From assembly GCA_937996685.1 (NCBI GenBank), contig CALKUP010000015.1, positions 7,900 through 71,899 of the forward strand: a stretch of 64,000 nucleotides of DNA. The letters run 5' to 3'. Both the position numbers and the translations under genes were made by a program. A model generated the notes under the pieces. The model was given only the letters and a program-made list of their open reading frames with translations. It was not told the DNA's origin and searched no databases. How positions within the stretch are numbered: the stretch's first letter is position 1; each line of letters opens with the position of its first letter. This document shows positions 1-64,000 of the stretch, in pieces. The DNA comes from an uncultured bacterium. GTDB lineage: Bacteria; Patescibacteriota; Patescibacteriia; UBA9570; XYC2-FULL-38-9.

Positions 1-1165
1 GATCTTGTTCCACTTCATGCATCCGACGTTCCATCTCAAGCAGCTTGTATGGCTTTTCAATCTGACACCCACTCCCCATTCGATCACCAACACGCACTGC
101 CATTAAGTCATCAATGTGTTCTTTACCGATTCGTTTCACTAATCGACGCACACCCGCGTCACTGACTTCCCCGACACTATAAAAAAACATATGATTGCGG
201 ACCAAGTGTTCTGCGCGTTCTGTATCACGCTTGCTGAATTGTAACCGTTTGAAAATATCACGCGTCATATCAGCGCCAACGTGCTCATGGTTATGAAATG
301 TTGCGTTTGGGAACTCCCCTTCTTTGGTACGTGGTTTTCCGACATCATGTAAGAGCGCGGCGAAACGAACAATCGGATCATCCGACGGGCAATACTGCAT
401 CGCTTGCAAATTATGCATGAAGACAGAATAGATATGATGCTTGTTTTGCGCACACTGCACACCTTCTAATAATTCCGGTAAGGTGTGTTGCATGAGACCC
501 GTTTCAAACATCAACCACAATCCCCGGTAATTATTATCCGCGGCGATCGTTTTCAGCAACTCATCACGAATCCGCTCTTGAGACACTTGGGTCAGATTAT
601 TTTTTAAATCCGCAATCGCCGCTTGAGTGTCAGGCTCGAGCGCATAATCAAGCTGCGCGGCAAACCGGCAGGCGCGCATCATCCGAAGGGCATCTTCAGA
701 AAACCGTTCATGCGGGACACCAACAGTCCGAACAATTTTATTACTCAGGTCTTTTTGCCCGCCAAACAAATCCACAAGAGTCACCCCGTCAGTGGCCATC
801 GCGTTGATGGTGAAGTCACGACGCTTCAAGTCCTCTTCCAATGAATCACCAAACTCTACGACATCTGGATGCCGGCCATCAGAATAGCCTTGCTCGGTTC
901 GATATGGCGTCACTTCAATTGTTTGCGGCATATCCTCGTCATCTGTCACCCGCACCGCGACTGTTCCAAATGCATTGTTATAGAGCGTGTCTTCAAAGAC
1001 CTCTTGGATCTGCTCCGGCCGAGCATTCGTTGTCATGTCGTAATCATGCGGGACAACACCACGTAAGAGATCGCGGACACTCCCTCCAACAATGTATGCC
1101 TCAAATCCAGCGTCATTCAAACGCTTGATTGTCTGCTCTATATAATATGGAAGCTGTATGTTCAT
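1..1165 (-). CDS. cca: CCA-adding tRNA nucleotidyltransferase (polyA-pol family, HD domain), truncated by window edge
   Basis: Hand translation (absent from ORF track): MNIQLPYYIEQTIKRLNDAGFEAYIVGGSVRDLL...DYDMTT; RRDFTINAMA and EDALRM motifs; ATGA overlap with upstream methyltransferase. Confidence 0.9.
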   Translation of the reverse strand, partial: MNIQLPYYIEQTIKRLNDAGFEAYIVGGSVRDLLRGVVPHDYDMTTNARPEQIQEVFEDTLYNNAFGTVAVRVTDDEDMPQTIEVTPYRTEQGYSDGRHPDVVEFGDSLEEDLKRRDFTINAMATDGVTLVDLFGGQKDLSNKIVRTVGVPHERFSEDALRMMRACRFAAQLDYALEPDTQAAIADLKNNLTQVSQERIRDELLKTIAADNNYRGLWLMFETGLMQHTLPELLEGVQCAQNKHHIYSVFMHNLQAMQYCPSDDPIVRFAALLHDVGKPRTKEGEFPNATFHNHEHVGADMTRDIFKRLQFSKRDTERAEHLVRNHMFFYSVGEVSDAGVRRLVKRIGKEHIDDLMAVRVGDRMGSGCQIEKPYKLLEMERRMHEVEQD

Positions 1166-1863
1166 TTTCGTAGGATCATCCAATAATTTGTTGCTGTATA
1201 TGTTTGATTCATTTTTACTGCGGGCTTTGCACGCTTCTCTAAACACACGATCTCAAAATGTGCATACACTTCACGAAGCTCTTCTTCTGTGTAATCTTTT
1301 TGAAATTTTCCATTTGGCCAAAAGCAACTATTCAATTCTGATGCCGGACGCGCAGCAATTTGTTGCGCTTCATATTCATCATCAACTGAAACAACCTGAA
1401 CGAGCGCGTACCCTCCTGGTTTCAGGGTTCGATGCATTTCAGTTATTGCAATCATTCGACCAACTGCAGAGTCGACGTCAATTGTCGCAAATGAATCAAC
1501 GATCAAATCAAAAGAATTATCAGAGAATGACCACGTCTCATCCATTCGATGTTGCACCGCATGAATGTTTTTAGATACACCGCGCGCAATTGCTTGAGCC
1601 GCACAACCCTCAACTGCTTCGGCAACAAAATCCATTGCTGTCACAGAAAAGCCAATTGATGCTGCGTAGAGACTATTGCGCCCTTTGCCGCAACCAATAT
1701 CAAGGACGCTTCCGCTTACAACACCGCGCTCTTTGAGAAACGCAAAAAAATCCACCACACCACCGGATGGATCAAGTGGTGTATCGGCAGTTTCGGACGG
1801 CAAAAAATCACCTGCGACGTGCTCTTGCTGCCAAATAGAAAATTGGTTGTCTGATTGAGACAT
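1162..1863 (-). CDS. class I SAM-dependent methyltransferase
   Basis: VLDIGCGKGRN motif I, SFDLI, LKPGG. Confidence 0.9.
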   Translation of the reverse strand: MSQSDNQFSIWQQEHVAGDFLPSETADTPLDPSGGVVDFFAFLKERGVVSGSVLDIGCGKGRNSLYAASIGFSVTAMDFVAEAVEGCAAQAIARGVSKNIHAVQHRMDETWSFSDNSFDLIVDSFATIDVDSAVGRMIAITEMHRTLKPGGYALVQVVSVDDEYEAQQIAARPASELNSCFWPNGKFQKDYTEEELREVYAHFEIVCLEKRAKPAVKMNQTYTATNYWMILRK

Positions 1864-1888
1864 ATATAAATGTCACTAATTATCTCTG

Positions 1889-1962
1889 TGTCCCGGACAC
1901 GATTCGAACGTGTGACCGCCAGCTTAGAAGGCTGATGCTCTATCCAACTGAGCTACCGGGAC
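1889..1962 (-). tRNA. tRNA-Arg(TCT), CCA not encoded
   Basis: Reverse complement GTCCCGGTAGCTCAGTTGGATAGAGCA..CTTCTAA..GTTCGAATC..CCGGGACA cloverleaf. Confidence 0.95.
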
Positions 1963-2133
1963 AAAAAATTGAATGTACAAAAATGTATATGGATACTATG
2001 TTTTTTTTACCACTTGGTCAATGAATGGTGAGTGGTATATCAAACCGCATCTATACTTTTTCAACACCATCACGCGCGACCCTTCCATTGTTTTTAGAAA
2101 TGTGTATGATACCCTCATACACCCCGATAGCGT

Positions 2134-3627
2134 ATGCAGATTTTTATTCATGGATTTATTTACACAGGCAGCGAAACCGAATGGGCGGACGCTCTTGTCA
2201 TTGACGGTGCTGGCATGATCTTGGCAGTTGGGTCACAAGAAGATCTACAGCGACGCTTCCCGAACGCGATTACAGAAGACCTGAACGGACAATATCTCTT
2301 CCCTGGTTTTATCGACGCACATTCACATCCTGCAATATTTTGTCGGGAAATTCGTGATCCCAATTTTGGCAACGTGCGCAACTGGAACATCGCGCGTTCT
2401 CACATTCAAGAATATATTCAAGCACACCCGAATCGTCCGTGGTATGTCATTTTTGGTTGGAATGAAAAAAAATGGGGCGAGCTCACTCAAGATATCCTCG
2501 ACACGGTGACCACAGACCACCCTCTCTTTATTATTCACGAATCAAATCAAAAGGGTGTTATTAACTCAATCGGAATTGAGACAATTCATGACACAGAAAA
2601 ACGACTTCGTCATACGAACGGTGTGATTCACGAACAAGATTTTCGGCGCGTACAAAAATACACCTTTCCATCATACGATGAAATCCTCACGCTCTTGCCA
2701 CGCTACCTGCGACAGATGCGACTCAACGGAACAACGACAGTCCACGACATGTTAGTCATGAGCATTGATCAGCTGCATGCATACATCACCCTTGATCAAG
2801 CAGGCCTCCTCCCATTAGAAGTCATTGTCTACCTCCATGAATCACTGCTGCACCACCCGGACATTGAAACGTACTTAAAATATACCGGCAAACACCTCAC
2901 GGTCGCGGGAATCAAAGTGTTCATCGACGGGACTGTTCGTGAGCACACTGCCCTGTTCCATGAACCATACAGCGATGGGATTGGCGGCACAGGACTTGCC
3001 AACGTCAGTGAAGAGACGATGCAAGAAATGATTGAACATGCGCAAGAGCTTGGTTTGCGAGATATTGCATTCCACGCCATTGGTGATGCTGGAGTGACTC
3101 GAGCAATTGACATGATTGAGTCGTATAAAAAAAATCAGCCCGACAGTCCGTTGCAATTTCGGATCGAGCACGCTGAATTTGTCCGACCTGCTGATTACAG
3201 CCGATTACATGATTTGGGCATTCGCGTTGTCGTTGAACTGACCAACGTTCTTGATCGCTTTCGATATGCTGACCGACTCGGATCACGCACCAAAGAAATC
3301 AACCGCTTAAAAGACTTGCGCGAAGCTGGCGTCTTTATCGGCACCGGCACAGAAGACAAAGGCATCACCCCAATGGGCGCCATTGCAGAAGCCGCAAAAA
3401 ATGACCTCCTCTCTGCACAGCGAATCTCAATTCACGATGGCTTTGAATTATTCCTCTCAGCTGGCGCAACACTCTCTCTGATGGATCAATTTATTGGATC
3501 ACTCGCGCCAGGCAAACGCGCAGACATGATGCTTTTGAGCGGAAATCCGTTTGAACGAGGCATTCAGCTACAGAGCGTTACGATCACCCAAACATGGTTT
3601 TCTGGCATCCCACAAAACATCCAATAG
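2134..3627 (+). CDS. metal-dependent amidohydrolase (YtcJ-like)
   Basis: PGFIDAHSH, KVFIDG, FHAIGD, RIEHA, GSLAPGKRAD motifs. Confidence 0.9.
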   Translation: MQIFIHGFIYTGSETEWADALVIDGAGMILAVGSQEDLQRRFPNAITEDLNGQYLFPGFIDAHSHPAIFCREIRDPNFGNVRNWNIARSHIQEYIQAHPNRPWYVIFGWNEKKWGELTQDILDTVTTDHPLFIIHESNQKGVINSIGIETIHDTEKRLRHTNGVIHEQDFRRVQKYTFPSYDEILTLLPRYLRQMRLNGTTTVHDMLVMSIDQLHAYITLDQAGLLPLEVIVYLHESLLHHPDIETYLKYTGKHLTVAGIKVFIDGTVREHTALFHEPYSDGIGGTGLANVSEETMQEMIEHAQELGLRDIAFHAIGDAGVTRAIDMIESYKKNQPDSPLQFRIEHAEFVRPADYSRLHDLGIRVVVELTNVLDRFRYADRLGSRTKEINRLKDLREAGVFIGTGTEDKGITPMGAIAEAAKNDLLSAQRISIHDGFELFLSAGATLSLMDQFIGSLAPGKRADMMLLSGNPFERGIQLQSVTITQTWFSGIPQNIQ

Positions 3628-3679
3628 TGCGACTATTGCATTTTTTTTTATTTTTGATATAGTAAGTCACGCAATTTAT

Positions 3680-3754
3680 GGTGGCTATAGCTCAGTTGGT
3701 TAGAGCATCGGTTTGTGGTACCGGGGGTCGTGGGTTCAAGTCCCATTAGCCACC
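3680..3754 (+). tRNA. tRNA-His(GTG) with G-1; full CCA not encoded
   Basis: GGTGGCTATAGCTCAGTTGGTTAGAGC..TTGTGGT..GGTTCAAGTCC..TAGCCACC. Confidence 0.95.
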
Positions 3755-3758
3755 CATG

Positions 3759-3797
3759 AAAAGAAAGGATGTCCCTCAGGGGGCATTTTTTCTTTTC
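3759..3797 (+). terminator. intrinsic terminator after tRNA-His
   Basis: GATGTCCC-TCAG-GGGGCATT hairpin plus T-tract. Confidence 0.75.
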
Positions 3798-3810
3798 ATT
3801 TGTTGAATAA

Positions 3811-3934
3811 ATGGACTTGAAGGGTATCCGAGATGACTGCCAAATGGCAGTCGACGAGGAACCCAGGTTTTGAAGGAGATGTGAGCCATGCCGCAAAGCG
3901 GCGGAGCGAGCATCGGGTGAAAAAAAGTCCCACC
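3811..3934. repeat. tRNA-linked structured element bounded by T-arm-derived inverted repeat
   Basis: ATGGACTTGAA (inverse of tRNA-His TTCAAGTCCCAT) ... AAGTCCCA; internal hairpins GACTGCC-aaat-GGCAGTC and CCGC-aaa-GCGG. Confidence 0.55.
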
Positions 3935-4114
3935 TATACCTTTATAAAATATTAGCTATCAAGAATAGGACTTCGATCGTATATTTGATTTGTTTATCAA
4001 AACAAGGTTCAATAGCTATATAACATTGTCGGAAAACCTTTTGCATCACAACAAATTAATATAATTTATATACTATATTCATACTTAAAATAAACATAAT
4101 ACATACTATTAATT

Positions 4115-4375
4115 ATGCAATTTATTAAAAAAACACTCGCTCATTTTACCGATATAATGCTTGTCGCAATATTAATTGTACTTATTTTAATTCTTCAAAA
4201 AATACCGCCTGCACAACATTTCTTAACTGCAAATGAAGCGGCGAATGCAAAAATTAACCCACGAGATCTACCTGCGGTTTATATTAAAAATAGCTCACTG
4301 ACTATCGACGGAACTGTAGATGTAGAAAAAATACAAGATAGGGTTGATGTAAAAATTGACGATAGTTTATTTTAG
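4115..4375 (+). CDS. hypothetical membrane-anchored protein (AT-rich island)
   Basis: ORF with N-terminal hydrophobic helix. Confidence 0.6.
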   Translation: MQFIKKTLAHFTDIMLVAILIVLILILQKIPPAQHFLTANEAANAKINPRDLPAVYIKNSSLTIDGTVDVEKIQDRVDVKIDDSLF

Positions 4376-4414
4376 ATATCGATAATTATAATAAACATTC
4401 AATACAATATTTGT

Positions 4415-4669
4415 ATGCTAAAGAACATTTTAAAAAAAATCCCTTGGGTTAAATTAGTGCTTATTTTAATAATTGTTTTAAGTGTTGTGTTTATTTTTTA
4501 TTGGTATTCATGGCAACCAACTGAAGCGCGGAAATCGTGCGACAATGAAGCAAGAGAGGGAGTAAAATCAAACATAGAAAAAAAGAACATAGAAAATAGC
4601 AGCGACCTCTACAGTACTTATACTACTTATTATGAGCGATGTTTGCATCAAAAAGGTTTAGCTAAATAG
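4415..4669 (+). CDS. hypothetical membrane-anchored protein with Cys pair (AT-rich island)
   Basis: N-terminal TM helix, two Cys in exported part. Confidence 0.65.
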   Translation: MLKNILKKIPWVKLVLILIIVLSVVFIFYWYSWQPTEARKSCDNEAREGVKSNIEKKNIENSSDLYSTYTTYYERCLHQKGLAK

Positions 4670-4735
4670 TAGAAGTATCTTCTATAACATTGAAACAAGA
4701 ACCTAATATTATAATCGAGGCACTTGCATTGTTTT

Positions 4736-5341
4736 TTACCAACTCGTTGAAATAGCAAATACCACCAGAAAAATAATACCTAGTCTAAACGTAACATTAA
4801 TATAACTAGGAAGTGCCTGATTAATTTTTTCAGCTGATTTTCTTTTTTGACTTGCCAACTCTTTTTGTTTTTCAAAAAACTGTAGATTGTTTGTCGTACT
4901 TTTTTTGTCTTCCTCTAAAGTCCCATCCCGCATAACTAACATTCCCAGTTCATGTAATGCAAGTTTGTTTTTCTTATCGCGCGCTTCAAAATCAGCGTAA
5001 TCACTCATAGTGTCCCAATACATGGCATCGAGATGACGTTTCGAGAATAAGAGCACTAAAGCAATCGTAATCGCAAAAAATATCCACGCGAGCCAAAGTG
5101 TATGAATGTTTGTTAAAAAGCATAATATCACCACTCGATTTAAATCATCAATTTTATCAATATAAGAAACCGACAATGCAATCGCGCCACCAGAAACCGT
5201 GCCTATATACGCGTAAAATTTAGCATACTCATTCAAAGTACTGCGGTTAGCGGTTTCAATTTTCTCTTTGTGTAACGGCCGTTTTTTATCAAGCTCTCGA
5301 CGCTCTTCCGCCACATCTTGTATCTGCAATTCTTTGTCCAT
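4736..5341 (-). CDS. hypothetical multi-TM protein (AT-rich island)
   Basis: Long ORF with three hydrophobic segments; start taken at MDKELQ. Confidence 0.7.
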   Translation of the reverse strand: MDKELQIQDVAEERRELDKKRPLHKEKIETANRSTLNEYAKFYAYIGTVSGGAIALSVSYIDKIDDLNRVVILCFLTNIHTLWLAWIFFAITIALVLLFSKRHLDAMYWDTMSDYADFEARDKKNKLALHELGMLVMRDGTLEEDKKSTTNNLQFFEKQKELASQKRKSAEKINQALPSYINVTFRLGIIFLVVFAISTSW

Positions 5342-5714
5342 AGGAATAAATCTACCATATACATTTATATGTTCCAAGGATATTTATTTATTTGGTTACG
5401 CAAGTGCTTTGTTGAGACTGAAAGATATGCCATGTTAGTTGATATAACTGCATGTCCCTTCACGCAGAATTTGAAACTTTCCGCTTCTACTAAACATATA
5501 ACAATTCAGTCCGAACCTCATCCAGCAACCGACCGATGATAAGAAATGAACTTGAAGGGCATTGGCCGCTCAAGTGTTGTCTAAGGAAAATATAACCAAA
5601 GTTCTATAGAAAAACTCCGCTTCAAATGTAGATTTTTTTGATATAAAAAAAGGGTGACGAGGAGACGGCATCGACGAGCGCACAATTGCACTTGAAGTTG
5701 CCGCCCCCCGAGGC

Positions 5715-5960
5715 TCACTGCGGGACGCCGGGATTGGCGAGGTGGAACGCAAGCTTCACAACGAGAAGGCAGAGGATCATCGTCCCCAGACCACTCACCA
5801 TCCCACCCGCGCTGATGCTACCGAGCCTGTAGGACTTCGAACGGATGACGACCAAGCGACCGGGCTGCAGTGCCCCGATCACGCCGAAGATGGTCCCTGT
5901 GCCAAGACCAAGAGCCGCGCCGATCAGGCAGATCGGTTGTACGAGACCAAGGAGCTCCAT
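5715..5960 (-). CDS. small two-TM membrane protein, cassette A
   Basis: AAGGAGG SD, TTGACA-16-TAGGCT promoter, 3' hairpin plus U-tract; paralog of 9550..9765. Confidence 0.75.
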   Translation of the reverse strand: MELLGLVQPICLIGAALGLGTGTIFGVIGALQPGRLVVIRSKSYRLGSISAGGMVSGLGTMILCLLVVKLAFHLANPGVPQ

Positions 5961-6047
5961 GGCTTCCTCCTTTTGTAAGATGTCGCCTTGTTAAGTAAGC
6001 GACTACCATGGGTATTGCCAGCCTACCCCTAACAGCTGTTTTGTCAA
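5958..6047 (-). repeat. 90-bp promoter/leader repeated at 9763..9852
   Basis: Gapless alignment, about 71/90 identical by hand count. Confidence 0.9.
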
Positions 6048-6100
6048 CGACAACAAGAATGCCGTGGAACATTAATCCACGCTTCCTCAACAAGCCGAAC

Positions 6101-6478
6101 TCAATGATTGTGGTCTGGTGTAAAAAATGTTATTTCAAATCCTTCAGGGTCAGCTATACAAAACGATGTGTCCCCCCAATCATTTTTCCGTATTGGAAAA
6201 ATAACACTTTCATCATCCTTAAACTTTTCCCAGATTGCATGCACATTGGAAACCCGCAAAGAAATATCGTTGCTGTAGGCCGCTCCATCACTTTGATGCG
6301 CGTCAGATAAAAGCTCAATAATGCCACTCCCCGTATCAAACATTACACCGCGATGCGCAGGACCATCATTCCATTCTGTACGTACGGAAAATCCAAGTGT
6401 GTCAGCATAAAATGCCCGAACACGATCAAAATACTTTGGGTATAATTTTAAACGAAATTCTAAAACGTCAATTTTCAT
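6101..6478 (-). CDS. VOC/glyoxalase family protein
   Basis: AFYADTLGF...WGDTSFCIADPEG. Confidence 0.85.
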   Translation of the reverse strand: MKIDVLEFRLKLYPKYFDRVRAFYADTLGFSVRTEWNDGPAHRGVMFDTGSGIIELLSDAHQSDGAAYSNDISLRVSNVHAIWEKFKDDESVIFPIRKNDWGDTSFCIADPEGFEITFFTPDHNH

Positions 6479-6576
6479 AAGGGAATTCTACAGGTTCTTA
6501 CTTCGTCCAGCAACCAACCTCATGATAAAAAAGGATGTCCTTCAGAGGCATTTTTTTGGAGCGCACTGTGCCTCAC

Positions 6577-7587
6577 CTACATCACTGACGGCAATACATC
6601 TTTAAACTGCTTAAAATGTTGCAACGCCCGATCCTGCAGCATTCTCTCTACCTCATCATTTTCCGCTCCCTCCTGATTTACAAAACGAACCAATATTGCC
6701 TTGCTATTTCTTTTGAGCTCATCAATAACCTCCTGAATATCTTGAACATACTGAGTGATAATTTCTTTAGCTTCCTGGATAGAGCACTGTAATTCTGTCG
6801 CGATACTATTCACAGTATTTTCATCAATACTATCGATATTGATATCTTGAATAGATGTATTTTCAGTTAACATTGAAAAAAGATACCATTCCAATTTTGG
6901 TGAATCAAGATACGAACCAAACACACCGCCATATATCAAATCAATCTGCACCAACTCCGCGAGCAACCATTCCTTCTCAATGGGCTCGTTACTATAGATG
7001 CGCTCTATATCAAAATGCTCATTTTCAACAAGCAATGAAGTCTTCTCTTTTTCAGCGTAAATAGTGGGTGATATAAACGCATGTGCTTGTGGCATTGCCG
7101 CATACAAACGTTGTTCCGCTGTATGACACTCCTCCATCGCCTCTCTATACTCCACTTCTAAATCATATCCAATATTTCGTAGCAGGATTGGATTTTTCTT
7201 ACACGTCTCAATCTGCTCTGGCGTTGCATTCCGCGGATAGAGCACGCCAAAATTCAACACATATTCAAATTTATCCATAGCCGACATACGCATCGGTCGA
7301 CCGTCCTTTCCAACACCTTCATCGGAAGTCCATTCAAATCCTGGAATGACGTAATTATGTGCGTCAAGAAATGTAAAAATCTTTTTTCTTATGTGACTTA
7401 GTGCTGTTTTATATGGCTGCAGTTCTGTTTTCAGAGAGGCATCCCAATTCTCCATTGCACTTGCGTATTCCATATCATTGCTCACCTTCTGGTGTACGAC
7501 TGGATTATTCATTTCTTCCCGAAAAAAAGCCCATGTACTATCAGCTTTTTCAGAATCAAACGCAATATATTGTATATCTATACTCAT
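6577..7587 (-). CDS. hypothetical protein
   Basis: Long ORF, start taken at MSIDIQY; no motif recognised. Confidence 0.7.
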   Translation of the reverse strand: MSIDIQYIAFDSEKADSTWAFFREEMNNPVVHQKVSNDMEYASAMENWDASLKTELQPYKTALSHIRKKIFTFLDAHNYVIPGFEWTSDEGVGKDGRPMRMSAMDKFEYVLNFGVLYPRNATPEQIETCKKNPILLRNIGYDLEVEYREAMEECHTAEQRLYAAMPQAHAFISPTIYAEKEKTSLLVENEHFDIERIYSNEPIEKEWLLAELVQIDLIYGGVFGSYLDSPKLEWYLFSMLTENTSIQDINIDSIDENTVNSIATELQCSIQEAKEIITQYVQDIQEVIDELKRNSKAILVRFVNQEGAENDEVERMLQDRALQHFKQFKDVLPSVM

Positions 7588-7733
7588 AGATCGATTGTAG
7601 TTGAGCGGCAATGTACTGTAAAGGACGTCTTTAAGATAAAAAAATAATCTGAGAGCGATGCCTTGATTTTTTAGCTCCGTTATTGTACACCACACCTACC
7701 GCAGTTTTGATCTCAACAGACACGGAGGTTCAC

Positions 7734-8177
7734 ATGCCTATTGTCCGGACCCTGAAACCTCATTGCGGCTACACTCGCCTCATGCTCCACAACACGTGGC
7801 GCAAGGATTGTGGCTTGTACTGGTTCATCGTGTTGCAGCTCGAGGACGATCTCCTGATCATTCTCTCGAATACCGAAGGAGAGCTCGCTCCAACAATTCG
7901 TCAACTGGCTCACAAGGCCATTGAGATGGAAATGGAGCCAATGAAGACGGACTCGCTGTTCACCGACATAATGCGCATCAACCCCGAAGCGCTGCCTATC
8001 GTTGCGACCGGTGCCCTGCACGTGTACAAGAGCGTTCTAGAGTCATACGGCTCCGATCAAGAGCTTTGGGATCGACGCGTTCTCTGGGCGCCGCACTCCC
8101 TAAACACAATGCTTTTAGATGTGCAACTCAACGACGCTGTCCAGGCAGGGATCGAGGAATTCCTCTGCCAGGACTAG
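7734..8177 (+). CDS. hypothetical protein, cassette C
   Basis: GGAGGT SD before ATG 7734; GC-richer codons; terminator 8222..8247. Confidence 0.7.
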   Translation: MPIVRTLKPHCGYTRLMLHNTWRKDCGLYWFIVLQLEDDLLIILSNTEGELAPTIRQLAHKAIEMEMEPMKTDSLFTDIMRINPEALPIVATGALHVYKSVLESYGSDQELWDRRVLWAPHSLNTMLLDVQLNDAVQAGIEEFLCQD

Positions 8178-8309
8178 GCGCTACCGGTCATAAAAAATCA
8201 CAGCACAATTTACTGTCGTTTGCGGACCTGACCACTCCGCTTTTTTTCTTATTATGATTTTTTGCTTCTCAATTTTATCTAGACTATACTAAAAAAATCT
8301 ACATACACT

Positions 8310-8888
8310 ATGAAATATCAAACACCTCTCATTGCAACAACCACCTTTTTAGGAGTCATTGTTCTCATAGGAATCTATCAATATGCCTTTAACAGTGACG
8401 GTGATCTATTTGATGCGTTACAATCATCATCTGCCGTCGAAACAACGTTTCATGAAAATACAGACAGGATAAATCAAATTCATACAACTACCAAGGAAAC
8501 GAACCAGAGCTTTTATTTGCGACCATGGACAACAGGCTGCATCAACACCCTTGATACACAATGCGTAGAAAAATCAGCACTAGACAGCATTGGTTTGCTT
8601 GCCTTTAAAACCGATCCGAAATTCAAACAGGTAGAGCACCTGAAAGAGTTTGGTGAATCAACTTGGTTTACATTTGATGAGCGAAAACATTTTGATAAAC
8701 GTCGAGAAATTGGCATCGTTCTTGTAGACGACCCTGACTCTTTTATCAAAACATTGCACGACTCTCCTTTTTACGAAAACATCGATCAGCTCGACAAACA
8801 CATTACAGAACACCCAACCGCAACCAGTTACGCATTTGCCCGTATAGAAAATGGTGTATACGTTTTTTATCAATACACGCCATATTAG
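8310..8888 (+). CDS. hypothetical membrane-anchored protein
   Basis: N-terminal TM; TATACT upstream. Confidence 0.7.
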   Translation: MKYQTPLIATTTFLGVIVLIGIYQYAFNSDGDLFDALQSSSAVETTFHENTDRINQIHTTTKETNQSFYLRPWTTGCINTLDTQCVEKSALDSIGLLAFKTDPKFKQVEHLKEFGESTWFTFDERKHFDKRREIGIVLVDDPDSFIKTLHDSPFYENIDQLDKHITEHPTATSYAFARIENGVYVFYQYTPY

Positions 8889-9025
8889 TTCAGTGGATAT
8901 ACAGTTCTCTTTTTTTTATAACGAACCTACACTCTTCCCTGTCATTTCATATAGATTTATATGTCTCTGTATGCTTAAATACAGGTATTATTTAATATAC
9001 GTATTTATTCAATATTCTACACACT

Positions 9026-9397
9026 ATGGCGACAATAAATCCTTGGATCAATTTTAATGGCAATGCTGAAGAAGCATTTGATTTCTATCAATCAGTGTTC
9101 GGCGGCGAAGTAACAAAAGCAGAAAATGGAATGTTTATTTCTTTGCCGATTGGTAAAGAGAATCGCCTCATTGCCAATAATGTTCCACCAGAAATGGGCC
9201 GTGTGAATGAAAATGAAAATAGAAGCAAAATTGCAGTGAGCGCGGAAAGCAAAGAAGAAGCTGATAGAATTTTTAACGGCCTTTCAGCGGGCGGTGCTGT
9301 TGAAGTGCCAATGTCTGATGGCATGGGATTCTATATGGGGATGTTTCGAGATCAATATGGCATTGAATGGATTATTGAATACACACCAAATAACTAA
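9026..9397 (+). CDS. VOC family protein (PhnB-like)
   Basis: INPWINFNGNAEEAFDFYQSVFGG...GMFRDQYGIEW. Confidence 0.9.
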   Translation: MATINPWINFNGNAEEAFDFYQSVFGGEVTKAENGMFISLPIGKENRLIANNVPPEMGRVNENENRSKIAVSAESKEEADRIFNGLSAGGAVEVPMSDGMGFYMGMFRDQYGIEWIIEYTPNN

Positions 9398-9422
9398 CTC
9401 TTCAAAAGTAATAAAAGACTAC

Positions 9423-9452
9423 AAAAAATCCGCTGACTATGCGGATTTTTTT
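9423..9452. terminator. bidirectional intrinsic terminator
   Basis: AAAAAATCCGC-tgactat-GCGGATTTTTT between convergent genes. Confidence 0.8.
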
Positions 9453-9549
9453 ATACGATACAATAAGAAATAAGGACAGGAGACGACTATCTTCAAGCGC
9501 GTGTTGCACTGAAAGTTGTCGTCTCCGAAAGATCAGCTTTCTTGCAAAG

Positions 9550-9765
9550 CTAGAAGTACTGCAAGTAATTGAAGATGATCAGCCCGCACGAGATACTCAT
9601 CAACCCAGCTGTAAAGGCAACGGATATAATCTTGCCTAAAGGGTACGTTTGAGAGCCAATAGGCACCGGGACAGTACTCTGGATCATGACGTTGACGCTA
9701 AAAAGAGCAACATAAGACGTCATCAACCCGCCAATCACGCACAGGATCGCAGCAAGGATCGCCAT
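9550..9765 (-). CDS. small two-TM membrane protein, cassette B
   Basis: GGGAGG SD, TTGACA-16-TAGGTT promoter, 3' hairpin 9479..9526; paralog of 5715..5960. Confidence 0.75.
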   Translation of the reverse strand: MAILAAILCVIGGLMTSYVALFSVNVMIQSTVPVPIGSQTYPLGKIISVAFTAGLMSISCGLIIFNYLQYF

Positions 9766-9907
9766 GGTTTCCTCCCTTTGTACGATGTCGCTCTGTTGAG
9801 TAAGCGACGACCATGGATACTATAAACCTACCTTTTGTGGCTGTTTTGTCAATAAAAAAGGCTCCATACAAAAAACGTCACATACGGATTGACCAACCGT
9901 TTTTTTA

Positions 9908-10666
9908 TTATGACCGCACTTCAACCGAAGGGTTCGTAAAACGCTCTTGAAGATCTGGATTATTCTGACATTGCTGTACAAGCGTGAAAAACGCATCTTG
10001 CATTAATGCAACCTCTACTTCATTATGTTGATTTGTCCAAGGCGCACTTCTATCCACAACACCCAAAACACTGAGAGTTGGATCAGCAATAGATTTCAGT
10101 AAATTCGACTTCTTCCCAGATCGTAACAATAAAGAAACGAGTGCTTTCATTTTTTCTGCATACTCCGCAGAAATCAAACCGCGCTGCACTTTTGCATCCA
10201 GCGACAGTGGCCGTGTTTCCTCTCCTGCCTGTACAACACGCGCATCAACAAGAAGTGTCTGTATTCCAGAAGTGATAGACTGATATTCATCAAACATTTG
10301 ATCTGTGTTCAACTCCTGAGGCAATGCTGTAAGCATACGATTGATAAGCTCTCTAAAATAGATTGAAGTCGCCTGGTTCATAGGACTGCGATTACGCTCT
10401 CCTTTATCTATCTCGCGCTTAGTTAAACTGGTCATTTCATGAGGCGTCATGGGCACTGTTCGGTGTAATCGTTGTTTTATTTCAACAAACGACTCAGCTA
10501 ATGCATCTTCACCTTGAGCACTGATTAACGCAAAAATATCTCTTTCCATTTGAGCATCTTTCTGCTCGCGAGCTTCTTGATCTTCCCGAGCCTCTCTTTC
10601 TTTTCGGAGCTCATCATCTGCTTCTGTAAAAACAGGACGCTTAGGGCCTCGGTCAAATGAAGGCAT
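9908..10666 (-). CDS. hypothetical protein (charged, helical)
   Basis: Long ORF; start taken at MPSFDRG. Confidence 0.7.
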   Translation of the reverse strand: MPSFDRGPKRPVFTEADDELRKEREAREDQEAREQKDAQMERDIFALISAQGEDALAESFVEIKQRLHRTVPMTPHEMTSLTKREIDKGERNRSPMNQATSIYFRELINRMLTALPQELNTDQMFDEYQSITSGIQTLLVDARVVQAGEETRPLSLDAKVQRGLISAEYAEKMKALVSLLLRSGKKSNLLKSIADPTLSVLGVVDRSAPWTNQHNEVEVALMQDAFFTLVQQCQNNPDLQERFTNPSVEVRS

Positions 10667-10764
10667 AACAAATATATTTAGTATCAATACTCTTACAAGG
10701 GATATCCTAGCAAAAGGCTAAATCCTTCACAAGCAATCACCATAAACCAATTCTTCATGCAAGG

Positions 10765-12384
10765 CTACCGACGCACTAAATAGTCTTTCCCATATATATT
10801 CGCAAACTCAGTTGTATATAACTCAAGTGTGTTTTGATTTAAAAATGCGAGGAACGGCGTGTTGTTGCGACCAAGCGTTACTGACAGTTGGTGAGTGACG
10901 AAGAAATCTGTTGTTTCTAGATTCACAACATCATTGACCGCAAAATCAGACTGGCAATTCGCGTCATTACATTTCAAGAATCGGATATATCCGCGGGTTG
11001 TGTCCATATATGCAGCCATTGGAAATCCGTCAGGAGCTAGCGCCATCGTCACTCCTTGTCCCATATCACCAGTGAGATCCACAACGGAAAACTGTGCCGC
11101 ACCATTTGAACACACGGTGTCTCCACATTTTGCGATCTTTAAATTTGCATCGGTTTGATCATAATATCCAACCACCGGCAGTGCGTCTGGACCTACCACC
11201 AATGAATTATAGGAGCCGACCTCTGAAGCTCCTCCGTCATCTAGAACATTTAAAATACTGACCTCGCAATCAAACAATGGGCAAGTCGCGACCTTTAATG
11301 TACCTGCCCTTGAATAGGAAATATAGGTAAACCCTAATGGTGATGTCGCAATACTCACTGGATTCTGACTGACATTGTCTGCATCAAGGGTTCGTGTGAC
11401 ATTCCCAGACGCACAATCAAGACTGCCGCATGATGTTATTTTTAAGTCTGCCGTAGCCGAATCAACATACGCAATAATTGGAAAGCCGCGCTCATTCACC
11501 GTCACTGACAAAAATCCTGTTTGAATATTTTCAACCGATGTAATCACATTGCCGCTAGAGCACGTCGGATTCCCGCATTTCAATAACATGAGATGATGAT
11601 CACTCCAGCGATCATAGACAATGACAGGATTTCCGTCAGACCCAATAATCATCGCGGTGTACAGCGTTGCATCATCCGACAATACGGAAACAGTCGACGC
11701 GGTACATGCAACATTTTCGCAATGGACAAATTTTAAATCACGATCATTCACATTTGTATATGAAATAACCGGCAGCCCGTCTGTGCCAATTGTGGTTGAT
11801 GCACCGGCACCAATATATCCACCACCTGAACCATCAACCGAAGTTGTGATATTTCTTGCTGGAACAGATGGGATTGCTGGTAAAATAGGATCTGCTGCCG
11901 CAACACCAGTTTCATCAGTAGCGCATTCCCAACTACTTGCGCCCATTTTCGCAATTTGCCCTGCGGAACAACTTGGTAACGAGCGAATCGCCGCAACGGT
12001 TGCTTGCAGCGCTGTGAGACTTGAGCTGAGCGTTGCTGTTGTGGTCTCAGTCGTATTCACACGAGAACCCAATGTCTCCACTTGCCCGCTCAAAGTACTC
12101 GCCGCTGCACCCTGCCCTGTCACCGTCGCCTGCAACGCACTCACATCAACCCCGTCAACTGTCTTATTTTCTGGAACGGTAATATTTCCTGTCACTCGTA
12201 AATCATCTTTCACAGTCACCGGCTTTGCTCCTTTTTGCTGAAGATATCCTGTGCTTTTGAATACGACACTTGCAACATTTGTCAGCTTCACTGGTGTTGC
12301 TGCGCCTGCTGCCGCTGGAGCTACCGCACTCAAACAAATACTGAATGCCACAACAAGACGACGGATCGAGAAAAAAGTACGCAT
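10765..12384 (-). CDS. secreted fibre/adhesin-like protein with Cys-paired repeats
   Basis: Signal peptide, heptad stalk, CSAGQ..WEC motif, about 6 repeats of G.DG.P.I.Y....LK...C....C. Confidence 0.75.
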   Translation of the reverse strand: MRTFFSIRRLVVAFSICLSAVAPAAAGAATPVKLTNVASVVFKSTGYLQQKGAKPVTVKDDLRVTGNITVPENKTVDGVDVSALQATVTGQGAAASTLSGQVETLGSRVNTTETTTATLSSSLTALQATVAAIRSLPSCSAGQIAKMGASSWECATDETGVAAADPILPAIPSVPARNITTSVDGSGGGYIGAGASTTIGTDGLPVISYTNVNDRDLKFVHCENVACTASTVSVLSDDATLYTAMIIGSDGNPVIVYDRWSDHHLMLLKCGNPTCSSGNVITSVENIQTGFLSVTVNERGFPIIAYVDSATADLKITSCGSLDCASGNVTRTLDADNVSQNPVSIATSPLGFTYISYSRAGTLKVATCPLFDCEVSILNVLDDGGASEVGSYNSLVVGPDALPVVGYYDQTDANLKIAKCGDTVCSNGAAQFSVVDLTGDMGQGVTMALAPDGFPMAAYMDTTRGYIRFLKCNDANCQSDFAVNDVVNLETTDFFVTHQLSVTLGRNNTPFLAFLNQNTLELYTTEFANIYGKDYLVRR

Positions 12385-12521
12385 ATATATTTTGATGTTG
12401 TGTTTATACAGAAAGTATACCCAGACAACAACAGAGCGTCAAAGAAAGAGAGGCTTTTTTTCAATGCCGAACAATGCTATATTCTACACAGAAGATCAAC
12501 AAGATATTTTACGCAAAATCT

Positions 12522-12758
12522 ATGAAAACAATGACCTGCAAACAACTCGGCGGACCATGTGAGATGGCATTTCACACCAACACTGCTGATGAAGCAATTA
12601 AAGCCCAAGACAAACACTTGAAAGAAATGGTTGCTCAAGGCGACGTCGCACACGAACCAGCGAATACAGAAATGCGTGGTCGTTGGAAAAACCCAATTGG
12701 GGGCATAAAGTGGTATATGAAAGCGAAAAAAGATTTCGCTGCATTGTCTGAAGAATAA
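12522..12758 (+). CDS. small DUF1059-like protein
   Basis: MKTMTCKQLGGPC...H motif. Confidence 0.7.
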   Translation: MKTMTCKQLGGPCEMAFHTNTADEAIKAQDKHLKEMVAQGDVAHEPANTEMRGRWKNPIGGIKWYMKAKKDFAALSEE

Positions 12759-12772
12759 TTATTTTCATACCT

Positions 12773-13333
12773 ATGGCAAAAAAATCTCTTTCTGCAAAAC
12801 AACAAACTGAATTACTTAGTACATTGCAAACTCGTTTTGAAAAAAACATGAATCGCCACAAAGGCGTGAAATGGGACGCTGTTGCAAAACGACTTGAAGC
12901 AAAACCAGCAGCACTCTGGTCACTCTTTCAAATGGAAGAAACCGGCGGTGAACCTGATGTCGTTCGGATCAATAAAAAAACTAGTGAACTCTTGTTTATT
13001 GACTGCGCTCCAGAAAGTCCGAAAGGTCGCAGAAGTTTTTGCTTTGATCGCGCTTCCCTGAATTCTCGCAAAACCTTTAAACCAAAAAATAGCGCACTCG
13101 ATGCAGCAAAAGAAATGGGTATTGAAATTCTCACAGAGGAAGACTATCGTTTCCTGCAAACCCTTGGCGAATTCGATACCAAAACATCCAGCTGGATCGC
13201 AACCCCAACAGAAATTCGAAAACGCGGCGGCGCACTATTTTGTGACCGACGATATGACCATGTTTTCGTTTATCACAATGGCGCAGAATCATATTACGCA
13301 GCCCGTGGATTCCGAGGCTCACTGTTAGTGTAA
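12773..13333 (+). CDS. DUF4256 family protein
   Basis: METGGEPDV, ESPKGRRS, VYHNGAESYYAARGFRG. Confidence 0.85.
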   Translation: MAKKSLSAKQQTELLSTLQTRFEKNMNRHKGVKWDAVAKRLEAKPAALWSLFQMEETGGEPDVVRINKKTSELLFIDCAPESPKGRRSFCFDRASLNSRKTFKPKNSALDAAKEMGIEILTEEDYRFLQTLGEFDTKTSSWIATPTEIRKRGGALFCDRRYDHVFVYHNGAESYYAARGFRGSLLV

Positions 13334-13405
13334 GTACTGATTAACTACTGTCCATTGAATGCAATCTATATTGCGTCTACTATTTTTTTACTTCTACATG
13401 TGACT

Positions 13406-14155
13406 ATGAAAAAAGGGAAAACTCTCACAACCATTCTTGAACAGATTGGACTCAGCGAACAAGAACAAACCCTCTACCTCGCTCTGCTGCATATGGGCAG
13501 CGGAACACTCGCTGACATTGTTCGTGAAACAAAAACGCATCGCCCGACAATGCAAAAATGGATTCCCCTACTTCTTGAAAAGGATCTGATTTCAGCAGTA
13601 ACCAAAGGGAAACGCACGGTATATTATCCTGCTTCCCCGACTCAATTACAAACACTTGTTCAAGAAACCGAACGCGCTTTAAGTGCTTTTTTGCCGAACC
13701 TACAAGATATTTACGATACAACGCACGAAAAACCGACGATTCGATATTTTGAAGGAAAAAATATTACAACTCTTATTTACACGGACGTGCTAGATACATG
13801 TCAAAAAGGTGACATCATCTATCGACATGAAGCGCCCGTCAATTACAAAACATTCACTGAATGGTTGCCGCCTGAATATTTTGAACGAATGCGTGAGCGC
13901 AAAGAAGTTCAGCAATTTGTTATTGTGAATGAAAAAACTGCCAAAGGAAAAAAGCACCTAGACGAAGATATTGAACGTGTTGTACCGACCGATATACACC
14001 TATTCAACACAAACGTTACCCAACTGATTTATAAACACAAAATTGCATTTATTGATTTTGAATCGAGCACTGCTTGGATTATCGAGAACACACGCTTTGC
14101 AGAATTTCAACGCGCGTTGTTTATTGCATTGTTTCAAACACTGGAAAACATCTAA
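13406..14155 (+). CDS. TrmB-family transcriptional regulator
   Basis: LEQIGLSEQE..LYLALL wHTH; PTIRYFEG linker. Confidence 0.85.
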   Translation: MKKGKTLTTILEQIGLSEQEQTLYLALLHMGSGTLADIVRETKTHRPTMQKWIPLLLEKDLISAVTKGKRTVYYPASPTQLQTLVQETERALSAFLPNLQDIYDTTHEKPTIRYFEGKNITTLIYTDVLDTCQKGDIIYRHEAPVNYKTFTEWLPPEYFERMRERKEVQQFVIVNEKTAKGKKHLDEDIERVVPTDIHLFNTNVTQLIYKHKIAFIDFESSTAWIIENTRFAEFQRALFIALFQTLENI

Positions 14156-14156
14156 G

Positions 14157-17100
14157 CTATTTGCTTACAGCGAAAGTTCCGTTAGTCTTGAGCTTCCATG
14201 TGCGACTCACGCGTTTGCCTGATTTGCCATAGGTCACAGTCACTTGTTTCTTTTTTGTATTCACCGACAAGACTGGCTTTGATAAGTCGGTCACAGTAAG
14301 CGATTGTGATTGCTGTTTTGTGAGCGTATGCGCAGTTGTTAAACGCATTCCATAGACTCGCGCAGTCTTTCCTTTGACTGCTGCAATAAAGACTGAATCA
14401 TAACTATTGTATACCCGAGTCACAGCAATGCGATAATTTGCGCTTGTGTAGGCTGTTTTTCCAATTGTTTTTTTCGCTACTTGTACTCCATTTTTAAAGA
14501 CACGAACATCTTTACCGTTTGTTACAACAATACGCTTTTTATCTGTCGATAAGGCATATCGAAAATTTTTCGACGTTCCAAATGGTCTGAGTGTTGCAGT
14601 TGTTGTATCAGCATATGTCACTGTCAGCGCGGCACCACTTTGACGCACCGTCCGCACTGCTCCGTGATCTACCGGCGTTGTATCAACTGGCTCTGGAACA
14701 ACTTCAGGAGCGACAACCGTTACTGTGCGAGTCACTTCTGTTGCGGCATTTCCTGTACTATCTTGCACGTTATACCGCAATGTATATGTCCCAACAGTAT
14801 TCACATCAACGCTACCCGTTTGCACAATACTACTGGTGACCACACCCTGGACCGCATCTGTCGCTGTTGCTCCAGCGTCCGTATAACTATCACCTTGCGT
14901 GATTGTGACCGCGGAATTGCCAAGCAATGAAATCGTTGGTGCTGCCCGATCAAGTGTCACAGTAGACGCGACAGCTGATACTGTTGTATTTCCAAGTGCG
15001 TCTTGATACCGCAGTGTCACTGTGTACACACCGTCTGCCAAAGTTGATGCAGACGCAGAAGTAACATGGCTAGAAGTAAATAAATTTGAAAGTTGAAGCG
15101 TACTATTTACAGATTGCGTTGTATCCATCAACAACGTTGTTGAGCCGCTGGCATTATCAAATGACACTGAAATAGTGTTTGATTGTGGCCCTTCTGGAAG
15201 AGAATATTGCAATTGCAACGCGTTATTAAAACTACTGCTCGCAGGTGATGTGAGCGTCGGGGTTTGGGTTGTTGTATCAATAATAACACTCGTTGCAACA
15301 GCACTCGTTGCTGGATTATTACGACCATCACGATAACTAAGTGTCACAGTGTGTGTTCCGTCAGCAAGGACTGGCATCGCACTTGGCGTAATCGTATTGA
15401 TATTTGAAAGATTATCAAAATTTACTTGATTGCCACTATCTGCAGGATTAAACAAAAAATTCACTGACTGACTATTTTCCATTTGGAATACTACCGTGCC
15501 ACTGGTTGCTACATTCGTGAATGTGACACGCACGCTTCCGGCAAGTGGTGCTTCTGGAAGAGAATATTGCAGACGGACTCGATTCATCGATCCTGACCCT
15601 GGCGATGACAATGTTGGTGATTGCGTAACAGTGTCAACTGTAACCGTCGTTTGCGCTGCAACAGAAATATCCCCTTCATCATCCACGGAAAAAATACTGT
15701 AGTAATAAAGACGATCCAGCAAATCATTATCTGAACGTGTTGTTCCGGTCACACCACTCGCAACAGCTGAGCCATCCGTCACACTCGTCGGATACGCTGA
15801 TGTACTACGACGAATTGTCACTGACGAAAAATGCGGATCGGTTGAATTTGTCCACGCAAGGTTCACGTCATTCCCAACAGCTGTCGCAGTAAAAGCCGTC
15901 GGCGGAGTGGTATAGCCTAATTCGTACGCACCAATATCACAATTGGTATTTTGCGGGCGAGAAGTTTGCCGTGAATCTGTTATAAGAGCCGAACCAGCTG
16001 CATCTGTACATGACACAGGCGGGATAAGATTTAATGTATCACCAACTCCTGACAATGCGAGTGTTTGCACAAAACCTCCATTATTTGCCGGCACCGCTGT
16101 TGCCATGTAACTCGGTGGCACTGGATGATTGAATGAATCTCCTGTCACTGAGGTGATAAAACAATCTTCTCTTAATTCCCCAATATAATTATAGCCTTGT
16201 GATGTAAGGTTTCCTTGGCAATCCTCATAAAAAGGTGATGGCATTGGAGCAACAAAATTGGATGCAATAATGTTATTTTTCAGAATAACATTACTAAATC
16301 CCCCACTATAGACACCAGCTGCAATACCTGCATGATTATTTGTAAAGGTTGAAAACGCAATCACAATTTCTGGTGTATCACCTGTACTTGAATTGAATCC
16401 ACCCCCAGTATCAGATGCGGTATTATTATAAAACGTACCATTAGTAATCTGCATTGGCGTGCCAGCAAATACACCACCTCCAGCCACCGCTGTGTTCTCA
16501 ATAAAGGTGACACGATTCATAACAATTGGATTATTCCCTTCAGGCCCAGAACCAGAAAGACCTCCACCAGCATCTACCGCTGCTGTATTATTTGTAAACT
16601 CAACATCGGTGAGCGTATTGGTTGTTGTTGTGTTTGTATCAATAAACATACCACCGCCACTAGCAGCTGAGTTTCCAGAAATGATTGTACGACTGATATC
16701 AGATGTACAATCACCTGAAATTCCGATACCGCCACCAAACACTGTTTGCACCCCTGGATCAGCTGACATGTTGCCACTCACTGTCACATCCGTCAGTGTT
16801 ATATCCCCGGCTGCACAATAGATACCAGCGCCATACTGCGAAATAATCCCACTTGGGTTATCAAGGACACTATTTTGGATTGTCACATGTGAAAACACCA
16901 ATGAGCCCTCATTTAATACACCGCCACCATTTGCACTGGTCACTGAACTGTCATTCACAGTCACACCAGACATTGTCGCTCGCGCCCCGCTGGCAATATG
17001 AAAAGCACGGTCAAGATCATCTGAGTCAATAATGGTCGTTGCCATGTCAGCGCCAGTCACGGTTGTGAGGTCTGCATCAAGAAAGTCAAAATCACCCGTT

Positions 17101-17351
17101 ACATTCAAGTCTTCACCTGCTCCTGATCGTGTAATATGGTACGTATTTGCTGGCAACACAATCGTATCAACACCTCCACTATTTGCCGCAGTCACTGCTT
17201 CACGCAACGAACAATCGGAGTCACATGTACCGTCGGCTGTATCGGTATTTTTTGTGACTGTATACGTTGCGGCGTGTGCAACTGTTGGCGTCAATCCAAT
17301 AAGAACAAAGAAGAGAATTGATAACGCGCTACCATAAAATATTTTCAGCAT
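14157..17351 (-). CDS. large surface protein: CSLREA domain, Pmp-like beta-helix, FN3/Ig-like and DUF5011 domains, basic C-terminal domain
   Basis: Signal peptide, DCSLREAV, N.A..GGG repeats, CDIGAYE, YTDAGATATD. Confidence 0.85.
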   Translation of the reverse strand: MLKIFYGSALSILFFVLIGLTPTVAHAATYTVTKNTDTADGTCDSDCSLREAVTAANSGGVDTIVLPANTYHITRSGAGEDLNVTGDFDFLDADLTTVTGADMATTIIDSDDLDRAFHIASGARATMSGVTVNDSSVTSANGGGVLNEGSLVFSHVTIQNSVLDNPSGIISQYGAGIYCAAGDITLTDVTVSGNMSADPGVQTVFGGGIGISGDCTSDISRTIISGNSAASGGGMFIDTNTTTTNTLTDVEFTNNTAAVDAGGGLSGSGPEGNNPIVMNRVTFIENTAVAGGGVFAGTPMQITNGTFYNNTASDTGGGFNSSTGDTPEIVIAFSTFTNNHAGIAAGVYSGGFSNVILKNNIIASNFVAPMPSPFYEDCQGNLTSQGYNYIGELREDCFITSVTGDSFNHPVPPSYMATAVPANNGGFVQTLALSGVGDTLNLIPPVSCTDAAGSALITDSRQTSRPQNTNCDIGAYELGYTTPPTAFTATAVGNDVNLAWTNSTDPHFSSVTIRRSTSAYPTSVTDGSAVASGVTGTTRSDNDLLDRLYYYSIFSVDDEGDISVAAQTTVTVDTVTQSPTLSSPGSGSMNRVRLQYSLPEAPLAGSVRVTFTNVATSGTVVFQMENSQSVNFLFNPADSGNQVNFDNLSNINTITPSAMPVLADGTHTVTLSYRDGRNNPATSAVATSVIIDTTTQTPTLTSPASSSFNNALQLQYSLPEGPQSNTISVSFDNASGSTTLLMDTTQSVNSTLQLSNLFTSSHVTSASASTLADGVYTVTLRYQDALGNTTVSAVASTVTLDRAAPTISLLGNSAVTITQGDSYTDAGATATDAVQGVVTSSIVQTGSVDVNTVGTYTLRYNVQDSTGNAATEVTRTVTVVAPEVVPEPVDTTPVDHGAVRTVRQSGAALTVTYADTTTATLRPFGTSKNFRYALSTDKKRIVVTNGKDVRVFKNGVQVAKKTIGKTAYTSANYRIAVTRVYNSYDSVFIAAVKGKTARVYGMRLTTAHTLTKQQSQSLTVTDLSKPVLSVNTKKKQVTVTYGKSGKRVSRTWKLKTNGTFAVSK

Positions 17352-17462
17352 AAAGATATAATTGATTTTGAAAGATTATCTTTATTCTATCATAGATTCA
17401 TTGCGTGTGACTACAAAAAAAGGCGGCTCATGTGCCACCTTTTTTAGAGAACTCTTATGTTC

Positions 17463-17798
17463 TTATTTTACTGCGAGCAACTCAACGTCGAAATGCAACG
17501 TTGCGCCACCAGGGATCACGCCCGGAATACCCATTGGTCCATATGCCAAGTCTGATGGGATGACCAATTTCCGTGTTCCGCCAACTTTCATCCCAGCAAC
17601 ACCTTCATCCCAACCAGCAATCACCATGCCGCCACCGAGCGCGAATTCAAACGGCCCACGCGCGCGTGAACTATCAAACTGCGTTCCGTCTTCCAATGTT
17701 CCAGTGTAATGCACTGAAACCATCATGCCTTTAACAGCTTCCGCTCCGTCACCCACTGTGACATCTTCATATTGTAAGCCTGTGTTTGTTGTAACCAT
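17463..17798 (-). CDS. FKBP-type peptidyl-prolyl isomerase
   Basis: VHYTGTLEDGTQFDSS, VIAGWDEG, LAYG. Confidence 0.95.
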   Translation of the reverse strand: MVTTNTGLQYEDVTVGDGAEAVKGMMVSVHYTGTLEDGTQFDSSRARGPFEFALGGGMVIAGWDEGVAGMKVGGTRKLVIPSDLAYGPMGIPGVIPGGATLHFDVELLAVK

Positions 17799-17885
17799 AC
17801 ATAATCAATCAATAATAGACTCATACTGTAACACAAAGTCCCTGACTCTATCTAGTTCTTGGTTCTTGTGGTAGGGTCTCTCTGA

Positions 17886-18956
17886 ATGAATACACCTATT
17901 ATACCGAGTCCAACACAACGCGATTTTCTTGTTATTTACAGCAATATCGATGCCCACAGCGCAGCTGACGGGGGTTATACTGGAGTTTCCCCATTTGCTG
18001 GACGAGGTGAAATGGCAAGCTGCAATCGCAGTTATGCCTATCTCTTGAAATATGCCAAACGCATTGGAATGTCTGGCGGATTTGCGACCGTTGCTGATAT
18101 TAGCGCAGCCGGCACCGTCTCTTCCTATTGGACATACACCACTCAATGGAATCGTGTCCACACCCCTGCCACAACAACAGTGGTGTTTGATAAATTCTCA
18201 AATGCTGAGCACACGAATGATGCAGCAATGAAACAATTGCTTGGTGACTCTGAATCGATTGCGCTGTATCACAATCACGACACACGGATGTTGTTTGATA
18301 ACAAACTCACCACCCACGCCGCCCTCTCCCAATACATGTTGCCGACTGTTGCGGTCAATCTTGGTTCACTCAAAACTATGAACGCAGCCAAACGCGCGCT
18401 CAAAAAACAAATCGACAATCATGCGCATATTGAAGACTTTACAAAAGAGTTGATTTTAAAAGATGTCTTCGGCGGTGGTGGCGATCATATTTATAAAATT
18501 CATACAGATGCAGCGTTTGCGAAAATCCCAACCGGTGTTGATGATGTGCAATTTTTATTACAACCATTTATTCATGCCAGCAATTTTGATACTGGGCGCA
18601 AAAATGGCAAGGCTGATTTACGCGTGATTATCGGTGATAAACAAATTTTGCAAAGTTTTATTCGCACAGCCAAAAGTGGTGATTTTCGCGCGAACACAAA
18701 ACAAGGCGGCGCGATTGATTACATCACGACAGATGACATTCCAGAACAAGTCGTGAAAATGATTGCAAAGATTCAAAAAACCGCACGTCTCAAAACCGGC
18801 ATGTACACCCTTGATTTTATGCGTAGCAAAAACGGCAACTTATATCTCGTTGAAGGAAACGCAAGCCCAGGACTTACCTGGTCAAACCCTGAAGATGAAC
18901 GCCGTGCAAAACAATTGATTCGCATTATCGTCAAACAACTACAGCTCATGAAGTAA
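17886..18956 (+). CDS. ATP-grasp (RimK-like) ligase
   Basis: DNK, ILKD..GGGG, DLRV, FRAN..QGG, VEGNASPG. Confidence 0.8.
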   Translation: MNTPIIPSPTQRDFLVIYSNIDAHSAADGGYTGVSPFAGRGEMASCNRSYAYLLKYAKRIGMSGGFATVADISAAGTVSSYWTYTTQWNRVHTPATTTVVFDKFSNAEHTNDAAMKQLLGDSESIALYHNHDTRMLFDNKLTTHAALSQYMLPTVAVNLGSLKTMNAAKRALKKQIDNHAHIEDFTKELILKDVFGGGGDHIYKIHTDAAFAKIPTGVDDVQFLLQPFIHASNFDTGRKNGKADLRVIIGDKQILQSFIRTAKSGDFRANTKQGGAIDYITTDDIPEQVVKMIAKIQKTARLKTGMYTLDFMRSKNGNLYLVEGNASPGLTWSNPEDERRAKQLIRIIVKQLQLMK

Positions 18957-18983
18957 AAAATACCCGGTGCGCCGGGTATTTTT
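18955..18983. terminator. bidirectional intrinsic terminator
   Basis: AAAAATACCCGG-tgcg-CCGGGTATTTTT. Confidence 0.8.
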
Positions 18984-18989
18984 CTGCTC

Positions 18990-21900
18990 TTATTGTTTTT
19001 TCAATGCACCGCTTGATTGCACAAGCCATGTATATGATTGCTTTTTCTTGCCTGAACCAAAAGTGGTTGTGAGTTGTTTTTTCTTTACAGAGAACCCAAT
19101 ATTGAGTTTTGTATTACTTTGAATTTTGACTGTTTGAGCAGTTTTTTTCTTTAACCCATTCCCTGTTGTGAGCTGATGCGCAAAGACTGTTGCCGTCGTC
19201 TTTTTTGGAGCGATTGTGACAAAGACTGAGTCAAAATTCTTGTGCACTTTTCTGACAGAAAGTGTGTATTGTCCTTTTTGTACTGTTGCGTTTCCAAGTT
19301 TCGCTCGCGCAACCCGACGACTATTTGCAAACACGCGAATTTCTTTTCCGTTTGTCGCAACGATCCGTTTTTTATTACTTGATAACGTATAGAGAAAGTT
19401 TGCAGACGTTCCAAATGGTTGAATTGTCGCTGTTGTCGCATCACGATATGTCACAAGTAACTGGTTGTTGATTTTTTGTACAGTCGTAATGACTCCATCA
19501 TTTGTTGTTGTGACAGGTGGCGTTGTCGGAGTTTCTGTTGTCGTTCCTGGATCAGTAGCCGGCTCATCAACTGGACAACCCGTCGTCGTAAAGATCCCAG
19601 CATCTGATGTCGAGCGATTACCAGAAGTATCGGCGGATGACGCAGTATATTGATACGTTGTACATGCCGTGAGACCAGACAGCAATACAGCATGGCTGGT
19701 CACACGTGGCGCAAAGTCTACTTCTGCAGTTGTTGTCGTTGACCCGCCAACCGGACCATATGACACGCGACTTGATGACGCTTCATTCGTTGTCCATGTG
19801 ATAGTAGCTCCTGTTGTCGCTGGCGTTGCGCTCAACGCTGTAATAGCTGGGGGCGTACTATCATCCATGCCCCCAATAGACCACAGCTCTCGCCCATAGG
19901 CCTGGGATTGCGCAGTAAATACTGCTCCACCCCCAAAACCAAGTACCGTCGATGGATCGCTGCCCAATAGGCCTGGATTAATATCAGACAGCATGTATGT
20001 CCCGTTTGATGTTCCGTCTGAACGCCACAACTCTAGACCATGTGCTCCATCGTGTACTTGAAAATATAATATCCCATTGACTGCACTAAAATCACCCCAA
20101 CTCGAATTATTCGCACTTGTCACTTCTTTTACTTGAACTGTTCCTTCAGTTGTACCATCCGTTTTCCATAATTGGGGAAACCCAGATCCGTTATCGGCGG
20201 TAAAAAAGAGTGAACCGCCAACGATGGTTAAATTCCCTGGATAGCTATCACCTCCTGTGTTTTCATTGATATCTTTTACCAGCGCTGTTCCTTCTTCTGT
20301 TCCATTTGATTTCCAGAGCTCCGTGCCACCTTCATTACTATTGTATGCAGAAAAATACATCCAATCATTCAGCACAACCATACTGCTCGGCAAGGCACTG
20401 CAATCAGGACAGAGATCAACTGCGAGTACTGTTCCTTCAGTTGTGCCATCAGTCTTCCATAACTCATACTCATGAGAATCATCACTAGCAGTAAAATACA
20501 ACGTACCGTGATACTCAACAAATCCAAATGGACCACTGCCTGTACTGCCTGGGAATATATCTTTCACGAGCGTTGTTCCTTCTTCTGTTCCATTAGATTT
20601 CCACAATTCAAAACCATGAGCGCTGTCATATGCAGAAAAATATAACTCACTATTGTATGTAAATCCACCCTGGATATAGGACATTCCCTCTTCATTTACA
20701 TCTTTTACGAGCGCTGTTCCTTCGGTTGTACCGTCCGTCTTCCATAACTCGTAACTATGCGTTCCATCATCAGCGGTAAAATACAGAGCATTACCAACTA
20801 TCTTAAAATTATATGGATATGAATTATCAACTCCTGTAAAAATATCTTTTACCATTACTGTTCCTTCTTCAGTTCCATCAGTCTTCCATAGTTCGTAGCC
20901 ATGCGTTCCGTCATCAGCGGTGAAATATGTAACACCATCGAGGTAGATAAAACCGTATGGATAACTACTACCACTTGGACGAATATCTTTTAATAATTGC
21001 GTACCCTCTGCTGTGCCGTCTGATACATACACCTCTGCGCCAGTGGACGGATGTGACGCAACACCAATTAAGCGACTCCCTGCAACAATAAAATCTGCCA
21101 CACTTCCACCAGTTCCGCTGCTGTCATTTACTTCAGCGACCATGGAAAAATTATTTTCAGTGGTGCTAAATTTCCACAAACGTTGACCGCTGTCGCCATT
21201 GTCTCCGGCAAATAACAGATTCGTCCCATTTATCGTAAACCACTCTATGCCATCACCTGTTGGGTTCAGATCCTCAACCATCAATGTTCCTTCTTCAGTT
21301 CCATCAGTCTTCCATAGTTCATAGCCATGCGTTCCGTCATCAGCGGTGAAAAAGACCTGACCGTCTACAATAGTAAACATTCGTATATCCAGACTACGAT
21401 CACCTTCGTTAATATCTTTCACCAACGTTGTTCCTTCAGTTGTGCCGTCGGTCTTCCATAACTCGTAGCCATGCGTTCCGTCATTTGCAGCAAAAAATAA
21501 TGTTGAGCCAGTGCCAAAAAACATTCCCGGACTAGCATTTGCGCTGCCAGGATTAATATCTTTCACCACATAGGTTCCTTCATCAGTTCCATCAGTACGC
21601 CAGAGCTCAGAACCATTTGTACTATTTGTGAGCTGGTAATAACCAATGCCATTAAAACTATACACATCACCAATGGTAACTCCAGAGCCGATTGGTTCAA
21701 TGTTCTTAATCAAATATGTGCCACGAGCAGTTCCGTTTGTTCTCCATAACTCCCAACCATTTACACCATCATCAGCTGCAAACACCACTGTTCCATCCCC
21801 TATCTGAGTAAAGAAACAAGCATATGAACCATATGATCCCGCATTCACATCTTTCACCATACGTGTTCCGTTTGGCGTTCCATCAGTTTTCCATAACTCA

Positions 21901-24900
21901 CTGCCATTGATGCCGTCATCCGCCGTGAAATACATCACTGAATCAAACACCGTTTGCCTATCAATCCTTGCTTGGTCTTCAGGGTGAATATCTTTAATCA
22001 TTTCTGTTCCGTTTGGCGTTCCGTCAGATGCCCACATTTCTCGACCATGCACTCCGTCATCTGCTGAGAATACAATCCGACCATTCACAACATACAAAGA
22101 TTGAATTGACTCTGAATACGGACTGATTTGTTTTATAAATTCTGTCCCAGCATCTGTCCCGTCTGATTTCCATATTTCTGATGAGTCACTAAAGAACACA
22201 GAAAAATATGCGGTAGACCCAATAACCTCAATATCATTGATATACCCCTCTTCACCCGAAAATGAGCGCAAGAGAGTCGTTCCACCTGTTGTACCGTCTG
22301 TTTTCCAAAGCTCACTGTCGTCTTTTGCTTTAAAATAGGTCACGCCGTCACCAGTTGCAATGTCACCTATGTCTGCATCAGCAGGGCCATCATCAATGTC
22401 TTTTATCAACTCTGGCGTTTCTGAAGCACCTGCACTTGGACAACCATTCGTCAAAAAATATTTTGAATTACTTTGCGCTGAGTTCTCTGCAGTATCAACT
22501 GACTGCACGGTGTATCCATAATGCGTACACGGCAGCAATTCAGTCAGTACAACTGAATGACTTGTCACTCTCGGGTCTATGTCAATTTGACTTGTTGTTA
22601 TTGGCGCTTGATTTGTTGCGTGATACGACACCTCACTCGAGCTCGCCTCATTGGTATTCCATGTAATTGTTACACTTTCATCTGTAATACTTACCTCTTG
22701 CTGATAAATACTTGGGCCCGTTGTATCCGTAATACTCCCTAATACCCACGGCTCCCAATTATATTCTGGTGTATATGCTGAAAAAAATACACGGCCTTCA
22801 AAAGATGTGAAAAAAGCCGGATAACTAGAATCTACACCAGGATTCAAATCTGCAAGCTCTTGCGTTCCGCCTTCAGTCCCATCCGATACCCATGGTTCAG
22901 TTCCGTGATCGGTTGTATTCACACTAAAATACAACAAACCGTTTATTGCTGTAAGGTTTGAAAATGCATAACTCGAAACATCCGTAATGTCTTTTACTTT
23001 ATGTGTCCCACCCTCGGTTCCATCAGACGCATAGAGCTGTCGAGATCCTGTCCCGTCATCGGCAATGAAAAATAACGTATCACCAACGACTATCATCTGC
23101 TCAGGACTTGCATACGCGGTACCTGGCGCAATATCTTTCACCATGTACGTTCCACTTTCAGTCCCATCTGAACGCCAGAGCTCGACTCCAGTGTCGGTAT
23201 CTGGAGAATATATTTCAAAATATGCAATACCATTCATTGCCACAATATATGATGGCTGACCTGAACATCCACTAGAACACGCATCTTTTACCATGTATGT
23301 TCCGCCTTCAGTCCCATCTGAACGCCAGAGCTCCATGCCATGTACGCCATCATTTGTATTAAACAATACAGTTGAATCATCAATCGCCGTTAAATCATAT
23401 GGATCTCCATTGCCCGAAGGATTTGTATCTTTGACCATGTATGTTCCTTCCTCGGTTCCGTCAGAACTCCAGAGCTCTGTTCCGTTGGTGTCATCTGTTG
23501 CAACAAAAAATGCCGTATCACCAGCGTTAATGATATACGTTGGATCACTAGAGCCTGACAACCGAATATCCTTCACCAGCATTGTTCCGCTTTCAGTCCC
23601 ATCTGAACGCCAAAGTTCTTTTCCGTTTACCCCATCAGTTGCAGCAAAAAACAACATGCCATTGACGACAGTAAATGATTCAATGTCACTAGAGTCAACT
23701 CCAGTGTTAATGTCTTTTAACAAGAACGTCCCTTCAGGAGTTCCATTTGATTGCCAAAGCTCTGTTCCATGATCAGCGTCAGTGGCTGTAAAATATGTCA
23801 CACCATCGAGATAGGTAAAATGATCTGGAGCGCCGTCATTTCCAAGGTATATATCTTTCACCAGCGTTGTTCCGCTTGGCGTCCCATCAGAAATATAGAG
23901 TTCATTTCCAGTCACCGGTGACGTTGCTGAGCCAATCATAAAACTGCCCGCAGCAATAAATTGAGAACCACCATCCATTGTTGCAGTGCCACGATACAAA
24001 GACTTCACTTTCACTGTCCCTCCTTCTGTTCCGTCTGACTTCCAAAGACCTGTTCCATCGGGTCCTGTTGTACCTGCAAAAAACACGTTGGTTCCCGTTG
24101 AGCTAAATTGACCACCATATTGAAACACAACGCCGTTCGAGTACGGACTCACATCACGAATCAATGTCGTCCCTCCTTCTGTACCGTCGGTTTTCCATAG
24201 CTCATGTCCATATACCGGATCAATAGCACTAAAGACAACATCTGAACCGACCATTTGAAAATTCGATGGGTATGCATTTGAATTGCCTGGGAAAATATCT
24301 TTGACCAAAACAGTACCCCCTTCTGTTCCATTTGATTTCCAGAGCTCGCTACCATGAACGCCGTCGTCAGCAACAAAGAATACAGAATCATTATATATAA
24401 AGAAATCAAACATATTTGAACCTTCAGTACCTGGGAAAATATCTTTGACTAATACAGTACCTTCCTCAGTTCCGTCTGATTTCCATAATTCAGCACCATT
24501 TGTACCATCATTTAATGAAAAATACGCCACTCCATTATGGGCAATACTGTAATACACGGCAGAGCTTGCGCTCCCAGGGGCAATATCAGACACCAGCGTC
24601 GTCACGTCAGTATCCTTTACTGTTTTCCATATTTCAGATCCGTAATCCGGCGTGGTAGCGCTATAGAGAATCGAATCACCAATGTCAACTAAATAACCTG
24701 GATACGCCCCCCCGATGCCTGCGTATAGAGGAGCCACCATATACGTCCCTATTTCTGTTCCATCTGATTTCCAGAGCTCGCTACCATCAAATCCGTTACT
24801 TGCGGCAAAATACAACCCTGAACTCGTTGCAAGCATAGAGCTAATCCCAGAATCATCTGTTGAGAGATTAATCTCAGCAACCATCACCGTTCCACCTTCT

Positions 24901-25397
24901 GTTCCGTCTGATTTCCAGAGCTCTCGACCATGTGTATCATCTTCGGCTGTAAAAAACAGCGTCCCAGAAACATCGATCAAATCACGCGGATAACTTCCAC
25001 CACTTGTATTAATATCTTTTACTTTTACTGTCCCTTCCTCTGTTCCATCTGATTTCCAGAGCTCTTGCCCGTCACTTGAATCATTAGAAACAAAAAACAA
25101 CGTCCCGTTCGACGCTGTTAGATAATCAATATTCGCAGAACCTCCCACATTCGGATTCGCGACTAATACCGTTCCACCTTCTGTCCCATCTGATTTCCAT
25201 AACGCATTCCCATTCACACCATCATTTGTTGTGAAATAGGTTGTTGTTCCAATAGTCGTGAGATTCAAAATATCATCTGCCTCTGGAGCAGTATTCATAT
25301 CTTTAAACAGCTCGGGCGTATCATACGCAAACGCAGCTGCTGTATGAAAAACGAAGACGCTTGCAAGTACTATAGAAAATATCAGGCGCTGTATCAT
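18990..25397 (-). CDS. giant ELWxxDGT-repeat surface protein with two FN3-like domains and basic C-terminal domain
   Basis: Dozens of ELWKSDGT/ELWKTDGT repeats in two blocks, each followed by an ITW.TNEASSS.VSY domain; signal peptide. Confidence 0.9.
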   Translation of the reverse strand: MIQRLIFSIVLASVFVFHTAAAFAYDTPELFKDMNTAPEADDILNLTTIGTTTYFTTNDGVNGNALWKSDGTEGGTVLVANPNVGGSANIDYLTASNGTLFFVSNDSSDGQELWKSDGTEEGTVKVKDINTSGGSYPRDLIDVSGTLFFTAEDDTHGRELWKSDGTEGGTVMVAEINLSTDDSGISSMLATSSGLYFAASNGFDGSELWKSDGTEIGTYMVAPLYAGIGGAYPGYLVDIGDSILYSATTPDYGSEIWKTVKDTDVTTLVSDIAPGSASSAVYYSIAHNGVAYFSLNDGTNGAELWKSDGTEEGTVLVKDIFPGTEGSNMFDFFIYNDSVFFVADDGVHGSELWKSNGTEGGTVLVKDIFPGNSNAYPSNFQMVGSDVVFSAIDPVYGHELWKTDGTEGGTTLIRDVSPYSNGVVFQYGGQFSSTGTNVFFAGTTGPDGTGLWKSDGTEGGTVKVKSLYRGTATMDGGSQFIAAGSFMIGSATSPVTGNELYISDGTPSGTTLVKDIYLGNDGAPDHFTYLDGVTYFTATDADHGTELWQSNGTPEGTFLLKDINTGVDSSDIESFTVVNGMLFFAATDGVNGKELWRSDGTESGTMLVKDIRLSGSSDPTYIINAGDTAFFVATDDTNGTELWSSDGTEEGTYMVKDTNPSGNGDPYDLTAIDDSTVLFNTNDGVHGMELWRSDGTEGGTYMVKDACSSGCSGQPSYIVAMNGIAYFEIYSPDTDTGVELWRSDGTESGTYMVKDIAPGTAYASPEQMIVVGDTLFFIADDGTGSRQLYASDGTEGGTHKVKDITDVSSYAFSNLTAINGLLYFSVNTTDHGTEPWVSDGTEGGTQELADLNPGVDSSYPAFFTSFEGRVFFSAYTPEYNWEPWVLGSITDTTGPSIYQQEVSITDESVTITWNTNEASSSEVSYHATNQAPITTSQIDIDPRVTSHSVVLTELLPCTHYGYTVQSVDTAENSAQSNSKYFLTNGCPSAGASETPELIKDIDDGPADADIGDIATGDGVTYFKAKDDSELWKTDGTTGGTTLLRSFSGEEGYINDIEVIGSTAYFSVFFSDSSEIWKSDGTDAGTEFIKQISPYSESIQSLYVVNGRIVFSADDGVHGREMWASDGTPNGTEMIKDIHPEDQARIDRQTVFDSVMYFTADDGINGSELWKTDGTPNGTRMVKDVNAGSYGSYACFFTQIGDGTVVFAADDGVNGWELWRTNGTARGTYLIKNIEPIGSGVTIGDVYSFNGIGYYQLTNSTNGSELWRTDGTDEGTYVVKDINPGSANASPGMFFGTGSTLFFAANDGTHGYELWKTDGTTEGTTLVKDINEGDRSLDIRMFTIVDGQVFFTADDGTHGYELWKTDGTEEGTLMVEDLNPTGDGIEWFTINGTNLLFAGDNGDSGQRLWKFSTTENNFSMVAEVNDSSGTGGSVADFIVAGSRLIGVASHPSTGAEVYVSDGTAEGTQLLKDIRPSGSSYPYGFIYLDGVTYFTADDGTHGYELWKTDGTEEGTVMVKDIFTGVDNSYPYNFKIVGNALYFTADDGTHSYELWKTDGTTEGTALVKDVNEEGMSYIQGGFTYNSELYFSAYDSAHGFELWKSNGTEEGTTLVKDIFPGSTGSGPFGFVEYHGTLYFTASDDSHEYELWKTDGTTEGTVLAVDLCPDCSALPSSMVVLNDWMYFSAYNSNEGGTELWKSNGTEEGTALVKDINENTGGDSYPGNLTIVGGSLFFTADNGSGFPQLWKTDGTTEGTVQVKEVTSANNSSWGDFSAVNGILYFQVHDGAHGLELWRSDGTSNGTYMLSDINPGLLGSDPSTVLGFGGGAVFTAQSQAYGRELWSIGGMDDSTPPAITALSATPATTGATITWTTNEASSSRVSYGPVGGSTTTTAEVDFAPRVTSHAVLLSGLTACTTYQYTASSADTSGNRSTSDAGIFTTTGCPVDEPATDPGTTTETPTTPPVTTTNDGVITTVQKINNQLLVTYRDATTATIQPFGTSANFLYTLSSNKKRIVATNGKEIRVFANSRRVARAKLGNATVQKGQYTLSVRKVHKNFDSVFVTIAPKKTTATVFAHQLTTGNGLKKKTAQTVKIQSNTKLNIGFSVKKKQLTTTFGSGKKKQSYTWLVQSSGALKKQ

Positions 25398-25522
25398 AAA
25401 AGAGGCAAATCAATTTTTATATGGGATTGCCTATCAGTATATCATGGAAGATGCTGTTTTTGGAATAAAAAACAGCAGCGATTCACTCACTGCTGTTTTG
25501 GACTACGGCAACCCCTATCTTC

Positions 25523-26089
25523 TTATTGAGCGCTTTGTGTTGTCGTTGTAGTCGCTGCATCACTGGTTCCACCCGCTATACCGCGTGGTCCGTGGTCACC
25601 GTCCGGCCCCATGCCTTTCCCATGACCGAGCTGCAGATATTCCATTGGAACATTATTGTCAGTTGCCCATTTTTGCAACTCTTCCATCTTCGTCTTCATT
25701 TCTGCCTGATGTTCTTCACGTGTTTTTGTGTCAGCTGTTCCTGGCTGCGGCCGATTCGCTTCCAGCTCTTTTTGTTTTGCGACAATTTTATCCATCTGCT
25801 CTTGTGTCAGCTTGCCGTCTTTTACTGCTTGATTCAACTGATCTGTAACAGCCTGCTGTCGCTGTGCATCCATTTCTGTTTTTTGCTCATCAAAGACTTT
25901 CTGGACATCGTCTTTATTGAGATTGAACTTCGTTGAAATTTTTGTAACCAGCGAATCCATTGGATTTGTCTGCTGCGTTTCAGCGGCATGCGTTGCTCCA
26001 GCTGCAAAAGCGGAGAGCCCGCCGGCAAGCACAAGCGCTGTTAAGACTGATGGAACGACGTTCTTTTTTGAAAATGTGATATTTTTCAT
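25523..26089 (-). CDS. secreted helical hypothetical protein
   Basis: Signal peptide; AVKDGKLTQEQ motif. Confidence 0.75.
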   Translation of the reverse strand: MKNITFSKKNVVPSVLTALVLAGGLSAFAAGATHAAETQQTNPMDSLVTKISTKFNLNKDDVQKVFDEQKTEMDAQRQQAVTDQLNQAVKDGKLTQEQMDKIVAKQKELEANRPQPGTADTKTREEHQAEMKTKMEELQKWATDNNVPMEYLQLGHGKGMGPDGDHGPRGIAGGTSDAATTTTTQSAQ

Positions 26090-26275
26090 ATGTATTATAT
26101 TGATGAATAAAGCACTCGCACACAACAGCGTTGCACTCCAAGTTTCCGATCGAAAAACCCAGGGCACGCGTTGAACACAATGGACTGTCGTGTAGGGAGC
26201 GAAGCCGCGACACTGTCGTGACCTATCCACAGCATACCAATACCTCAATGAACTGAAGGTGAAGAAATAGAGTCG

Positions 26276-27445
26276 TTACACTGTCAGTGTAATTGTTGTT
26301 CCGCTTTGTTTGTTTTCTGATACAATTTGCGAATCAATCACAACAGTCCCGTGATGCTTTTCAATAATGGATTGTGTAATCGCGAGCCCAAGCCCCGTTC
26401 CGCCAGTATGCCGTGCGCGTGAATCATCAACCCGATAAAATCGCTCTGTTACATGTGACAGTGCTCCCACTGGAATACCTGCGCCATCATCGTGAATACG
26501 CACCACCGCATTATCGTTATCTGACGATACGGTTACAGAAATAGTATGCGCACCATATTTAATCGCATTTTCAATACAATTCATAAAGGCGCGTTGCAAT
26601 AATGTCGCGCTGCCCTCGCGCATCACAGCCTCACTTGCAATATCAAGATGAATCACTTTCCCGTCACGCTCTGCAATCGGAGTCAGCTGATCAACCGCAC
26701 GCTGCACAACTTCAACGATATTTACCATATCGCGCGTCATCTGATCTTGAGGCAATGACAATAATAATAAATCCTCAATCAATCGATTCATAAACTGCGT
26801 TGATTGCAATGACTGATCAATCGCCTCTGACACAACTGGAACAGCCGTTGCGTCATCGCGCACTGATTCTAAATTTGTTTGCACAATTGTCAGCGGTGTC
26901 TTGAGTTCATGTGAAGCATTTTCAACAAACCGTTTCTGCGCTGCAAACGCTTCATGCAAACGGCGTAGCATGGCATTAAAATTTCCAACCAACTCACCAA
27001 GCTCATCATTCGTGTTCACGCCCGCAACATGAATGTCCAAGTTATCACTATCAACAATATGTGTTGCTTCTGTAATCTTACGAATCGGTTTCAATAACCG
27101 ACCAGTAATAATGTATCCACCACCAAATGACAAAAACATCACGACAAACAATATAATGATTGTTGCTTGCTGAACCTGCGCTTGATCCTCCTCACGAACC
27201 TGTTCAATTAACTGACGCACTTCCGCCGGAGCCGGCCCTTCCCCTTTCGTATCTGGGGGACGATTTTGCGATCGCTGAAATAACGCACGCGCTTCTGGGT
27301 CTTTTACTTGTTCAAACACCTCTTGCGGCGTCTTGCGAAATTGATATTCAGAATAGACTCGCACAGACCCAGTAAATACCAAAATTGCGAGCAACAAAAT
27401 ACATGAATACCACAAGGTTAATTGAAAGCGAATGGATAATGTCAT
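26276..27445 (-). CDS. sensor histidine kinase (HAMP, HisKA, HATPase)
   Basis: ASHELKTP, NAIKY, DDGAG, GTGLGL. Confidence 0.95.
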   Translation of the reverse strand: MTLSIRFQLTLWYSCILLLAILVFTGSVRVYSEYQFRKTPQEVFEQVKDPEARALFQRSQNRPPDTKGEGPAPAEVRQLIEQVREEDQAQVQQATIIILFVVMFLSFGGGYIITGRLLKPIRKITEATHIVDSDNLDIHVAGVNTNDELGELVGNFNAMLRRLHEAFAAQKRFVENASHELKTPLTIVQTNLESVRDDATAVPVVSEAIDQSLQSTQFMNRLIEDLLLLSLPQDQMTRDMVNIVEVVQRAVDQLTPIAERDGKVIHLDIASEAVMREGSATLLQRAFMNCIENAIKYGAHTISVTVSSDNDNAVVRIHDDGAGIPVGALSHVTERFYRVDDSRARHTGGTGLGLAITQSIIEKHHGTVVIDSQIVSENKQSGTTITLTV

Positions 27446-28107
27446 AATTGAATTGTATAGCCTTTTCCGCGAACGGTTGTAATCACACGTTTGTCTGGAT
27501 CAATTTTTTGTCGCAAGGTTTTCATATGGGTTTTAACAGTGTCTGTAAAAATATTTACTTCACGATCCCACACATGTTCCAATAATTCTTCCGTCGAGAC
27601 AATACGATTATTATTACGTAATAAATACTCTAAAATCGCCGTCTCTTTTGTTGTTAGCTCAACACTGTTCCCATTTTTGAGCATGACCTGATTTTTTTCT
27701 GGAAACAGCGTTGCTTCACCAAATTCTAATGCCTGCGATTGATTCGGACTGTGTCGCTTAATCAGCGAACGCACTCGCGCCACAAGCTCTTCAATATGAA
27801 ACGGCTTCACCATATAATCATCAGCGCCTGATTCAAATCCTTCCAACGTGTTTTCCAATTGCCCACGCGCTGTCAAAAACAGAATCGGTGTCGTGTTCCC
27901 ATCTGCTCGCAACATTCGTGCAATCTCTAAACCACTGATTTCCGGCAGGTTGATATCGAGAATCAAGCAATCATACGCATGAATCTGAGCAAGCGCGAGC
28001 CCGCTTTTCCCGTCCATTGCAACGTCCACAGCAAATTGCTCTTTTTCTAAAGAGCGCTTTAATGGGGTCACAATCCCTTGTTCATCTTCAACAAATAGTA
28101 ATCTCAT
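27442..28107 (-). CDS. OmpR-family response regulator
   Basis: VEDE, LDINLP, GADDYMVKPF, TVRGKGY. Confidence 0.95.
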   Translation of the reverse strand: MRLLFVEDEQGIVTPLKRSLEKEQFAVDVAMDGKSGLALAQIHAYDCLILDINLPEISGLEIARMLRADGNTTPILFLTARGQLENTLEGFESGADDYMVKPFHIEELVARVRSLIKRHSPNQSQALEFGEATLFPEKNQVMLKNGNSVELTTKETAILEYLLRNNNRIVSTEELLEHVWDREVNIFTDTVKTHMKTLRQKIDPDKRVITTVRGKGYTIQL

Positions 28108-28132
28108 ATACGCAGTATAATACATTCCTTGC

Positions 28133-28189
28133 GTGAAGTCTCGGTGAAGGATTATCAAGAGACCGCTCCCCACTTCACAATCATTTCAC
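28133..28189. promoter_or_regulatory. divergent TTCAC-n6-TTCAC direct repeats, putative response-regulator sites
   Basis: 28133..28148 (-) and 28174..28189 (+), each just upstream of a TATACT; third copy at 26248..26263 (-). Confidence 0.6.
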
Positions 28190-28251
28190 TTTTTGTGCTC
28201 TATACTAGCTCCAGATTACATAATCTTTAATACATTTTCATTACAGTACAT

Positions 28252-28671
28252 ATGAACAAACTATACCTATTTCTTTTCGGCGCGCTTGGCGTGATTGTGA
28301 TTGGCAGCGGCATTATTGCATTAACAGCGAATACAACTGCAGGCACTGCAACAAATACACAAGCCACATCTGCTACTACTGTTTCTACAACTACAGGAGC
28401 AGCAAACACAACAACCAACGGCGATAGTTACACCCTGGCTGACATTAGTACACACAGCACCAGCTCCGACTGCTGGATGGCAATTGAAGGAAACGTGTAT
28501 GACGTCACTTCCTATATCAGTCAACATCCTGGCCGAGACACAATTTTGGAAGGCTGCGGAATTGACGCGACAGATTTGTTTACTGGCAAAAGTCGCCTTG
28601 GCAAACTCCATTCCAGCGCCGCTCGAGCACTCTTAAAAAACATGCTTGTCGGCACACTACAAAGCTCATAA
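28252..28671 (+). CDS. membrane-anchored cytochrome b5-like heme-binding protein
   Basis: DCWMAIEGNVYDVT.YI..HPG, GIDAT, HS. Confidence 0.9.
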   Translation: MNKLYLFLFGALGVIVIGSGIIALTANTTAGTATNTQATSATTVSTTTGAANTTTNGDSYTLADISTHSTSSDCWMAIEGNVYDVTSYISQHPGRDTILEGCGIDATDLFTGKSRLGKLHSSAARALLKNMLVGTLQSS

Positions 28672-28765
28672 CACAACAGACAATACGCTGCACATACTGA
28701 CCCAGCACAGCCGCACCTGTCTGGGTCAGTATCTTTTTTTGACAGTTTTTTGTATACTGCCTGTC

Positions 28766-29302
28766 ATGAAACATACACGTAAACCCTCACACATTATCAT
28801 TGACCGCAAACGTAGCAGCAATGACGAACGCGTCATTCGCAGTTTCAAGGCAGACACCAATGCAAAACGCACGCTCTCTGAAAAAGTTGCTGACACACTG
28901 ACCAGTCGGTTTGGCAGCATGCTTTTCCTGAGTATTAATATCCTATGGTTCAGCGTCTGGATTGTAATCAATCTTGGCATCATCCCGGGAGTCCATGCTT
29001 TTGATCCATATCCATTCGGTTTTTTGACGATGGTCGTTTCACTCGAAGCAATTATTCTGGCAATTGTGGTGTTAGTTTCTCAAAACCGCGCCGCAACCAT
29101 TGCAGATGTTCGAGAAGAAGTCACATTGCAAATGGACATCATCATTGAACGTGAACTTACGAAGACGCTACAGCTCGTCACAAAAATTGCTGAAAAAAAC
29201 GGCATCGACTTATCACACGACCCAGAGCTCAAAACAATGCTCAAAGCAACTGACGTCTCAGAGATCGAAGAAATCCTCGAAGATGAAATCACTGTACAAT
29301 AA
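28766..29302 (+). CDS. DUF1003 family membrane protein
   Basis: FDPYPFGFL..VSLEAI..LVSQNR. Confidence 0.9.
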   Translation: MKHTRKPSHIIIDRKRSSNDERVIRSFKADTNAKRTLSEKVADTLTSRFGSMLFLSINILWFSVWIVINLGIIPGVHAFDPYPFGFLTMVVSLEAIILAIVVLVSQNRAATIADVREEVTLQMDIIIERELTKTLQLVTKIAEKNGIDLSHDPELKTMLKATDVSEIEEILEDEITVQ

Positions 29303-29350
29303 CGCTCTTTTCTGCTATAATACACTTACTTAATTCGTCAATATACAAAT

Positions 29351-29779
29351 ATGGAAACAAAATCATATCTTATGCACCCCGTTGCAATCGCAAACTACGT
29401 TGGTAGTATTTTATTTATTGTCGCTGGACTTCTCACTTGGATCGTTGTCCCAGAAGGCAGTTTAGCAAGTTATGCCAAAACAACTATTGAAAGTGCTGTT
29501 CAACCAAAACAAACCTTTGTTATGGTGATCGGCGTTCTGTTATTACTCCTCTCTGCATTTGCAGCTTGGAAAACTAAAAAGGCAGTATCTATTGTCAGCC
29601 TCCTCTTATTGATTGTTGTGCTCGTTCCAATGGCAACAGCGAACGTTTCTAGTAGTGCGGCTGCTGAAACTCTTGGTATCACCAAAATGGAAATGGGGTA
29701 TTATGTTGCATGGCTTGCGTGGGTCGTCTCATTCATTGCCTCTGTCGCAACCTTCTTCACCTACAAAAAACAAGCGTAA
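29351..29779 (+). CDS. hypothetical 4-TM membrane protein
   Basis: Hydrophobic ORF followed by terminator. Confidence 0.75.
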   Translation: METKSYLMHPVAIANYVGSILFIVAGLLTWIVVPEGSLASYAKTTIESAVQPKQTFVMVIGVLLLLLSAFAAWKTKKAVSIVSLLLLIVVLVPMATANVSSSAAAETLGITKMEMGYYVAWLAWVVSFIASVATFFTYKKQA

Positions 29780-30036
29780 TCATCTATTCTCTACGCTATG
29801 CAAAAACCCTCATCTACTGAGGGTTTTTTCTTTTCCACTAACATAAGACAAAAAACCTGGACAAATTCACTGATATGCGCTATAAACGGTTCATTTATTA
29901 CTGCTCTTTCTCGGATCTATACGAGATTCACATTCGGCAATTGCAGATTTATAGAAAGTCGATTTATATCGATCTGCAGTTGCTGAATCACTCAGCACTG
30001 GCGCGCCCATCCCGGGTTGCGCAAGGGAGGTAGACC

Positions 30037-30279
30037 ATGGAACGATGGCTCTTCTCCGGGGCTGCCGTGAGCGCACTCGCGCTCTGGCTGTCCCACTCCT
30101 GCCCTGGCGGCGTGACTGGCCTTCTGGTCACGCTTCTCGTCTCGGAGATCGGCGCTTTTGGCGTCAGCCTCCTTCCTTGGACCGACACGGAGCGTGAAGA
30201 CGCCGTGACCGGCCTCCGCAAGGTTGGGCGAATCTCCGCCCTGCCTTTCCTCCTCGCAAGAGGGTGGAGCCAGTCCTGA
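30037..30279 (+). CDS. small hydrophobic protein, cassette D
   Basis: GGGAGGT SD; GC-rich; long leader hairpin 29932..29988. Confidence 0.65.
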   Translation: MERWLFSGAAVSALALWLSHSCPGGVTGLLVTLLVSEIGAFGVSLLPWTDTEREDAVTGLRKVGRISALPFLLARGWSQS

Positions 30280-30357
30280 TCCGACTGGTGCGTTCTGTGA
30301 GGAAATCCTCGCCTGGCCACTGTGAAAACAGTGTGTTGGTCGAGGTTGTTTTTTTAT

Positions 30358-31845
30358 CTAAAACAATGTGCCACTTGTTATCCCTGGCGCCCACTGTGCA
30401 ATATACGCCTCAAGATCAAACTTTTTTTTGAGACCTGACTGCGCCATAAACCGAACCGTTCCAAACACCTCGCGATCAAACCACGGCCGATCATGCACCC
30501 CGCCAATGGACCATGCAATGCCAACATATCCATTCGGATCACGTCCATCGAGTGAATATCGATCATTGAGCACAATCGCCCATTTCTGCGCTTGCTCTGG
30601 ATCTTTCGTCCACTCAAGTATTTTTTTTGCCCAATACATTCGCATATAGCCGTGCATTTTCCCTGTCCGAACCATTTGCAGTTGCGCCGCATTCCACGCC
30701 GGATCATGCGTCTTGCCCTGTTCAAATTCTTTCAGTGTATATAGATATTCTCGCTGATCTGTTCGATGCGCATTCAAGGTCTGCTGCGCCCACTCTGGAA
30801 AACCAGCAAACGAATCGTAGTGCGGTTGATAGAAACAATAATTATCCGACAGCTCGCGGCGCACAATCAGCTCTTCCAAAAACGCTGCAGCAGAATCCGC
30901 AAGCGACATCTGCTTCGACTGCTTTTCTCGTGACGCAGCGTTTGCTCGCGCATCAAACAATCGATTGACTGACGCGCCAGATACTGCAATCACTGACAGC
31001 GCGACACGTTGCGGTGCAATCATTCCATAATGTAGATACGGCGACAGATCTGATTGCCCATCAATTGTCGGATCATTGCGGTCGATGCCATATTCTTTCA
31101 ACCTCTCGATAAACACCTCAAGTTGTTTGTGCGCAGCAGACTCTCCGGAAGCCACGGCAATCTCAGCATCAATCGCGTGTGGCTTCGGCCCTGCTTTTTC
31201 AAGTGTCTTCCATTTTGGTGCGTGCGGTTGCGGATGGACATCTGCAATCAAACGCTGCTGTTTTGGCGAGTGCACTTCTGGAAAATCGGTTAAAAAATCC
31301 GGCAATCGCTTGTGAATCTTTGGTCTGATGGTGCGCGCTGCCCATTCTTGTTTATCAGACGTCTCCCACACCGGGACGATATTGTGCGCATCCACTTCAA
31401 TCAGCGAAAGGTTCGGCAACGCTTTCATCAACGCCACATTCCACTGTCGTTGAATCTTCAATGGATTACAATCAACCACGACTGTTTGCACATCCCATTT
31501 CTTAAGCAGCGTAGCCATATCAGCTTCTGCGTCATCACCCGCTGTCACCATCAGCGGAATATGGTGTTTATGCAACGCCACTTCAACGCTCTGCAGTCCT
31601 TCAAGCTTGAAGCGATACTGTCGTGCCCCACCACCAAGATACTCCGACTTCAAATTATACATCACAACAAGGGGTAGTTGCTGCTCCTGCGCCACCTCAA
31701 TCGCCGTCAGCAAACTCCAATTATCCTGCACCCGCATCTCTCGAGTCATCCAATACACCACAACTTGTGGCTGTGCACTTGCGACAGCTGCGCCTGCTTG
31801 CAACACACGCTGGCGTCGTTTGTCAGTCTTTGTGATATTCGTCAT
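30358..31845 (-). CDS. phr: class II CPD DNA photolyase
   Basis: YWM.RE.R..DNW, SPYLHYG, GKMHGYMRMYWAKK, DGRDPNG. Confidence 0.93.
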   Translation of the reverse strand: MTNITKTDKRRQRVLQAGAAVASAQPQVVVYWMTREMRVQDNWSLLTAIEVAQEQQLPLVVMYNLKSEYLGGGARQYRFKLEGLQSVEVALHKHHIPLMVTAGDDAEADMATLLKKWDVQTVVVDCNPLKIQRQWNVALMKALPNLSLIEVDAHNIVPVWETSDKQEWAARTIRPKIHKRLPDFLTDFPEVHSPKQQRLIADVHPQPHAPKWKTLEKAGPKPHAIDAEIAVASGESAAHKQLEVFIERLKEYGIDRNDPTIDGQSDLSPYLHYGMIAPQRVALSVIAVSGASVNRLFDARANAASREKQSKQMSLADSAAAFLEELIVRRELSDNYCFYQPHYDSFAGFPEWAQQTLNAHRTDQREYLYTLKEFEQGKTHDPAWNAAQLQMVRTGKMHGYMRMYWAKKILEWTKDPEQAQKWAIVLNDRYSLDGRDPNGYVGIAWSIGGVHDRPWFDREVFGTVRFMAQSGLKKKFDLEAYIAQWAPGITSGTLF

Positions 31846-31879
31846 ACTGTGAGTATAAAACAATCATTCGCTTTTTCCT

Positions 31880-32458
31880 ATGCTTCTCACTCTCACCCAA
31901 TTCACCGTATTAGTCTGCTACGTCTTTATCGTTGGCGTTATCTTAGCAATTCTGGAAATTCAAATTGAAGGGCGTGACGGCTGGGCCGCAAAACTTCCTG
32001 CCTGGAAACCTAAAAAAAACAGCCGGACTGCGAAAATCACCTATGCCCTGACACGCAAAGATATGACCGGATATCACCTCTCACTCTTCACCCTGTTGTT
32101 ATTCTTTTTTCATTTACCGTTTGTCTGGAATTGGACATGGAACTGGCAGCAAGAAATTCAAGTTCTCGCATTCTTTTTTGTCTTTGCCGTCATTTGGGAC
32201 TTCCTCTGGTTTGTCTTAAACCCGCATTATGCACTGCGCGATTTTGGACCAGAAGCAGTCTGGTGGCATCGCACATGGCTGTTGAAACTGCCGCTTGATT
32301 ATTGGATGGGATATCTCTGCGCGGCAATCCTCTATCTCCCACTCATCTGGAAATTCGGCAACGTCGCACTAATGCAACTCACAATCTTACTCGGCCTCAA
32401 CCTTCTGCTGACGACAATCACAATTATGCTCTACCCACACCGCAATGGAAAACAATAA
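31880..32458 (+). CDS. conserved hypothetical membrane protein
   Basis: LEIQIEG..GWA..LP, TGYH, DFLWFVLNP. Confidence 0.75.
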   Translation: MLLTLTQFTVLVCYVFIVGVILAILEIQIEGRDGWAAKLPAWKPKKNSRTAKITYALTRKDMTGYHLSLFTLLLFFFHLPFVWNWTWNWQQEIQVLAFFFVFAVIWDFLWFVLNPHYALRDFGPEAVWWHRTWLLKLPLDYWMGYLCAAILYLPLIWKFGNVALMQLTILLGLNLLLTTITIMLYPHRNGKQ

Positions 32459-33074
32459 CGACATCATTCACAACATCACCGCCCGCGTCGAAACAGCAAT
32501 GACCGGCGAAGGAACCGGCCACGACTGGCGACATGTACAGCGCGTGGTGAAACTCGCTCAATGGATCGCTGCTCGTGAAAACGCTGACTTCTACATTGTC
32601 ACACTCGCTGCGCTGCTCCACGATATTGCCGACCACAAATTTCACAATGGCGACCGCGAGATTGGCCCACGCATTGCCCGAGACATTATTCTCAGCGAAG
32701 GTGGAGACGACACAACAGCGGATATCGTTTCTGACATTATTGCACGCGTGTCATTTAGTGGATCTGGCGGGCAGAAAAACATGCAATCTATCGAAGGAAT
32801 GTGCGTTCAAGACGCTGATCGACTCGATGCGATGGGCGCGATTGGGATTGCTCGTGCGTTTGCCTATGGCGGCGCAAAAGGGCGCTTGCTCTATGAAGAA
32901 CAAAGTCCTGACTCCAGCCTTGCCCACTTCGACGACAAGCTCCTCTTACTGAAAGACTTAATGAATACAGCAACCGGCCGCGCTATTGCTGAACAGCGCC
33001 ATGCTGTGCTACACAATTACAAACAACAATTCCTCGCTGAATGGAATGGAACAGATTATGAATCACTCACTTGA
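32445..33074 (+). CDS. HD-domain phosphohydrolase (YedJ-like)
   Basis: HDWRH, LLHDIAD, VQDADRLDA.GAIG. Confidence 0.9.
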   Translation: MENNNDIIHNITARVETAMTGEGTGHDWRHVQRVVKLAQWIAARENADFYIVTLAALLHDIADHKFHNGDREIGPRIARDIILSEGGDDTTADIVSDIIARVSFSGSGGQKNMQSIEGMCVQDADRLDAMGAIGIARAFAYGGAKGRLLYEEQSPDSSLAHFDDKLLLLKDLMNTATGRAIAEQRHAVLHNYKQQFLAEWNGTDYESLT

Positions 33075-33915
33075 ACAACTGTGCATGCGCAATGGCGAGC
33101 TCATTTCTGCCGCTGACGCAGTGCTCCCAGTCGCAAATACAGAACTTGAATATGGTTTCGGGGTGTATGAAACCATTCGGATTGAAAATGGCATTGCGTA
33201 TTTTACTGCGCAGCATATTGATCGACTCTTCTATTCTGCGAATCACATCGGACTTGCACATCAATTTTCACAACAGCAAATCACTGAGCAGCTGAATACA
33301 TTTATTACTCAGGCTATTGCAGTCGCTCAAACCTGCAATATCAAAATCTTGTTTCTCGGCGCGGCAGACCCTGCTGATACACAACTCTATTTCTTTGCAT
33401 CTGCTCCACTCTTTGTTGACCGTAAGCTCTATAAAACCGGCTGTCATACTATAACGCACGCCTATGAACGGCCGTTTCCACAAGCCAAAACTCTCGCAAT
33501 GCTCGGCAGTTATTTGGCCTATCGAGAAGCGAAAAAAGCGGGAGCGTATGACGCCTTACTGCTCAATCGCAACAACGAAATTACTGAAGGCACCCGCACC
33601 AATTTTTTTGCTGTCAAAGGAAAAACCCTCTATCACCCACCGCAAAAAGAGATCCTTGAAGGAGTGACAAAACTTGTTCTGCAAGATATTGCGATTCAAC
33701 ATGGTTGGTCTATTATTGAGCACGAAATTTTGCATTCAGATATCAGCTCATACGACGGTGCATTCTTGACCAGCACCAGCACAAAAGTCTTACCTATTCA
33801 ATCGATCAATAACTTTTCATTTGAAACTATTGCTCCGGGTGTGCTCGAGCTTTCAACACTGTATCGTGAATACTGGACACACAGTCAGGGAATCCACAGA
33901 CAATCCGCTCTATAG
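33058..33915 (+). CDS. aminotransferase class IV (IlvE/PabC-like)
   Basis: YGFGVYET, H..RL, EG...N.F, ILEGVT. Confidence 0.9.
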   Translation: MNHSLEQLCMRNGELISAADAVLPVANTELEYGFGVYETIRIENGIAYFTAQHIDRLFYSANHIGLAHQFSQQQITEQLNTFITQAIAVAQTCNIKILFLGAADPADTQLYFFASAPLFVDRKLYKTGCHTITHAYERPFPQAKTLAMLGSYLAYREAKKAGAYDALLLNRNNEITEGTRTNFFAVKGKTLYHPPQKEILEGVTKLVLQDIAIQHGWSIIEHEILHSDISSYDGAFLTSTSTKVLPIQSINNFSFETIAPGVLELSTLYREYWTHSQGIHRQSAL

Positions 33916-33984
33916 TGTTTATTCTCTGTGGATAACACTAGATGTAGTAATTAAAAAACTATGTTATAGTGCTTGTACTATCGT

Positions 33985-34105
33985 TCTTTGCTCGAAGTTT
34001 GTCACCTTCTTTGCAACGGAAGTCTAGGTGTGATCCCTAGCGCTGACCCGCAACTGTAATATCGCCTTCACCAGAAGCGCGAATAAGCCAGGTCCAGTTC
34101 AAAGA
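33985..34105 (+). ncRNA. cobalamin riboswitch-like element
   Basis: AACGGAAG, CTAGG-TGTGATC-CCTAG T-loop arm, GCTGACCCGCAACTGTAA, AAGCCAG; closing TCTTTG/CAAAGA; TGnTATAGT promoter at 33962..33970. Confidence 0.75.
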
Positions 34106-34249
34106 TTTTTCTGACGTTTCTCGTGGAATAGAAACAGCGTATGTGAATATTTTTGATATTCCGGCTGTGCCCGGTTTTTTTGTTGCCAAAATTCGTTGAT
34201 GCCGCCACATTGACAAATCTTCGGAGCAAACAAACCAGGAGGTGCTCCT

Positions 34250-34753
34250 ATGAGGATGACGCGTAGAGAATTTTTGAGCGGACTGAGTTGCGCCGTGATT
34301 GCTGGCAGTATTGCGACCACCACTGGTTGCACTATCACCGGAAAGACGACTGAAGACCTTGTCATTCCAGGCGCACTGATCGCGAACGGAACGACCATCG
34401 AGAACGACACTCTTGCAGACCTCTTGGAGTGGTTGATTAAAACCGATGAGTTCACTCGCATTCGAGGACTCGTTGTCGCTGAATGTCCAGAACTCGAGAG
34501 CATTGAAAATCTGGGCGAACACACGCGACTGCCCGCAGGACTCGAAATCACCTTCCGGTACGTTCAGGCGATGAAGATTGTCCGAGGAGACAACCTCTCT
34601 GGCCAGACGGTCGGCGACATCCGCCGTGAACACAACGCAAACGTGATCATCGTCAACAACGGCAATGCCCTGGAACTCAATGATGCGGAGCCGGTCTACT
34701 CTGACGACTGGATCGTCATCAATCCTGGAGAATCAAGTCGCAATAGTACCTGA
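34250..34753 (+). CDS. twin-arginine-signal putative lipoprotein with degenerate LysM-like repeats, cassette E
   Basis: TRREFL, TTGC lipobox-like, NDTLAD and RGDNLS; AGGAGGTG SD. Confidence 0.7.
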   Translation: MRMTRREFLSGLSCAVIAGSIATTTGCTITGKTTEDLVIPGALIANGTTIENDTLADLLEWLIKTDEFTRIRGLVVAECPELESIENLGEHTRLPAGLEITFRYVQAMKIVRGDNLSGQTVGDIRREHNANVIIVNNGNALELNDAEPVYSDDWIVINPGESSRNST

Positions 34754-34908
34754 CGCAAACAACACCACCAGCACAATGGTTCAACAATCTCGAGAATGAG
34801 AGCGTGAATTTGAGTGCTGGTTATTTTTTTGACAGCACAGTGTTTTCTTTTTTTATTATAAATATCCGATTCATTGACAATCAAGCGCTATTTACGTACA
34901 ACTGATAC

Positions 34909-35331
34909 ATGACATTGCCAGAAATCATGGACAATTTGCGCGGCGACGGATATCGCTTAACGGTTTCACGGAAAGCCTTGCTTGAAATTCTCTACTCTGC
35001 CGACACTCCACTGTCTGCACAAGAACTCCTTGCAGCACTCACAAAGAAAAAAATCACCGTGAACAAAACAACTGTCTATCGAGAGCTTGATTTTTTGCAT
35101 GACAAAGAATTGATTGAAGAAGTGCAGTTCGGAAAAGAATCAATGAAACGCTATGAATTCGCACTTGGCACACACCACCATCACATTCAATGCATGAACT
35201 GTGGAACCGTCGCTGATGTTGATATGCCTGATGAGCTCAAAAGTGCCAGCGCTCTGATTCGCAAACAGACTGGTTTTCGCGTTCTTGAACATTCATTAGA
35301 GTTTTCTGGACTCTGCGATAATTGTCAGTAA
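34909..35331 (+). CDS. Fur-family regulator (Zur-like)
   Basis: TTVYR.L, HHHH..C..CG, G.C..C; upstream of ZnuA. Confidence 0.92.
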   Translation: MTLPEIMDNLRGDGYRLTVSRKALLEILYSADTPLSAQELLAALTKKKITVNKTTVYRELDFLHDKELIEEVQFGKESMKRYEFALGTHHHHIQCMNCGTVADVDMPDELKSASALIRKQTGFRVLEHSLEFSGLCDNCQ

Positions 35332-35392
35332 TAGAGACCACTGATTCTTTCTTCCGTGTGGTTATCCACATTTTTTTATAGGCCGTTCTTGC

Positions 35393-35413
35393 AAATGCAA
35401 CTGAGTTGCGTTA
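35393..35413 (+). promoter_or_regulatory. Fur/Zur-type operator overlapping znuA promoter
   Basis: ATGCAACT-G-AGTTGCGT palindrome between TTGCAA (-35) and TAGTCT (-10). Confidence 0.65.
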
Positions 35414-35454
35414 GTCTGTGAACATCTGAATCCTATCTTCCCTCTATTCATCAT

Positions 35455-36438
35455 ATGAAAAAACTACTCCTGTCTCTACTTCTCCTCGCCTTTGTCGGCA
35501 CTGCAATTTTTATTACCGTATCACGCAAGCCTGATCCTGTTATCCCATCAAACCCAAACACTGTAACGGTCGTGACAAGCAACATGACAATTGCAGCATT
35601 TGCAAAAGACGTTGCCGGCGACAGCGCCACTGTCACAAGCCTTGCAAAGCCCGGCATCGAAGTGCACGACTTTGAGCCAACACCGAAACAAATCGCAAGC
35701 CTGTCAGATGCCGACCTCTTCATTATCAACGGCGCTGGACTTGAGCCATGGGCTGAAAAAATCATCCCAGATCTTCAAAAAAATGGCGTGACTGTTGTGC
35801 GCTTATCTGATTCGGTTACATTACGCAAGGCAGATAAAACATCTGACGAACATGGTCATGATGAAACTGAGACATCTGATTCACACGGACATGACGAAGC
35901 TGAAATGTCTGACCCACATTTTTGGCTCAGTCCGGTTGTAATGCAAAAAGGCATTACCGCTATTGCTGAAGGATTACGCAGTGTAGAACCAACAAACGCT
36001 GACCAATACACCAAAAACGCAGCGACGGTGAATACAGAGCTCGCAAACCTTGATGCAGAATATCGCAAAAATCTCGCTCCAGAACGCTGCCAATTAGATA
36101 CTATTATTGCCGCGCATGATGCGTATGGATATCTTGCAGCGGAATACGGTTTCACTATTGAAGCAATTTCCGGCATCTCTCCTGAAGAAGAACCGTCCGC
36201 CGCTCGATTATCTGAACTTGCAGAATTGGTTAAAAAAACTGGCATCAAACACATTTTCTTTGAAAGCCTCACGAGTCCAAAACTCGCTGAAACAATTGCC
36301 AAAGAAACGGGAGCAACAACGCTCGAACTCAATCCATTGGAAGGTTTTTCAGAAGAGGATATCGCAAACAAAAAAACATACATTTCTATCGCCAAGGACA
36401 ATCTCGCAAACCTGAAAACTGCCATGCAGTGCCAATAG
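35455..36438 (+). CDS. zinc ABC transporter substrate-binding protein (ZnuA/AdcA)
   Basis: HDFEPTP, His/acid-rich loop, DPHFWLSP, HDAYGY. Confidence 0.93.
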   Translation: MKKLLLSLLLLAFVGTAIFITVSRKPDPVIPSNPNTVTVVTSNMTIAAFAKDVAGDSATVTSLAKPGIEVHDFEPTPKQIASLSDADLFIINGAGLEPWAEKIIPDLQKNGVTVVRLSDSVTLRKADKTSDEHGHDETETSDSHGHDEAEMSDPHFWLSPVVMQKGITAIAEGLRSVEPTNADQYTKNAATVNTELANLDAEYRKNLAPERCQLDTIIAAHDAYGYLAAEYGFTIEAISGISPEEEPSAARLSELAELVKKTGIKHIFFESLTSPKLAETIAKETGATTLELNPLEGFSEEDIANKKTYISIAKDNLANLKTAMQCQ

Positions 36439-36491
36439 ATCGTCAAGGAAGCAAAAGCAGTATATACTACATTTCATTACTATTGCTTTGT

Positions 36492-37592
36492 ATGAAAAAT
36501 ATCATTCTCACATCTCTATTCTGCCTGTCACTCCTTCTCCCAACAGCGACACACGCCCAAATTGCCAGCGGTGATACCGTTGAATATTTCAAAGGCGTCA
36601 TTACAGACATCCGCAACACTACTTCCCCTGCCGGCGGCAGCGAACAAACCTTCACAGTAAAATACTGTTGCGACGCAAACAAGAATGAACAATTCGCCGA
36701 AGTTAAACAAGTCAAAAGCTCGGACGATGGAGAAGAACGAGACTTTTCAAAAAACGATCGCGTTGTCATTTTGCATTTACAAAATGAATCACAGAATGCG
36801 TTTTATATTACTGAGCATTATCGCTTAAATGGCTTACTGATATTACTCGCCATCTTTGTATTGATTGCATCTATCATTGGTAGAAAAAAATCACTTGCAG
36901 CATTTGCTGGTTTAGGCTTTTCGTTTCTTGTCTTGATGTATTTTATTGTCCCGCAAATTATTCAAGGCCACAGTCCGCTGATCGTCGGCACAATTGGATC
37001 ACTCGTGATCGCGCTCATCGCAATTTTCATGGCGCACGGCATTGAAAAAAAGACCGTTCTTGCAGTTCAAGGAACGATCATTACCATTGCGCTCGCCTTT
37101 CTGTTTTCTGCCGGATCCATCTGGCTCGTCAAACTATTTGGCAAAGGATCGGAAGACGCCTTTTATGTGCAATCAGCGTTTCAGGGCGCGATCAACATGA
37201 AAGGCTTGTTGCTGATCGGTATGATTATCGGCGTCCTTGGCGTGTTAGACGACGTGACAACCGCGCTCACCGCAACGATTGAGGAAATCCACACCGCAAA
37301 CCCCGCACTTTCAAGTAAGGATCTGTTTCAAAAAGGTATGCGAGTCGGGAGAGAGCACATTGCCTCACTGATTAACACCCTTGTTCTTGCCTACGCTGGA
37401 TCATCACTTCCCCTCCTGTTATTATTTCGTGTGCAAACCCAGCCGTGGTGGGTGTCACTGAACAGCCAATTCCTTGCCGAAGAAATCACCCGTGCAATCA
37501 TCGGTAGTACTGCCTTGATTCTCGCTGTCCCAATCACCACCTTTATTGCGGCTCGCGCATACGGCCCCGAAAAGCAGTCTCTGGACAAATAA
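36492..37592 (+). CDS. YibE/F family membrane protein
   Basis: IGVLGVLDDV, GM.VGR.H...NTL.LAY.G. Confidence 0.9.
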   Translation: MKNIILTSLFCLSLLLPTATHAQIASGDTVEYFKGVITDIRNTTSPAGGSEQTFTVKYCCDANKNEQFAEVKQVKSSDDGEERDFSKNDRVVILHLQNESQNAFYITEHYRLNGLLILLAIFVLIASIIGRKKSLAAFAGLGFSFLVLMYFIVPQIIQGHSPLIVGTIGSLVIALIAIFMAHGIEKKTVLAVQGTIITIALAFLFSAGSIWLVKLFGKGSEDAFYVQSAFQGAINMKGLLLIGMIIGVLGVLDDVTTALTATIEEIHTANPALSSKDLFQKGMRVGREHIASLINTLVLAYAGSSLPLLLLFRVQTQPWWVSLNSQFLAEEITRAIIGSTALILAVPITTFIAARAYGPEKQSLDK

Positions 37593-37626
37593 TAAAAATC
37601 TGATTATAATAGCTTTCGCTAGACCT

Positions 37627-37703
37627 GTCAGGGTAGCTCAGTTGGTTAGAGCACGGGACTCATAAGCCCGGGGTCGAGAGTTCGAATCTCTCCTCTGACA
37701 CCA
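37627..37703 (+). tRNA. tRNA with CAT anticodon (elongator Met or Ile2), CCA encoded
   Basis: GTCAGGGTAGCTCAG..CTCATAA..GTTCGAATC..CTCTGACACCA; paired 1:72 so not initiator. Confidence 0.93.
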
Positions 37704-37713
37704 TATCGAAAGA

Positions 37714-39513
37714 CTACTGCCAACCGGCCACACGTGCGCCGGTTTTGTCTTTTGTGCCGAAATACACCTCTGTCATGATGGCTTTCTGTTTTGGTTGAAT
37801 TTTAAATAATCGCACCATTGACTGACCAGCGCTTGCCTGACTTGTTAAAATTTCATCTTTCCCATCGCCATTCGAATCGTAACTCGCGACATCAATCGTG
37901 CCATAAAATGACCGTGAGAATGGTTCAATAACCGTTCGGCCCTTGGTTGGATTCGCAAACGGAATCGCAATGACTCTTCCTGGTCGCCCGCCGGTCGCTG
38001 TCACTCCGACAATCACTTCATCAATACCATCTCCGTTCACATCGCCGGCTGCTACATTCGCACCCTTTGTATATTTCTTTGTGAGTACAGTAATTTTTTT
38101 CAAACGCTCACCAGACAATCGATTCACGATTGCCACTGTCGTTGTTTTGCTCGCACGGGTTGTTGTAATGATTTCATCAATCCCATCCCCGTTCACATCG
38201 CCGGCTGCTACATCCAAGCCTTCTTTTTTTGTTTTTTCAAACGGCGCGAATTCACCAATCAGTGAACCATTCATTGAAAAGACACGAACATTTTTTTGCG
38301 ACCCTGGTCCGTATGCAACAATAATTTCATCGGTTCCATCGCCGTTCACGTCGCCGGCTGCAACGCGTGCTGAAGACTGCGACTGATATGGATACGCTTG
38401 AAAGCGTGAAACACGAATCCCTTCGCTATCAAACACCGACACCATTGCATTACTACCACCGCGCACTGTCACTGTTTCTTGTGAACCATCACCATTCAAA
38501 TCACCGGTCGCAACATCACCACTTTCTTTTGATGCACTTGATTGCGGCGCTAACGTGCGCTCAATGCCACCGGATTGATAGATCACATGCGCAAGCATTC
38601 CAGTTCCACGACGCTTCAATACAACACCACCCAGCGCTGTATTCATCCGCATGTTCCGGCTCAATTTTACAATCTTACGTGTTTGATTTCCAAGCCGGTC
38701 AGTTCCAGTGATTTTTACATAACTTTTTCCATTGTCCATATTCGGCAACGCGATTGTCACACGATATGGATATGATGCGCTTTTATTATATTCCGCAACT
38801 TTTTTCCAGGTTGCTTGTGAATCTTCTGACACTTCAACGACTGTCGTATTCATTAAACTCCCTAAATCCTGTGCATCAATCGTAAATCGCAATGTGTCCC
38901 CAACAATTGAACTACTTGAAAACACTGCGCTGATTGTTGGACGGAAACGATCTTTTGTTAAACGATCAGCAATAAATCGACCTGGATCATGCCAGTACAT
39001 TTCTGTTGCCTTAGAGCGTACATGACCATAATAAATCCAGACTGCGCTGTACGCATCTTTGTGAATCCCAAAATGTAAATGTGGTGTCCAGCCGCCATTT
39101 TCTGCACTTGTTCCAAGACTCCCAACACGATCGCCCATCCGCACTACTTCTCCAACAGCCACCGGTTGATCCGATGGTTTTAAATGACCATATAACGAGA
39201 CTACCTTTGTTCCGTCAGAGAGCGTGTGTTCAATTAATACAACAAGGCCAAAAGAAGTGCGCTCTTGCACTTCTTTCACGACCCCATCACCAACTGCATA
39301 CACTGGCGCGCCAGCTCCAAGCTCTCCTCCAAGATCAACACCCATGTGATACGCGCCTGAACTCAACAAATCACCTTGTTCTGTCACAAGGTTCCAGGTC
39401 CGCATCGGATAAATAAACGTTTTTGCAACCGGAGTTGCAGCTTGTGATTGCGTCGGGAAAAACACCGACAAGAATACAAACGATAACAGAACGCGAACAA
39501 TCAACTGTTTCAT
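37714..39513 (-). CDS. M23 peptidase with C-terminal FG-GAP/VCBS repeats
   Basis: HMGVD, YGH, PHLHF; repeated VAAGDVNGDG.DEII. Confidence 0.9.
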   Translation of the reverse strand: MKQLIVRVLLSFVFLSVFFPTQSQAATPVAKTFIYPMRTWNLVTEQGDLLSSGAYHMGVDLGGELGAGAPVYAVGDGVVKEVQERTSFGLVVLIEHTLSDGTKVVSLYGHLKPSDQPVAVGEVVRMGDRVGSLGTSAENGGWTPHLHFGIHKDAYSAVWIYYGHVRSKATEMYWHDPGRFIADRLTKDRFRPTISAVFSSSSIVGDTLRFTIDAQDLGSLMNTTVVEVSEDSQATWKKVAEYNKSASYPYRVTIALPNMDNGKSYVKITGTDRLGNQTRKIVKLSRNMRMNTALGGVVLKRRGTGMLAHVIYQSGGIERTLAPQSSASKESGDVATGDLNGDGSQETVTVRGGSNAMVSVFDSEGIRVSRFQAYPYQSQSSARVAAGDVNGDGTDEIIVAYGPGSQKNVRVFSMNGSLIGEFAPFEKTKKEGLDVAAGDVNGDGIDEIITTTRASKTTTVAIVNRLSGERLKKITVLTKKYTKGANVAAGDVNGDGIDEVIVGVTATGGRPGRVIAIPFANPTKGRTVIEPFSRSFYGTIDVASYDSNGDGKDEILTSQASAGQSMVRLFKIQPKQKAIMTEVYFGTKDKTGARVAGWQ

Positions 39514-39515
39514 TA

Positions 39516-40067
39516 TTATTCAATCAATGTTGCATTTCCAAGCAATACATCAACAACAATTAATCCTTTGCCAGATAATGATTGCACTAATTCGTGGTGC
39601 ACCTGACGTTCAATTTGTGAACGGTTGCTACTAAAAAAGTCATGCGCATTCCATTGTGCGCCAACTGTGCGGATTCGTGATCGAATAGTTGGACGAATAA
39701 TCTTTTCAATATAGTTGTCACCAATAAATTGCCACAATTGTGTTGCGTTATCTGGATCAACATGAAATAAAATAGTCATCTCCAATTCAACATTTTGTGC
39801 ATCATGACTTGCCACAATAATTGATTGATCACCAAGATCGCTCACTGCAATATCAAAGCCTCGACGAATTTGATATTCTTGCACTTGCGTGTTAAACAAT
39901 TTTGCTTTATGCCAAAACGGAAGCTTCAAATGAAGACCCGGACGCAATACTTTTAACAACACACCTTGTCCGTGTGAATAAATACAAGCGACATACCCCG
40001 GCGGCACAGAAACGAACATGCCGAATAAAATGTCTTCAACTGCGAGCGAAATAATTAGTTTGTCCAT
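39516..40067 (-). CDS. SPFH/prohibitin-domain protein (short)
   Basis: VPPG, PGLH.K.PF, IIRP..RS.IR; lacks C-terminal coiled coil. Confidence 0.8.
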   Translation of the reverse strand: MDKLIISLAVEDILFGMFVSVPPGYVACIYSHGQGVLLKVLRPGLHLKLPFWHKAKLFNTQVQEYQIRRGFDIAVSDLGDQSIIVASHDAQNVELEMTILFHVDPDNATQLWQFIGDNYIEKIIRPTIRSRIRTVGAQWNAHDFFSSNRSQIERQVHHELVQSLSGKGLIVVDVLLGNATLIE

Positions 40068-40795
40068 AAGTCATCAATCTTTTGTTTAAGTTTCTCATCT
40101 TTTACAATATATTTCAAGGCGATAATCTTCACAGCGAGGATAACCAAGCTAAATATCATTGTTGTTGAAAGAAAAAGGGCTTTTGCGGATGGAAGTACAA
40201 TACATGCCAAATAGATACCGAGCGGAAACACACCAATCATCAGCAGGTCTGTACGCGTCTTTGTTCCAGTTCGATTAAAGTAATGCACAATCTGACTAAC
40301 AAGCATCACACCCGCTGCAAACAATGAAGCGCTGTTATTGGTGACAATGAGATTCAAACGACCAAGAAAATACGGATTCACAATCCCCGGATCTTGGATA
40401 AAGCCATAAATTTCATTTCGGCCAAGCCCAGGCTGCAAGCCAGACGCAAAAATTTCATATAACACTAAAAAGAAAAAGACCTGGAACATCAAGGCAACAG
40501 TACTCGACAACACGCCGATATTGTTTTTCTTCAACAAGCGTCGAATCGCCTCTCGTTGTTTTTCAAGATTGTGTTTATATCGAACTTTAATCTCTTCAAT
40601 CAGCGGCTGTAATTGAGTCAGACGAATTTCCGCGCGCGTACCGCGAATCGACAATGGCAACAATATAATACGAATCGCAATCGTAAATAAAATCACCGCA
40701 ATACCCATATCTGGCCCGGGCGAGATATTATAAAAAAACATCAACGCGTTATACAGCGGGATATACAATAAATCGTGCCAGAAGAAGTCAAACAT
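40055..40795 (-). CDS. YidC/Oxa1 family insertase
   Basis: G.A.ILFTI.IRIILLPL, LQP.IEEIK..Y. Confidence 0.8.
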   Translation of the reverse strand: MFDFFWHDLLYIPLYNALMFFYNISPGPDMGIAVILFTIAIRIILLPLSIRGTRAEIRLTQLQPLIEEIKVRYKHNLEKQREAIRRLLKKNNIGVLSSTVALMFQVFFFLVLYEIFASGLQPGLGRNEIYGFIQDPGIVNPYFLGRLNLIVTNNSASLFAAGVMLVSQIVHYFNRTGTKTRTDLLMIGVFPLGIYLACIVLPSAKALFLSTTMIFSLVILAVKIIALKYIVKDEKLKQKIDDLWTN

Positions 40796-40818
40796 ATTCC
40801 TTTGTAGTATACTACAAA

Positions 40819-42033
40819 ATGATGAAAAAATCAAACTCATTCTTCACGACCGAATGGCTCACAAGCATCGCAATGATTGTTGGTTTTTTGTTCTACGTGA
40901 AAGTATGCCTCTTTGTTGTCGGTGACCTTGCAAACAATATGCCATTTTTTTGCGGGGGATGTCACAGCTCAAATGTCTTGTGGTCGCAAAATGTTGTCCG
41001 CACCACACACTCCGTCTGGCAAACCTGGGACGCGCAAAATTACCTCTACCTCGCAGAAAATTGGTACACCCCGAATCACAAAAGCATTGCGTTCTATCCA
41101 CTACTCCCAGCAATCGTTCGCAGCGTCTGGATTGTCACCGGTGTCTCATTTTGGAGCGCCGAGCTCGTAGCAACACTGATTTCTATGGCAGCTGTCATCG
41201 CGCTGTATTCAGCGATCAAAGTCCTGACAAACAACACAATCGCACTCTGGAGCACGTTGCTCTACATCACATTCCCAACTGCATTTTTTCTCCACCTACT
41301 CTATACAGAATCGTTGTTCATTCTTTTAGTCTCGTGTGTAATTATCAGCGTCAGAAAACAGCATGCACTCGCGACGGCGCTTGCCAGCGGGTTACTTGTA
41401 CTCACGCGCTCACATGGAACCATTGCACTCATTGGGATCGTGTTCGCCAGTCTGTTCTGGGAATACACTAAAACGCAGAGGCCGCGATATAACAACGCGT
41501 GGCGGATCACGATATTCGGACTCGTCATCGGCAGCCTTGCTGGAGCGGTGCTCTATTTTTACAACATGCAATTCTTTACTGGATCACCAACTGCTGGGTT
41601 TGTTATTCAAAAAGAATTCGGCAGTCAATTCAGCTGGCTGTATGCGCTCCACCCTGTCCGCTGGGTGCAAGACGCCTTTTTGTCTCCAGGTCTATTCATG
41701 AGCATCAACAACAGTAGTATTAGTCGAGCCTTGTTCTTTCTCTCATTGATCGGCGCTGTGTTCGTGTGGAAATCACGTTCAATGAAACCATTCTTCCCAA
41801 TGGTCGTTGGACTCATTTTGTTTTCCGCACTTCCCGGAACCCTCGCGTCATACACCCGATATGCCCTCGCCTTGTTCCCAATATTTCCGGCAATTGTTGA
41901 ACGAGCCATCGACACCGAAAAGCGATCACAAAAAATCATCGGCTACACGGCACTGATTGTTTTTGGCCTTGTCAGTCTGACCCTCCAACTCTGTTTATTT
42001 TTCTATCACGCAAACAATCTCTGGATTGGGTAA
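40819..42033 (+). CDS. GT-C mannosyltransferase (PIG-V/Gpi18-like)
   Basis: WDA..Y..LA..WY, AFYPLLP, YTESLF, TRY. Confidence 0.85.
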   Translation: MMKKSNSFFTTEWLTSIAMIVGFLFYVKVCLFVVGDLANNMPFFCGGCHSSNVLWSQNVVRTTHSVWQTWDAQNYLYLAENWYTPNHKSIAFYPLLPAIVRSVWIVTGVSFWSAELVATLISMAAVIALYSAIKVLTNNTIALWSTLLYITFPTAFFLHLLYTESLFILLVSCVIISVRKQHALATALASGLLVLTRSHGTIALIGIVFASLFWEYTKTQRPRYNNAWRITIFGLVIGSLAGAVLYFYNMQFFTGSPTAGFVIQKEFGSQFSWLYALHPVRWVQDAFLSPGLFMSINNSSISRALFFLSLIGAVFVWKSRSMKPFFPMVVGLILFSALPGTLASYTRYALALFPIFPAIVERAIDTEKRSQKIIGYTALIVFGLVSLTLQLCLFFYHANNLWIG

Positions 42034-42152
42034 AAGTATGATATTATCATACTTTTTAGGCCATTTATCCCCTTGACAGGGGTTTGAAAAACCCATAGTA
42101 TCACTGGTCACTCAGCGCACAGACTCTGATACAGACGACTACATTACATACT

Positions 42153-43307
42153 ATGGCCAAAGATAAAAAAGAAGATCAAGTACTCTCACTCCTGGAAAAT
42201 TCCAGCGCGATTTTAATTGCACTTCCCCACAGCCCAACCACTGACGCAATCGCATCTGGACTTGCGATGTTAGCCGTGTGCGAAAAACTCAAAAAACGCG
42301 CGAAAATTGTTTCGTATAATTTTCAACTTCCGGCGAACAACGCCTTCCTCCCAAAGAGTGAGGAAATTTTTGCTGACATTTCCAGTCTCAAAAAATTCAT
42401 CATCTCCCTCAATCTTGAAAAAGCCGCTGTCGAAGAACTATCCTATGAAATTCAAGATGGTCGTTTAAATATTTTCATCACACCAAAATCCGGACACTTC
42501 AGCGCTGGCGATGTCGCAACATCTGACAGTGACTATGCATTTGATTGCGTTGTGACTGTTGACGCAAAAGACCTGGAATCACTCGGGCAGCTCTACGAAA
42601 AAAATGCTGAATTTTTTTACAGCACACCAATCATCAATATTGACCACACCGCTGCAAACGATCACTTCGGGCAAGTGAATTTGGTGAATGTGACTGCCAC
42701 TTCAACATCAGAAGTCATTTTTGAAATGTTGGAATATTGGCCGCATGAATTTCTCGATGAATATATTGCTACCAATTTACTCACGGGGATGATTAGTAAA
42801 ACAAAGAGCTTCCAATCAGGGTCAGTTACTCCTCGTTCACTCGCGATTGCTTCCCACCTCATTGATCAAGGTGCACGCCGTGATGAAATTGTGAAACATT
42901 TGTATCAAAGCAAGAGCGTCAACACACTGAAACTATGGGGCAAAGTACTTTCTGGATTGCAAGCAGACAGTGACAACGACCTTGTGTGGTCACGCATTCA
43001 CGCAGCAGACCTCGAAGAAACGGGCGCGAGCGTTGATGCAATTGGCGACGTCATCGATGAATTGATCATCAACACACCAGATGCACGAAATGTGGTTATT
43101 CTCTATGAAAACAACACACTAGACAGCGCTGAGATTTCTGCTGTGATTAGCACTGCTCCATTTATTAACGCGAAAACACTGTTTGAAGATTTTACGCCAG
43201 CTGGCTCAGATCATTTTGTGACAATTTCGAGCACACTCGGCATTGCAGAGTTTGAACGCGTGATCACCGACCGCATTCGCACACAAATGCAGCAAGCGAA
43301 AAAATAA
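42153..43307 (+). CDS. DHH-family phosphoesterase (NrnA-like, degenerate motifs)
   Basis: PTTDA, INIDHT, STSE, LLTG...T..F. Confidence 0.8.
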   Translation: MAKDKKEDQVLSLLENSSAILIALPHSPTTDAIASGLAMLAVCEKLKKRAKIVSYNFQLPANNAFLPKSEEIFADISSLKKFIISLNLEKAAVEELSYEIQDGRLNIFITPKSGHFSAGDVATSDSDYAFDCVVTVDAKDLESLGQLYEKNAEFFYSTPIINIDHTAANDHFGQVNLVNVTATSTSEVIFEMLEYWPHEFLDEYIATNLLTGMISKTKSFQSGSVTPRSLAIASHLIDQGARRDEIVKHLYQSKSVNTLKLWGKVLSGLQADSDNDLVWSRIHAADLEETGASVDAIGDVIDELIINTPDARNVVILYENNTLDSAEISAVISTAPFINAKTLFEDFTPAGSDHFVTISSTLGIAEFERVITDRIRTQMQQAKK

Positions 43308-43360
43308 ACAGGCGGACACACTTCGCATTTCGGCATAAACTTTGATATACTATTGTCACT

Positions 43361-45217
43361 ATGAACAATGGTTTTTTATCTATTGAAGATTTGCTTCCAA
43401 AAAAATCAGATGCTACCACACCTGTTGTTCGACCTACTCGCGCGCCGCAGTATTCCGCACCAGCAAACACGCAACAATCCGCCGCAACTCCTGCGCAATC
43501 AAATGTAATCAACACCGAAGACTCTCCTGCTCCCACAACTGATACTACCGACAACACGGTTCATCTTGATGCAAACCTTGCGGACAAAATTCAAACATTT
43601 GATTTAGAAACTGCAGAACGTGAAGTGAAACAACATGCCAGCATGCTTGGTGTTCCATATATTCAACTCGACGGGTTTCCAATTGGCCCGGAAATTATCA
43701 GCATTTTACCAGAAGAAACTGCCCGAAAAAACAATGTTGTCGCATTCTTTCGTCTGGAAAACCAAATGCGTGTTGGAGCACTTGACCCAACAAGTCCGGG
43801 AACACTTACTGTTCTCACACAACTAGAACAAGAACACCCTGGCACAAACATTGTTGCCTACATGGTCTCTCCCCGCTCACTCGCGAAAGCCTTGGAGCTG
43901 TATAAAAATGTGACGAAAGTGCAGGAAGTTGAATACGGCGTTCATATTACTGCCGAGCAACTCAAGCAATATGAAAAAGAAATCACGTCATACGATATTT
44001 TAGAGCAACGACTCAAAACAACAAACATGACTGATGTGTTTGCAATGCTTGTTTCAATGGCACTGACAAGTGGATCATCGGATATTCATATTGAAGCGGA
44101 AAAAGAATCAGCGGTTGTGCGCTTTCGTATTGATGGCGTGTTAATTGTTGTTGCTCATTTGCCGCTCACAGAACTCCCACGATTAGTCTCACGCGTCAAA
44201 GCGATCGCAGAATTAAAATTAAATATCACAGAAATTCCGCAAGACGGACGCATCTCGATTGAATTTGAAGGTGGCGAAAATCTTGATATTCGTGTTTCCA
44301 CTCTCCCAAGTGCGTTTGGCGAAAGTATTGTTATGCGTTTATTGAAGTCGTCATCCGTTGGATTGTCATTTGAAGATCTCGGAATGCGACCGTTGCAATT
44401 CGCGCGTTTGAAAGCAGAAATTGAAAAGCCAAACGGCATGATTATCACAACCGGTCCAACTGGCTCTGGTAAAACCACGACGTTGTACGCCATTTTGAAT
44501 AAACTGAACACAGAAGACACTAAAATTATTACATTGGAAAATCCAGTGGAATACAAATTAAAAGGCATTGTTCAAAGCCAAGTCGATCCAAGTAAAAAAT
44601 ATACGTTTGCATTAGGCCTGCGCGCGATTCTCCGTCAAGATCCAGATGTTGTAATGGTTGGTGAAATCCGTGATTTAGAAACTGCGAAGACCGCTGTTGA
44701 AGCATCACTGACTGGACATATCATGCTTTCCACAATTCACACCAATGATGCCGCTGGGGCTGTTCCCCGCTTCCTTGGAATGGGCGTCGAAGGTATTTTC
44801 TTAGCTCCAGCATTGAACGCTGTCATTGGGCAACGCTTGGTGCGTCGCGTCTGTTCAAATTGTGTTGAAAGTTACACGCCAACTGCTGAAGAAATCACTC
44901 GCGCCACAGAATGGATTGCGGCAATTCCAGAAAAATCCGGTGAAGAAAAACCAGATATCACAACCGTTGATTGGAAACACGGCAAAGGCTGTGTGAAATG
45001 CGCAAACACAGGATATAAAGGTCGCGTCGGTATTTATGAAATCTTCACAATGAACGCAGAAATTGAACAAGAAATCTTGAGTTCCGCGATTTCCGAATAT
45101 CGGATGAAAGAATTACTCCATGAAACCGGCATGGTGACAATGGGACAAGACGGCATCTTGAAAGCCGTTGAAGGCATCACAACCCTCGACGAAATTTTCC
45201 GTGTTGCGAAGGGGTAA
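43361..45217 (+). CDS. type IV pilus/T2SS assembly ATPase (PilB/GspE)
   Basis: SDIHIE, PQDGR, GPTGSGKTTT, LRQDPD, GEIRD, tetra-Cys. Confidence 0.95.
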   Translation: MNNGFLSIEDLLPKKSDATTPVVRPTRAPQYSAPANTQQSAATPAQSNVINTEDSPAPTTDTTDNTVHLDANLADKIQTFDLETAEREVKQHASMLGVPYIQLDGFPIGPEIISILPEETARKNNVVAFFRLENQMRVGALDPTSPGTLTVLTQLEQEHPGTNIVAYMVSPRSLAKALELYKNVTKVQEVEYGVHITAEQLKQYEKEITSYDILEQRLKTTNMTDVFAMLVSMALTSGSSDIHIEAEKESAVVRFRIDGVLIVVAHLPLTELPRLVSRVKAIAELKLNITEIPQDGRISIEFEGGENLDIRVSTLPSAFGESIVMRLLKSSSVGLSFEDLGMRPLQFARLKAEIEKPNGMIITTGPTGSGKTTTLYAILNKLNTEDTKIITLENPVEYKLKGIVQSQVDPSKKYTFALGLRAILRQDPDVVMVGEIRDLETAKTAVEASLTGHIMLSTIHTNDAAGAVPRFLGMGVEGIFLAPALNAVIGQRLVRRVCSNCVESYTPTAEEITRATEWIAAIPEKSGEEKPDITTVDWKHGKGCVKCANTGYKGRVGIYEIFTMNAEIEQEILSSAISEYRMKELLHETGMVTMGQDGILKAVEGITTLDEIFRVAKG

Positions 45218-45327
45218 ATGTAAATAAGAAAAAAAGCAGGTGGTCAGTCTGCTTTGTGTGCCGAGCTCCCCGTCGTGGGAACTCGAACGTTTTTATTTAT
45301 TGACCGTTGTCGTCTTGAATCGCTGTT

Positions 45328-46011
45328 TCAGCGAGACAAAATGACGCGACCCAGGCCTATGAAGAGGACTTCACACGCATGAACAGCGAGTTGCTGGCCA
45401 GCGTAGATCTCTTCGTGAGCCCGTGGATCAGTCCTCCGCCGCTCAAGCACATCTTGCAGCGCGAGCCGTGCTGCAGTTGCATGATCGATCTCCGCTCCGA
45501 CGTGGAGGTCGAAGTAGCGACGCGGCTCGTCAGGCACGTTGCTTCGAATCAAGGCCGCGGCCAGGATCCCGTGCGTCATGCCGGCGATGTACTCGAGAGT
45601 GACGTGAAATCCAATTGCCTTCCACGGACTCGCAACGTCGCTCCACACCTTGAGCGCGAACTCTGAGAACGCCTTGACCTCAGGCGTGGCATCACTGTTT
45701 GCGAGATCAGCGCCAATCCAGTCGACGAATGTCTTGAGAAGAATGTCGTGCGACTGCGCAACATCCCCACCACCGAACTCTTCCGCGATCTCGTGCGTGA
45801 CGCGTGACAGATAGCCCGCATCGAAGTCGAACAGAGTCATCGGCAGATGCAGGAGCGCGAGCTTGTGTCCGCGCACCGTGTGCCACCACTGGCCGGCGAA
45901 CAACCGGAGCTGCTCAACGGTCAGAGGCCCTCCGGCTTCCAAATGCCGCAGAAACTGAACATGTCTCACCTTCTCCGCTGCAATCAACGGATCGAATACG
46001 AAGATCTGCAT
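45328..46011 (-). CDS. heme-oxygenase-like diiron oxidase (CADD/PqqC/TenA fold), cassette F
   Basis: EE.G....SH, TLE, YFDLH..AE.DH; TAAGGGAGG SD. Confidence 0.75.
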   Translation of the reverse strand: MQIFVFDPLIAAEKVRHVQFLRHLEAGGPLTVEQLRLFAGQWWHTVRGHKLALLHLPMTLFDFDAGYLSRVTHEIAEEFGGGDVAQSHDILLKTFVDWIGADLANSDATPEVKAFSEFALKVWSDVASPWKAIGFHVTLEYIAGMTHGILAAALIRSNVPDEPRRYFDLHVGAEIDHATAARLALQDVLERRRTDPRAHEEIYAGQQLAVHACEVLFIGLGRVILSR

Positions 46012-46022
46012 TGCGCCCTCCC

Positions 46023-46595
46023 TTAATCCATGTCTCGTTGTAATTCACTTTCGGTCTTTTTGACGACCAGAAAGCAGCACGCTTCTCTCCATTTATTGAG
46101 ATAATCAGAAACGTGAAGAATGCTTTCACCGAACGGCCTATGGATATGTCCGCAGTACGCACGACCGTACGTATCTCGGCAGACCGAGCCCAAGGCAACG
46201 ACAGGAAAGCGCCGCACCACATTGGGGTGCTGCTCTGCGAGACAGAGCATTTCTGCCATGGTCCCAGGCCTATAGCCTTGTGCCCCAATGTTGGCCAAAG
46301 CCATCGGAGTTTCCGTCTCCTGCTCAAACTTCATGAGTTCAACAGTGACAACAACCTCCCCCTCACAACGATGAGGGAAGGTAGCCTCATTTATGTCTGA
46401 GGAATACACCCTAGCTGCAGCTGCCATTTGCGCGATAGTCAACCTGTAGTCGATGGACAGTAAAAAAGCATTTCCGAACTCAGGCTCAGGAGTGGCAACT
46501 CCATTCAGAAACACCTGCAACTTCGCACGAGTGACGAAGCCAGAATGAATCTGCGCGAACAGCTCCTCCATCTGCTCAAAGGTAGGCTTGCTCAT
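46023..46595 (-). CDS. hypothetical protein, cassette F
   Basis: GYRPGTMAEML..FPVVALGS; GGGAG SD; GC-richer. Confidence 0.7.
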   Translation of the reverse strand: MSKPTFEQMEELFAQIHSGFVTRAKLQVFLNGVATPEPEFGNAFLLSIDYRLTIAQMAAAARVYSSDINEATFPHRCEGEVVVTVELMKFEQETETPMALANIGAQGYRPGTMAEMLCLAEQHPNVVRRFPVVALGSVCRDTYGRAYCGHIHRPFGESILHVSDYLNKWREACCFLVVKKTESELQRDMD

Positions 46596-46773
46596 ATTCT
46601 ATCTCCCTCATTTCATTTTCAATGAACGTCTCACAGATGGATTTCCGTGAGAACAGAGTAATATATATTGAAAAAGGAATTTTTATACATTTTTATTGAA
46701 AACACTACTATAAAATATCATATAGTATTGACAATATTGATTATTTCATTATAATAGATTTTGAAAATACTCT

Positions 46774-47499
46774 ATGATTACCCAACTCCAACAACTTGGA
46801 CTCACGCAACAAGAAGCGCTTGTGTATTTGTTTTTACTCGAAAATGGCCAATCAACCGTTAAACAACTCAGTAAAACCTTGAATATTTCTGCAACTAATT
46901 GCTATCACCTCCTTGATTCTCTGGTCGCCCAAAAACTGATTACTGAAGTCACGGGTGTAAAAATCAAAACCTATGTCGCGCGAGATCCAGAATCTCTGAT
47001 TCAACGCACGACAGACCTTCAAACCATTGCACAGCAACTCGCCCCGGATTTACGTGCGCTCTACACCATTCAAAAAAATAAACCAACTGTCCGATTCTTT
47101 GATGGACAAGATGGTATTCAAGAAATCTATTTACAGACGCTGCACGCGCAGACGAAAAAAATCATCGCCGTAGGCTCAACCAACCAACTGAATAAGTCGA
47201 TGCAACGCTTTTTTGATCGCTATCGCAAACAAGTGCACGATCGTGAAATTGTGGTCTATGATATTTTAACTCCCAATTCGGCAGCCGTTGCAAATGCGAC
47301 AAAACAAGTGATGCGTGGATATTATGACGCCAAACTCCTCCCAAAAAATGTTGCTGATATTCCAACAGACATTTTGATTTGGGATGATTCGGTTGCCCTG
47401 ATTACCTTACAAGAGCCCTATTTTGGGACAATTATCACACAGCCACTCATCGCTCAAACCATGAGCGCGGTGCTTGAAACATTGTGGGCGAAATTATAA
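46774..47499 (+). CDS. TrmB-family transcriptional regulator
   Basis: LQQLGLT.QEA.VY..LL; PTVRFFDG. Confidence 0.85.
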   Translation: MITQLQQLGLTQQEALVYLFLLENGQSTVKQLSKTLNISATNCYHLLDSLVAQKLITEVTGVKIKTYVARDPESLIQRTTDLQTIAQQLAPDLRALYTIQKNKPTVRFFDGQDGIQEIYLQTLHAQTKKIIAVGSTNQLNKSMQRFFDRYRKQVHDREIVVYDILTPNSAAVANATKQVMRGYYDAKLLPKNVADIPTDILIWDDSVALITLQEPYFGTIITQPLIAQTMSAVLETLWAKL

Positions 47500-49959
47500 T
47501 TCATTCAGCAGCCGCTTTTTCTCTTCAAGTTCATCACGCGTTTGTTGCACTAAATGCGCTGGTGCTTTTTCAGAATATGACGGATTTGCAAGACGGCCTT
47601 CAAGAACTGTAATTGCCTGCGCAAGCTCTTCTTTCTTTCGAGCAGCAATTTCCGCTTCCACTTTTGGATCTTTTTTCTCTTCCAATTTTTTCAATTCACG
47701 TTCTTTCAATAACTGTGCAATATGCTCATGTGCATTCGTAATTTCATCTGTAAATGTATAGGCATCATTTGCTACTGGCCATTGCGCAATCAATAACAAT
47801 GAATCAAATAGCTCTAACTCTTTCGCAATAACCTCAGTTACAAATGGTGCGACTGGGTGTAATAATTTCAATACTTCTGTGAGCACATATCGCTGCATCA
47901 CACATTCAACATCATCACGCTTTGCTTCTTCTAAATACCATGCCGCAAAATCATTCCACACAAAGTCATACAACTTTGCCGGAACCAAACCAAAGCGATC
48001 ATGTTCAAAATCCGCTGTCACTTCACGGATAACATCTTGCAATGAAGCGAGGATAAGTTGATCTGGCTGCGATAAATTTTCAAACACAATGCCATCTGGC
48101 GCCGCTGGTGCTTTTTCATTCACAAACCGTGCAACGTTCCACAACTTCGTCACAAAATTCCGTGACTTCACGACCTTGTCTTCATAAAATCGCGCGTCAT
48201 TGCCGGGGGTGATATTTTCAATCAACGACATCCGCAACGCATCTGTTCCATATTCCGCAATCACATCAAGCGGATTAATGCCGTTCCCTGATGACTTACT
48301 GAATTTCTTCCCTTCTTTATCACGCAAAATTCCGTGGATGTAGACACGCTTAAACGGAATATCATCGAGCGCGTAGGTCGTCATCAAAATCATCCGCGCC
48401 ATCCAGAAAAACAAAATCTCATGGCCCATCTGCATCCAACTGGTTCCACCTTGGTGATACGTTTTCATGTCAGCTGTATCCTCTGGCCAGCCGAGCGTCG
48501 AAAATGTCCATGAGCCTGAACTAAACCAGGTGTCGAGCGTATCCTCATCTTGCGCCCAACCTTCACCCGGAGACTCAACCTGCACTTTCACCTCACCATC
48601 TTTATGCCACGCTGGAATCCGATGTCCCCACCAAATTTGCCGAGAAATATTCCAATCACGCAACCCTTCAATCCAATGGTCATACACCTTTTGAAAGCGC
48701 CCTGGAATAATCTCGATCTTTTTCGCAGCATCACCGCCGTGTCCTGTGGTCACCGCTTCACGCATAAAATCCTTCAACGTTTTTCCGCGTCCAGGAACTT
48801 CTTTGTTTACGTTAATAAACCACTGCTCCATTGGAACGGCTTCAACAATATCTCCAAAGCGATCTGACGTTGCAACATTTTGTTCAATGTCTTCTTCTGA
48901 AATCATCAAACCAGAATCACGCAGCCAATCAACGATTTTTTCACGGCACTCCGGAACAGACAATCCTGCATACGCACTTCCTGAAACAGGCAACATCTTG
49001 CCGTCTTTTCCAATCACTGGCAACACACCAATCTCTGGGTTCTTCACATACATTTCATAATCAATTTGCGCATGCGCTGTTGTCACACCCAAGGCTCCTG
49101 TTCCAAAATCTGGATCGATACCATCATCCGCAATAACTCGAATCGTTAAGTCTGCGCCCGCTCCATTTGCACCACCAAAAGCTGCAATCTCAAACGTCTG
49201 TCCAATGTATTCCTTCCACTGTCCGTCTGGATGCACCGCTACTGCCGTGTCTCCCAATTTTGTTTCTGGACGCGTTGTCGCAATCGGAATCGGAAAATCA
49301 GCGCTATATCGAAATGTATACAGCTTTGATGGTCGCGTCACATACACTAACTCATCATCCGAACACGTCGATTGCCCTTTGACAGACCAGTTCACCACGC
49401 GATAGCCGCGATAAATCAACCCGTCGTTATACATCCGAACAAACAGTTCATTGACCGCGCGATTGCGCTGTTCATCAAACGTATACGCGAGCCGATCCCA
49501 ATCAGCACTCGTTCCCATTTTCTCAATCTGATTCAAAATCGTCGCCTTGGATTGTTCAGCAAACCCACGAATCCGTTCAAGCAAACCGTCGCGCCCAAAC
49601 TCCTTGCGTGGATTATCTGACTGTTCAAACTTGCCACTTCCAATTGGCCATTCAAATTCGCCCTTCTTCAACAAGCCTTCCACTTTCGCCTGCGTTGCCA
49701 CTGCTGCGTGATCTGTTCCTGGAAGCAACAACGCTCGTTTGCCGCGCATCCGTTCAAACCGAATTTTCGCATCCAGCAATGTGTTTTCAAGCGCATGTCC
49801 CAAATGCAGCACTCCTGTCACATTCGGCGGTGGCATCATCACAGCGAACGGCTCTCGCCCTTCAGCGTCCAGCAAATTTTCTGGGTGAAAAAAACCGCTG
49901 TTTTTCCAAGCAGCGTAGATCTCATTTTCATACTGTTGTGGGTTGTACTGTTTTTCCAT
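47494..49959 (-). CDS. valS: valyl-tRNA synthetase
   Basis: PPPNVTG.LHLGH, DWNISRQIWWGHRIP, KFSKS. Confidence 0.97.
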   Translation of the reverse strand: MEKQYNPQQYENEIYAAWKNSGFFHPENLLDAEGREPFAVMMPPPNVTGVLHLGHALENTLLDAKIRFERMRGKRALLLPGTDHAAVATQAKVEGLLKKGEFEWPIGSGKFEQSDNPRKEFGRDGLLERIRGFAEQSKATILNQIEKMGTSADWDRLAYTFDEQRNRAVNELFVRMYNDGLIYRGYRVVNWSVKGQSTCSDDELVYVTRPSKLYTFRYSADFPIPIATTRPETKLGDTAVAVHPDGQWKEYIGQTFEIAAFGGANGAGADLTIRVIADDGIDPDFGTGALGVTTAHAQIDYEMYVKNPEIGVLPVIGKDGKMLPVSGSAYAGLSVPECREKIVDWLRDSGLMISEEDIEQNVATSDRFGDIVEAVPMEQWFINVNKEVPGRGKTLKDFMREAVTTGHGGDAAKKIEIIPGRFQKVYDHWIEGLRDWNISRQIWWGHRIPAWHKDGEVKVQVESPGEGWAQDEDTLDTWFSSGSWTFSTLGWPEDTADMKTYHQGGTSWMQMGHEILFFWMARMILMTTYALDDIPFKRVYIHGILRDKEGKKFSKSSGNGINPLDVIAEYGTDALRMSLIENITPGNDARFYEDKVVKSRNFVTKLWNVARFVNEKAPAAPDGIVFENLSQPDQLILASLQDVIREVTADFEHDRFGLVPAKLYDFVWNDFAAWYLEEAKRDDVECVMQRYVLTEVLKLLHPVAPFVTEVIAKELELFDSLLLIAQWPVANDAYTFTDEITNAHEHIAQLLKERELKKLEEKKDPKVEAEIAARKKEELAQAITVLEGRLANPSYSEKAPAHLVQQTRDELEEKKRLLNEL

Positions 49960-49985
49960 ACGCTTAACAATCAAAATATACCGAT

Positions 49986-50972
49986 TTATTCTTGCACTAC
50001 TTTAATATAGTGACCTTTCGCCTGCTGTGCAAGAAACACTTCATTTGATGCTTCAAGACTTGGGTCAAGCTCCGAAATACGTTGCAATGATTTTGCGCCG
50101 CCGCTCTCGACCATCACAAACGGATCAACCAGTCGAATCTTCGGGCGAATGTGATAATCATAGTCTGTTGCATTCTCCTCAACAGCAACATGTTCCATAT
50201 CATGCAAATATTTTCGAATTTGCGGATTTTCACTGTGTCGCATTTTTTGATACACCTCTTCATCAGTCGTGAACAAATCTTCAAATGTAATCTCCCCTGT
50301 TTCTAAACCTTCTTTTAAGGCATTACTCAATAAATAATAGAGCGCTGCTTGCAACGGATGTGCCCACAACTTTTCATTCGCGCCGCGATACACCAATGCA
50401 AATTGCCGCGCCAAGTCGACTGTTTGAAATGCGATCTCACCTTGATAGACCGTCATATCTTCGACCATCTTCCGCGCGTCTCGCAAATCAAGCTGCTTGT
50501 CTGTCACGCAATCGCGAAAAAAATAATCGATTCTGTCAGCGCACAAATTCGGCAAACTACTTTCTGCTAAATGAAACGATTTTTTATCCAGCAACTTCCA
50601 AACAGATAATCCATGTCGCTTCAAAATTTGTGGGATATCTGAACTAAATAAAATCTTTTCATGAAATCGATCATGAAAAGTTTGTGACGCATCTTCGAAG
50701 ACAACGTCAGAGACATGTGAAAAGGCGGTGTGTGGCGTGTCATGCAATAACCCAGCAATTTGCTCGAGTAACGGTGCGCCCAGTTTCCGCAAAATGAAGT
50801 AGACACCAACACTGTGCTCAAATCGAGTGGTTGTAAGATGTGGGAAACGATAAAACGCTGCTCCGTATTGATTAATCTTCTTCAAGCGTTGCAGCGGCGC
50901 ACTTTCAAGCAACTCAATAATTACTGGTTCATCAATGGTGAAGCTTCCGTAAATCCGATCTGTATATTCCAT
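49986..50972 (-). CDS. HD-domain dNTP triphosphohydrolase-like protein
   Basis: QRL..I.Q, TRFEHS.G, LLHD..H..FSH, ADRIDY..RD. Confidence 0.88.
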   Translation of the reverse strand: MEYTDRIYGSFTIDEPVIIELLESAPLQRLKKINQYGAAFYRFPHLTTTRFEHSVGVYFILRKLGAPLLEQIAGLLHDTPHTAFSHVSDVVFEDASQTFHDRFHEKILFSSDIPQILKRHGLSVWKLLDKKSFHLAESSLPNLCADRIDYFFRDCVTDKQLDLRDARKMVEDMTVYQGEIAFQTVDLARQFALVYRGANEKLWAHPLQAALYYLLSNALKEGLETGEITFEDLFTTDEEVYQKMRHSENPQIRKYLHDMEHVAVEENATDYDYHIRPKIRLVDPFVMVESGGAKSLQRISELDPSLEASNEVFLAQQAKGHYIKVVQE

Positions 50973-51118
50973 AAAAACCATTCAATAATACCTCTATTTT
51001 ACTATAAAAATGGCCCTTCGTCAATAAAAAAAGGCCCCGAAACAGCAACGCGACGTTGTCTGCTATTCCGAGACCGTGGACGTGAGCCCTCCGCTGCACC
51101 CTCTTCGACGAAGCGCGG

Positions 51119-51496
51119 CTAGGCCGCTTCTGGCAGCTCCGGCGGATCTTCGTCTTCATCTGAGAAGTCCTCGCCGATCGTCCAGCCAAGTGACCCCAGG
51201 AACGCCTGGCACCACTTTCGAGCGGCGGCGCAGGTCAATGCGGCGGCGCCGGTTTTATCTCCTTCTGCCGGAAGGCGAAACACAACCTGGATGGAAATCC
51301 GTTCTCCTTCAGGTGAAATGATCCACAGTCCTGGCCCACCCGGTGACGACGGAGTAATAACAGCGTACGAAATGCCGTCAAGAACTCCTTCTGCGACCCG
51401 ATAGTGACGCAGGTGAACCAACTTCTCTCCATCATGCCAAGTGATCACCTGCGAAGAACGCGCACCCTGATATACATCGATTCGATTGGTCCCCAT
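51119..51496 (-). CDS. hypothetical protein, cassette G
   Basis: GGAG SD, TTGTCA-17-TAGGTT promoter, GC-rich, acidic tail. Confidence 0.65.
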   Translation of the reverse strand: MGTNRIDVYQGARSSQVITWHDGEKLVHLRHYRVAEGVLDGISYAVITPSSPGGPGLWIISPEGERISIQVVFRLPAEGDKTGAAALTCAAARKWCQAFLGSLGWTIGEDFSDEDEDPPELPEAA

Positions 51497-51602
51497 GACT
51501 CGTTTCTCCGTGCGTGAATGTGCATACTCTAACCTATCAAACGATGCGTCATTTGACAATCACCTATTGCACATAGTTTTCAGAGGTGTATACTAGCGCT
51601 AT

Positions 51603-52163
51603 ATGTCACTCGGGAAACTCGAACAACTGATCATGAACCACATTTGGGAGCACTACGCTGACACGCCTTTTACTGTCCGTGACGTGACAGCAACACTCAC
51701 CCGAGAATGCGGCACTGAATACGCCTACAACACGATTCTCACCGTTGTCACCCATTTATTTCAAAAGGAATTACTCCTTCGCCGCAAGATCGGCAAAACC
51801 TGCGTCTACCGAATAGCGGTTTCAAAAAACGACTACGTTGAATTGCTGAGCAAAAAAGTATTCACTGACATGAAAAAGCAATACGGTAAAATCGCTGTTG
51901 CCCATTTTGCCAATCTCGTTGATAGCCTTGATTCAAAAACACTGAAATCCGCACGCGACTATATCAAACAACATCAACTCGCTTTTTTTCTTGGACTTGC
52001 CAGCGCTCTCCTCTTTTTACAAACCCCTGTCCTGGCTGATGTTCGTGATTTCTTTTTTGTCGACTCCCAAGAAACCTGCACCGCCACTGCCGGACAATCC
52101 CACGAGGTTCAATCTCGTAATCTGAAACTACAAAGCCACGAAACTCCTGGGCGTTGTAGTTAA
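51603..52163 (+). CDS. BlaI/MecI/CopY-family repressor with C-terminal hydrophobic extension
   Basis: LGKLEQ.IM..IW, TVRDV, AYNTI.TV. Confidence 0.85.
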   Translation: MSLGKLEQLIMNHIWEHYADTPFTVRDVTATLTRECGTEYAYNTILTVVTHLFQKELLLRRKIGKTCVYRIAVSKNDYVELLSKKVFTDMKKQYGKIAVAHFANLVDSLDSKTLKSARDYIKQHQLAFFLGLASALLFLQTPVLADVRDFFFVDSQETCTATAGQSHEVQSRNLKLQSHETPGRCS

Positions 52164-52244
52164 CAAGACGCACGATTGTCTTGCACATATTTTCAAAATC
52201 AACTATCCTATATAGGTGATTAATTAAACAATATTTTATTTCGT

Positions 52245-53027
52245 ATGGAAGAACAAAAACCATCAATGCCGACACCACAAAAAGGTGAGAGCGTCTTCAG
52301 TGCGATGCCTCCAAAATTTGCATTCTGGGCTGGTATCGTTGCAGCAACTGCTGTGATCTCTTTAGTTGGATTCGGTATCATGCTCTACATCTTGTTGAGC
52401 GGAACTGAAATCGGCAGTAAAACAACAACGACTACAACGACAACAAACGCTGCTGCTGCAAACACAAATGCAGCCGCTGCCGCAGACCCAACACCGTCTG
52501 GTACAATCGATTCAAAAGATGTGCGCAACGTGACTGGAAAAGGTGATTTCACATTGTTGGAATTCTCTGATCTTGATTGCCCATTCTGTAAACAATTTCA
52601 CCCAACAGTGGAACAAGTCTTAAAAGACTATGACGGCAAAGTCAAAGTCGCTTTCATGCACTTCCCTCTCAGTATTCATCCAGGCGCGCAAGGAGCTGCT
52701 GAAGCTGCTGAATGCGCTGCGGAACAAGGAAAATTCTGGGAATTCATCAACGATCATTTCACTACACAGTCAACAAACATGACAGCAGATCAACATGCTG
52801 ATGCTGCAGAAAAACTTGGCATGAACAAAGACAAATTCAAAAAATGTCTTGCTGATGGAACTGGAAAAAGTCGAATCACTTCTGACGCTGCAATGGCGCA
52901 AAAGTTCGGCGCGCAAGGAACTCCATATTCTTTGATTCTTGATAAAAAAGGCAACATCGTTGGCAGTATCAACGGTGCACTCCCAATTGCTCAAGTAAAA
53001 GCAACATTGGACGGCTTAGTAAAATAA
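52245..53027 (+). CDS. membrane-anchored DsbA/BdbD thiol-disulfide oxidoreductase
   Basis: EFSDLDCPFC, HFPL, EQGKFW, GTP. Confidence 0.92.
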   Translation: MEEQKPSMPTPQKGESVFSAMPPKFAFWAGIVAATAVISLVGFGIMLYILLSGTEIGSKTTTTTTTTNAAAANTNAAAAADPTPSGTIDSKDVRNVTGKGDFTLLEFSDLDCPFCKQFHPTVEQVLKDYDGKVKVAFMHFPLSIHPGAQGAAEAAECAAEQGKFWEFINDHFTTQSTNMTADQHADAAEKLGMNKDKFKKCLADGTGKSRITSDAAMAQKFGAQGTPYSLILDKKGNIVGSINGALPIAQVKATLDGLVK

Positions 53028-53130
53028 GCAACCCTCGTTCAATACAGAAAAGCCCGGATCTTCCGGGTTTTTTGTTTGACAGTTTTGCGCCAGTCTGAAA
53101 AGATGCGCGCACAACCACAAGGGGTGTCCT

Positions 53131-53814
53131 TTGAACAATCCTGAAATCTCGTCCTCCCAGCCCAACACTCGCTTCCAGCGGTTCGCCGCCTGGTACAGCA
53201 ATGCGATCAACAAGCTGGTTCCGGCACACTGGTCACCGAACATGTTGACGTTGCCGCGTGTGCCGCTGGCCTATATCGCGATTGGATTCTTCTCGTTCGA
53301 CTACTTCATCGCGGCGTTCATCGCGGCCTGTCTGGTGGACGTCACGGACTTCGTCGATGGCATCATCGCCCGGTCGCGCAATCAAGTGACGACCTTCGGC
53401 AAGTTCTTCGACCCGATCGCTGATGCGCACGGTCGCTGGATCTTGTTTTTCGGTCTCTGGCATTACGCCGGAGTCGGACACGTCAGCATGATCCTCGGAA
53501 TCTTGTTCCGTGACATGGCGATCGCGTTTCTGCGCCAATACGCAGCGAGCACCAACACAGTTCTCGCAGCCCGAGACAGCGGTAAACTGAAGGCTGTTGT
53601 CCAGTGGATCTGCACAGATACCATGTTCGGCCTCATTGCGATCTACGGTACAGAGAACCCCATTGTCTGGCGCATTGTCACAACCTTGATGGGGATTTCA
53701 GCAGCCATTTCGCTGTGGTCGCTCGTTGAGTACACGACCGCTTACCGGTCACTGCTCTCAGACGGCTTCTGGGACCGGAAACCGCAAGACACCAACGAGA
53801 ACGGTCAGGTATAA
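53131..53814 (+). CDS. CDP-alcohol phosphatidyltransferase (PgsA-like), cassette H
   Basis: PN.LT..R, D..DG.IAR....T.FG...D..AD, GK.K; TTG start after AAGGGGTG. Confidence 0.88.
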   Translation: MNNPEISSSQPNTRFQRFAAWYSNAINKLVPAHWSPNMLTLPRVPLAYIAIGFFSFDYFIAAFIAACLVDVTDFVDGIIARSRNQVTTFGKFFDPIADAHGRWILFFGLWHYAGVGHVSMILGILFRDMAIAFLRQYAASTNTVLAARDSGKLKAVVQWICTDTMFGLIAIYGTENPIVWRIVTTLMGISAAISLWSLVEYTTAYRSLLSDGFWDRKPQDTNENGQV

Positions 53815-53967
53815 ATCGGCAACAAGCAGGGTGTGCCACAACAGCTGCCCGCCCGCCTATCGCCGATTTCCTTTTTCTATTACAACACACAATCTTCAAG
53901 TACCATTTCACCGCAAACAAAAAACCCGGAACATGTCCGGGCTTTTGTATCTATGTGATTGAAGCTA

Positions 53968-54798
53968 TTAGTCAACAGTTTCAACGTATTCGATCAGTGT
54001 ACCTGAACCCATGCCGAGTGCGTATGCTGCACTTTTACCTTGTTGCATGATTTCGAGGAATCGTTTTTCACCCATACCAGATGATCCGATTGTGAATGCC
54101 ACAGTGTTATCTGGGATATCCTTCAAACGGTTGTAGCATGGCAAACGAAGTTGTTTGTTTGGTCCAACACGGACAATTACATTCTTCCCAACTTCAAAGT
54201 TTACTTCTTCTGGCAAGATGTTTGTCTTCAAGTTACCGAATGAATCAACCCAACATACTGCATTTGGGATGAGTGGCACTTGTGTGAATGTATCTGTTTT
54301 TGGCAGTTGTTCACCAGCCATGATATGAGCCGCAAGTCGTGGCAAATAGTCAAAACTACGGAACTGCGTGTTAATAATGTGCTCTTGCTTTTCTGGACTC
54401 AATCCTTGCATGTGTGGCACAACAGATGGAATGTCATAAATATCAACAGTGATATCATGATCAAGCAACTTTTGCACAAGACTTAAGATATATCCATCAA
54501 TGGTTGTAAAAATATCCAATTCACCGATTCGGAAATGACCGAATGGAGTACCGTTTGGCCATTTTTTCGCATGACCTTCGCGACGAGCAACGTTTGCAAG
54601 GATAACGCCAGGAGCGCCATCATACGCATCAATCATATCAACTAAGTTGATTGCCGCTTCAATATCATCGCGGACACCAACAAACGTGATGTTGCTATCT
54701 TTAAAGAGAGTTGCAACACGTGATTTTAAACGACCTTGTGTATTATCATCTCGGCAATCCGAAATGTATACAACGGGGTGGGAGTAGTTTTCAACCAT
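53968..54798 (-). CDS. SAM hydroxide adenosyltransferase family (DUF62)
   Basis: ISD, QFRS, VDSFGN.KTN, GSSG...LEI, SAA..LG. Confidence 0.75.
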   Translation of the reverse strand: MVENYSHPVVYISDCRDDNTQGRLKSRVATLFKDSNITFVGVRDDIEAAINLVDMIDAYDGAPGVILANVARREGHAKKWPNGTPFGHFRIGELDIFTTIDGYILSLVQKLLDHDITVDIYDIPSVVPHMQGLSPEKQEHIINTQFRSFDYLPRLAAHIMAGEQLPKTDTFTQVPLIPNAVCWVDSFGNLKTNILPEEVNFEVGKNVIVRVGPNKQLRLPCYNRLKDIPDNTVAFTIGSSGMGEKRFLEIMQQGKSAAYALGMGSGTLIEYVETVD

Positions 54799-54943
54799 AG
54801 GATGAAAAAATGTTAAGTGTTAAGTTCTTTTAGGCACTAATGATAGCACAAAACAACTCTTTTTTCAAGTCCTGCCCCCAAAGCACTATAAAATCACAGG
54901 ATTTAATAAGAAAAGGGTCGAAACGCTTGAGGAGATCCGAAGA

Positions 54944-55030
54944 TCAATCTTCAAGCTGCTCAACCAACGCGGTCAACGCGGCGATTGCCGCCAGAACGAG
55001 CACAACCACTGCGGTCCGTACCAGATCCAT
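54944..55030 (-). CDS. 28-aa single-TM peptide, cassette I
   Basis: MDLVRTAVVVLVLAAIAALTALVEQLED*; GGAGGTGA SD; TTGCTT-17-TAGGGT promoter; below ORF-track cutoff. Confidence 0.6.
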   Translation of the reverse strand: MDLVRTAVVVLVLAAIAALTALVEQLED

Positions 55031-55109
55031 GACTCACCTCCAATGTCACCCTACAGAACAATTGACGGAAAAGCAAGGATTATGTATAGTATTCGAGCTA
55101 GATTGATTT

Positions 55110-55184
55110 GCTCGCATCGTCTAATGGTTAGGACACCAGGTTTTCATCCTGGCAATCGGGGTTCGATTCCCCGTGCGAGTACCA
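55110..55184 (+). tRNA. tRNA-Glu(TTC), CCA encoded
   Basis: GCTCGCATCGTCTAATGGTTAGGAC..TTTTCAT..GGTTCGATTCC..TGCGAGTACCA. Confidence 0.95.
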
Positions 55185-55318
55185 AAGAGAAAAGTCGTCC
55201 TCCTGGGCGGCTTTTTCTTTTGCTTTCTTGCAAAGGGGAATCGACGATTCACCAGCTTGTGCCCCGGAGGGGTATGCGAGTACCAAAGAGAAAAGTCGTC
55301 CTGCTGGGCGGCTTTTTT
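55174..55318 (+). repeat. direct repeat (about 43 bp) of tRNA-Glu 3' end plus terminator
   Basis: TGCGAGTACCAAAGAGAAAAGTCGTCCT(C/G)CTGGGCGGCTTTTT at 55174 and 55275. Confidence 0.92.
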
Positions 55319-55374
55319 GTTGCGCACATTTCAAAAAATCAGTATAATTGAGCGGATAGAAAAAATACAAACCT

Positions 55375-55956
55375 ATGTCCGCAGTTGAAGAATTCGCCCG
55401 TAAAATGGAAGAGCTTGATGCTCAAGAAGTCCAATATACAGAAGACTTTTTTCGACGTGAGTTCGGCGGTCTCGACACACCGTTTCATCCAAATGCTGAA
55501 TCTGACACCGCAGACCTCATTCGTGACACCGGCGCTCACCTCCCAAAGACCAATATGGCGCCAAGTTACTCTGGAAAAGACATTGATGAAACCTGGCTCA
55601 CAGAAGACGCTGTTTCCTATGAAGGAGAGCTCGCAGTCGACGTTTTTCACACAGAAACAGAACTGATTATTACCTCAACAGTTGCTGGCGTCCGCAAAGA
55701 AGACCTTGATATTGATATGAATGGCGACATGATCACGATCCGCGGCATCCGACGTCCACAATTTGCTCATATCCCAGAAGATGACTTTTTTGTCCGCGAA
55801 TGCTATTGGGGCGGCTTTTCTCGCAGTATTATCTTGCCGATTGATATTCAGTATGATAAGGTCCGCGCAACACTAGAAAACGGCATTTTAACGATTGCGC
55901 TGCCGAAGGCAACACACTCAAAAAACGGGAAAATCGCCATTGAAGAAGTGTCTTAA
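55375..55956 (+). CDS. Hsp20/alpha-crystallin small heat-shock protein
   Basis: VDVF.T, AGV.KED, EC.WG.FSRSI.LP, NG.L.I.LPK. Confidence 0.93.
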   Translation: MSAVEEFARKMEELDAQEVQYTEDFFRREFGGLDTPFHPNAESDTADLIRDTGAHLPKTNMAPSYSGKDIDETWLTEDAVSYEGELAVDVFHTETELIITSTVAGVRKEDLDIDMNGDMITIRGIRRPQFAHIPEDDFFVRECYWGGFSRSIILPIDIQYDKVRATLENGILTIALPKATHSKNGKIAIEEVS

Positions 55957-55984
55957 ATTACACAAGCATATATCTCCATTATAT

Positions 55985-56188
55985 ATGATGGGAACCTCAC
56001 AACGCGTTCGCGTTACTGCCATAGATGAAAACAACATCACTGTAGAAACACCTGATGGCGCTGTGTTTTCATGGCCACGAAAAAATGCCGCCAGTGAATT
56101 ACTGCCTGTTGCTGTAAATGACGAACTTGTCCTCACTCTTACCTCTTCTGACAACCTCTTAAACGATTTACTGACCAAACATGAATAA
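55985..56188 (+). CDS. small hypothetical protein
   Basis: Fits operon between hsp20 and vanW-like gene. Confidence 0.55.
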   Translation: MMGTSQRVRVTAIDENNITVETPDGAVFSWPRKNAASELLPVAVNDELVLTLTSSDNLLNDLLTKHE

Positions 56189-58220
56189 CGAAAAACCGCA
56201 TGCGCACCATGGCGCGGCACAGCATACACACGAGCATCATGAAACCGCTCATGCGCAACATGATACACCGGAAGTAACGACACATCATCACACGTCAACA
56301 CAAAAAAAACATCATACACTCAAACGAATTACCATTGTTTTCGCTGTTGTTCTTTTTGCACTACTCCTTGCAGCTGGAGCACTCGCAGCAACCATTCTTG
56401 GCGTCTACAAAGACACTGTTCTCCCCCGCACAGCCCTTGGCTCAATTGATCTTTCTGGAAAAACACTCGACGGCGCAACAGAAACCTTTACCGCTTCAGC
56501 TGATCTTATTGAACAACAAGGACTCAGCTTGCGCGTCAACGACGATCAAATCACAATCCCCGGCACCATTACCGCGGAAGATGCCGGCGGCACAGACTTG
56601 GTATTATTTGATATTGATGCCCAAAAATCAGTAGAAGAACTATTCGCTATTGGACACACCGGCTCTCCATGGGAAAGACTACAATCCGGCGTTTTACATA
56701 TTCTCTTCCCACAACATACACCAATTCATATCACCGTTGATCGAGAACAAATCACGGCTTTTCTTGATTCAGCGCTCGCAAAATATGAAGTTGCCCCAGA
56801 AAATGCAACGATTGCTATTGAGGACGGAAAAAACCTCAACATTACTCCGGAGAAAAACGGCAAAACAATCAACCGCACAACCATTATTGATCAAATCACT
56901 GATCGCCTGTACGAACTGAACCAAGACCAAATTGATGTCACCATTGAAACCGCCGTTCCTGCGCTCACTGCAAAAGATATTCAAACTCATGAAGCTGACA
57001 TTCTTGGACTCTTGCAACACACTCCGCTGCAATTGACCTATGAAGACAAAACATGGGACTTCGATGCGTCGAGTGTTGGCAGCTGGCTTATGTACACAAA
57101 AGACGGCGCATCAATAAACACTGACGCACTACGCAAAAGTCTTGATGACAAAAAACTGGATATTGAAGTTGCGCCAAAAGAAGGTAAATGGAAAGTTGAA
57201 GCCACTGACAACAAGGTCACTGCCATCACTCCGTTATCAGATGCTGTGGTTGGAAAAAAGATCGACACTGACGCGCTTGCAACAAAAATTATTCCTGCGC
57301 TAGAAAATGCAACAGACGACACTCCACGCATTGCACTCTCCCTCATTGAAGAACAACCAAAATTTGGGAACACTGACGCAAAGGAATTGCCTGTGAAAGA
57401 ATTACTCGGGACCGGACATTCAAATATGACTGGCAGCCCATATAATCGCCAACTGAATATTCGTCGCGGTGCTGATTTATTAAATGGTCTTGTCATCGCT
57501 CAAGGTGAAGAATTTTCACTCCTTGAAGCACTGAAACCGTTTAGCGAAGGCAATGGGTATCACGCTGAACTCGTCATTAAAGGGAATGAAACATTGCCGG
57601 AAATTGGCGGCGGGCTGTGCCAAGTCGGGACAACGACTTTCCGTGCTGCAATGAACGCCGGGCTTGATATCACACGACGTCAAAACCATAGCTATGCTGT
57701 CTCCTATTATTCAGATGACCGCAACGGCTTGCCTGGAACAGACGCAACGATTTATGACCCAGCTCCCGACTTTCGGTTTATCAATGACACATCGGGACCC
57801 ATTATTATTCAAACACGCATTGAAGGCACACACTTATACTTTGATTTCTGGGGCAATTCGGATGGTCGCAAAGGCGAATTTTCTGCACCGACAATTTCCG
57901 GCTGGATTCAACCACCGCCAGTCAAAGAAGTAGAAACTGACACGCTCCCAGAAGGCGGTCGGAAATGTACAGAAACTGCACATCCTGGAACAACAGCCTC
58001 TTTCAAATACACTGTCACAAAAGCTGACGGAACAACCCACGAAGAAACATTCACCTCTGTCTATAAACCATGGCAAGCTGTCTGTCTCGTCGGCAAGAAA
58101 AAAGCAGCACCAGCGCCAGCTGCTCCTGCCAAAACTGAAACAAAGAAAGACACGAAAAAGGATACGAAGAAGACTGACAAAAAAACCAATTCAAATTCAA
58201 GCACGAGTACAAAACAATAA
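56181..58220 (+). CDS. VanW-family protein with PG-binding repeats, His-rich N-terminus
   Basis: NR..NI, GGGLCQV.TT, R.NHS, G.DAT, D.RF.N. Confidence 0.9.
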   Translation: MNNEKPHAHHGAAQHTHEHHETAHAQHDTPEVTTHHHTSTQKKHHTLKRITIVFAVVLFALLLAAGALAATILGVYKDTVLPRTALGSIDLSGKTLDGATETFTASADLIEQQGLSLRVNDDQITIPGTITAEDAGGTDLVLFDIDAQKSVEELFAIGHTGSPWERLQSGVLHILFPQHTPIHITVDREQITAFLDSALAKYEVAPENATIAIEDGKNLNITPEKNGKTINRTTIIDQITDRLYELNQDQIDVTIETAVPALTAKDIQTHEADILGLLQHTPLQLTYEDKTWDFDASSVGSWLMYTKDGASINTDALRKSLDDKKLDIEVAPKEGKWKVEATDNKVTAITPLSDAVVGKKIDTDALATKIIPALENATDDTPRIALSLIEEQPKFGNTDAKELPVKELLGTGHSNMTGSPYNRQLNIRRGADLLNGLVIAQGEEFSLLEALKPFSEGNGYHAELVIKGNETLPEIGGGLCQVGTTTFRAAMNAGLDITRRQNHSYAVSYYSDDRNGLPGTDATIYDPAPDFRFINDTSGPIIIQTRIEGTHLYFDFWGNSDGRKGEFSAPTISGWIQPPPVKEVETDTLPEGGRKCTETAHPGTTASFKYTVTKADGTTHEETFTSVYKPWQAVCLVGKKKAAPAPAAPAKTETKKDTKKDTKKTDKKTNSNSSTSTKQ

Positions 58221-58283
58221 TAAAAAAGCTCCGATATATTCGGAGCTTTTTCTTGTGCGAGTCTCTTGTCTGTCAAACAAACG

Positions 58284-58985
58284 CTAATCAATAGCGAGTG
58301 ATCGCAATACTTTTGCTGACATGCCGTTACTCACGGCGTTCAACTGTGTGTTGAATTTTTTGTCCACTCGAACTGGATTTTCACCGTCTTCAATATTTGT
58401 TGGAACATAGTACATTTTTCCATGATCATCGCTCACGAGAACAAAATATCCTTTATAGGCTTGCTGAATTGCTTTTGCTACTGCCACTTCTTGCTTAGAT
58501 CCACCGCGACCAAACAACTGCACAAATTGTGCTTTCGTAATCATCCTCACTCCAGAGTTGCGTCCACGTGCCATTGCAAGCGCTGTTGCATCAGGACGTT
58601 TCGTTGATACTTTTTTCGCGAACCCTTCGTTCACGTAATAATAAGATTTCCCTACTTTGTACATGCCTTGTGTATACGTTTTACGCAATAGCCCAAACCC
58701 ATCACCAGTATTGACCGCATATAATTCACCACGTGAGTGCACTCGCATGACAATACTATTTTCATAGCGAGCAATAATTGGATCGCAGAACGCACCATTT
58801 GACACCTTCACCGCATTTTTTGGCGCATGATCATGATAACAATGCGCGGATTTCAATTCCGTGTATGTTTTTTCTGAAATCGCCACAGTGTTTACTGGTG
58901 GTGTAATTGTTGACGCAGACGCTGTAACAGGAAGAATCATTCCAACTGTCAGCCCTGTAAAAAGGATCGTTTTTGTAAAACGCAT
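58284..58985 (-). CDS. secreted basic protein with two ..HG..YYV repeats
   Basis: Signal peptide; VHSRGELYAV and SDDHGKMYYV. Confidence 0.7.
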   Translation of the reverse strand: MRFTKTILFTGLTVGMILPVTASASTITPPVNTVAISEKTYTELKSAHCYHDHAPKNAVKVSNGAFCDPIIARYENSIVMRVHSRGELYAVNTGDGFGLLRKTYTQGMYKVGKSYYYVNEGFAKKVSTKRPDATALAMARGRNSGVRMITKAQFVQLFGRGGSKQEVAVAKAIQQAYKGYFVLVSDDHGKMYYVPTNIEDGENPVRVDKKFNTQLNAVSNGMSAKVLRSLAID

Positions 58986-59034
58986 ACTATACTGTTTTGA
59001 TGAATAAAATATGTACAGCTCTTGTACATCAGTG

Positions 59035-59062
59035 TAAACGACAAAACAGGGAAAATGTTACA
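59035..59062 (-). promoter_or_regulatory. ECF sigma-type promoter
   Basis: TGTAAC-16-CGTTTA, matching 60967..60994. Confidence 0.7.
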
Positions 59063-59065
59063 CCG

Positions 59066-60430
59066 TTATTGAACAGCCGGTGGATAGGCATCATACATCA
59101 ATAATTGACCGGTTTTTGTACCATCGATGAGCATATCAAATCCAATTGATTTTCCAGCAATTTCGCCAATCATGCGATAAACTGGCTTCAAATACACTCC
59201 TTCGCTTGATTGTGTTTTTTCGGTCAGCATTTCATATTCCAAGTGAAAACCAGTTGGCGCAAACGTTGCCGGTTGTCCAAAGCCTACTGCTCCGCCTGTA
59301 AATGGCTCTGCAAACAAGAATCGTTTTGGATACACACCTAATCCAGAATTTTCTCCAAACGCACCTTTTTTCCATTCAGCTAAAAACTGATTGTATGCAT
59401 CGTTTGCTGAGAGCATCTCAACATCTTTCACCGCATCTCCTTTTTGAATCATTGTTCCAACTAATACTCGCAACCGACCATCAATCACAACCGCAGACCA
59501 ACTACGCTGTTTGCTGACAATACCATCAATTGTATAGTCTGGTGGGTACAGCAGATATTGCGCGCCTCCAACAACACCCGCAGGCGGCGCTGCAACAGCA
59601 CTCTGAATTTGTTCCGCTGTTGTTGCGTATAATTTCGCGAGCAACTCTTTCGCCTCTTGTTCTCCGTTTGCTGCTGCAACATCCGCTGTTTGCGAAAACC
59701 GAACAAAACCACTTGGTGATAACACGATACATTTTTGTGTCGGGGAATTTTCTGAGAACGCACACGCCAATGGATCTGCGCCAGTTTTTTGAATCGGGGC
59801 GTTGACGAATACCTCATTTGAAAATGGATCAACTACTACTCCAAATAACTGCTCTGTAATTCTAAACATTGCCGCACGATCTTTCAGCTCAGCGTCTGTT
59901 GCCGTGCGTACAGTAAACACTGTAGCAGCACGCGCATCTTGCGCATCTTGCGCTTCTGGCGTGAAGGCCGCAAACGCCCATTTCGCTGTATTCATTTCCA
60001 GCGCACCGCCGCGTGCAATTGTTGCATCTTGATACGCACTGTAATCATATTCCCGTTTTCGTGGCAATGCAGATTGCGCAATCACTGGAGCTGTCACCGT
60101 CTCATTTACTGGGATATTTGCATTGTTTGTATTCACAGCATCATTTGATGGGGTATTCACTTGTTGTGCGATTTCAGATGTCGGCGTCGCACGAGACAAG
60201 ATAACACCGAATCCAATAACAACAATTGCCGCGGCTCCAAGCGGGATAAAAACCATGCGCTGTTGAAACAATGATACAAACTTCTCCCATTGAGACGAGA
60301 CTTTCGACTCTTGCGGCTTCTCCACCTGCGTTGCCAAAATGGATTCCAACATCGCCGCCTTCTTCTGTGGGGTTAAACGCTCTGATCGACGAGCACTACT
60401 CTTTAATTGTTCTTCAATATTATATTTCAT
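59066..60430 (-). CDS. putative membrane anti-sigma factor
   Basis: Overlaps ECF gene; short cytoplasmic N-terminus, one TM, large extracellular domain. Confidence 0.7.
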   Translation of the reverse strand: MKYNIEEQLKSSARRSERLTPQKKAAMLESILATQVEKPQESKVSSQWEKFVSLFQQRMVFIPLGAAAIVVIGFGVILSRATPTSEIAQQVNTPSNDAVNTNNANIPVNETVTAPVIAQSALPRKREYDYSAYQDATIARGGALEMNTAKWAFAAFTPEAQDAQDARAATVFTVRTATDAELKDRAAMFRITEQLFGVVVDPFSNEVFVNAPIQKTGADPLACAFSENSPTQKCIVLSPSGFVRFSQTADVAAANGEQEAKELLAKLYATTAEQIQSAVAAPPAGVVGGAQYLLYPPDYTIDGIVSKQRSWSAVVIDGRLRVLVGTMIQKGDAVKDVEMLSANDAYNQFLAEWKKGAFGENSGLGVYPKRFLFAEPFTGGAVGFGQPATFAPTGFHLEYEMLTEKTQSSEGVYLKPVYRMIGEIAGKSIGFDMLIDGTKTGQLLMYDAYPPAVQ

Positions 60431-60947
60431 ACTCTTTTTGTAATCGATCAATTGCACGAGACACTGCAGTTCGAATCGCGCCACTCTTCTTTCCTAGAAT
60501 ATGACCAATTTCTTCGAACGACAAATCTTCAATATACCGCAGCTCGAGCATTTCTTGCACTGACTTTGGCAAGACTCCAATTTTCTTCCAAAGCAATTGA
60601 ATATCCATCTGCGTCATAACCGTATCACTGCGGTCATCTTGTAATTCAAGTGCGTCAACATCAACGACGATTGCGTGCTTACGATAATAATCAACACACA
60701 ATGAACGAGCAACTTGATACAAGTACGCCGAATATGGATACCCTTGCCACGAGAAACGCGACAATTGAGTAAATGCTCGCGTGAATAATTCGGCCGTCAT
60801 ATCTTCTGCCGTTTCAGGATTTTGACCTGTCCGAAAATACAAAAATTGATACATTCTATCAATGTATTTTTCATACAACACAGCAAAGGCCTGCGGGTCT
60901 TGCTGGGCCGCGAGAATCAATTGTTGATCTTCGTGAGCTTCATTCAT
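60420..60947 (-). CDS. ECF sigma-70 factor
   Basis: AF..LY..Y, AED, YLYQ.AR...D, LRY...LS..EI..ILG. Confidence 0.93.
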   Translation of the reverse strand: MNEAHEDQQLILAAQQDPQAFAVLYEKYIDRMYQFLYFRTGQNPETAEDMTAELFTRAFTQLSRFSWQGYPYSAYLYQVARSLCVDYYRKHAIVVDVDALELQDDRSDTVMTQMDIQLLWKKIGVLPKSVQEMLELRYIEDLSFEEIGHILGKKSGAIRTAVSRAIDRLQKEYEI

Positions 60948-60966
60948 ACGATGGCTTGCACTATCC

Positions 60967-60994
60967 TAAACGCAGTATACAAGAAAATGTTACA
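60967..60994 (-). promoter_or_regulatory. autoregulatory ECF promoter
   Basis: TGTAAC-16-CGTTTA directly upstream of sigma gene. Confidence 0.7.
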
Positions 60995-61016
60995 GCCACC
61001 TATCAGCCAAAACAAA

Positions 61017-61224
61017 AACACTCCCGAAAAGGAGTGCTTTTTTTGATCAACACAATTCAGTAGGCAAGAGAATATCAAATTGGACGATTCGAGCCGTAGC
61101 CTGAGTTCTCCAACAGTGAGGTTCCCATGCTTGTCGTGCCTACTGGATTGTAGTGACCAAGCGTGTGTACATTCTGTGAAATGAGCTGTCTCAATCGCTG
61201 TCTGACTGGTGTGTCATACTGCGA
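61017..61224 (-). ncRNA. candidate structured ncRNA
   Basis: TTGACA-17-TATAGT promoter, 118-nt hairpin 61043..61160 with cUACGg loop, terminator; no ORF of plausible length. Confidence 0.55.
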
Positions 61225-61359
61225 CCCAGAACTATATGCCAAACAACGAGATTTGTCAAGGAGTGCTTTACGGCATTCTGTGTATAATCCTAATTTTTGG
61301 CTATTTTTAGCAAAATATTAGACAGCTTGTTATCCCCATGCTATACTATTCCCATATTT

Positions 61360-62406
61360 ATGGCTATTGACCTCATACCTCTACCGATCACTGAACCTGT
61401 AGAGCAACCAGAAGATACTTCCATTGAACAGACCTTGCGCCCTCAAGAGTTAGACTCTTATATTGGCCAAGAAACCGTCAAACAGAACCTCCAGATCATG
61501 ATGAGCGCCGCAAAAAAACGCGGACAACCACTTGATCACATTTTGCTTCATGGCAGTCCTGGGCTCGGGAAAACAACCCTGGCGCATATTATTGCACACG
61601 AGATGGGCGTTGGGATTCGCGTCACTTCCGGCCCTGCCATTGAACGCGCTGGCGATGTCGCGGCTATTTTAAGCGCACTACAACCAAATGATATCTTGTT
61701 TATTGATGAAATTCATCGCCTGCACAAAGTTGCGGAAGAAATCTTATATCCAGCAATGGAAGATTACGCACTTGATGTTGTGACCGGTAAAGGCCTGGCA
61801 GCTCGGACACTGCGCATTGATTTACCACGCTTTACAATTATCGGCGCGACCACTCGCATGTCGTTAATTTCCGCTCCCTTGCGTGATCGATTTGGCGTCC
61901 ATTATAAATTGGAGTTTTATTCAACCGCGGAAATGGAGACGATTATTCGTCGCACCAGCGATATCCTCGGCATCACCATTGATACAGAAACGGCACATGT
62001 CATTGCAACCCGTAGCCGAAAAACGCCACGCATTGCCAATCGGTTAATGAAACGCGTCCGGGATTACGCGGAAGTGCATAATAATGGCGTGATTACACCT
62101 GAAACAGCTGTTGCAGCCTTAGAGCTACTCCATATCGACGCGCTTGGACTGGATGACGTTGATCGCAAAATCCTTGAAACGATTATCACGCATTATCAAG
62201 GCGGCCCTGTTGGCCTTGGCACACTCGCCTCTGCCACCGCAGAAGAACAAGAAACCATCGAAGAGGTCCACGAACCATATCTCTTGCAAATCGGCATGCT
62301 CTCTCGCACACCGCGCGGTCGCATGGCAACAGCGCAGGCATGGAAACACCTTGGACTCACGCCTCCCGCAGATAACGCGCAACAAGGAAGCTTGCTCGCC
62401 GAATAA
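61360..62406 (+). CDS. ruvB: Holliday junction branch migration helicase RuvB
   Basis: [38 protein letters not shown]. Confidence 0.97.
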
Positions 62407-62445
62407 ACCGTTGAGTCAGGCGCAGTGTAGTGGTATACTATTTTT

Positions 62446-62727
62446 ATGCAAGTCCCATTTTGGATATTATTAATCCCCTATATTTTTGGGATTATCGCCT
62501 TCACATTTTGGATGATTATCAATGTGTATCATCTCATTAAATTTGGTTTTTTTGATTTCACCGGGAAAATCACACTCCTTATTTTCGGCGCTCTCGCATT
62601 GATTGTCGTTGGTTTTTCCATCCTCTTTTTATGGAACACGCCATGGACCAGTACATTTAATATCTGGGATATCCCGAGCGCGCTGATTCCATTGCCGCAA
62701 AAATACAACCCAACATTGATTCAATAG
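62446..62727 (+). CDS. hypothetical 2-TM membrane protein
   Basis: Leaderless start after TATACT; hydrophobic. Confidence 0.65.
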   Translation: MQVPFWILLIPYIFGIIAFTFWMIINVYHLIKFGFFDFTGKITLLIFGALALIVVGFSILFLWNTPWTSTFNIWDIPSALIPLPQKYNPTLIQ

Positions 62728-62730
62728 CAT

Positions 62731-63474
62731 ATGCCTGGACTTGTACAACACACACCATCCCGCTTCAGTGAACACGAAGAACTCCGCTTTCCAACCCAGC
62801 GTCCGAATGAACACGTCGTTTTGTTATTGCGCCGTCATTGGACGATTATCGCAAAAGACGTCATTCAACTCGTTCTCGCTCTCTGTTTTTTACCGATTTT
62901 ACTTGCTGTCTTATTACTCTACTCAGACTTCACACTCTTTCCTGGAACTCTCAGCTTCGTGATTACAATTGAAGTCTTGAGTTTATATATTATCTTTGCG
63001 TTTTTATTTTATTTTGATTCATTTGTTGATTATCATTTAGATATTTGGGTTGTGACTGACGGCCGGATTGTCAGCATTGAACAAAACGGAGTATTTCGTC
63101 GCATTGTTTCAGAGCTCAATATTTTGCAAATGCAAGATGTGACATCTGAAGTAAACGGTTGGTTGCAAACCTTTCTGGATTTTGGACAAGTCTACATTCA
63201 AACTGCTGGTGAAAAACAACGCTTTGTTTTTGAAGAAGTCGCTCATCCATCCGAAGTTGCGAAAGTCATTCTACAAGTCCATGATCGAGCGGTAAAAATG
63301 CGTGACATCGCACAAGCGCGTGATCAATTGGCCTATGAGCAGGTTTACGAACAAGCTCAAACACAAACGCAAGTCCCAACGGCCGTTCCCCCGATGAACG
63401 TTGCGGAACACCAAAAAACAGTTGAACACCGCTCACGTTTACACATGCTGATGCACGATAACGATGCTGAATAA
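62731..63474 (+). CDS. bacterial PH-domain membrane protein
   Basis: LRRHW, VT..RI, QDV, FG.V.IQTAG. Confidence 0.8.
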   Translation: MPGLVQHTPSRFSEHEELRFPTQRPNEHVVLLLRRHWTIIAKDVIQLVLALCFLPILLAVLLLYSDFTLFPGTLSFVITIEVLSLYIIFAFLFYFDSFVDYHLDIWVVTDGRIVSIEQNGVFRRIVSELNILQMQDVTSEVNGWLQTFLDFGQVYIQTAGEKQRFVFEEVAHPSEVAKVILQVHDRAVKMRDIAQARDQLAYEQVYEQAQTQTQVPTAVPPMNVAEHQKTVEHRSRLHMLMHDNDAE

Positions 63475-64000
63475 CGATACCTTCCCCATTCAATTTACAC
63501 TCCCTGACGAGTTGATTGCACAGGCACCCGTTTCTGGAACACGGGACCAATCTCGCCTACTGGTTGTTGAGCGCAATACGAAACGACTTGAGCACACACA
63601 GTTTTTTGATATCACACGTCACCTCAAAGCCGGTGATTTGTTGGTTGTGAATAATTCAAAAGTTATTCCAGCTCGGCTATTTGGCCAAAAAACAACCGGC
63701 GGGCATGTGGAAGTGTTTTTACTCAGACCACTAGCTGGAGCAACCCAATCTGACACCCAGGAAACCTGGGAAGCAATGATTCGTTTTCGGGGTGCTAAAG
63801 CTGGAATGTCTTGCTCAATTTTGGACGCGACAAACAACCCAGTTGATGGCGCAGGCGTCACACTGCTTGAAAAAATATCAGAAAAAACCTGGTCTGTTGA
63901 AATTCACAGCAGCGCAGGCAGCAGCGTTCGCGACCTCATTGAACAGTGTGGGCACATGCCAATTCCGCCGTATATTGATCGCTCGGGCATGTCAGAACAA
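63464..64000 (+). CDS. queA: SAM:tRNA ribosyltransferase-isomerase, truncated by window edge
   Basis: Hand translation: LPDELIAQAP...RDQSRLLV...GDLLVVNNSKVIPARL; absent from ORF track. Confidence 0.93.
   Translation, partial: MLNNDTFPIQFTLPDELIAQAPVSGTRDQSRLLVVERNTKRLEHTQFFDITRHLKAGDLLVVNNSKVIPARLFGQKTTGGHVEVFLLRPLAGATQSDTQETWEAMIRFRGAKAGMSCSILDATNNPVDGAGVTLLEKISEKTWSVEIHSSAGSSVRDLIEQCGHMPIPPYIDRSGMSEQ

Follow-up and report, generated by a model that had tools for sequence, protein, structure and literature searches.

Shine-Dalgarno-led stand-alone frames with changing, probably captured cargo among SD-less core genes of a Patescibacterium

Phage morons are single extra genes of atypical composition that carry their own promoter and terminator and lie between conserved genes. 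Integron cassettes consist of ORF-sized, swappable cargo led by a Shine-Dalgarno (SD) site and followed by a folded element. In a diversity-generating retroelement (DGR) family, TR and VR form a pair that differs specifically at adenines, and an RT lies next to it. The SD-led genes described here belong to a Patescibacterium genome (G000; 1.14 Mb, 98.7% complete) and were noticed in a window, the whole stretch of 64,000 nucleotides that was analysed. They resemble morons in their own predicted promoters and terminators and their atypical composition, but they are chromosomal, dispersed over all nine large contigs with no prophage setting, and keep the frame while the ORF changes. They are like integron cassettes in that an SD-led, exchangeable cargo of ORF size precedes a folded element, but they have their own predicted promoters and terminators, are mostly single and lack attC boxes; an attC site (RYYYAAC...GTTRRRY) follows the ORF in 0 of 92 trailers. 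An integron layout, in which an IntI and attI stand at the head of a tandem array without promoters, was considered and rejected: 57 of the 72 SD-led units are single genes, and the only recombinase has no integron-type context. A sequence-only reading of the window had noted no integrase nearby, which is to be qualified by one XerC/D-like tyrosine recombinase just left of the window (C15:7118-7639), among housekeeping genes, between NYN-like and CCA-adding-like genes (named by eye). As in DGR targets, homologues of one cargo family, F2, in the genomes G001 and G008 have an RT with neighbouring TR/VR pairs whose differences are adenine-specific; unlike in DGR systems, this one family is concerned, and no RT was found in G000 although the F2 target is present.

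The GeneMarkS-2 study (PMC6028130) describes group C genomes with frequent leaderless transcription, in which many first genes start about 10 nt after a Pribnow box. The genome resembles that group in having a -10 box shortly before many starts, together with SD-led genes; unlike in group C as described there, hardly any SD sites occur outside a stand-alone accessory class of distinct composition, and r-protein operons, too, lack them. SD-blind initiation with rpsU autoregulation in Bacteroidia, as outlined in two sources (PMC7797042, PMC9976891), offers the same intact anti-SD, r-protein genes without SD and a strong rpsU SD, found here in 24 of 29 genomes of the organism's class. In contrast to Bacteroidia, about 9% of genes are SD-led here, the bS21 C-terminus looks basic by eye and occlusion is putative. 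No description of the SD-led frame pattern was found in the literature searched.

Genome-wide, GC3s is bimodal, with 91% of genes at 0.36 and 9% at 0.64, and two Gaussians fit much better than one (BIC -2060 versus -1621, n=945 genes). We call an SD strong at -7 kcal/mol or below (pairing with the genome's own 16S tail, whose anti-SD is intact) and a start SD-blind if the first ATG was chosen without regard to SD. At such starts a strong SD precedes 24 of 63 genes with GC3s>=0.55 versus 28 of 845 with GC3s<0.5 (odds ratio 18, p=2e-16), with just 14 genes between the two bins. The SD-led class comprises less than one tenth of genes and about 70 stand-alone frames. Its units have an upstream gap of median 220 versus 60 nt and a U-tract motif in 31% versus 7%; TTGAC lies upstream of 46 of the 86 first genes of units, 12 of them with TAnnnT at a 17-nt spacer, as predicted promoters. 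The structured UTRs reported earlier are borne out on the 3' side (median trailer z -2.9) but less so on the 5' side (median leader z -0.8), and no class-wide motif was found in the frames. The SD class of the relative G035 is poorer in GC than its core (GC3 0.34 versus 0.43). Given this reversal, GC-richness mostly marks the origin of the cargo and does not define the class.

In the core tier, seven of eight starts proposed to follow a TATACT-like element (28107, 28766, 31845, 43361, 51603, 61360 and 62446) have TATACT 6-12 nt before the ATG and no strong SD, and are predicted to be leaderless or short-leader; the eighth, 34909, is without a TAnnnT hexamer. Of 681 long ORFs, 181 have a -10-like hexamer no more than 19 nt from one of their first six candidate starts, with a spacing peak at 6-8 nt, compared with 98 of 4832 internal ATGs, denominators that differ in kind. 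Many core starts look leaderless from their sequence. Among the starts listed, no r-protein, EF-G or EF-Tu start reaches -7.

All ten SD-led starts of the window lie where they had been placed, with SD strengths from -6.6 (cassette G) to -14.7 kcal/mol and, as noted by eye before, more C/G-ending codons (GC3s 0.53-0.75; the 48 window core genes have a median of 0.37 and a maximum of 0.52). Cassette A (5641..6047, minus strand) has a predicted promoter (TTGACA-16-TAGGCT, 6047-6020), a leader with the SD AAGGAGG, an 81-aa two-TM ORF (5715-5960) and a trailer hairpin (z -3.9) with U-tract. Cassette B (9470..9852, minus; predicted promoter at 9852, SD GGGAGG, 71-aa two-TM ORF 9550-9765) has the leader in common with A (promoter and leader 79% identical over 100 nt) and a similar trailer hairpin (z -4.1); the two ORFs are distant paralogues (34% over 61 aa). 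Cassette C (7734..8255, plus; SD GGAGGT, trailer end TTTTTTTCTTATT) holds a 147-aa orphan (7734-8177), whose orthologue in G002 is 77% identical (aa), with a trailer 85% identical starting at the stop. Cassette D (30037..30357, plus; SD GGGAGGT) encodes an 80-aa hydrophobic protein (30037-30279) and ends in a hairpin with U-tract; SD and leader are kept by the orthologues in G001 (54%, GC3s 0.80) and G002 (46%). Cassette G (51024..51559, minus; predicted promoter TTGTCA-17-TAGGTT, weak SD GGAG) holds a 125-aa orphan (51119-51496) and a trailer hairpin, and its slot in G001 is occupied by a different SD-led ORF of 74 aa on the opposite strand (GC3s 0.69). Cassette I (54906..55076, minus; predicted promoter TTGCTT-17-TAGGGT, SD GGAGGTGA) encodes a 28-aa hydrophobic peptide (54944-55030), with syntenic 31-aa peptides in G001 and G002 (SD -14.9). 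Promoters of their own were predicted for A, B, G and I, but the pattern gave no site for C, D and E; the trailer hairpins of A, B, D and G have z -2.6 to -4.1, and I lacks a stable one (-2.3). A cargo of mostly orphan membrane peptides was an overstatement: four of the ten ORFs encode small hydrophobic peptides (A, B, D and I), and across the genome the TM content of the SD class (0.40) is like that of the core (0.36).

The remaining cassettes carry larger cargo. Cassette E (34250..34830, plus; SD AGGAGGTG) comprises a 167-aa lipoprotein ORF (34250-34753) with a twin-arginine-type signal, and a trailer. The syntenic copy in G001 is 36% identical (aa) and retains TRR and the lipobox GC; no full-length homologue beyond G000 and G001 was found among 1.84 billion representatives. 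The E leader region (33902-34275) is 93% identical in G001 and contains a cobalamin-riboswitch-like RNA (33991..34138, plus) that matches the AdoCbl riboswitch model RF01482 over its full length at 34.3 bits (E 0.0013), below the Rfam cut-off of 50; it may work like an AdoCbl riboswitch, without membership of the family. Two SD-led ORFs form the F unit (minus): F2 (46023..46595, 190 aa) and F1 (45224..46011), a heme-oxygenase-like iron redox enzyme (45328-46011; PF14518, E 6e-15) with the unit's trailer and, among the matches listed, one other homologue (84%). The F2 family was found in 68 of 301 genomes of the organism's class; 27 of 30 members are SD-led (21 of 30 at SD-blind starts), and in 26 of 30 GC3 outside the variable region exceeds that of neighbours (median +0.21). 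Since F2 stays SD-led and GC3-richer than its neighbours although its nearest clusters are Patescibacteria, decay of foreign composition alone does not explain everything. Cassette H (53048..53946, plus; SD AAGGGGTG, TTG start), bracketed by two near-identical terminator-like palindromes, encodes a PgsA-like CDP-alcohol phosphatidyltransferase (53131-53814; PF01066 match, below the pgsA cut-off). It was not found in G001 or G002, and its nearest Atlas clusters are mostly Myxococcota (0.93 and 0.91).

Within and between genomes, leaders and trailers are 73-99% identical around ORFs without detectable similarity, and comparison of sister genomes places the frame-ORF junctions mostly near ATG and stop. 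At C15:132933/134656 the flanks are 93% and 94% identical, identity ending at -4/-6 and resuming at +1/+12; C2:103780/105719 are 87% identical up to the ATG; and C1:227608 is 95% identical to G001, with identity ending at -4/-3 and resuming at +2/+2. Eleven frame-sharing, ORF-unlike pairs have z scores of -1.4 to 2.2 for nucleotides and -0.7 to 2.1 for proteins, compared with 13-79 and 24-177 for four true orthologue pairs. The frames are flanked by syntenic housekeeping genes, and 14 of 107 SD-class genes have a protein match in G001 versus 669 of 873 core genes. Some apparent swaps may be extreme divergence, because several pairs have similar lengths (97/92, 105/110 and 143/135 codons) and because E, A/B and a GAPDH-like pair (30%) diverged in place.

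Part of the cargo is foreign. MetK is xenologous: it shares 84% identity with a Myxococcota-labelled protein and no more than 62% with relatives, and it nests among non-CPR rows (SH-aLRT 96, quick-search tree). Four MopE-motif proteins and H point to a Myxococcota-like donor, as MetK does, and the cargo looks as if it was captured from such a donor and then decays toward core composition. A donor-side search gave matches of at most 76% identity, and passages of PMC12455944 place most single-gene transfers between Patescibacteria, with no mention there of Myxococcota. In well-aligned sister-genome orthologues, a maintained optimum fits no better than decay from about 0.9 GC: amelioration is better for 8 syntenic pairs (dlnL -6.1), with fitted ancestors of 0.86-0.93 GC that match metK (0.86) and purA (0.87). 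A GC-rich equilibrium fits better when two relocated pairs are added (dlnL +5.6, 0/30 simulations) or low-identity pairs are used (dlnL +24, 0/100). GC3s is 0.69 in Pfam-recognisable cargo versus 0.64 in orphans (n=23 and 50, p=0.003).

We favour, with a probability of roughly 0.55, a reading with two gene formats: a core without SDs, likely leaderless for the most part, and some 70 stand-alone frames with conserved non-coding edges. In this reading the ORFs of the frames came, likely by capture, from a GC-rich partner, were then exchanged or diverged fast, and are translated by the cell's own ribosomes. A frame would comprise a predicted promoter, a leader with strong SD, an ORF and a hairpin-U trailer. 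DNA of the GC-rich, Myxococcota-like donor, plausibly the host, would enter by natural competence (comEC is present in 5 of 5 genomes examined, including G000) and recombine with a frame already in place; whole frames, cargo included, would also duplicate and move among Patescibacteria. New cargo would arrive near GC3 0.9 and drift coreward while diverging into orphans. Selection would keep the SD because GC-rich start regions fold (first 45 coding bases, -7.5 versus -3.1 kcal/mol) and initiation without SD requires unfolded starts, as reported in PMC3121790. Because Rho was found in 0 of 21 genomes, G000 included, each unit would need an intrinsic terminator of its own. The mechanism that places junctions so near start and stop codons is left unaccounted for by this reading. 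A host ribosome is not required, since the 16S tail is intact and native pilin-like (SD -17.6 in both genomes), histone-like and rpsU genes use strong SDs; translation in the own cell is most likely, and it fits the riboswitch-like leader of E with a class II B12-dependent NrdJ present above cut-off in G000.

Cargo without partner pathways counts against the two-format reading and suggests expression on the host side, whereby the symbiont would transcribe the frames and pass RNA (or DNA) to host ribosomes, SD and codons being tuned to the host as in phage auxiliary metabolic genes. We consider this unlikely, and we are similarly sceptical of a fuller version, in which host-lineage genes captured into conserved RNA frames reprogram host nucleotide, lipid and ion metabolism while the symbiont's bS21-containing ribosomes largely ignore SDs. 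TatC was not found in 40 of 41 genomes, G000 among them, yet E keeps its twin-arginine motif; E, however, scores below any Tat-model cut-off and is one case in 110 ORFs. G000 has purA above cut-off with no PurB-family lyase found, and is the one of 21 genomes with uppS, alongside which FPP synthase, IspG and HMG-CoA reductase were not found; it also carries degenerate duplicates of native GAPDH, GuaB and PgsA. Recent capture or scavenged substrates also predict orphan enzymes, and Lgt, LspA, GuaA and NrdJ are present. Across 8 genomes, GC3 of the SD class shows no relation to that of the core (rho 0.05), and in G035 it falls below it, which speaks for host-side expression; against it, the GC3 of F2 shows no significant correlation with that of the SD class (rho 0.40, p 0.32, n=8; 0.17 with G182). 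An export motif common to the class was not found, nor were boxA enrichment or leader-trailer pairing, and the native SD-bearing genes must be made at home. We know of no route for RNA transfer. The strong rpsU SD, as in SD-blind Bacteroidia (PMC7797042), suits host-side expression and also a programme gated by bS21, improbable to a like degree, in which SD recognition is poor in mature ribosomes, and rpsU, pilin and cassettes are translated by a subpopulation without bS21, perhaps in one life stage. Such a circuit, including rpsU, is described for Flavobacterium in PMC7797042 and PMC9976891. An rpsU SD of -7 or below, mostly -12 to -18 (-14.3 in G000) and often with GTG or TTG starts, characterizes those 24 of 29 genomes with a start found versus 11 of 75 neighbours, and the r-protein and elongation factor starts listed, none of which reaches -7, also speak for gating. 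The occluding residues are, however, phylum-specific in Bacteroidia (bS21 Tyr54 and a weakly basic tail, bS18 Phe50 and Asn56, a bS6 extension; PMC7797042), whereas bS21 C-termini here look, by eye, strongly basic with no Tyr at that position, and the regex caught no bS18 or bS6. Gating leaves GC3 and swapped ORFs unexplained, and is compatible with the two-format reading rather than exclusive of it.

Ordinary, unselected HGT islets, decaying with the donor's SD retained, would account for the recent xenologue MetK, the better fit of amelioration and the high turnover. They are largely refuted by the conserved frames, and we give them the least credence: unrelated ORFs have flanks in common, and these are often better conserved than core genes (DNA identity is 69-83% for the long core matches in 42100-62000), SDs persist while proteins drop to 36%, ORFs stay intact, and F2 is SD-led across the class. 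The earlier view of a separate expression class rather than random HGT therefore holds for the bimodal GC3s and the flanks common to different ORFs, but not for cargo that is partly horizontal and recent or for GC-richness as a defining trait; neither a continuous distribution nor a set of recent near-identical transfers without common flanks was observed. Hardly more credible is hyper-diversification of resident genes in place, without capture, driven by a process that raises GC, for example adenine mutagenesis through an RT. The pairs diverged in place, the similar ORF lengths in several slots, a third-position A depleted more than T (0.094 versus 0.187) and F2 as a DGR target speak for it. 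Against it stand the RT not found in G000, a four-fold divergence of well-aligned cassette orthologues (0.31-0.67) not clearly above the core (0.54), a plainly foreign MetK and the AT-rich SD class of G035.

The SD-led class provides a sequence-only handle on fast-changing, probably interaction-related genes of Patescibacteria; these genes are overlooked or put in the wrong frame when a gene caller has been trained on the core. The donor of the cargo, Myxococcota-like here, yields a testable host prediction for lineages without a known host, and the rpsU signature carries a Bacteroidia regulatory pattern over to the organism's class. Were host ribosomes to read these RNAs, bacterial genes would be expressed inside another bacterium without phage or plasmid, for which we know of no earlier case. 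Turnover in ORF-sized steps within conserved frames, without a dedicated recombinase, would represent an undescribed route of gene capture.

The ten ORFs led by a Shine-Dalgarno (SD) site in the window (stand-alone cassettes A to I, with F comprising F1 and F2), their SDs and the -10 sites of the SD-less core genes were confirmed where the sequence-only reading had placed them. Within the window, GC3s is 0.53-0.75 in the cassettes vs a maximum of 0.52 in 48 core genes. The window corresponds to C15:7900-71899 of a genome of 1,142,207 bp in 18 contigs (completeness 98.7%), and the nearest named relatives by ValS belong to the Patescibacteria, Ca. Kerfeldbacteria and Magasanikbacteria among them. 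The 3' end of the 16S rRNA, proposed for inspection as the anti-SD, is canonical, GGATCACCTCCTTTCT. Among the 40 tRNA genes listed by ARAGORN none is for Phe, and the calls Ser(act) and Ile(tat) are unusual. Two giant secreted repeat proteins in the window, of 1064 aa (14157-17351) and 2135 aa with ELWxxDGT-like repeats (18990-25397), have core-tier composition.

The genome-wide bimodality that had been expected was found: GC3s falls into two components (0.36 and 0.64, weights 0.91 and 0.09; BIC -2060 vs -1621), with strong SDs concentrated in the GC-rich one. Because both of our purpose-written gene callers are biased to SD-bearing starts, the key test was run on SD-blind first ATGs, where SDs of -7 kcal/mol or stronger precede 24/63 GC-rich genes vs 28/845 others; internal ATGs, used as control, give 6-8% in both gene classes. 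An adjacent -10 occurs in zero genes with GC3s above 0.6. Class counts made after the mixture fit omit the small contigs C3, C4, C8, C10-13, C17 and C18, except for one count on all contigs and the cross-genome composition-tracking comparison, which used contigs >15 kb. Contigs C8, C11, C12 and C17 have an atypical composition (GC 0.49-0.56) and are possibly contamination.

The refined call of SD-led genes (the SD class) yields 110 candidate ORFs totalling 62 kb. The 89 best ORFs form 72 units, 57 of them single-gene, with an upstream gap of 220 nt vs 60 nt elsewhere; 31% end in a TTTT(T/C)TTATT-type sequence, compared with 7%. High expression was rejected as the source of high GC3, since ribosomal proteins, EF-Tu and GroEL are SD-less and reach GC3s of only 0.25-0.45. 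GC3s is likewise bimodal in G001, a relative of the same genus (1.02 Mb of ~1.1 covered). The two-tier feature is real, extends over the whole genome, recurs in the class and shows more organisation than random HGT would; the bimodality and the conserved flanks around unrelated ORFs described below bear out the sequence-only reading's preference for a separate expression class over random transfer.

The start regions of the cassettes fold more strongly than others, even in the coding part alone (-7.5 vs -3.1). As SD-less initiation is reported to require an unfolded start (PMC3121790), an SD would be necessary for any GC-rich ORF of this lineage. SDs are also used by native genes: a pilin-like gene (C1:93736-94113; SD -17.6 kcal/mol in both this genome and G001) and a lysine-rich histone-like gene (C2:38028-38273; SD -14.9 kcal/mol), both named by eye and low in GC3, and rpsU. 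Among the 30 best of 48 rpsU matches in 61 genomes, a strong SD is found in 24/29 genomes vs 11/75 neighbours. In Flavobacterium, bS21, the rpsU product, helps to occlude the anti-SD (PMC7797042, available part), and the strong rpsU SD here mirrors that case, so that a similar occlusion may exist.

Protein turnover differs sharply between the tiers, with a match in G001 for 14/107 class genes vs 669/873 core genes. Cassettes A and B have promoter, leader and trailer hairpin in common, with ORFs 34% identical, and the lipoprotein cassette E has a leader 93% identical to that in G001 around a protein of 36% identity. Within the genome and between genomes, leaders or trailers of 73-99% identity flank ORFs without detectable similarity. 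In the clearest pairs of such frames, the match stops 0-6 nt from the ATG and restarts 1-30 nt from the stop; in looser pairs it stops up to ~130 nt from the ATG, or restarts up to ~60 nt past the stop. Some pairs differ grossly in ORF length or family (Kup vs another 498-aa protein; 271 vs 491 aa), which points to ORF replacement. Others are alike in length or keep some sequence similarity (A/B 34%, GAPDH-like 30%), which points to fast change in place. Assembly chimerism was rejected, as G001 and another relative, G002, carry the same frames in syntenic positions, and tRNA-site insertion is not the rule, as only 9/89 class genes lie within 600 nt of a tRNA.

Around cassette H (PgsA-like), two terminator-like palindromes (window 53048-53078 and 53914-53946) share 91% identity across 33 nt, with a third copy at C1:62718, and in G001 the slot of H is occupied by a tsaD-like gene. 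The region after tRNA-His (window 3681-9900) is a variable island, where G001 carries ~11 kb extra, including its DGR. C1:116928-118025 (L188:2929-4026) holds a degenerate GAPDH-like cassette beside a separate native GAPDH-like gene; the G001 cassette that occupies the corresponding frame is 30% identical to it.

Searches for a mobilising system found no attC in 92 trailers after class ORFs, no reverse transcriptase (RT) in the genome, and one tyrosine recombinase, which is housekeeping-like; comEC is present in 5/5 genomes. The flanks of the SD class gave no class-wide motif, and de novo 5-mer and 6-mer enrichment returned promoter-like words only. A boxA-like box is no more frequent in leaders than in core upstream regions (e.g. 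3/85 vs 11/299), and leaders do not pair preferentially with their own trailers (-30.3 vs -30.0 for cross pairs, median rank 0.46, n=91). NusB was found in 20/21 genomes and Rho in 0/21.

The cargo had been described as mostly orphan membrane peptides; this is overstated, as small hydrophobic peptides are limited to A, B, D and I. F1 encodes a heme-oxygenase-like iron enzyme and H a PgsA-like one. Outside the window, 22/65 class proteins have Pfam matches, including PurA (identity as PurZ was ruled out), MetK, GuaB1, Ham1, UppS, two Kup, NhaB, a GAPDH-like protein, hydrolases and four MopE-motif proteins. For E, no full-length homologue was found outside this genome and G001, and its predicted fold has low confidence (pLDDT 48). 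MetK is 97, 94 and 94% identical to three proteins and 84% to a Myxococcota-labelled one, with at most 62% to relatives' proteins; in a quick 57-row tree its position is nested within non-CPR rows (SH-aLRT 96). A close locus that could mark the donor junction was absent among the metagenome matches listed. SD-led metK has GC3s 0.92 and a long branch (0.97) in G008 (L216), and GC3s 0.31 and again a long branch (0.65) in G004 (L205); order-level relatives carry mostly SD-less, core-type metK, unlike these family-level copies.

Whether high GC3 is a donor legacy or a maintained optimum has evidence both ways. When low-identity pairs are kept in, decay under the substitution process of the core fits less well than a GC-rich equilibrium (dlnL 24 in favour of the latter), a result driven by pairs of 28-36% identity. 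On eight well-aligned syntenic pairs decay is better (dlnL -6.1, a value reached by 1/30 simulations), with fitted ancestors of 0.86-0.90 GC and divergence 0.6 of the core's; adding two relocated pairs flips the outcome to GC-rich equilibrium (dlnL +5.6). GC3 is higher in recognisable cargo than in orphans, which fits the prediction of ageing. Against pure legacy speak the retained SD and high GC3 of the F2 family, a DGR target found in 68/301 class genomes (median pairwise identity 32%; nearest Atlas clusters in Minisyncoccota). Among its 30 best loci, 27 are SD-led, and in 26 F2, its variable end aside, is GC3-richer than 1-5 SD-less neighbours, with which it is uncorrelated. In the DGRs L309 (G001:C9:19672-23283) and L310 (G008:C6:122172-125783) the target is SD-led and GC3-rich and the adjoining RT SD-less (GC3s 0.41-0.44). 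Many F2 homologues (L280-L308) have tandem short CTTGG/CTTTG units right after the stop; none follow F2 in the window.

Across genomes, the composition of the SD class varies independently of the core's (rho 0.05). In GC3, the class is richer than the core in G230, G088, G003 and G005, level in G284, and AT-richer in G035 (~90 kb; 0.34 vs 0.43, n=8), and both SD genes of G182 are low. The reversal in G035 and the absent correlation indicate that SD plus stand-alone format, not composition, defines the class.

The proposal that host ribosomes translate the SD-led mRNAs appears unlikely to us. It would accommodate the twin-arginine signal of E, with TatC not found in 40/41 genomes, purA without the lyase, uppS in 1/21 genomes with FPP synthase, IspG and HMG-CoA reductase not found, and the redundant degenerate enzymes among the cargo. 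However, Lgt, LspA, GuaA and NrdJ are present in the cell, a cobalamin-riboswitch-like leader connects E with the B12 requirement of the cell itself, native genes use SDs as well, and no export motif was found. Nor does F2 GC3 significantly track the rest of the SD class across genomes (G018, with one SD gene, left out; G182, with two, taken both ways).

Parts of the architecture resemble group C genomes (PMC6028130, available part), morons and the Bacteroidia rpsU circuit; the SD-led frames qualify as neither integrons nor morons. Single-gene transfers are described, in the available part of PMC12455944, as mostly within phylum and ~900 bp. None of the titles and abstract openings listed, those of PMC9976891, PMC7797042, PMC10783764 and PMC12455944 among them, describes the architecture, and a search with subscription papers mostly outside coverage found no literature on Patescibacteria with SD and leaderless starts, or on an rpsU SD in Parcubacteria. 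The most plausible reading of the SD-led class is a set of conserved expression frames whose cargo is captured and turns over fast, in an SD-less, host-dependent bacterium.

Follow-up and report, generated by a model that had tools for sequence, protein, structure and literature searches.

Type I toxin-antitoxin loci such as hok/Sok, aapA/IsoA, Fst/RNAII and timP/TimR are among the closest described systems to the two gene units analysed here, which resemble them in having a short monocistronic mRNA with a small hydrophobic protein, structured and conserved UTRs, an initiation region predicted to be occluded, multiple copies in the chromosome and a YUNR loop (PMC8594479, PMC6733600, PMC13000454). 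In T1TAdb, the toxins measure 20-60 aa, their mRNAs 150-400 nt and the antisense RNAs 60-200 nt (PMC8594479); a role of the YUNR motif in loops has also been described (PMC6562991). Unlike these loci, the units encode larger, two-helix proteins and have a predicted helix over the AUG, not the SD; we found in them no antisense gene, no specific 5'-3' anti-SD pairing and no sequence or profile match, and toxicity is only putative here. A second parallel is offered by the PeSL cassettes of T4-type phages, in whose hypervariable region small orphan genes are surrounded by conserved modules of a strong sigma70 promoter and a stem-loop (PMC2839356). The units, by comparison, are chromosomal, belong to a CPR-like bacterium, comprise two copies of the frame only, carry paralogous cargo and have a leader inside the frame. 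Shuffling of the PeSL type is not seen either; no copy of the frame came up in relatives searched with leader DNA, the leader pattern, the R1 model and the 3' region. Little has been described of post-transcriptional control in CPR/Patescibacteria; the open-access literature (with few subscription journals) gave no paper on type I toxin-antitoxin systems in Patescibacteria, nor one joining Patescibacteria toxin-antitoxin systems with Shine-Dalgarno sequences.

Two homologous units in a variable region

Both units lie in the window, that is, the whole 64,000-nt stretch of DNA that was analysed, with the following features.

3681..3791, plus strand: tRNA-His and terminator, an insertion hotspot, with the variable region that contains the two units downstream of it
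6020..6047, minus strand: sigma70-type promoter of unit 1, predicted from sequence (TTGACA 6047-6042, 16-nt spacer, TAGGCT 6025-6020)
9825..9852, minus strand: promoter of unit 2, likewise predicted (TTGACA 9852-9847, 16-nt spacer, TAGGTT 9830-9825)
5961..6013, minus strand: 53-nt leader of unit 1, with 5' CCAUGGU arm at 6011-6005 and SD GGAGG at 5970-5966
6003-5982, minus strand: leader hairpin of unit 1, 7 bp with an 8-nt loop containing YUNR, followed by an invariant AUC and an A-rich linker
9766..9818, minus strand: 53-nt leader of unit 2, with hairpin at 9808-9787 and SD at 9775-9771
5715..5960, minus strand: ORF of unit 1, 81 aa, GC3 0.74
9550..9765, minus strand: ORF of unit 2, 71 aa, GC3 0.65
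5645..5708, minus strand: 3' hairpin of unit 1 (hairpin 5661-5708), then a CU/U-rich tract; z=-4.3
9460..9526, minus strand: 3' hairpin of unit 2 (hairpin 9479-9526), then a CU/U-rich tract; z=-4.8
5607..5639, bidirectional: decayed terminator-type hairpin below unit 1, z=0.2, of a generic type also found behind other genes in congener G002
9423..9451, bidirectional: intact intrinsic terminator between unit 2 and a convergent glyoxalase-family gene, z=-4.8
5818..6009, minus strand: overlapping frame of 63 codons in unit 1, opened by its 5'-proximal AUG
9698-9814, minus strand: overlapping frame from the 5'-proximal AUG of unit 2, 38 codons

The promoter-leader blocks (5958-6047 and 9763-9852, both on the minus strand) align without gaps at exactly 71 of 90 identical positions, the approximate figure given in the original prediction, and the elements listed there (TTGACA-16-TAGGYT, two CCATGG hexamers, a GTCGC..GCGAC hairpin and GGAGG) are all present in both units. 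This promoter layout occurs 70 times genome-wide, and the predicted +1 (A6013 in unit 1, A9818 in unit 2) is placed by spacing alone. BLASTN against the 1.14-Mb genome recovered the other unit (E=6e-18) and nothing else at E<0.01; further copies, for which the prediction had proposed a search, were found neither in the genome nor in relatives. Sequence comparison demonstrates that unit 1 and unit 2 are homologous in every part.

Conservation and folding of the leader

The two leaders are identical at 44 of 52 positions and the ORFs at 92 of 207 nucleotides (Fisher p=1e-7), which bears out, for the leader, the proposal that the UTRs are kept far better than the protein; identity of the ORFs is clearly not comparable to that of the leader. 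In the unpaired part of the leader outside the SD, 19 of 24 positions are identical. The distal spacer and discriminator, taken as the neutral comparison with 13 hand-picked positions, keep 3 of 13 (p=0.0015); 3 of the 19 leader bases do pair in the alternative fold. Since leader identity far exceeds that of both the ORF and these weakly constrained promoter positions, selection on the leader is favoured over recent copying. The patchy pattern of divergence, with -35, -10 and leader kept and the distal spacer and discriminator random, also argues against simple recent copying. Part of the leader linker could be conserved as DNA.

Both leaders fold more stably than any of 300 shuffles (z=-3.9 for unit 1, -2.6 for unit 2). 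In each, a 7-bp helix is predicted between the first bases of the mRNA and the AUG, in competition with an extended hairpin. The original prediction of translational sequestration holds in so far as this helix dominates when the leader is folded alone (probability 0.99 in copy 1, 0.94 in copy 2). However, the helix of copy 2 is mostly lost in longer folds (P 0.01-0.13 in 6 of 7 longer constructs), which counts against a switch, and the cost of opening the RBS is ordinary, ranking 31st and 80th among 120 SD-led ORFs of the genome, a set drawn mechanically that includes spurious ORFs. In both full-length RNAs, the extended hairpin belongs to the fold of lowest energy. Deletion of the first 10 or 33 nt lowers the RBS opening cost in copy 1 and not in copy 2. 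None of the 21 predicted leader pairs is altered on both sides, that is, there is no compensatory pair; three have one-sided changes, and pairing is retained in all three. With only two copies, statistical covariation is not available for the leader. No known riboswitch or cis-regulatory RNA of Rfam 15 matched at or above its gathering threshold.

Two other roles for leader elements were considered and dropped. Complements for a loop-to-ORF pseudoknot, sought by eye, lie at non-homologous places in the two units, and CCATGG, a possible NcoI-site methylation target, is not depleted in the genome (observed/expected 0.89).

The encoded proteins

The unit 1 protein is predicted to form a helix (3-31), a beta-hairpin (36-45) and a second helix (46-75), and the unit 2 protein a helix (2-30), a loop and a helix (43-70). 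Both AlphaFold models are helical hairpins, that of unit 2 having been folded without an alignment. Pairwise BLASTP between them gives only E=2.0. Nevertheless, their global alignment score was attained by 0.1% of shuffles and in 1 of 1178 comparisons with hydrophobic windows of the genome. ORF homology rests on these two tests, since the codon-position pattern is partly circular, the alignment having been made on protein. The 81- and 71-aa ORFs are old coding paralogues with two predicted membrane helices each. The proteins had been described as alike only at C(L/V)IG and V.I.S..Y.LG.I; they have more in common, namely 21 identical residues in 69 columns (30%) and the two-helix layout. The label 'fast-diversifying' is not separable from 'old', third codon positions being saturated as well (22 of 69 identical).

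GhoT/OrtT and T4 Imm-type proteins are small two-helix membrane proteins. The unit proteins are like them in size class and helix layout, and neither has a relevant match in Pfam, NCBIfam, PHROGs or PADLOC.

3' hairpins and terminators

None of 300 shuffles was as stable as the 48-nt 3' hairpin, in either copy. The two hairpins are identical at 27 of 48 ungapped positions, in agreement with the homology proposed for them. The compensatory changes proposed along with it shrink to one: G-C to A-U is the sole true compensation among nine basal pairs, two others having changed on one side (G.U to A-U) and six being invariant. The middle stem is badly paired in copy 1. Similarity between the units runs on into the downstream terminator-type hairpin. 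The 3' hairpin with its U-rich tract is likely a terminator or a 3' protective structure. A SECIS element was rejected for this hairpin because in unit 2 the TGA ahead of it is not in frame. Candidate antisense promoters of convergent orientation (5629 and 9459) were set aside as non-homologous and lying in AT-rich terminator DNA.

Searches for homologues

Leader DNA gave only two short chance matches in 100 related genomes, a 33-letter leader pattern with up to three mismatches none in 300 genomes of the class, and covariance model R1 none in 60 genomes. With the 3' region, matches of 18-37 nt were obtained in 5 of 31 genomes of the order (E 0.004-0.04), three of them on the terminator, and none was taken as a homologue. 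Four patterns run against viral sequences gave 31, 0, 1 and 0 matches, none with the leader. A metagenome pattern gave at least 100 matches; among the matches listed none had promoter and leader together, and the best other nhmmer match had E=0.035. In the genome collection one pattern had no match and another at least 119; among these no match to the tail occurred, and the matches listed were unrelated. Phages gave no match and plasmids seven short ones. L063, L068 and L133, which have a similar leader geometry, were dropped, as the short ORF is unrelated and L063 lacks a tail. A protein profile found nothing in 11 genomes of the family, protein database searches (some covering near-length candidates only) gave no match, the best ESM Atlas score of 0.87 is at lead level only, and fold searches returned only generic helical hairpins.

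A class of GC-rich, SD-led genes

All eight housekeeping genes checked are without an SD and have a GC3 of 0.31-0.39, against 0.65-0.74 in the two units, and GGAGG precedes only 6 of 715 long ORFs of the genome, which is 98.7% complete. In at least four other neighbouring pairs of GC-rich, SD-led genes, the leader, the trailer or both are 88-94% identical between the partners, whose proteins gave no BLASTP match to each other in the four pairs compared. Most SD-led genes of the class carry 5' and 3' hairpins, and the pattern of UTRs better kept than ORFs recurs around non-toxin-like cargo. The unit pair appears to belong to a genome-wide class of orphan genes that are GC-rich and SD-led and have conserved modules on their flanks. 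Each unit is absent beside the orthologous glyoxalase gene of a congener, and partial repeats of tRNA-His/terminator are found at 5509-5562 and 6492-6557.

A translational-control leader and competing explanations

We see roughly even chances that the units are old paralogous, self-contained accessory cassettes (promoter, 53-nt leader, two-helix membrane ORF and 3' hairpin) whose leader is likely an undescribed translational-control RNA, its first bases pairing with the start codon until released by a shared factor. The leader is likely a real regulatory RNA because it is almost identical in two distantly related genes and has a predicted fold over the start codon. In the off state, the 5' CCAUGGU of the nascent mRNA would pair with RCCAUGG over the AUG; alternatively, the 5' GGU would pair with the invariant AUC behind the hairpin, extend the hairpin and free the AUG from the helix. 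The fold might be shifted at the conserved loop and linker by a factor that both genes share and that acts in trans, either a protein or a small RNA, or else by a ribosome at the 5'-proximal AUG. The 3' hairpin and U-tract would terminate and protect the transcript, and the protein may be a dose-controlled, membrane-acting accessory factor of surface or defence. The leader is a compact RNA with two natural alleles and two competing predicted folds; that a single genome supplies just two copies limits the weight of the case.

A new type I toxin-antitoxin family, in which membrane toxins would be encoded by an inert mRNA and neutralised by a putative cis-antisense RNA, seems to us rather unlikely. 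The mRNA lengths of 371 and 358 nt (predicted +1 to U-tract, ends inferred) do fall within the T1TAdb range, and the small hydrophobic ORFs, the repeated accessory copies at a tRNA hotspot and the YUNR of the leader hairpin loop, where the sole loop change falls on N, would fit this reading too. The proteins, however, have 71-81 aa and two helices, beyond the 20-60 aa of T1TAdb. An antisense -10-like hexamer, at homologous places in the two units (5976 and 9781), is in the top 0.4% of positions, but such a -10 is expected by chance in about one fifth of 52-nt stretches, and the antisense -35 matches at 2 of 6 positions in unit 1. The frame opened by the 5'-proximal AUG recalls mok, the overlapping 5' frame of hok; a residue is altered in 4 of 6 changed codons of its leader part, with no sign of coding constraint, and the resemblance is one of geometry only. 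Pairing of the SD with the 3' end had looked specific (matched by 0/119 and 1/119 other tails) when control tails were cut arbitrarily; with tails cut at the U-tract, which 55 of 120 had, specificity was gone, since among 54 unrelated terminator tails 4 did as well for one unit and 19 for the other. No Rfam antitoxin reached its gathering score, the only antitoxin match (OrzO-P, 25.8 bits against 60) sits on the terminator, and no long trans complement was found in the genome. Opening the RBS has an ordinary cost, and non-toxin-like proteins of this genome are flanked by UTRs of the same pattern. Since no antitoxin was found and other gene pairs show the same pattern, the type I reading is unproven. 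The likeness to type I toxins drawn in the original prediction thus finds nothing type-I-specific to support it (proteins too large, no antisense gene, an ordinary RBS cost), and the antisense RNAs it had suggested looking for left, at sequence level, only the weak -10 at 5976/9781. If the proteins were toxic, a lineage of obligate symbionts would gain a new family of toxins; otherwise, the pair would still be a clear example of strong UTR constraint in the orphan-gene class of the genome.

A bolder form of this idea is more doubtful still. Here the units would be the first membrane-toxin module under RNA control in a Patescibacteria-type symbiont, with two AUGs mutually locked in a self-complementary CCAUGG helix and opened by a factor or antisense RNA reading the U-turn loop. 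They would be part of a class of mRNAs that are GC-rich, SD-led and armoured by hairpins, perhaps a gene set for defence or host interaction that is regulated apart from housekeeping genes without SD.

It is also unlikely, in our view, that the flanking sequences form a generic expression frame, which recombination between adjacent cassettes keeps alike or reuses, with the leader serving as a stable 5' hairpin and strong RBS and no switch. The four other pairs with similar UTRs around dissimilar ORFs and the hairpins on most SD-led genes of the class speak for such a frame, as do hotspot cassettes with 82-98% identity between congeners, against about 67-69% in their core DNA. Against it, the ORFs of the two units are homologous, their divergence is patchy, and the leader of another UTR-sharing pair turned up in none of the 31 further genomes searched in the order, so that cargo swapping is not shown. 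Nor were an integron integrase or a reverse transcriptase found in the genome: its single PF00589 gene is best read as XerC/D-type (XerC model 232 bits, integron integrase model 125 with a cut-off of 265). The 3' hairpin has no closing GTTRRRY of an attC site (RYYYAAC...GTTRRRY, sought by eye), and each unit has its own promoter, unlike the promoterless cassettes of integrons.

That the conserved block is a DNA operator for a repressor, such as a TrmB-like regulator of the kind common at the hotspot, with incidental folds, is very improbable: seven invariant spacer bases behind the -35, TrmB-like genes beside GC-rich genes in congener G002 and hairpin arms that are also a DNA inverted repeat would suit it, but at paired positions the changes exchange A and G opposite U, so that wobble pairs in the RNA survive and DNA symmetry is broken, the plus-strand consensus fold is weaker (-12.6 against -20.2 kcal/mol), no regulator gene is adjacent and the same 12-mer begins one other promoter of the genome.

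Finally, the 3' part of unit 2 (9437-9657) is matched without differences by a contig of run X2.

Conservation of the two units

Both units comprise a promoter, a 53-nt leader, an ORF and a 48-nt 3' hairpin followed by a U-rich tract:

5645..6047, minus strand: unit 1, 81-aa ORF, predicted +1 at A6013
9460..9852, minus strand: unit 2, 71-aa ORF, predicted +1 at A9818

The ungapped 90-nt match claimed for them is borne out at 71/90 positions. Homology starts exactly at the -35 box (5/23 identical in the upstream flank) and then varies from part to part: 24/35 in the promoter, 44/52 in the leader, 28/48 in the 3' hairpin, whose 3' arm was misplaced by the aligner, and 25/33 in the terminator. 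The ORFs agree at 108/246 positions by DNA alignment or 92/207 by codon alignment, so the leader is indeed better kept than the coding sequence, as originally predicted. Within the promoter the boxes (6/6 and 5/6) and the first seven spacer bases are kept, whereas the distal spacer and discriminator lie at background (3/13); within the leader, 24/27 paired and 19/24 unpaired non-SD bases are identical. This patchy divergence speaks most strongly for selection on the leader and against recent copying; the duplicated feature is real and under selection. No further genomic copies appeared: BLASTN, nhmmer and a covariance model found no third copy in the genome. Among 68 TTGACA-16/17-TAnnnT promoters of this genome, 35 have G at -13 and 38 have T at -17, which is a lineage-type extended -10.

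Both ORFs begin at equal SD spacing. BLASTP between their products is not significant (E=2.0); a global alignment score as high as theirs came from 0.12% of shuffled sequences, 0.6% of block-shuffled ones, 0.1% of codon-shuffled DNA and, with 589 hydrophobic windows aligned to each protein, from 1 of 1178 comparisons. At the three codon positions the ORFs are 42/59/32% identical. AlphaFold models unit 1 as helix/beta-hairpin/helix (pLDDT 74) and unit 2, folded alone, as helix/loop/helix (pLDDT 77); sequence, profile and fold searches found no family, homologue or specific fold for either.

Predicted RNA structures

With the +1 set seven bases past the -10 box, where both copies have an A, the leaders fold with z=-3.9 (copy 1) and -2.6 (copy 2). 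In a predicted 7-bp helix the first bases of the mRNA pair with the start codon; a 7-bp hairpin and the SD region lie inside it. The copies differ at three paired positions, in each case A/G opposite U, so that every pair is kept and none of the three is a compensatory change. In the predicted full-length folds of both RNAs the 5' GGU instead joins an invariant AUC, lengthening the hairpin, and hence two competing leader folds are predicted. The SD there pairs with the stretch that follows the 3' hairpin; such pairing of the SD with the 3' end typifies hok and aapA (PMC6733600, PMC8594479). The AUG helix predicted in both leaders is in line with translational sequestration, as first proposed. 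Against strong sequestration, the cost of opening the RBS is ordinary (31st and 80th among 120 SD-led ORFs), the SD-to-3' pairing is equalled by 4/54 and 19/54 unrelated terminator tails, and in six of the seven longer constructs of copy 2 the AUG helix has a probability P of 0.01-0.13.

The leader hairpin loop carries YUNR, a motif known from hok/Sok and other systems to promote contact between RNAs (PMC6562991); we estimate that about a quarter of 8-nt loops would contain one by chance. No antisense gene emerged, and the single homologous -10-like hexamer is a weak one. The AUG within the 5' CCAUGG opens an overlapping frame of 63 codons in unit 1 and 38 in unit 2.

The 3' hairpins are stable in both units, with an invariant top stem. 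The compensatory changes claimed for them hold for one of the nine basal pairs, two more being only one-sided. Many genes of this class have a long 3' hairpin, so the simplest assumption is that these hairpins terminate or protect the transcript.

Genomic setting

The genome (1.14 Mb, 18 contigs, 98.7% complete) is consistent in size and gene content with a CPR/Patescibacteria bacterium. Both units sit in a variable region that has tRNA-His on its upstream side. Further features of the window are:

3681-3755: tRNA-His
3736-3935, 5509-5562, 6492-6557: recurring pieces that derive from the 3' end of tRNA-His, from its terminator and from the DNA that follows
7734-8177: orphan gene of 147 aa, GC-rich and led by GGAGG
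18990-25397: gene for a surface protein of 2135 aa, with some 21 repeats that are each 141-147 nt long and a C-terminal module shared with 14157-17351

The recurring pieces, also present in two congeners at 98% identity, are insertion scars of the hotspot. A glyoxalase-family gene adjoins each unit. Both units are accessory modules, because no unit stands beside the orthologous glyoxalase genes of the congeners G001 and G002 (92% and 91% identical); similarity to these loci ends near 6090 and near 9428.

In G001 the same hotspot holds an 11-kb integrated element (L151:3922-15229), delimited by a repeated tRNA end, with a large serine recombinase, a rep-like gene and a DGR-like set of reverse transcriptase, Avd-like gene, target gene and template-like repeat (near 5395-5640). 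In G002 it holds a row of four TrmB-like regulator genes (L154:4421-11874; two compared with NCBIfam), each divergent from a small GC-rich cargo gene. The 7734-8177 orphan is 82% identical to a G002 gene with a divergent TrmB-like regulator beside it; its leader has a TCAACA hexamer that resembles the unit 2 loop, occurs ahead of another G002 gene and may be chance.

Gene class and interpretation

The 16S rRNA of this genome keeps its anti-SD, yet GGAGG precedes only 6/715 long ORFs. In eight housekeeping genes the leaders are AT-rich and GC3 is 0.31-0.39; dozens of orphan ORFs, both units among them, combine GGAGG with high GC3. The class occurs genome-wide (for example, loci L282, L283, L284 and L285) as GC-rich, GGAGG-led genes that carry long hairpins at both the 5' and the 3' end, the housekeeping genes lacking an SD; four class loci tested gave no Rfam match.

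A regulatory leader on paralogous accessory cassettes is the reading to which we give an even chance; with two copies in one genome, its mechanism stays predicted. The units are not matched in Rfam, and literature searches gave no earlier description. The type I toxin of the original prediction is possible but doubtful. An RBS-occluding leader on a small membrane-protein gene does resemble type I toxin mRNAs (PMC13000454), but the products do not fit on size, no antitoxin was located and no family matched, so we do not file the units as a type I system; UTR sharing in this genome also surrounds secreted-looking cargo of 411 and 214 aa. Somewhat less probable is a generic recombined frame. Among 120 candidates, four further neighbour pairs share a leader and/or trailer at 88-94% over proteins with no BLASTP match at E<=0.01, and a fifth pair has trailers 75% and proteins 22% identical; patchy divergence, with the leader kept beside a drifted distal spacer and discriminator, speaks against it. 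Common flanks are confirmed within this genome; cargo swapping between genomes is not borne out, the leader of another such pair occurring in 0/31 other genomes of the order. That the conserved block is a DNA operator is very improbable.

In layout the units, here read as cassettes with a regulatory leader, resemble PeSL cassettes (PMC2839356). With no detectable homology to the two units, a metagenome locus (L063:1934-2040; also L068 and L133) has similar geometry: the ORF of a 37-aa peptide that looks secreted is preceded by a -10 box, CCATGG, a GTCGC..GCGAC hairpin and AGGAGG.
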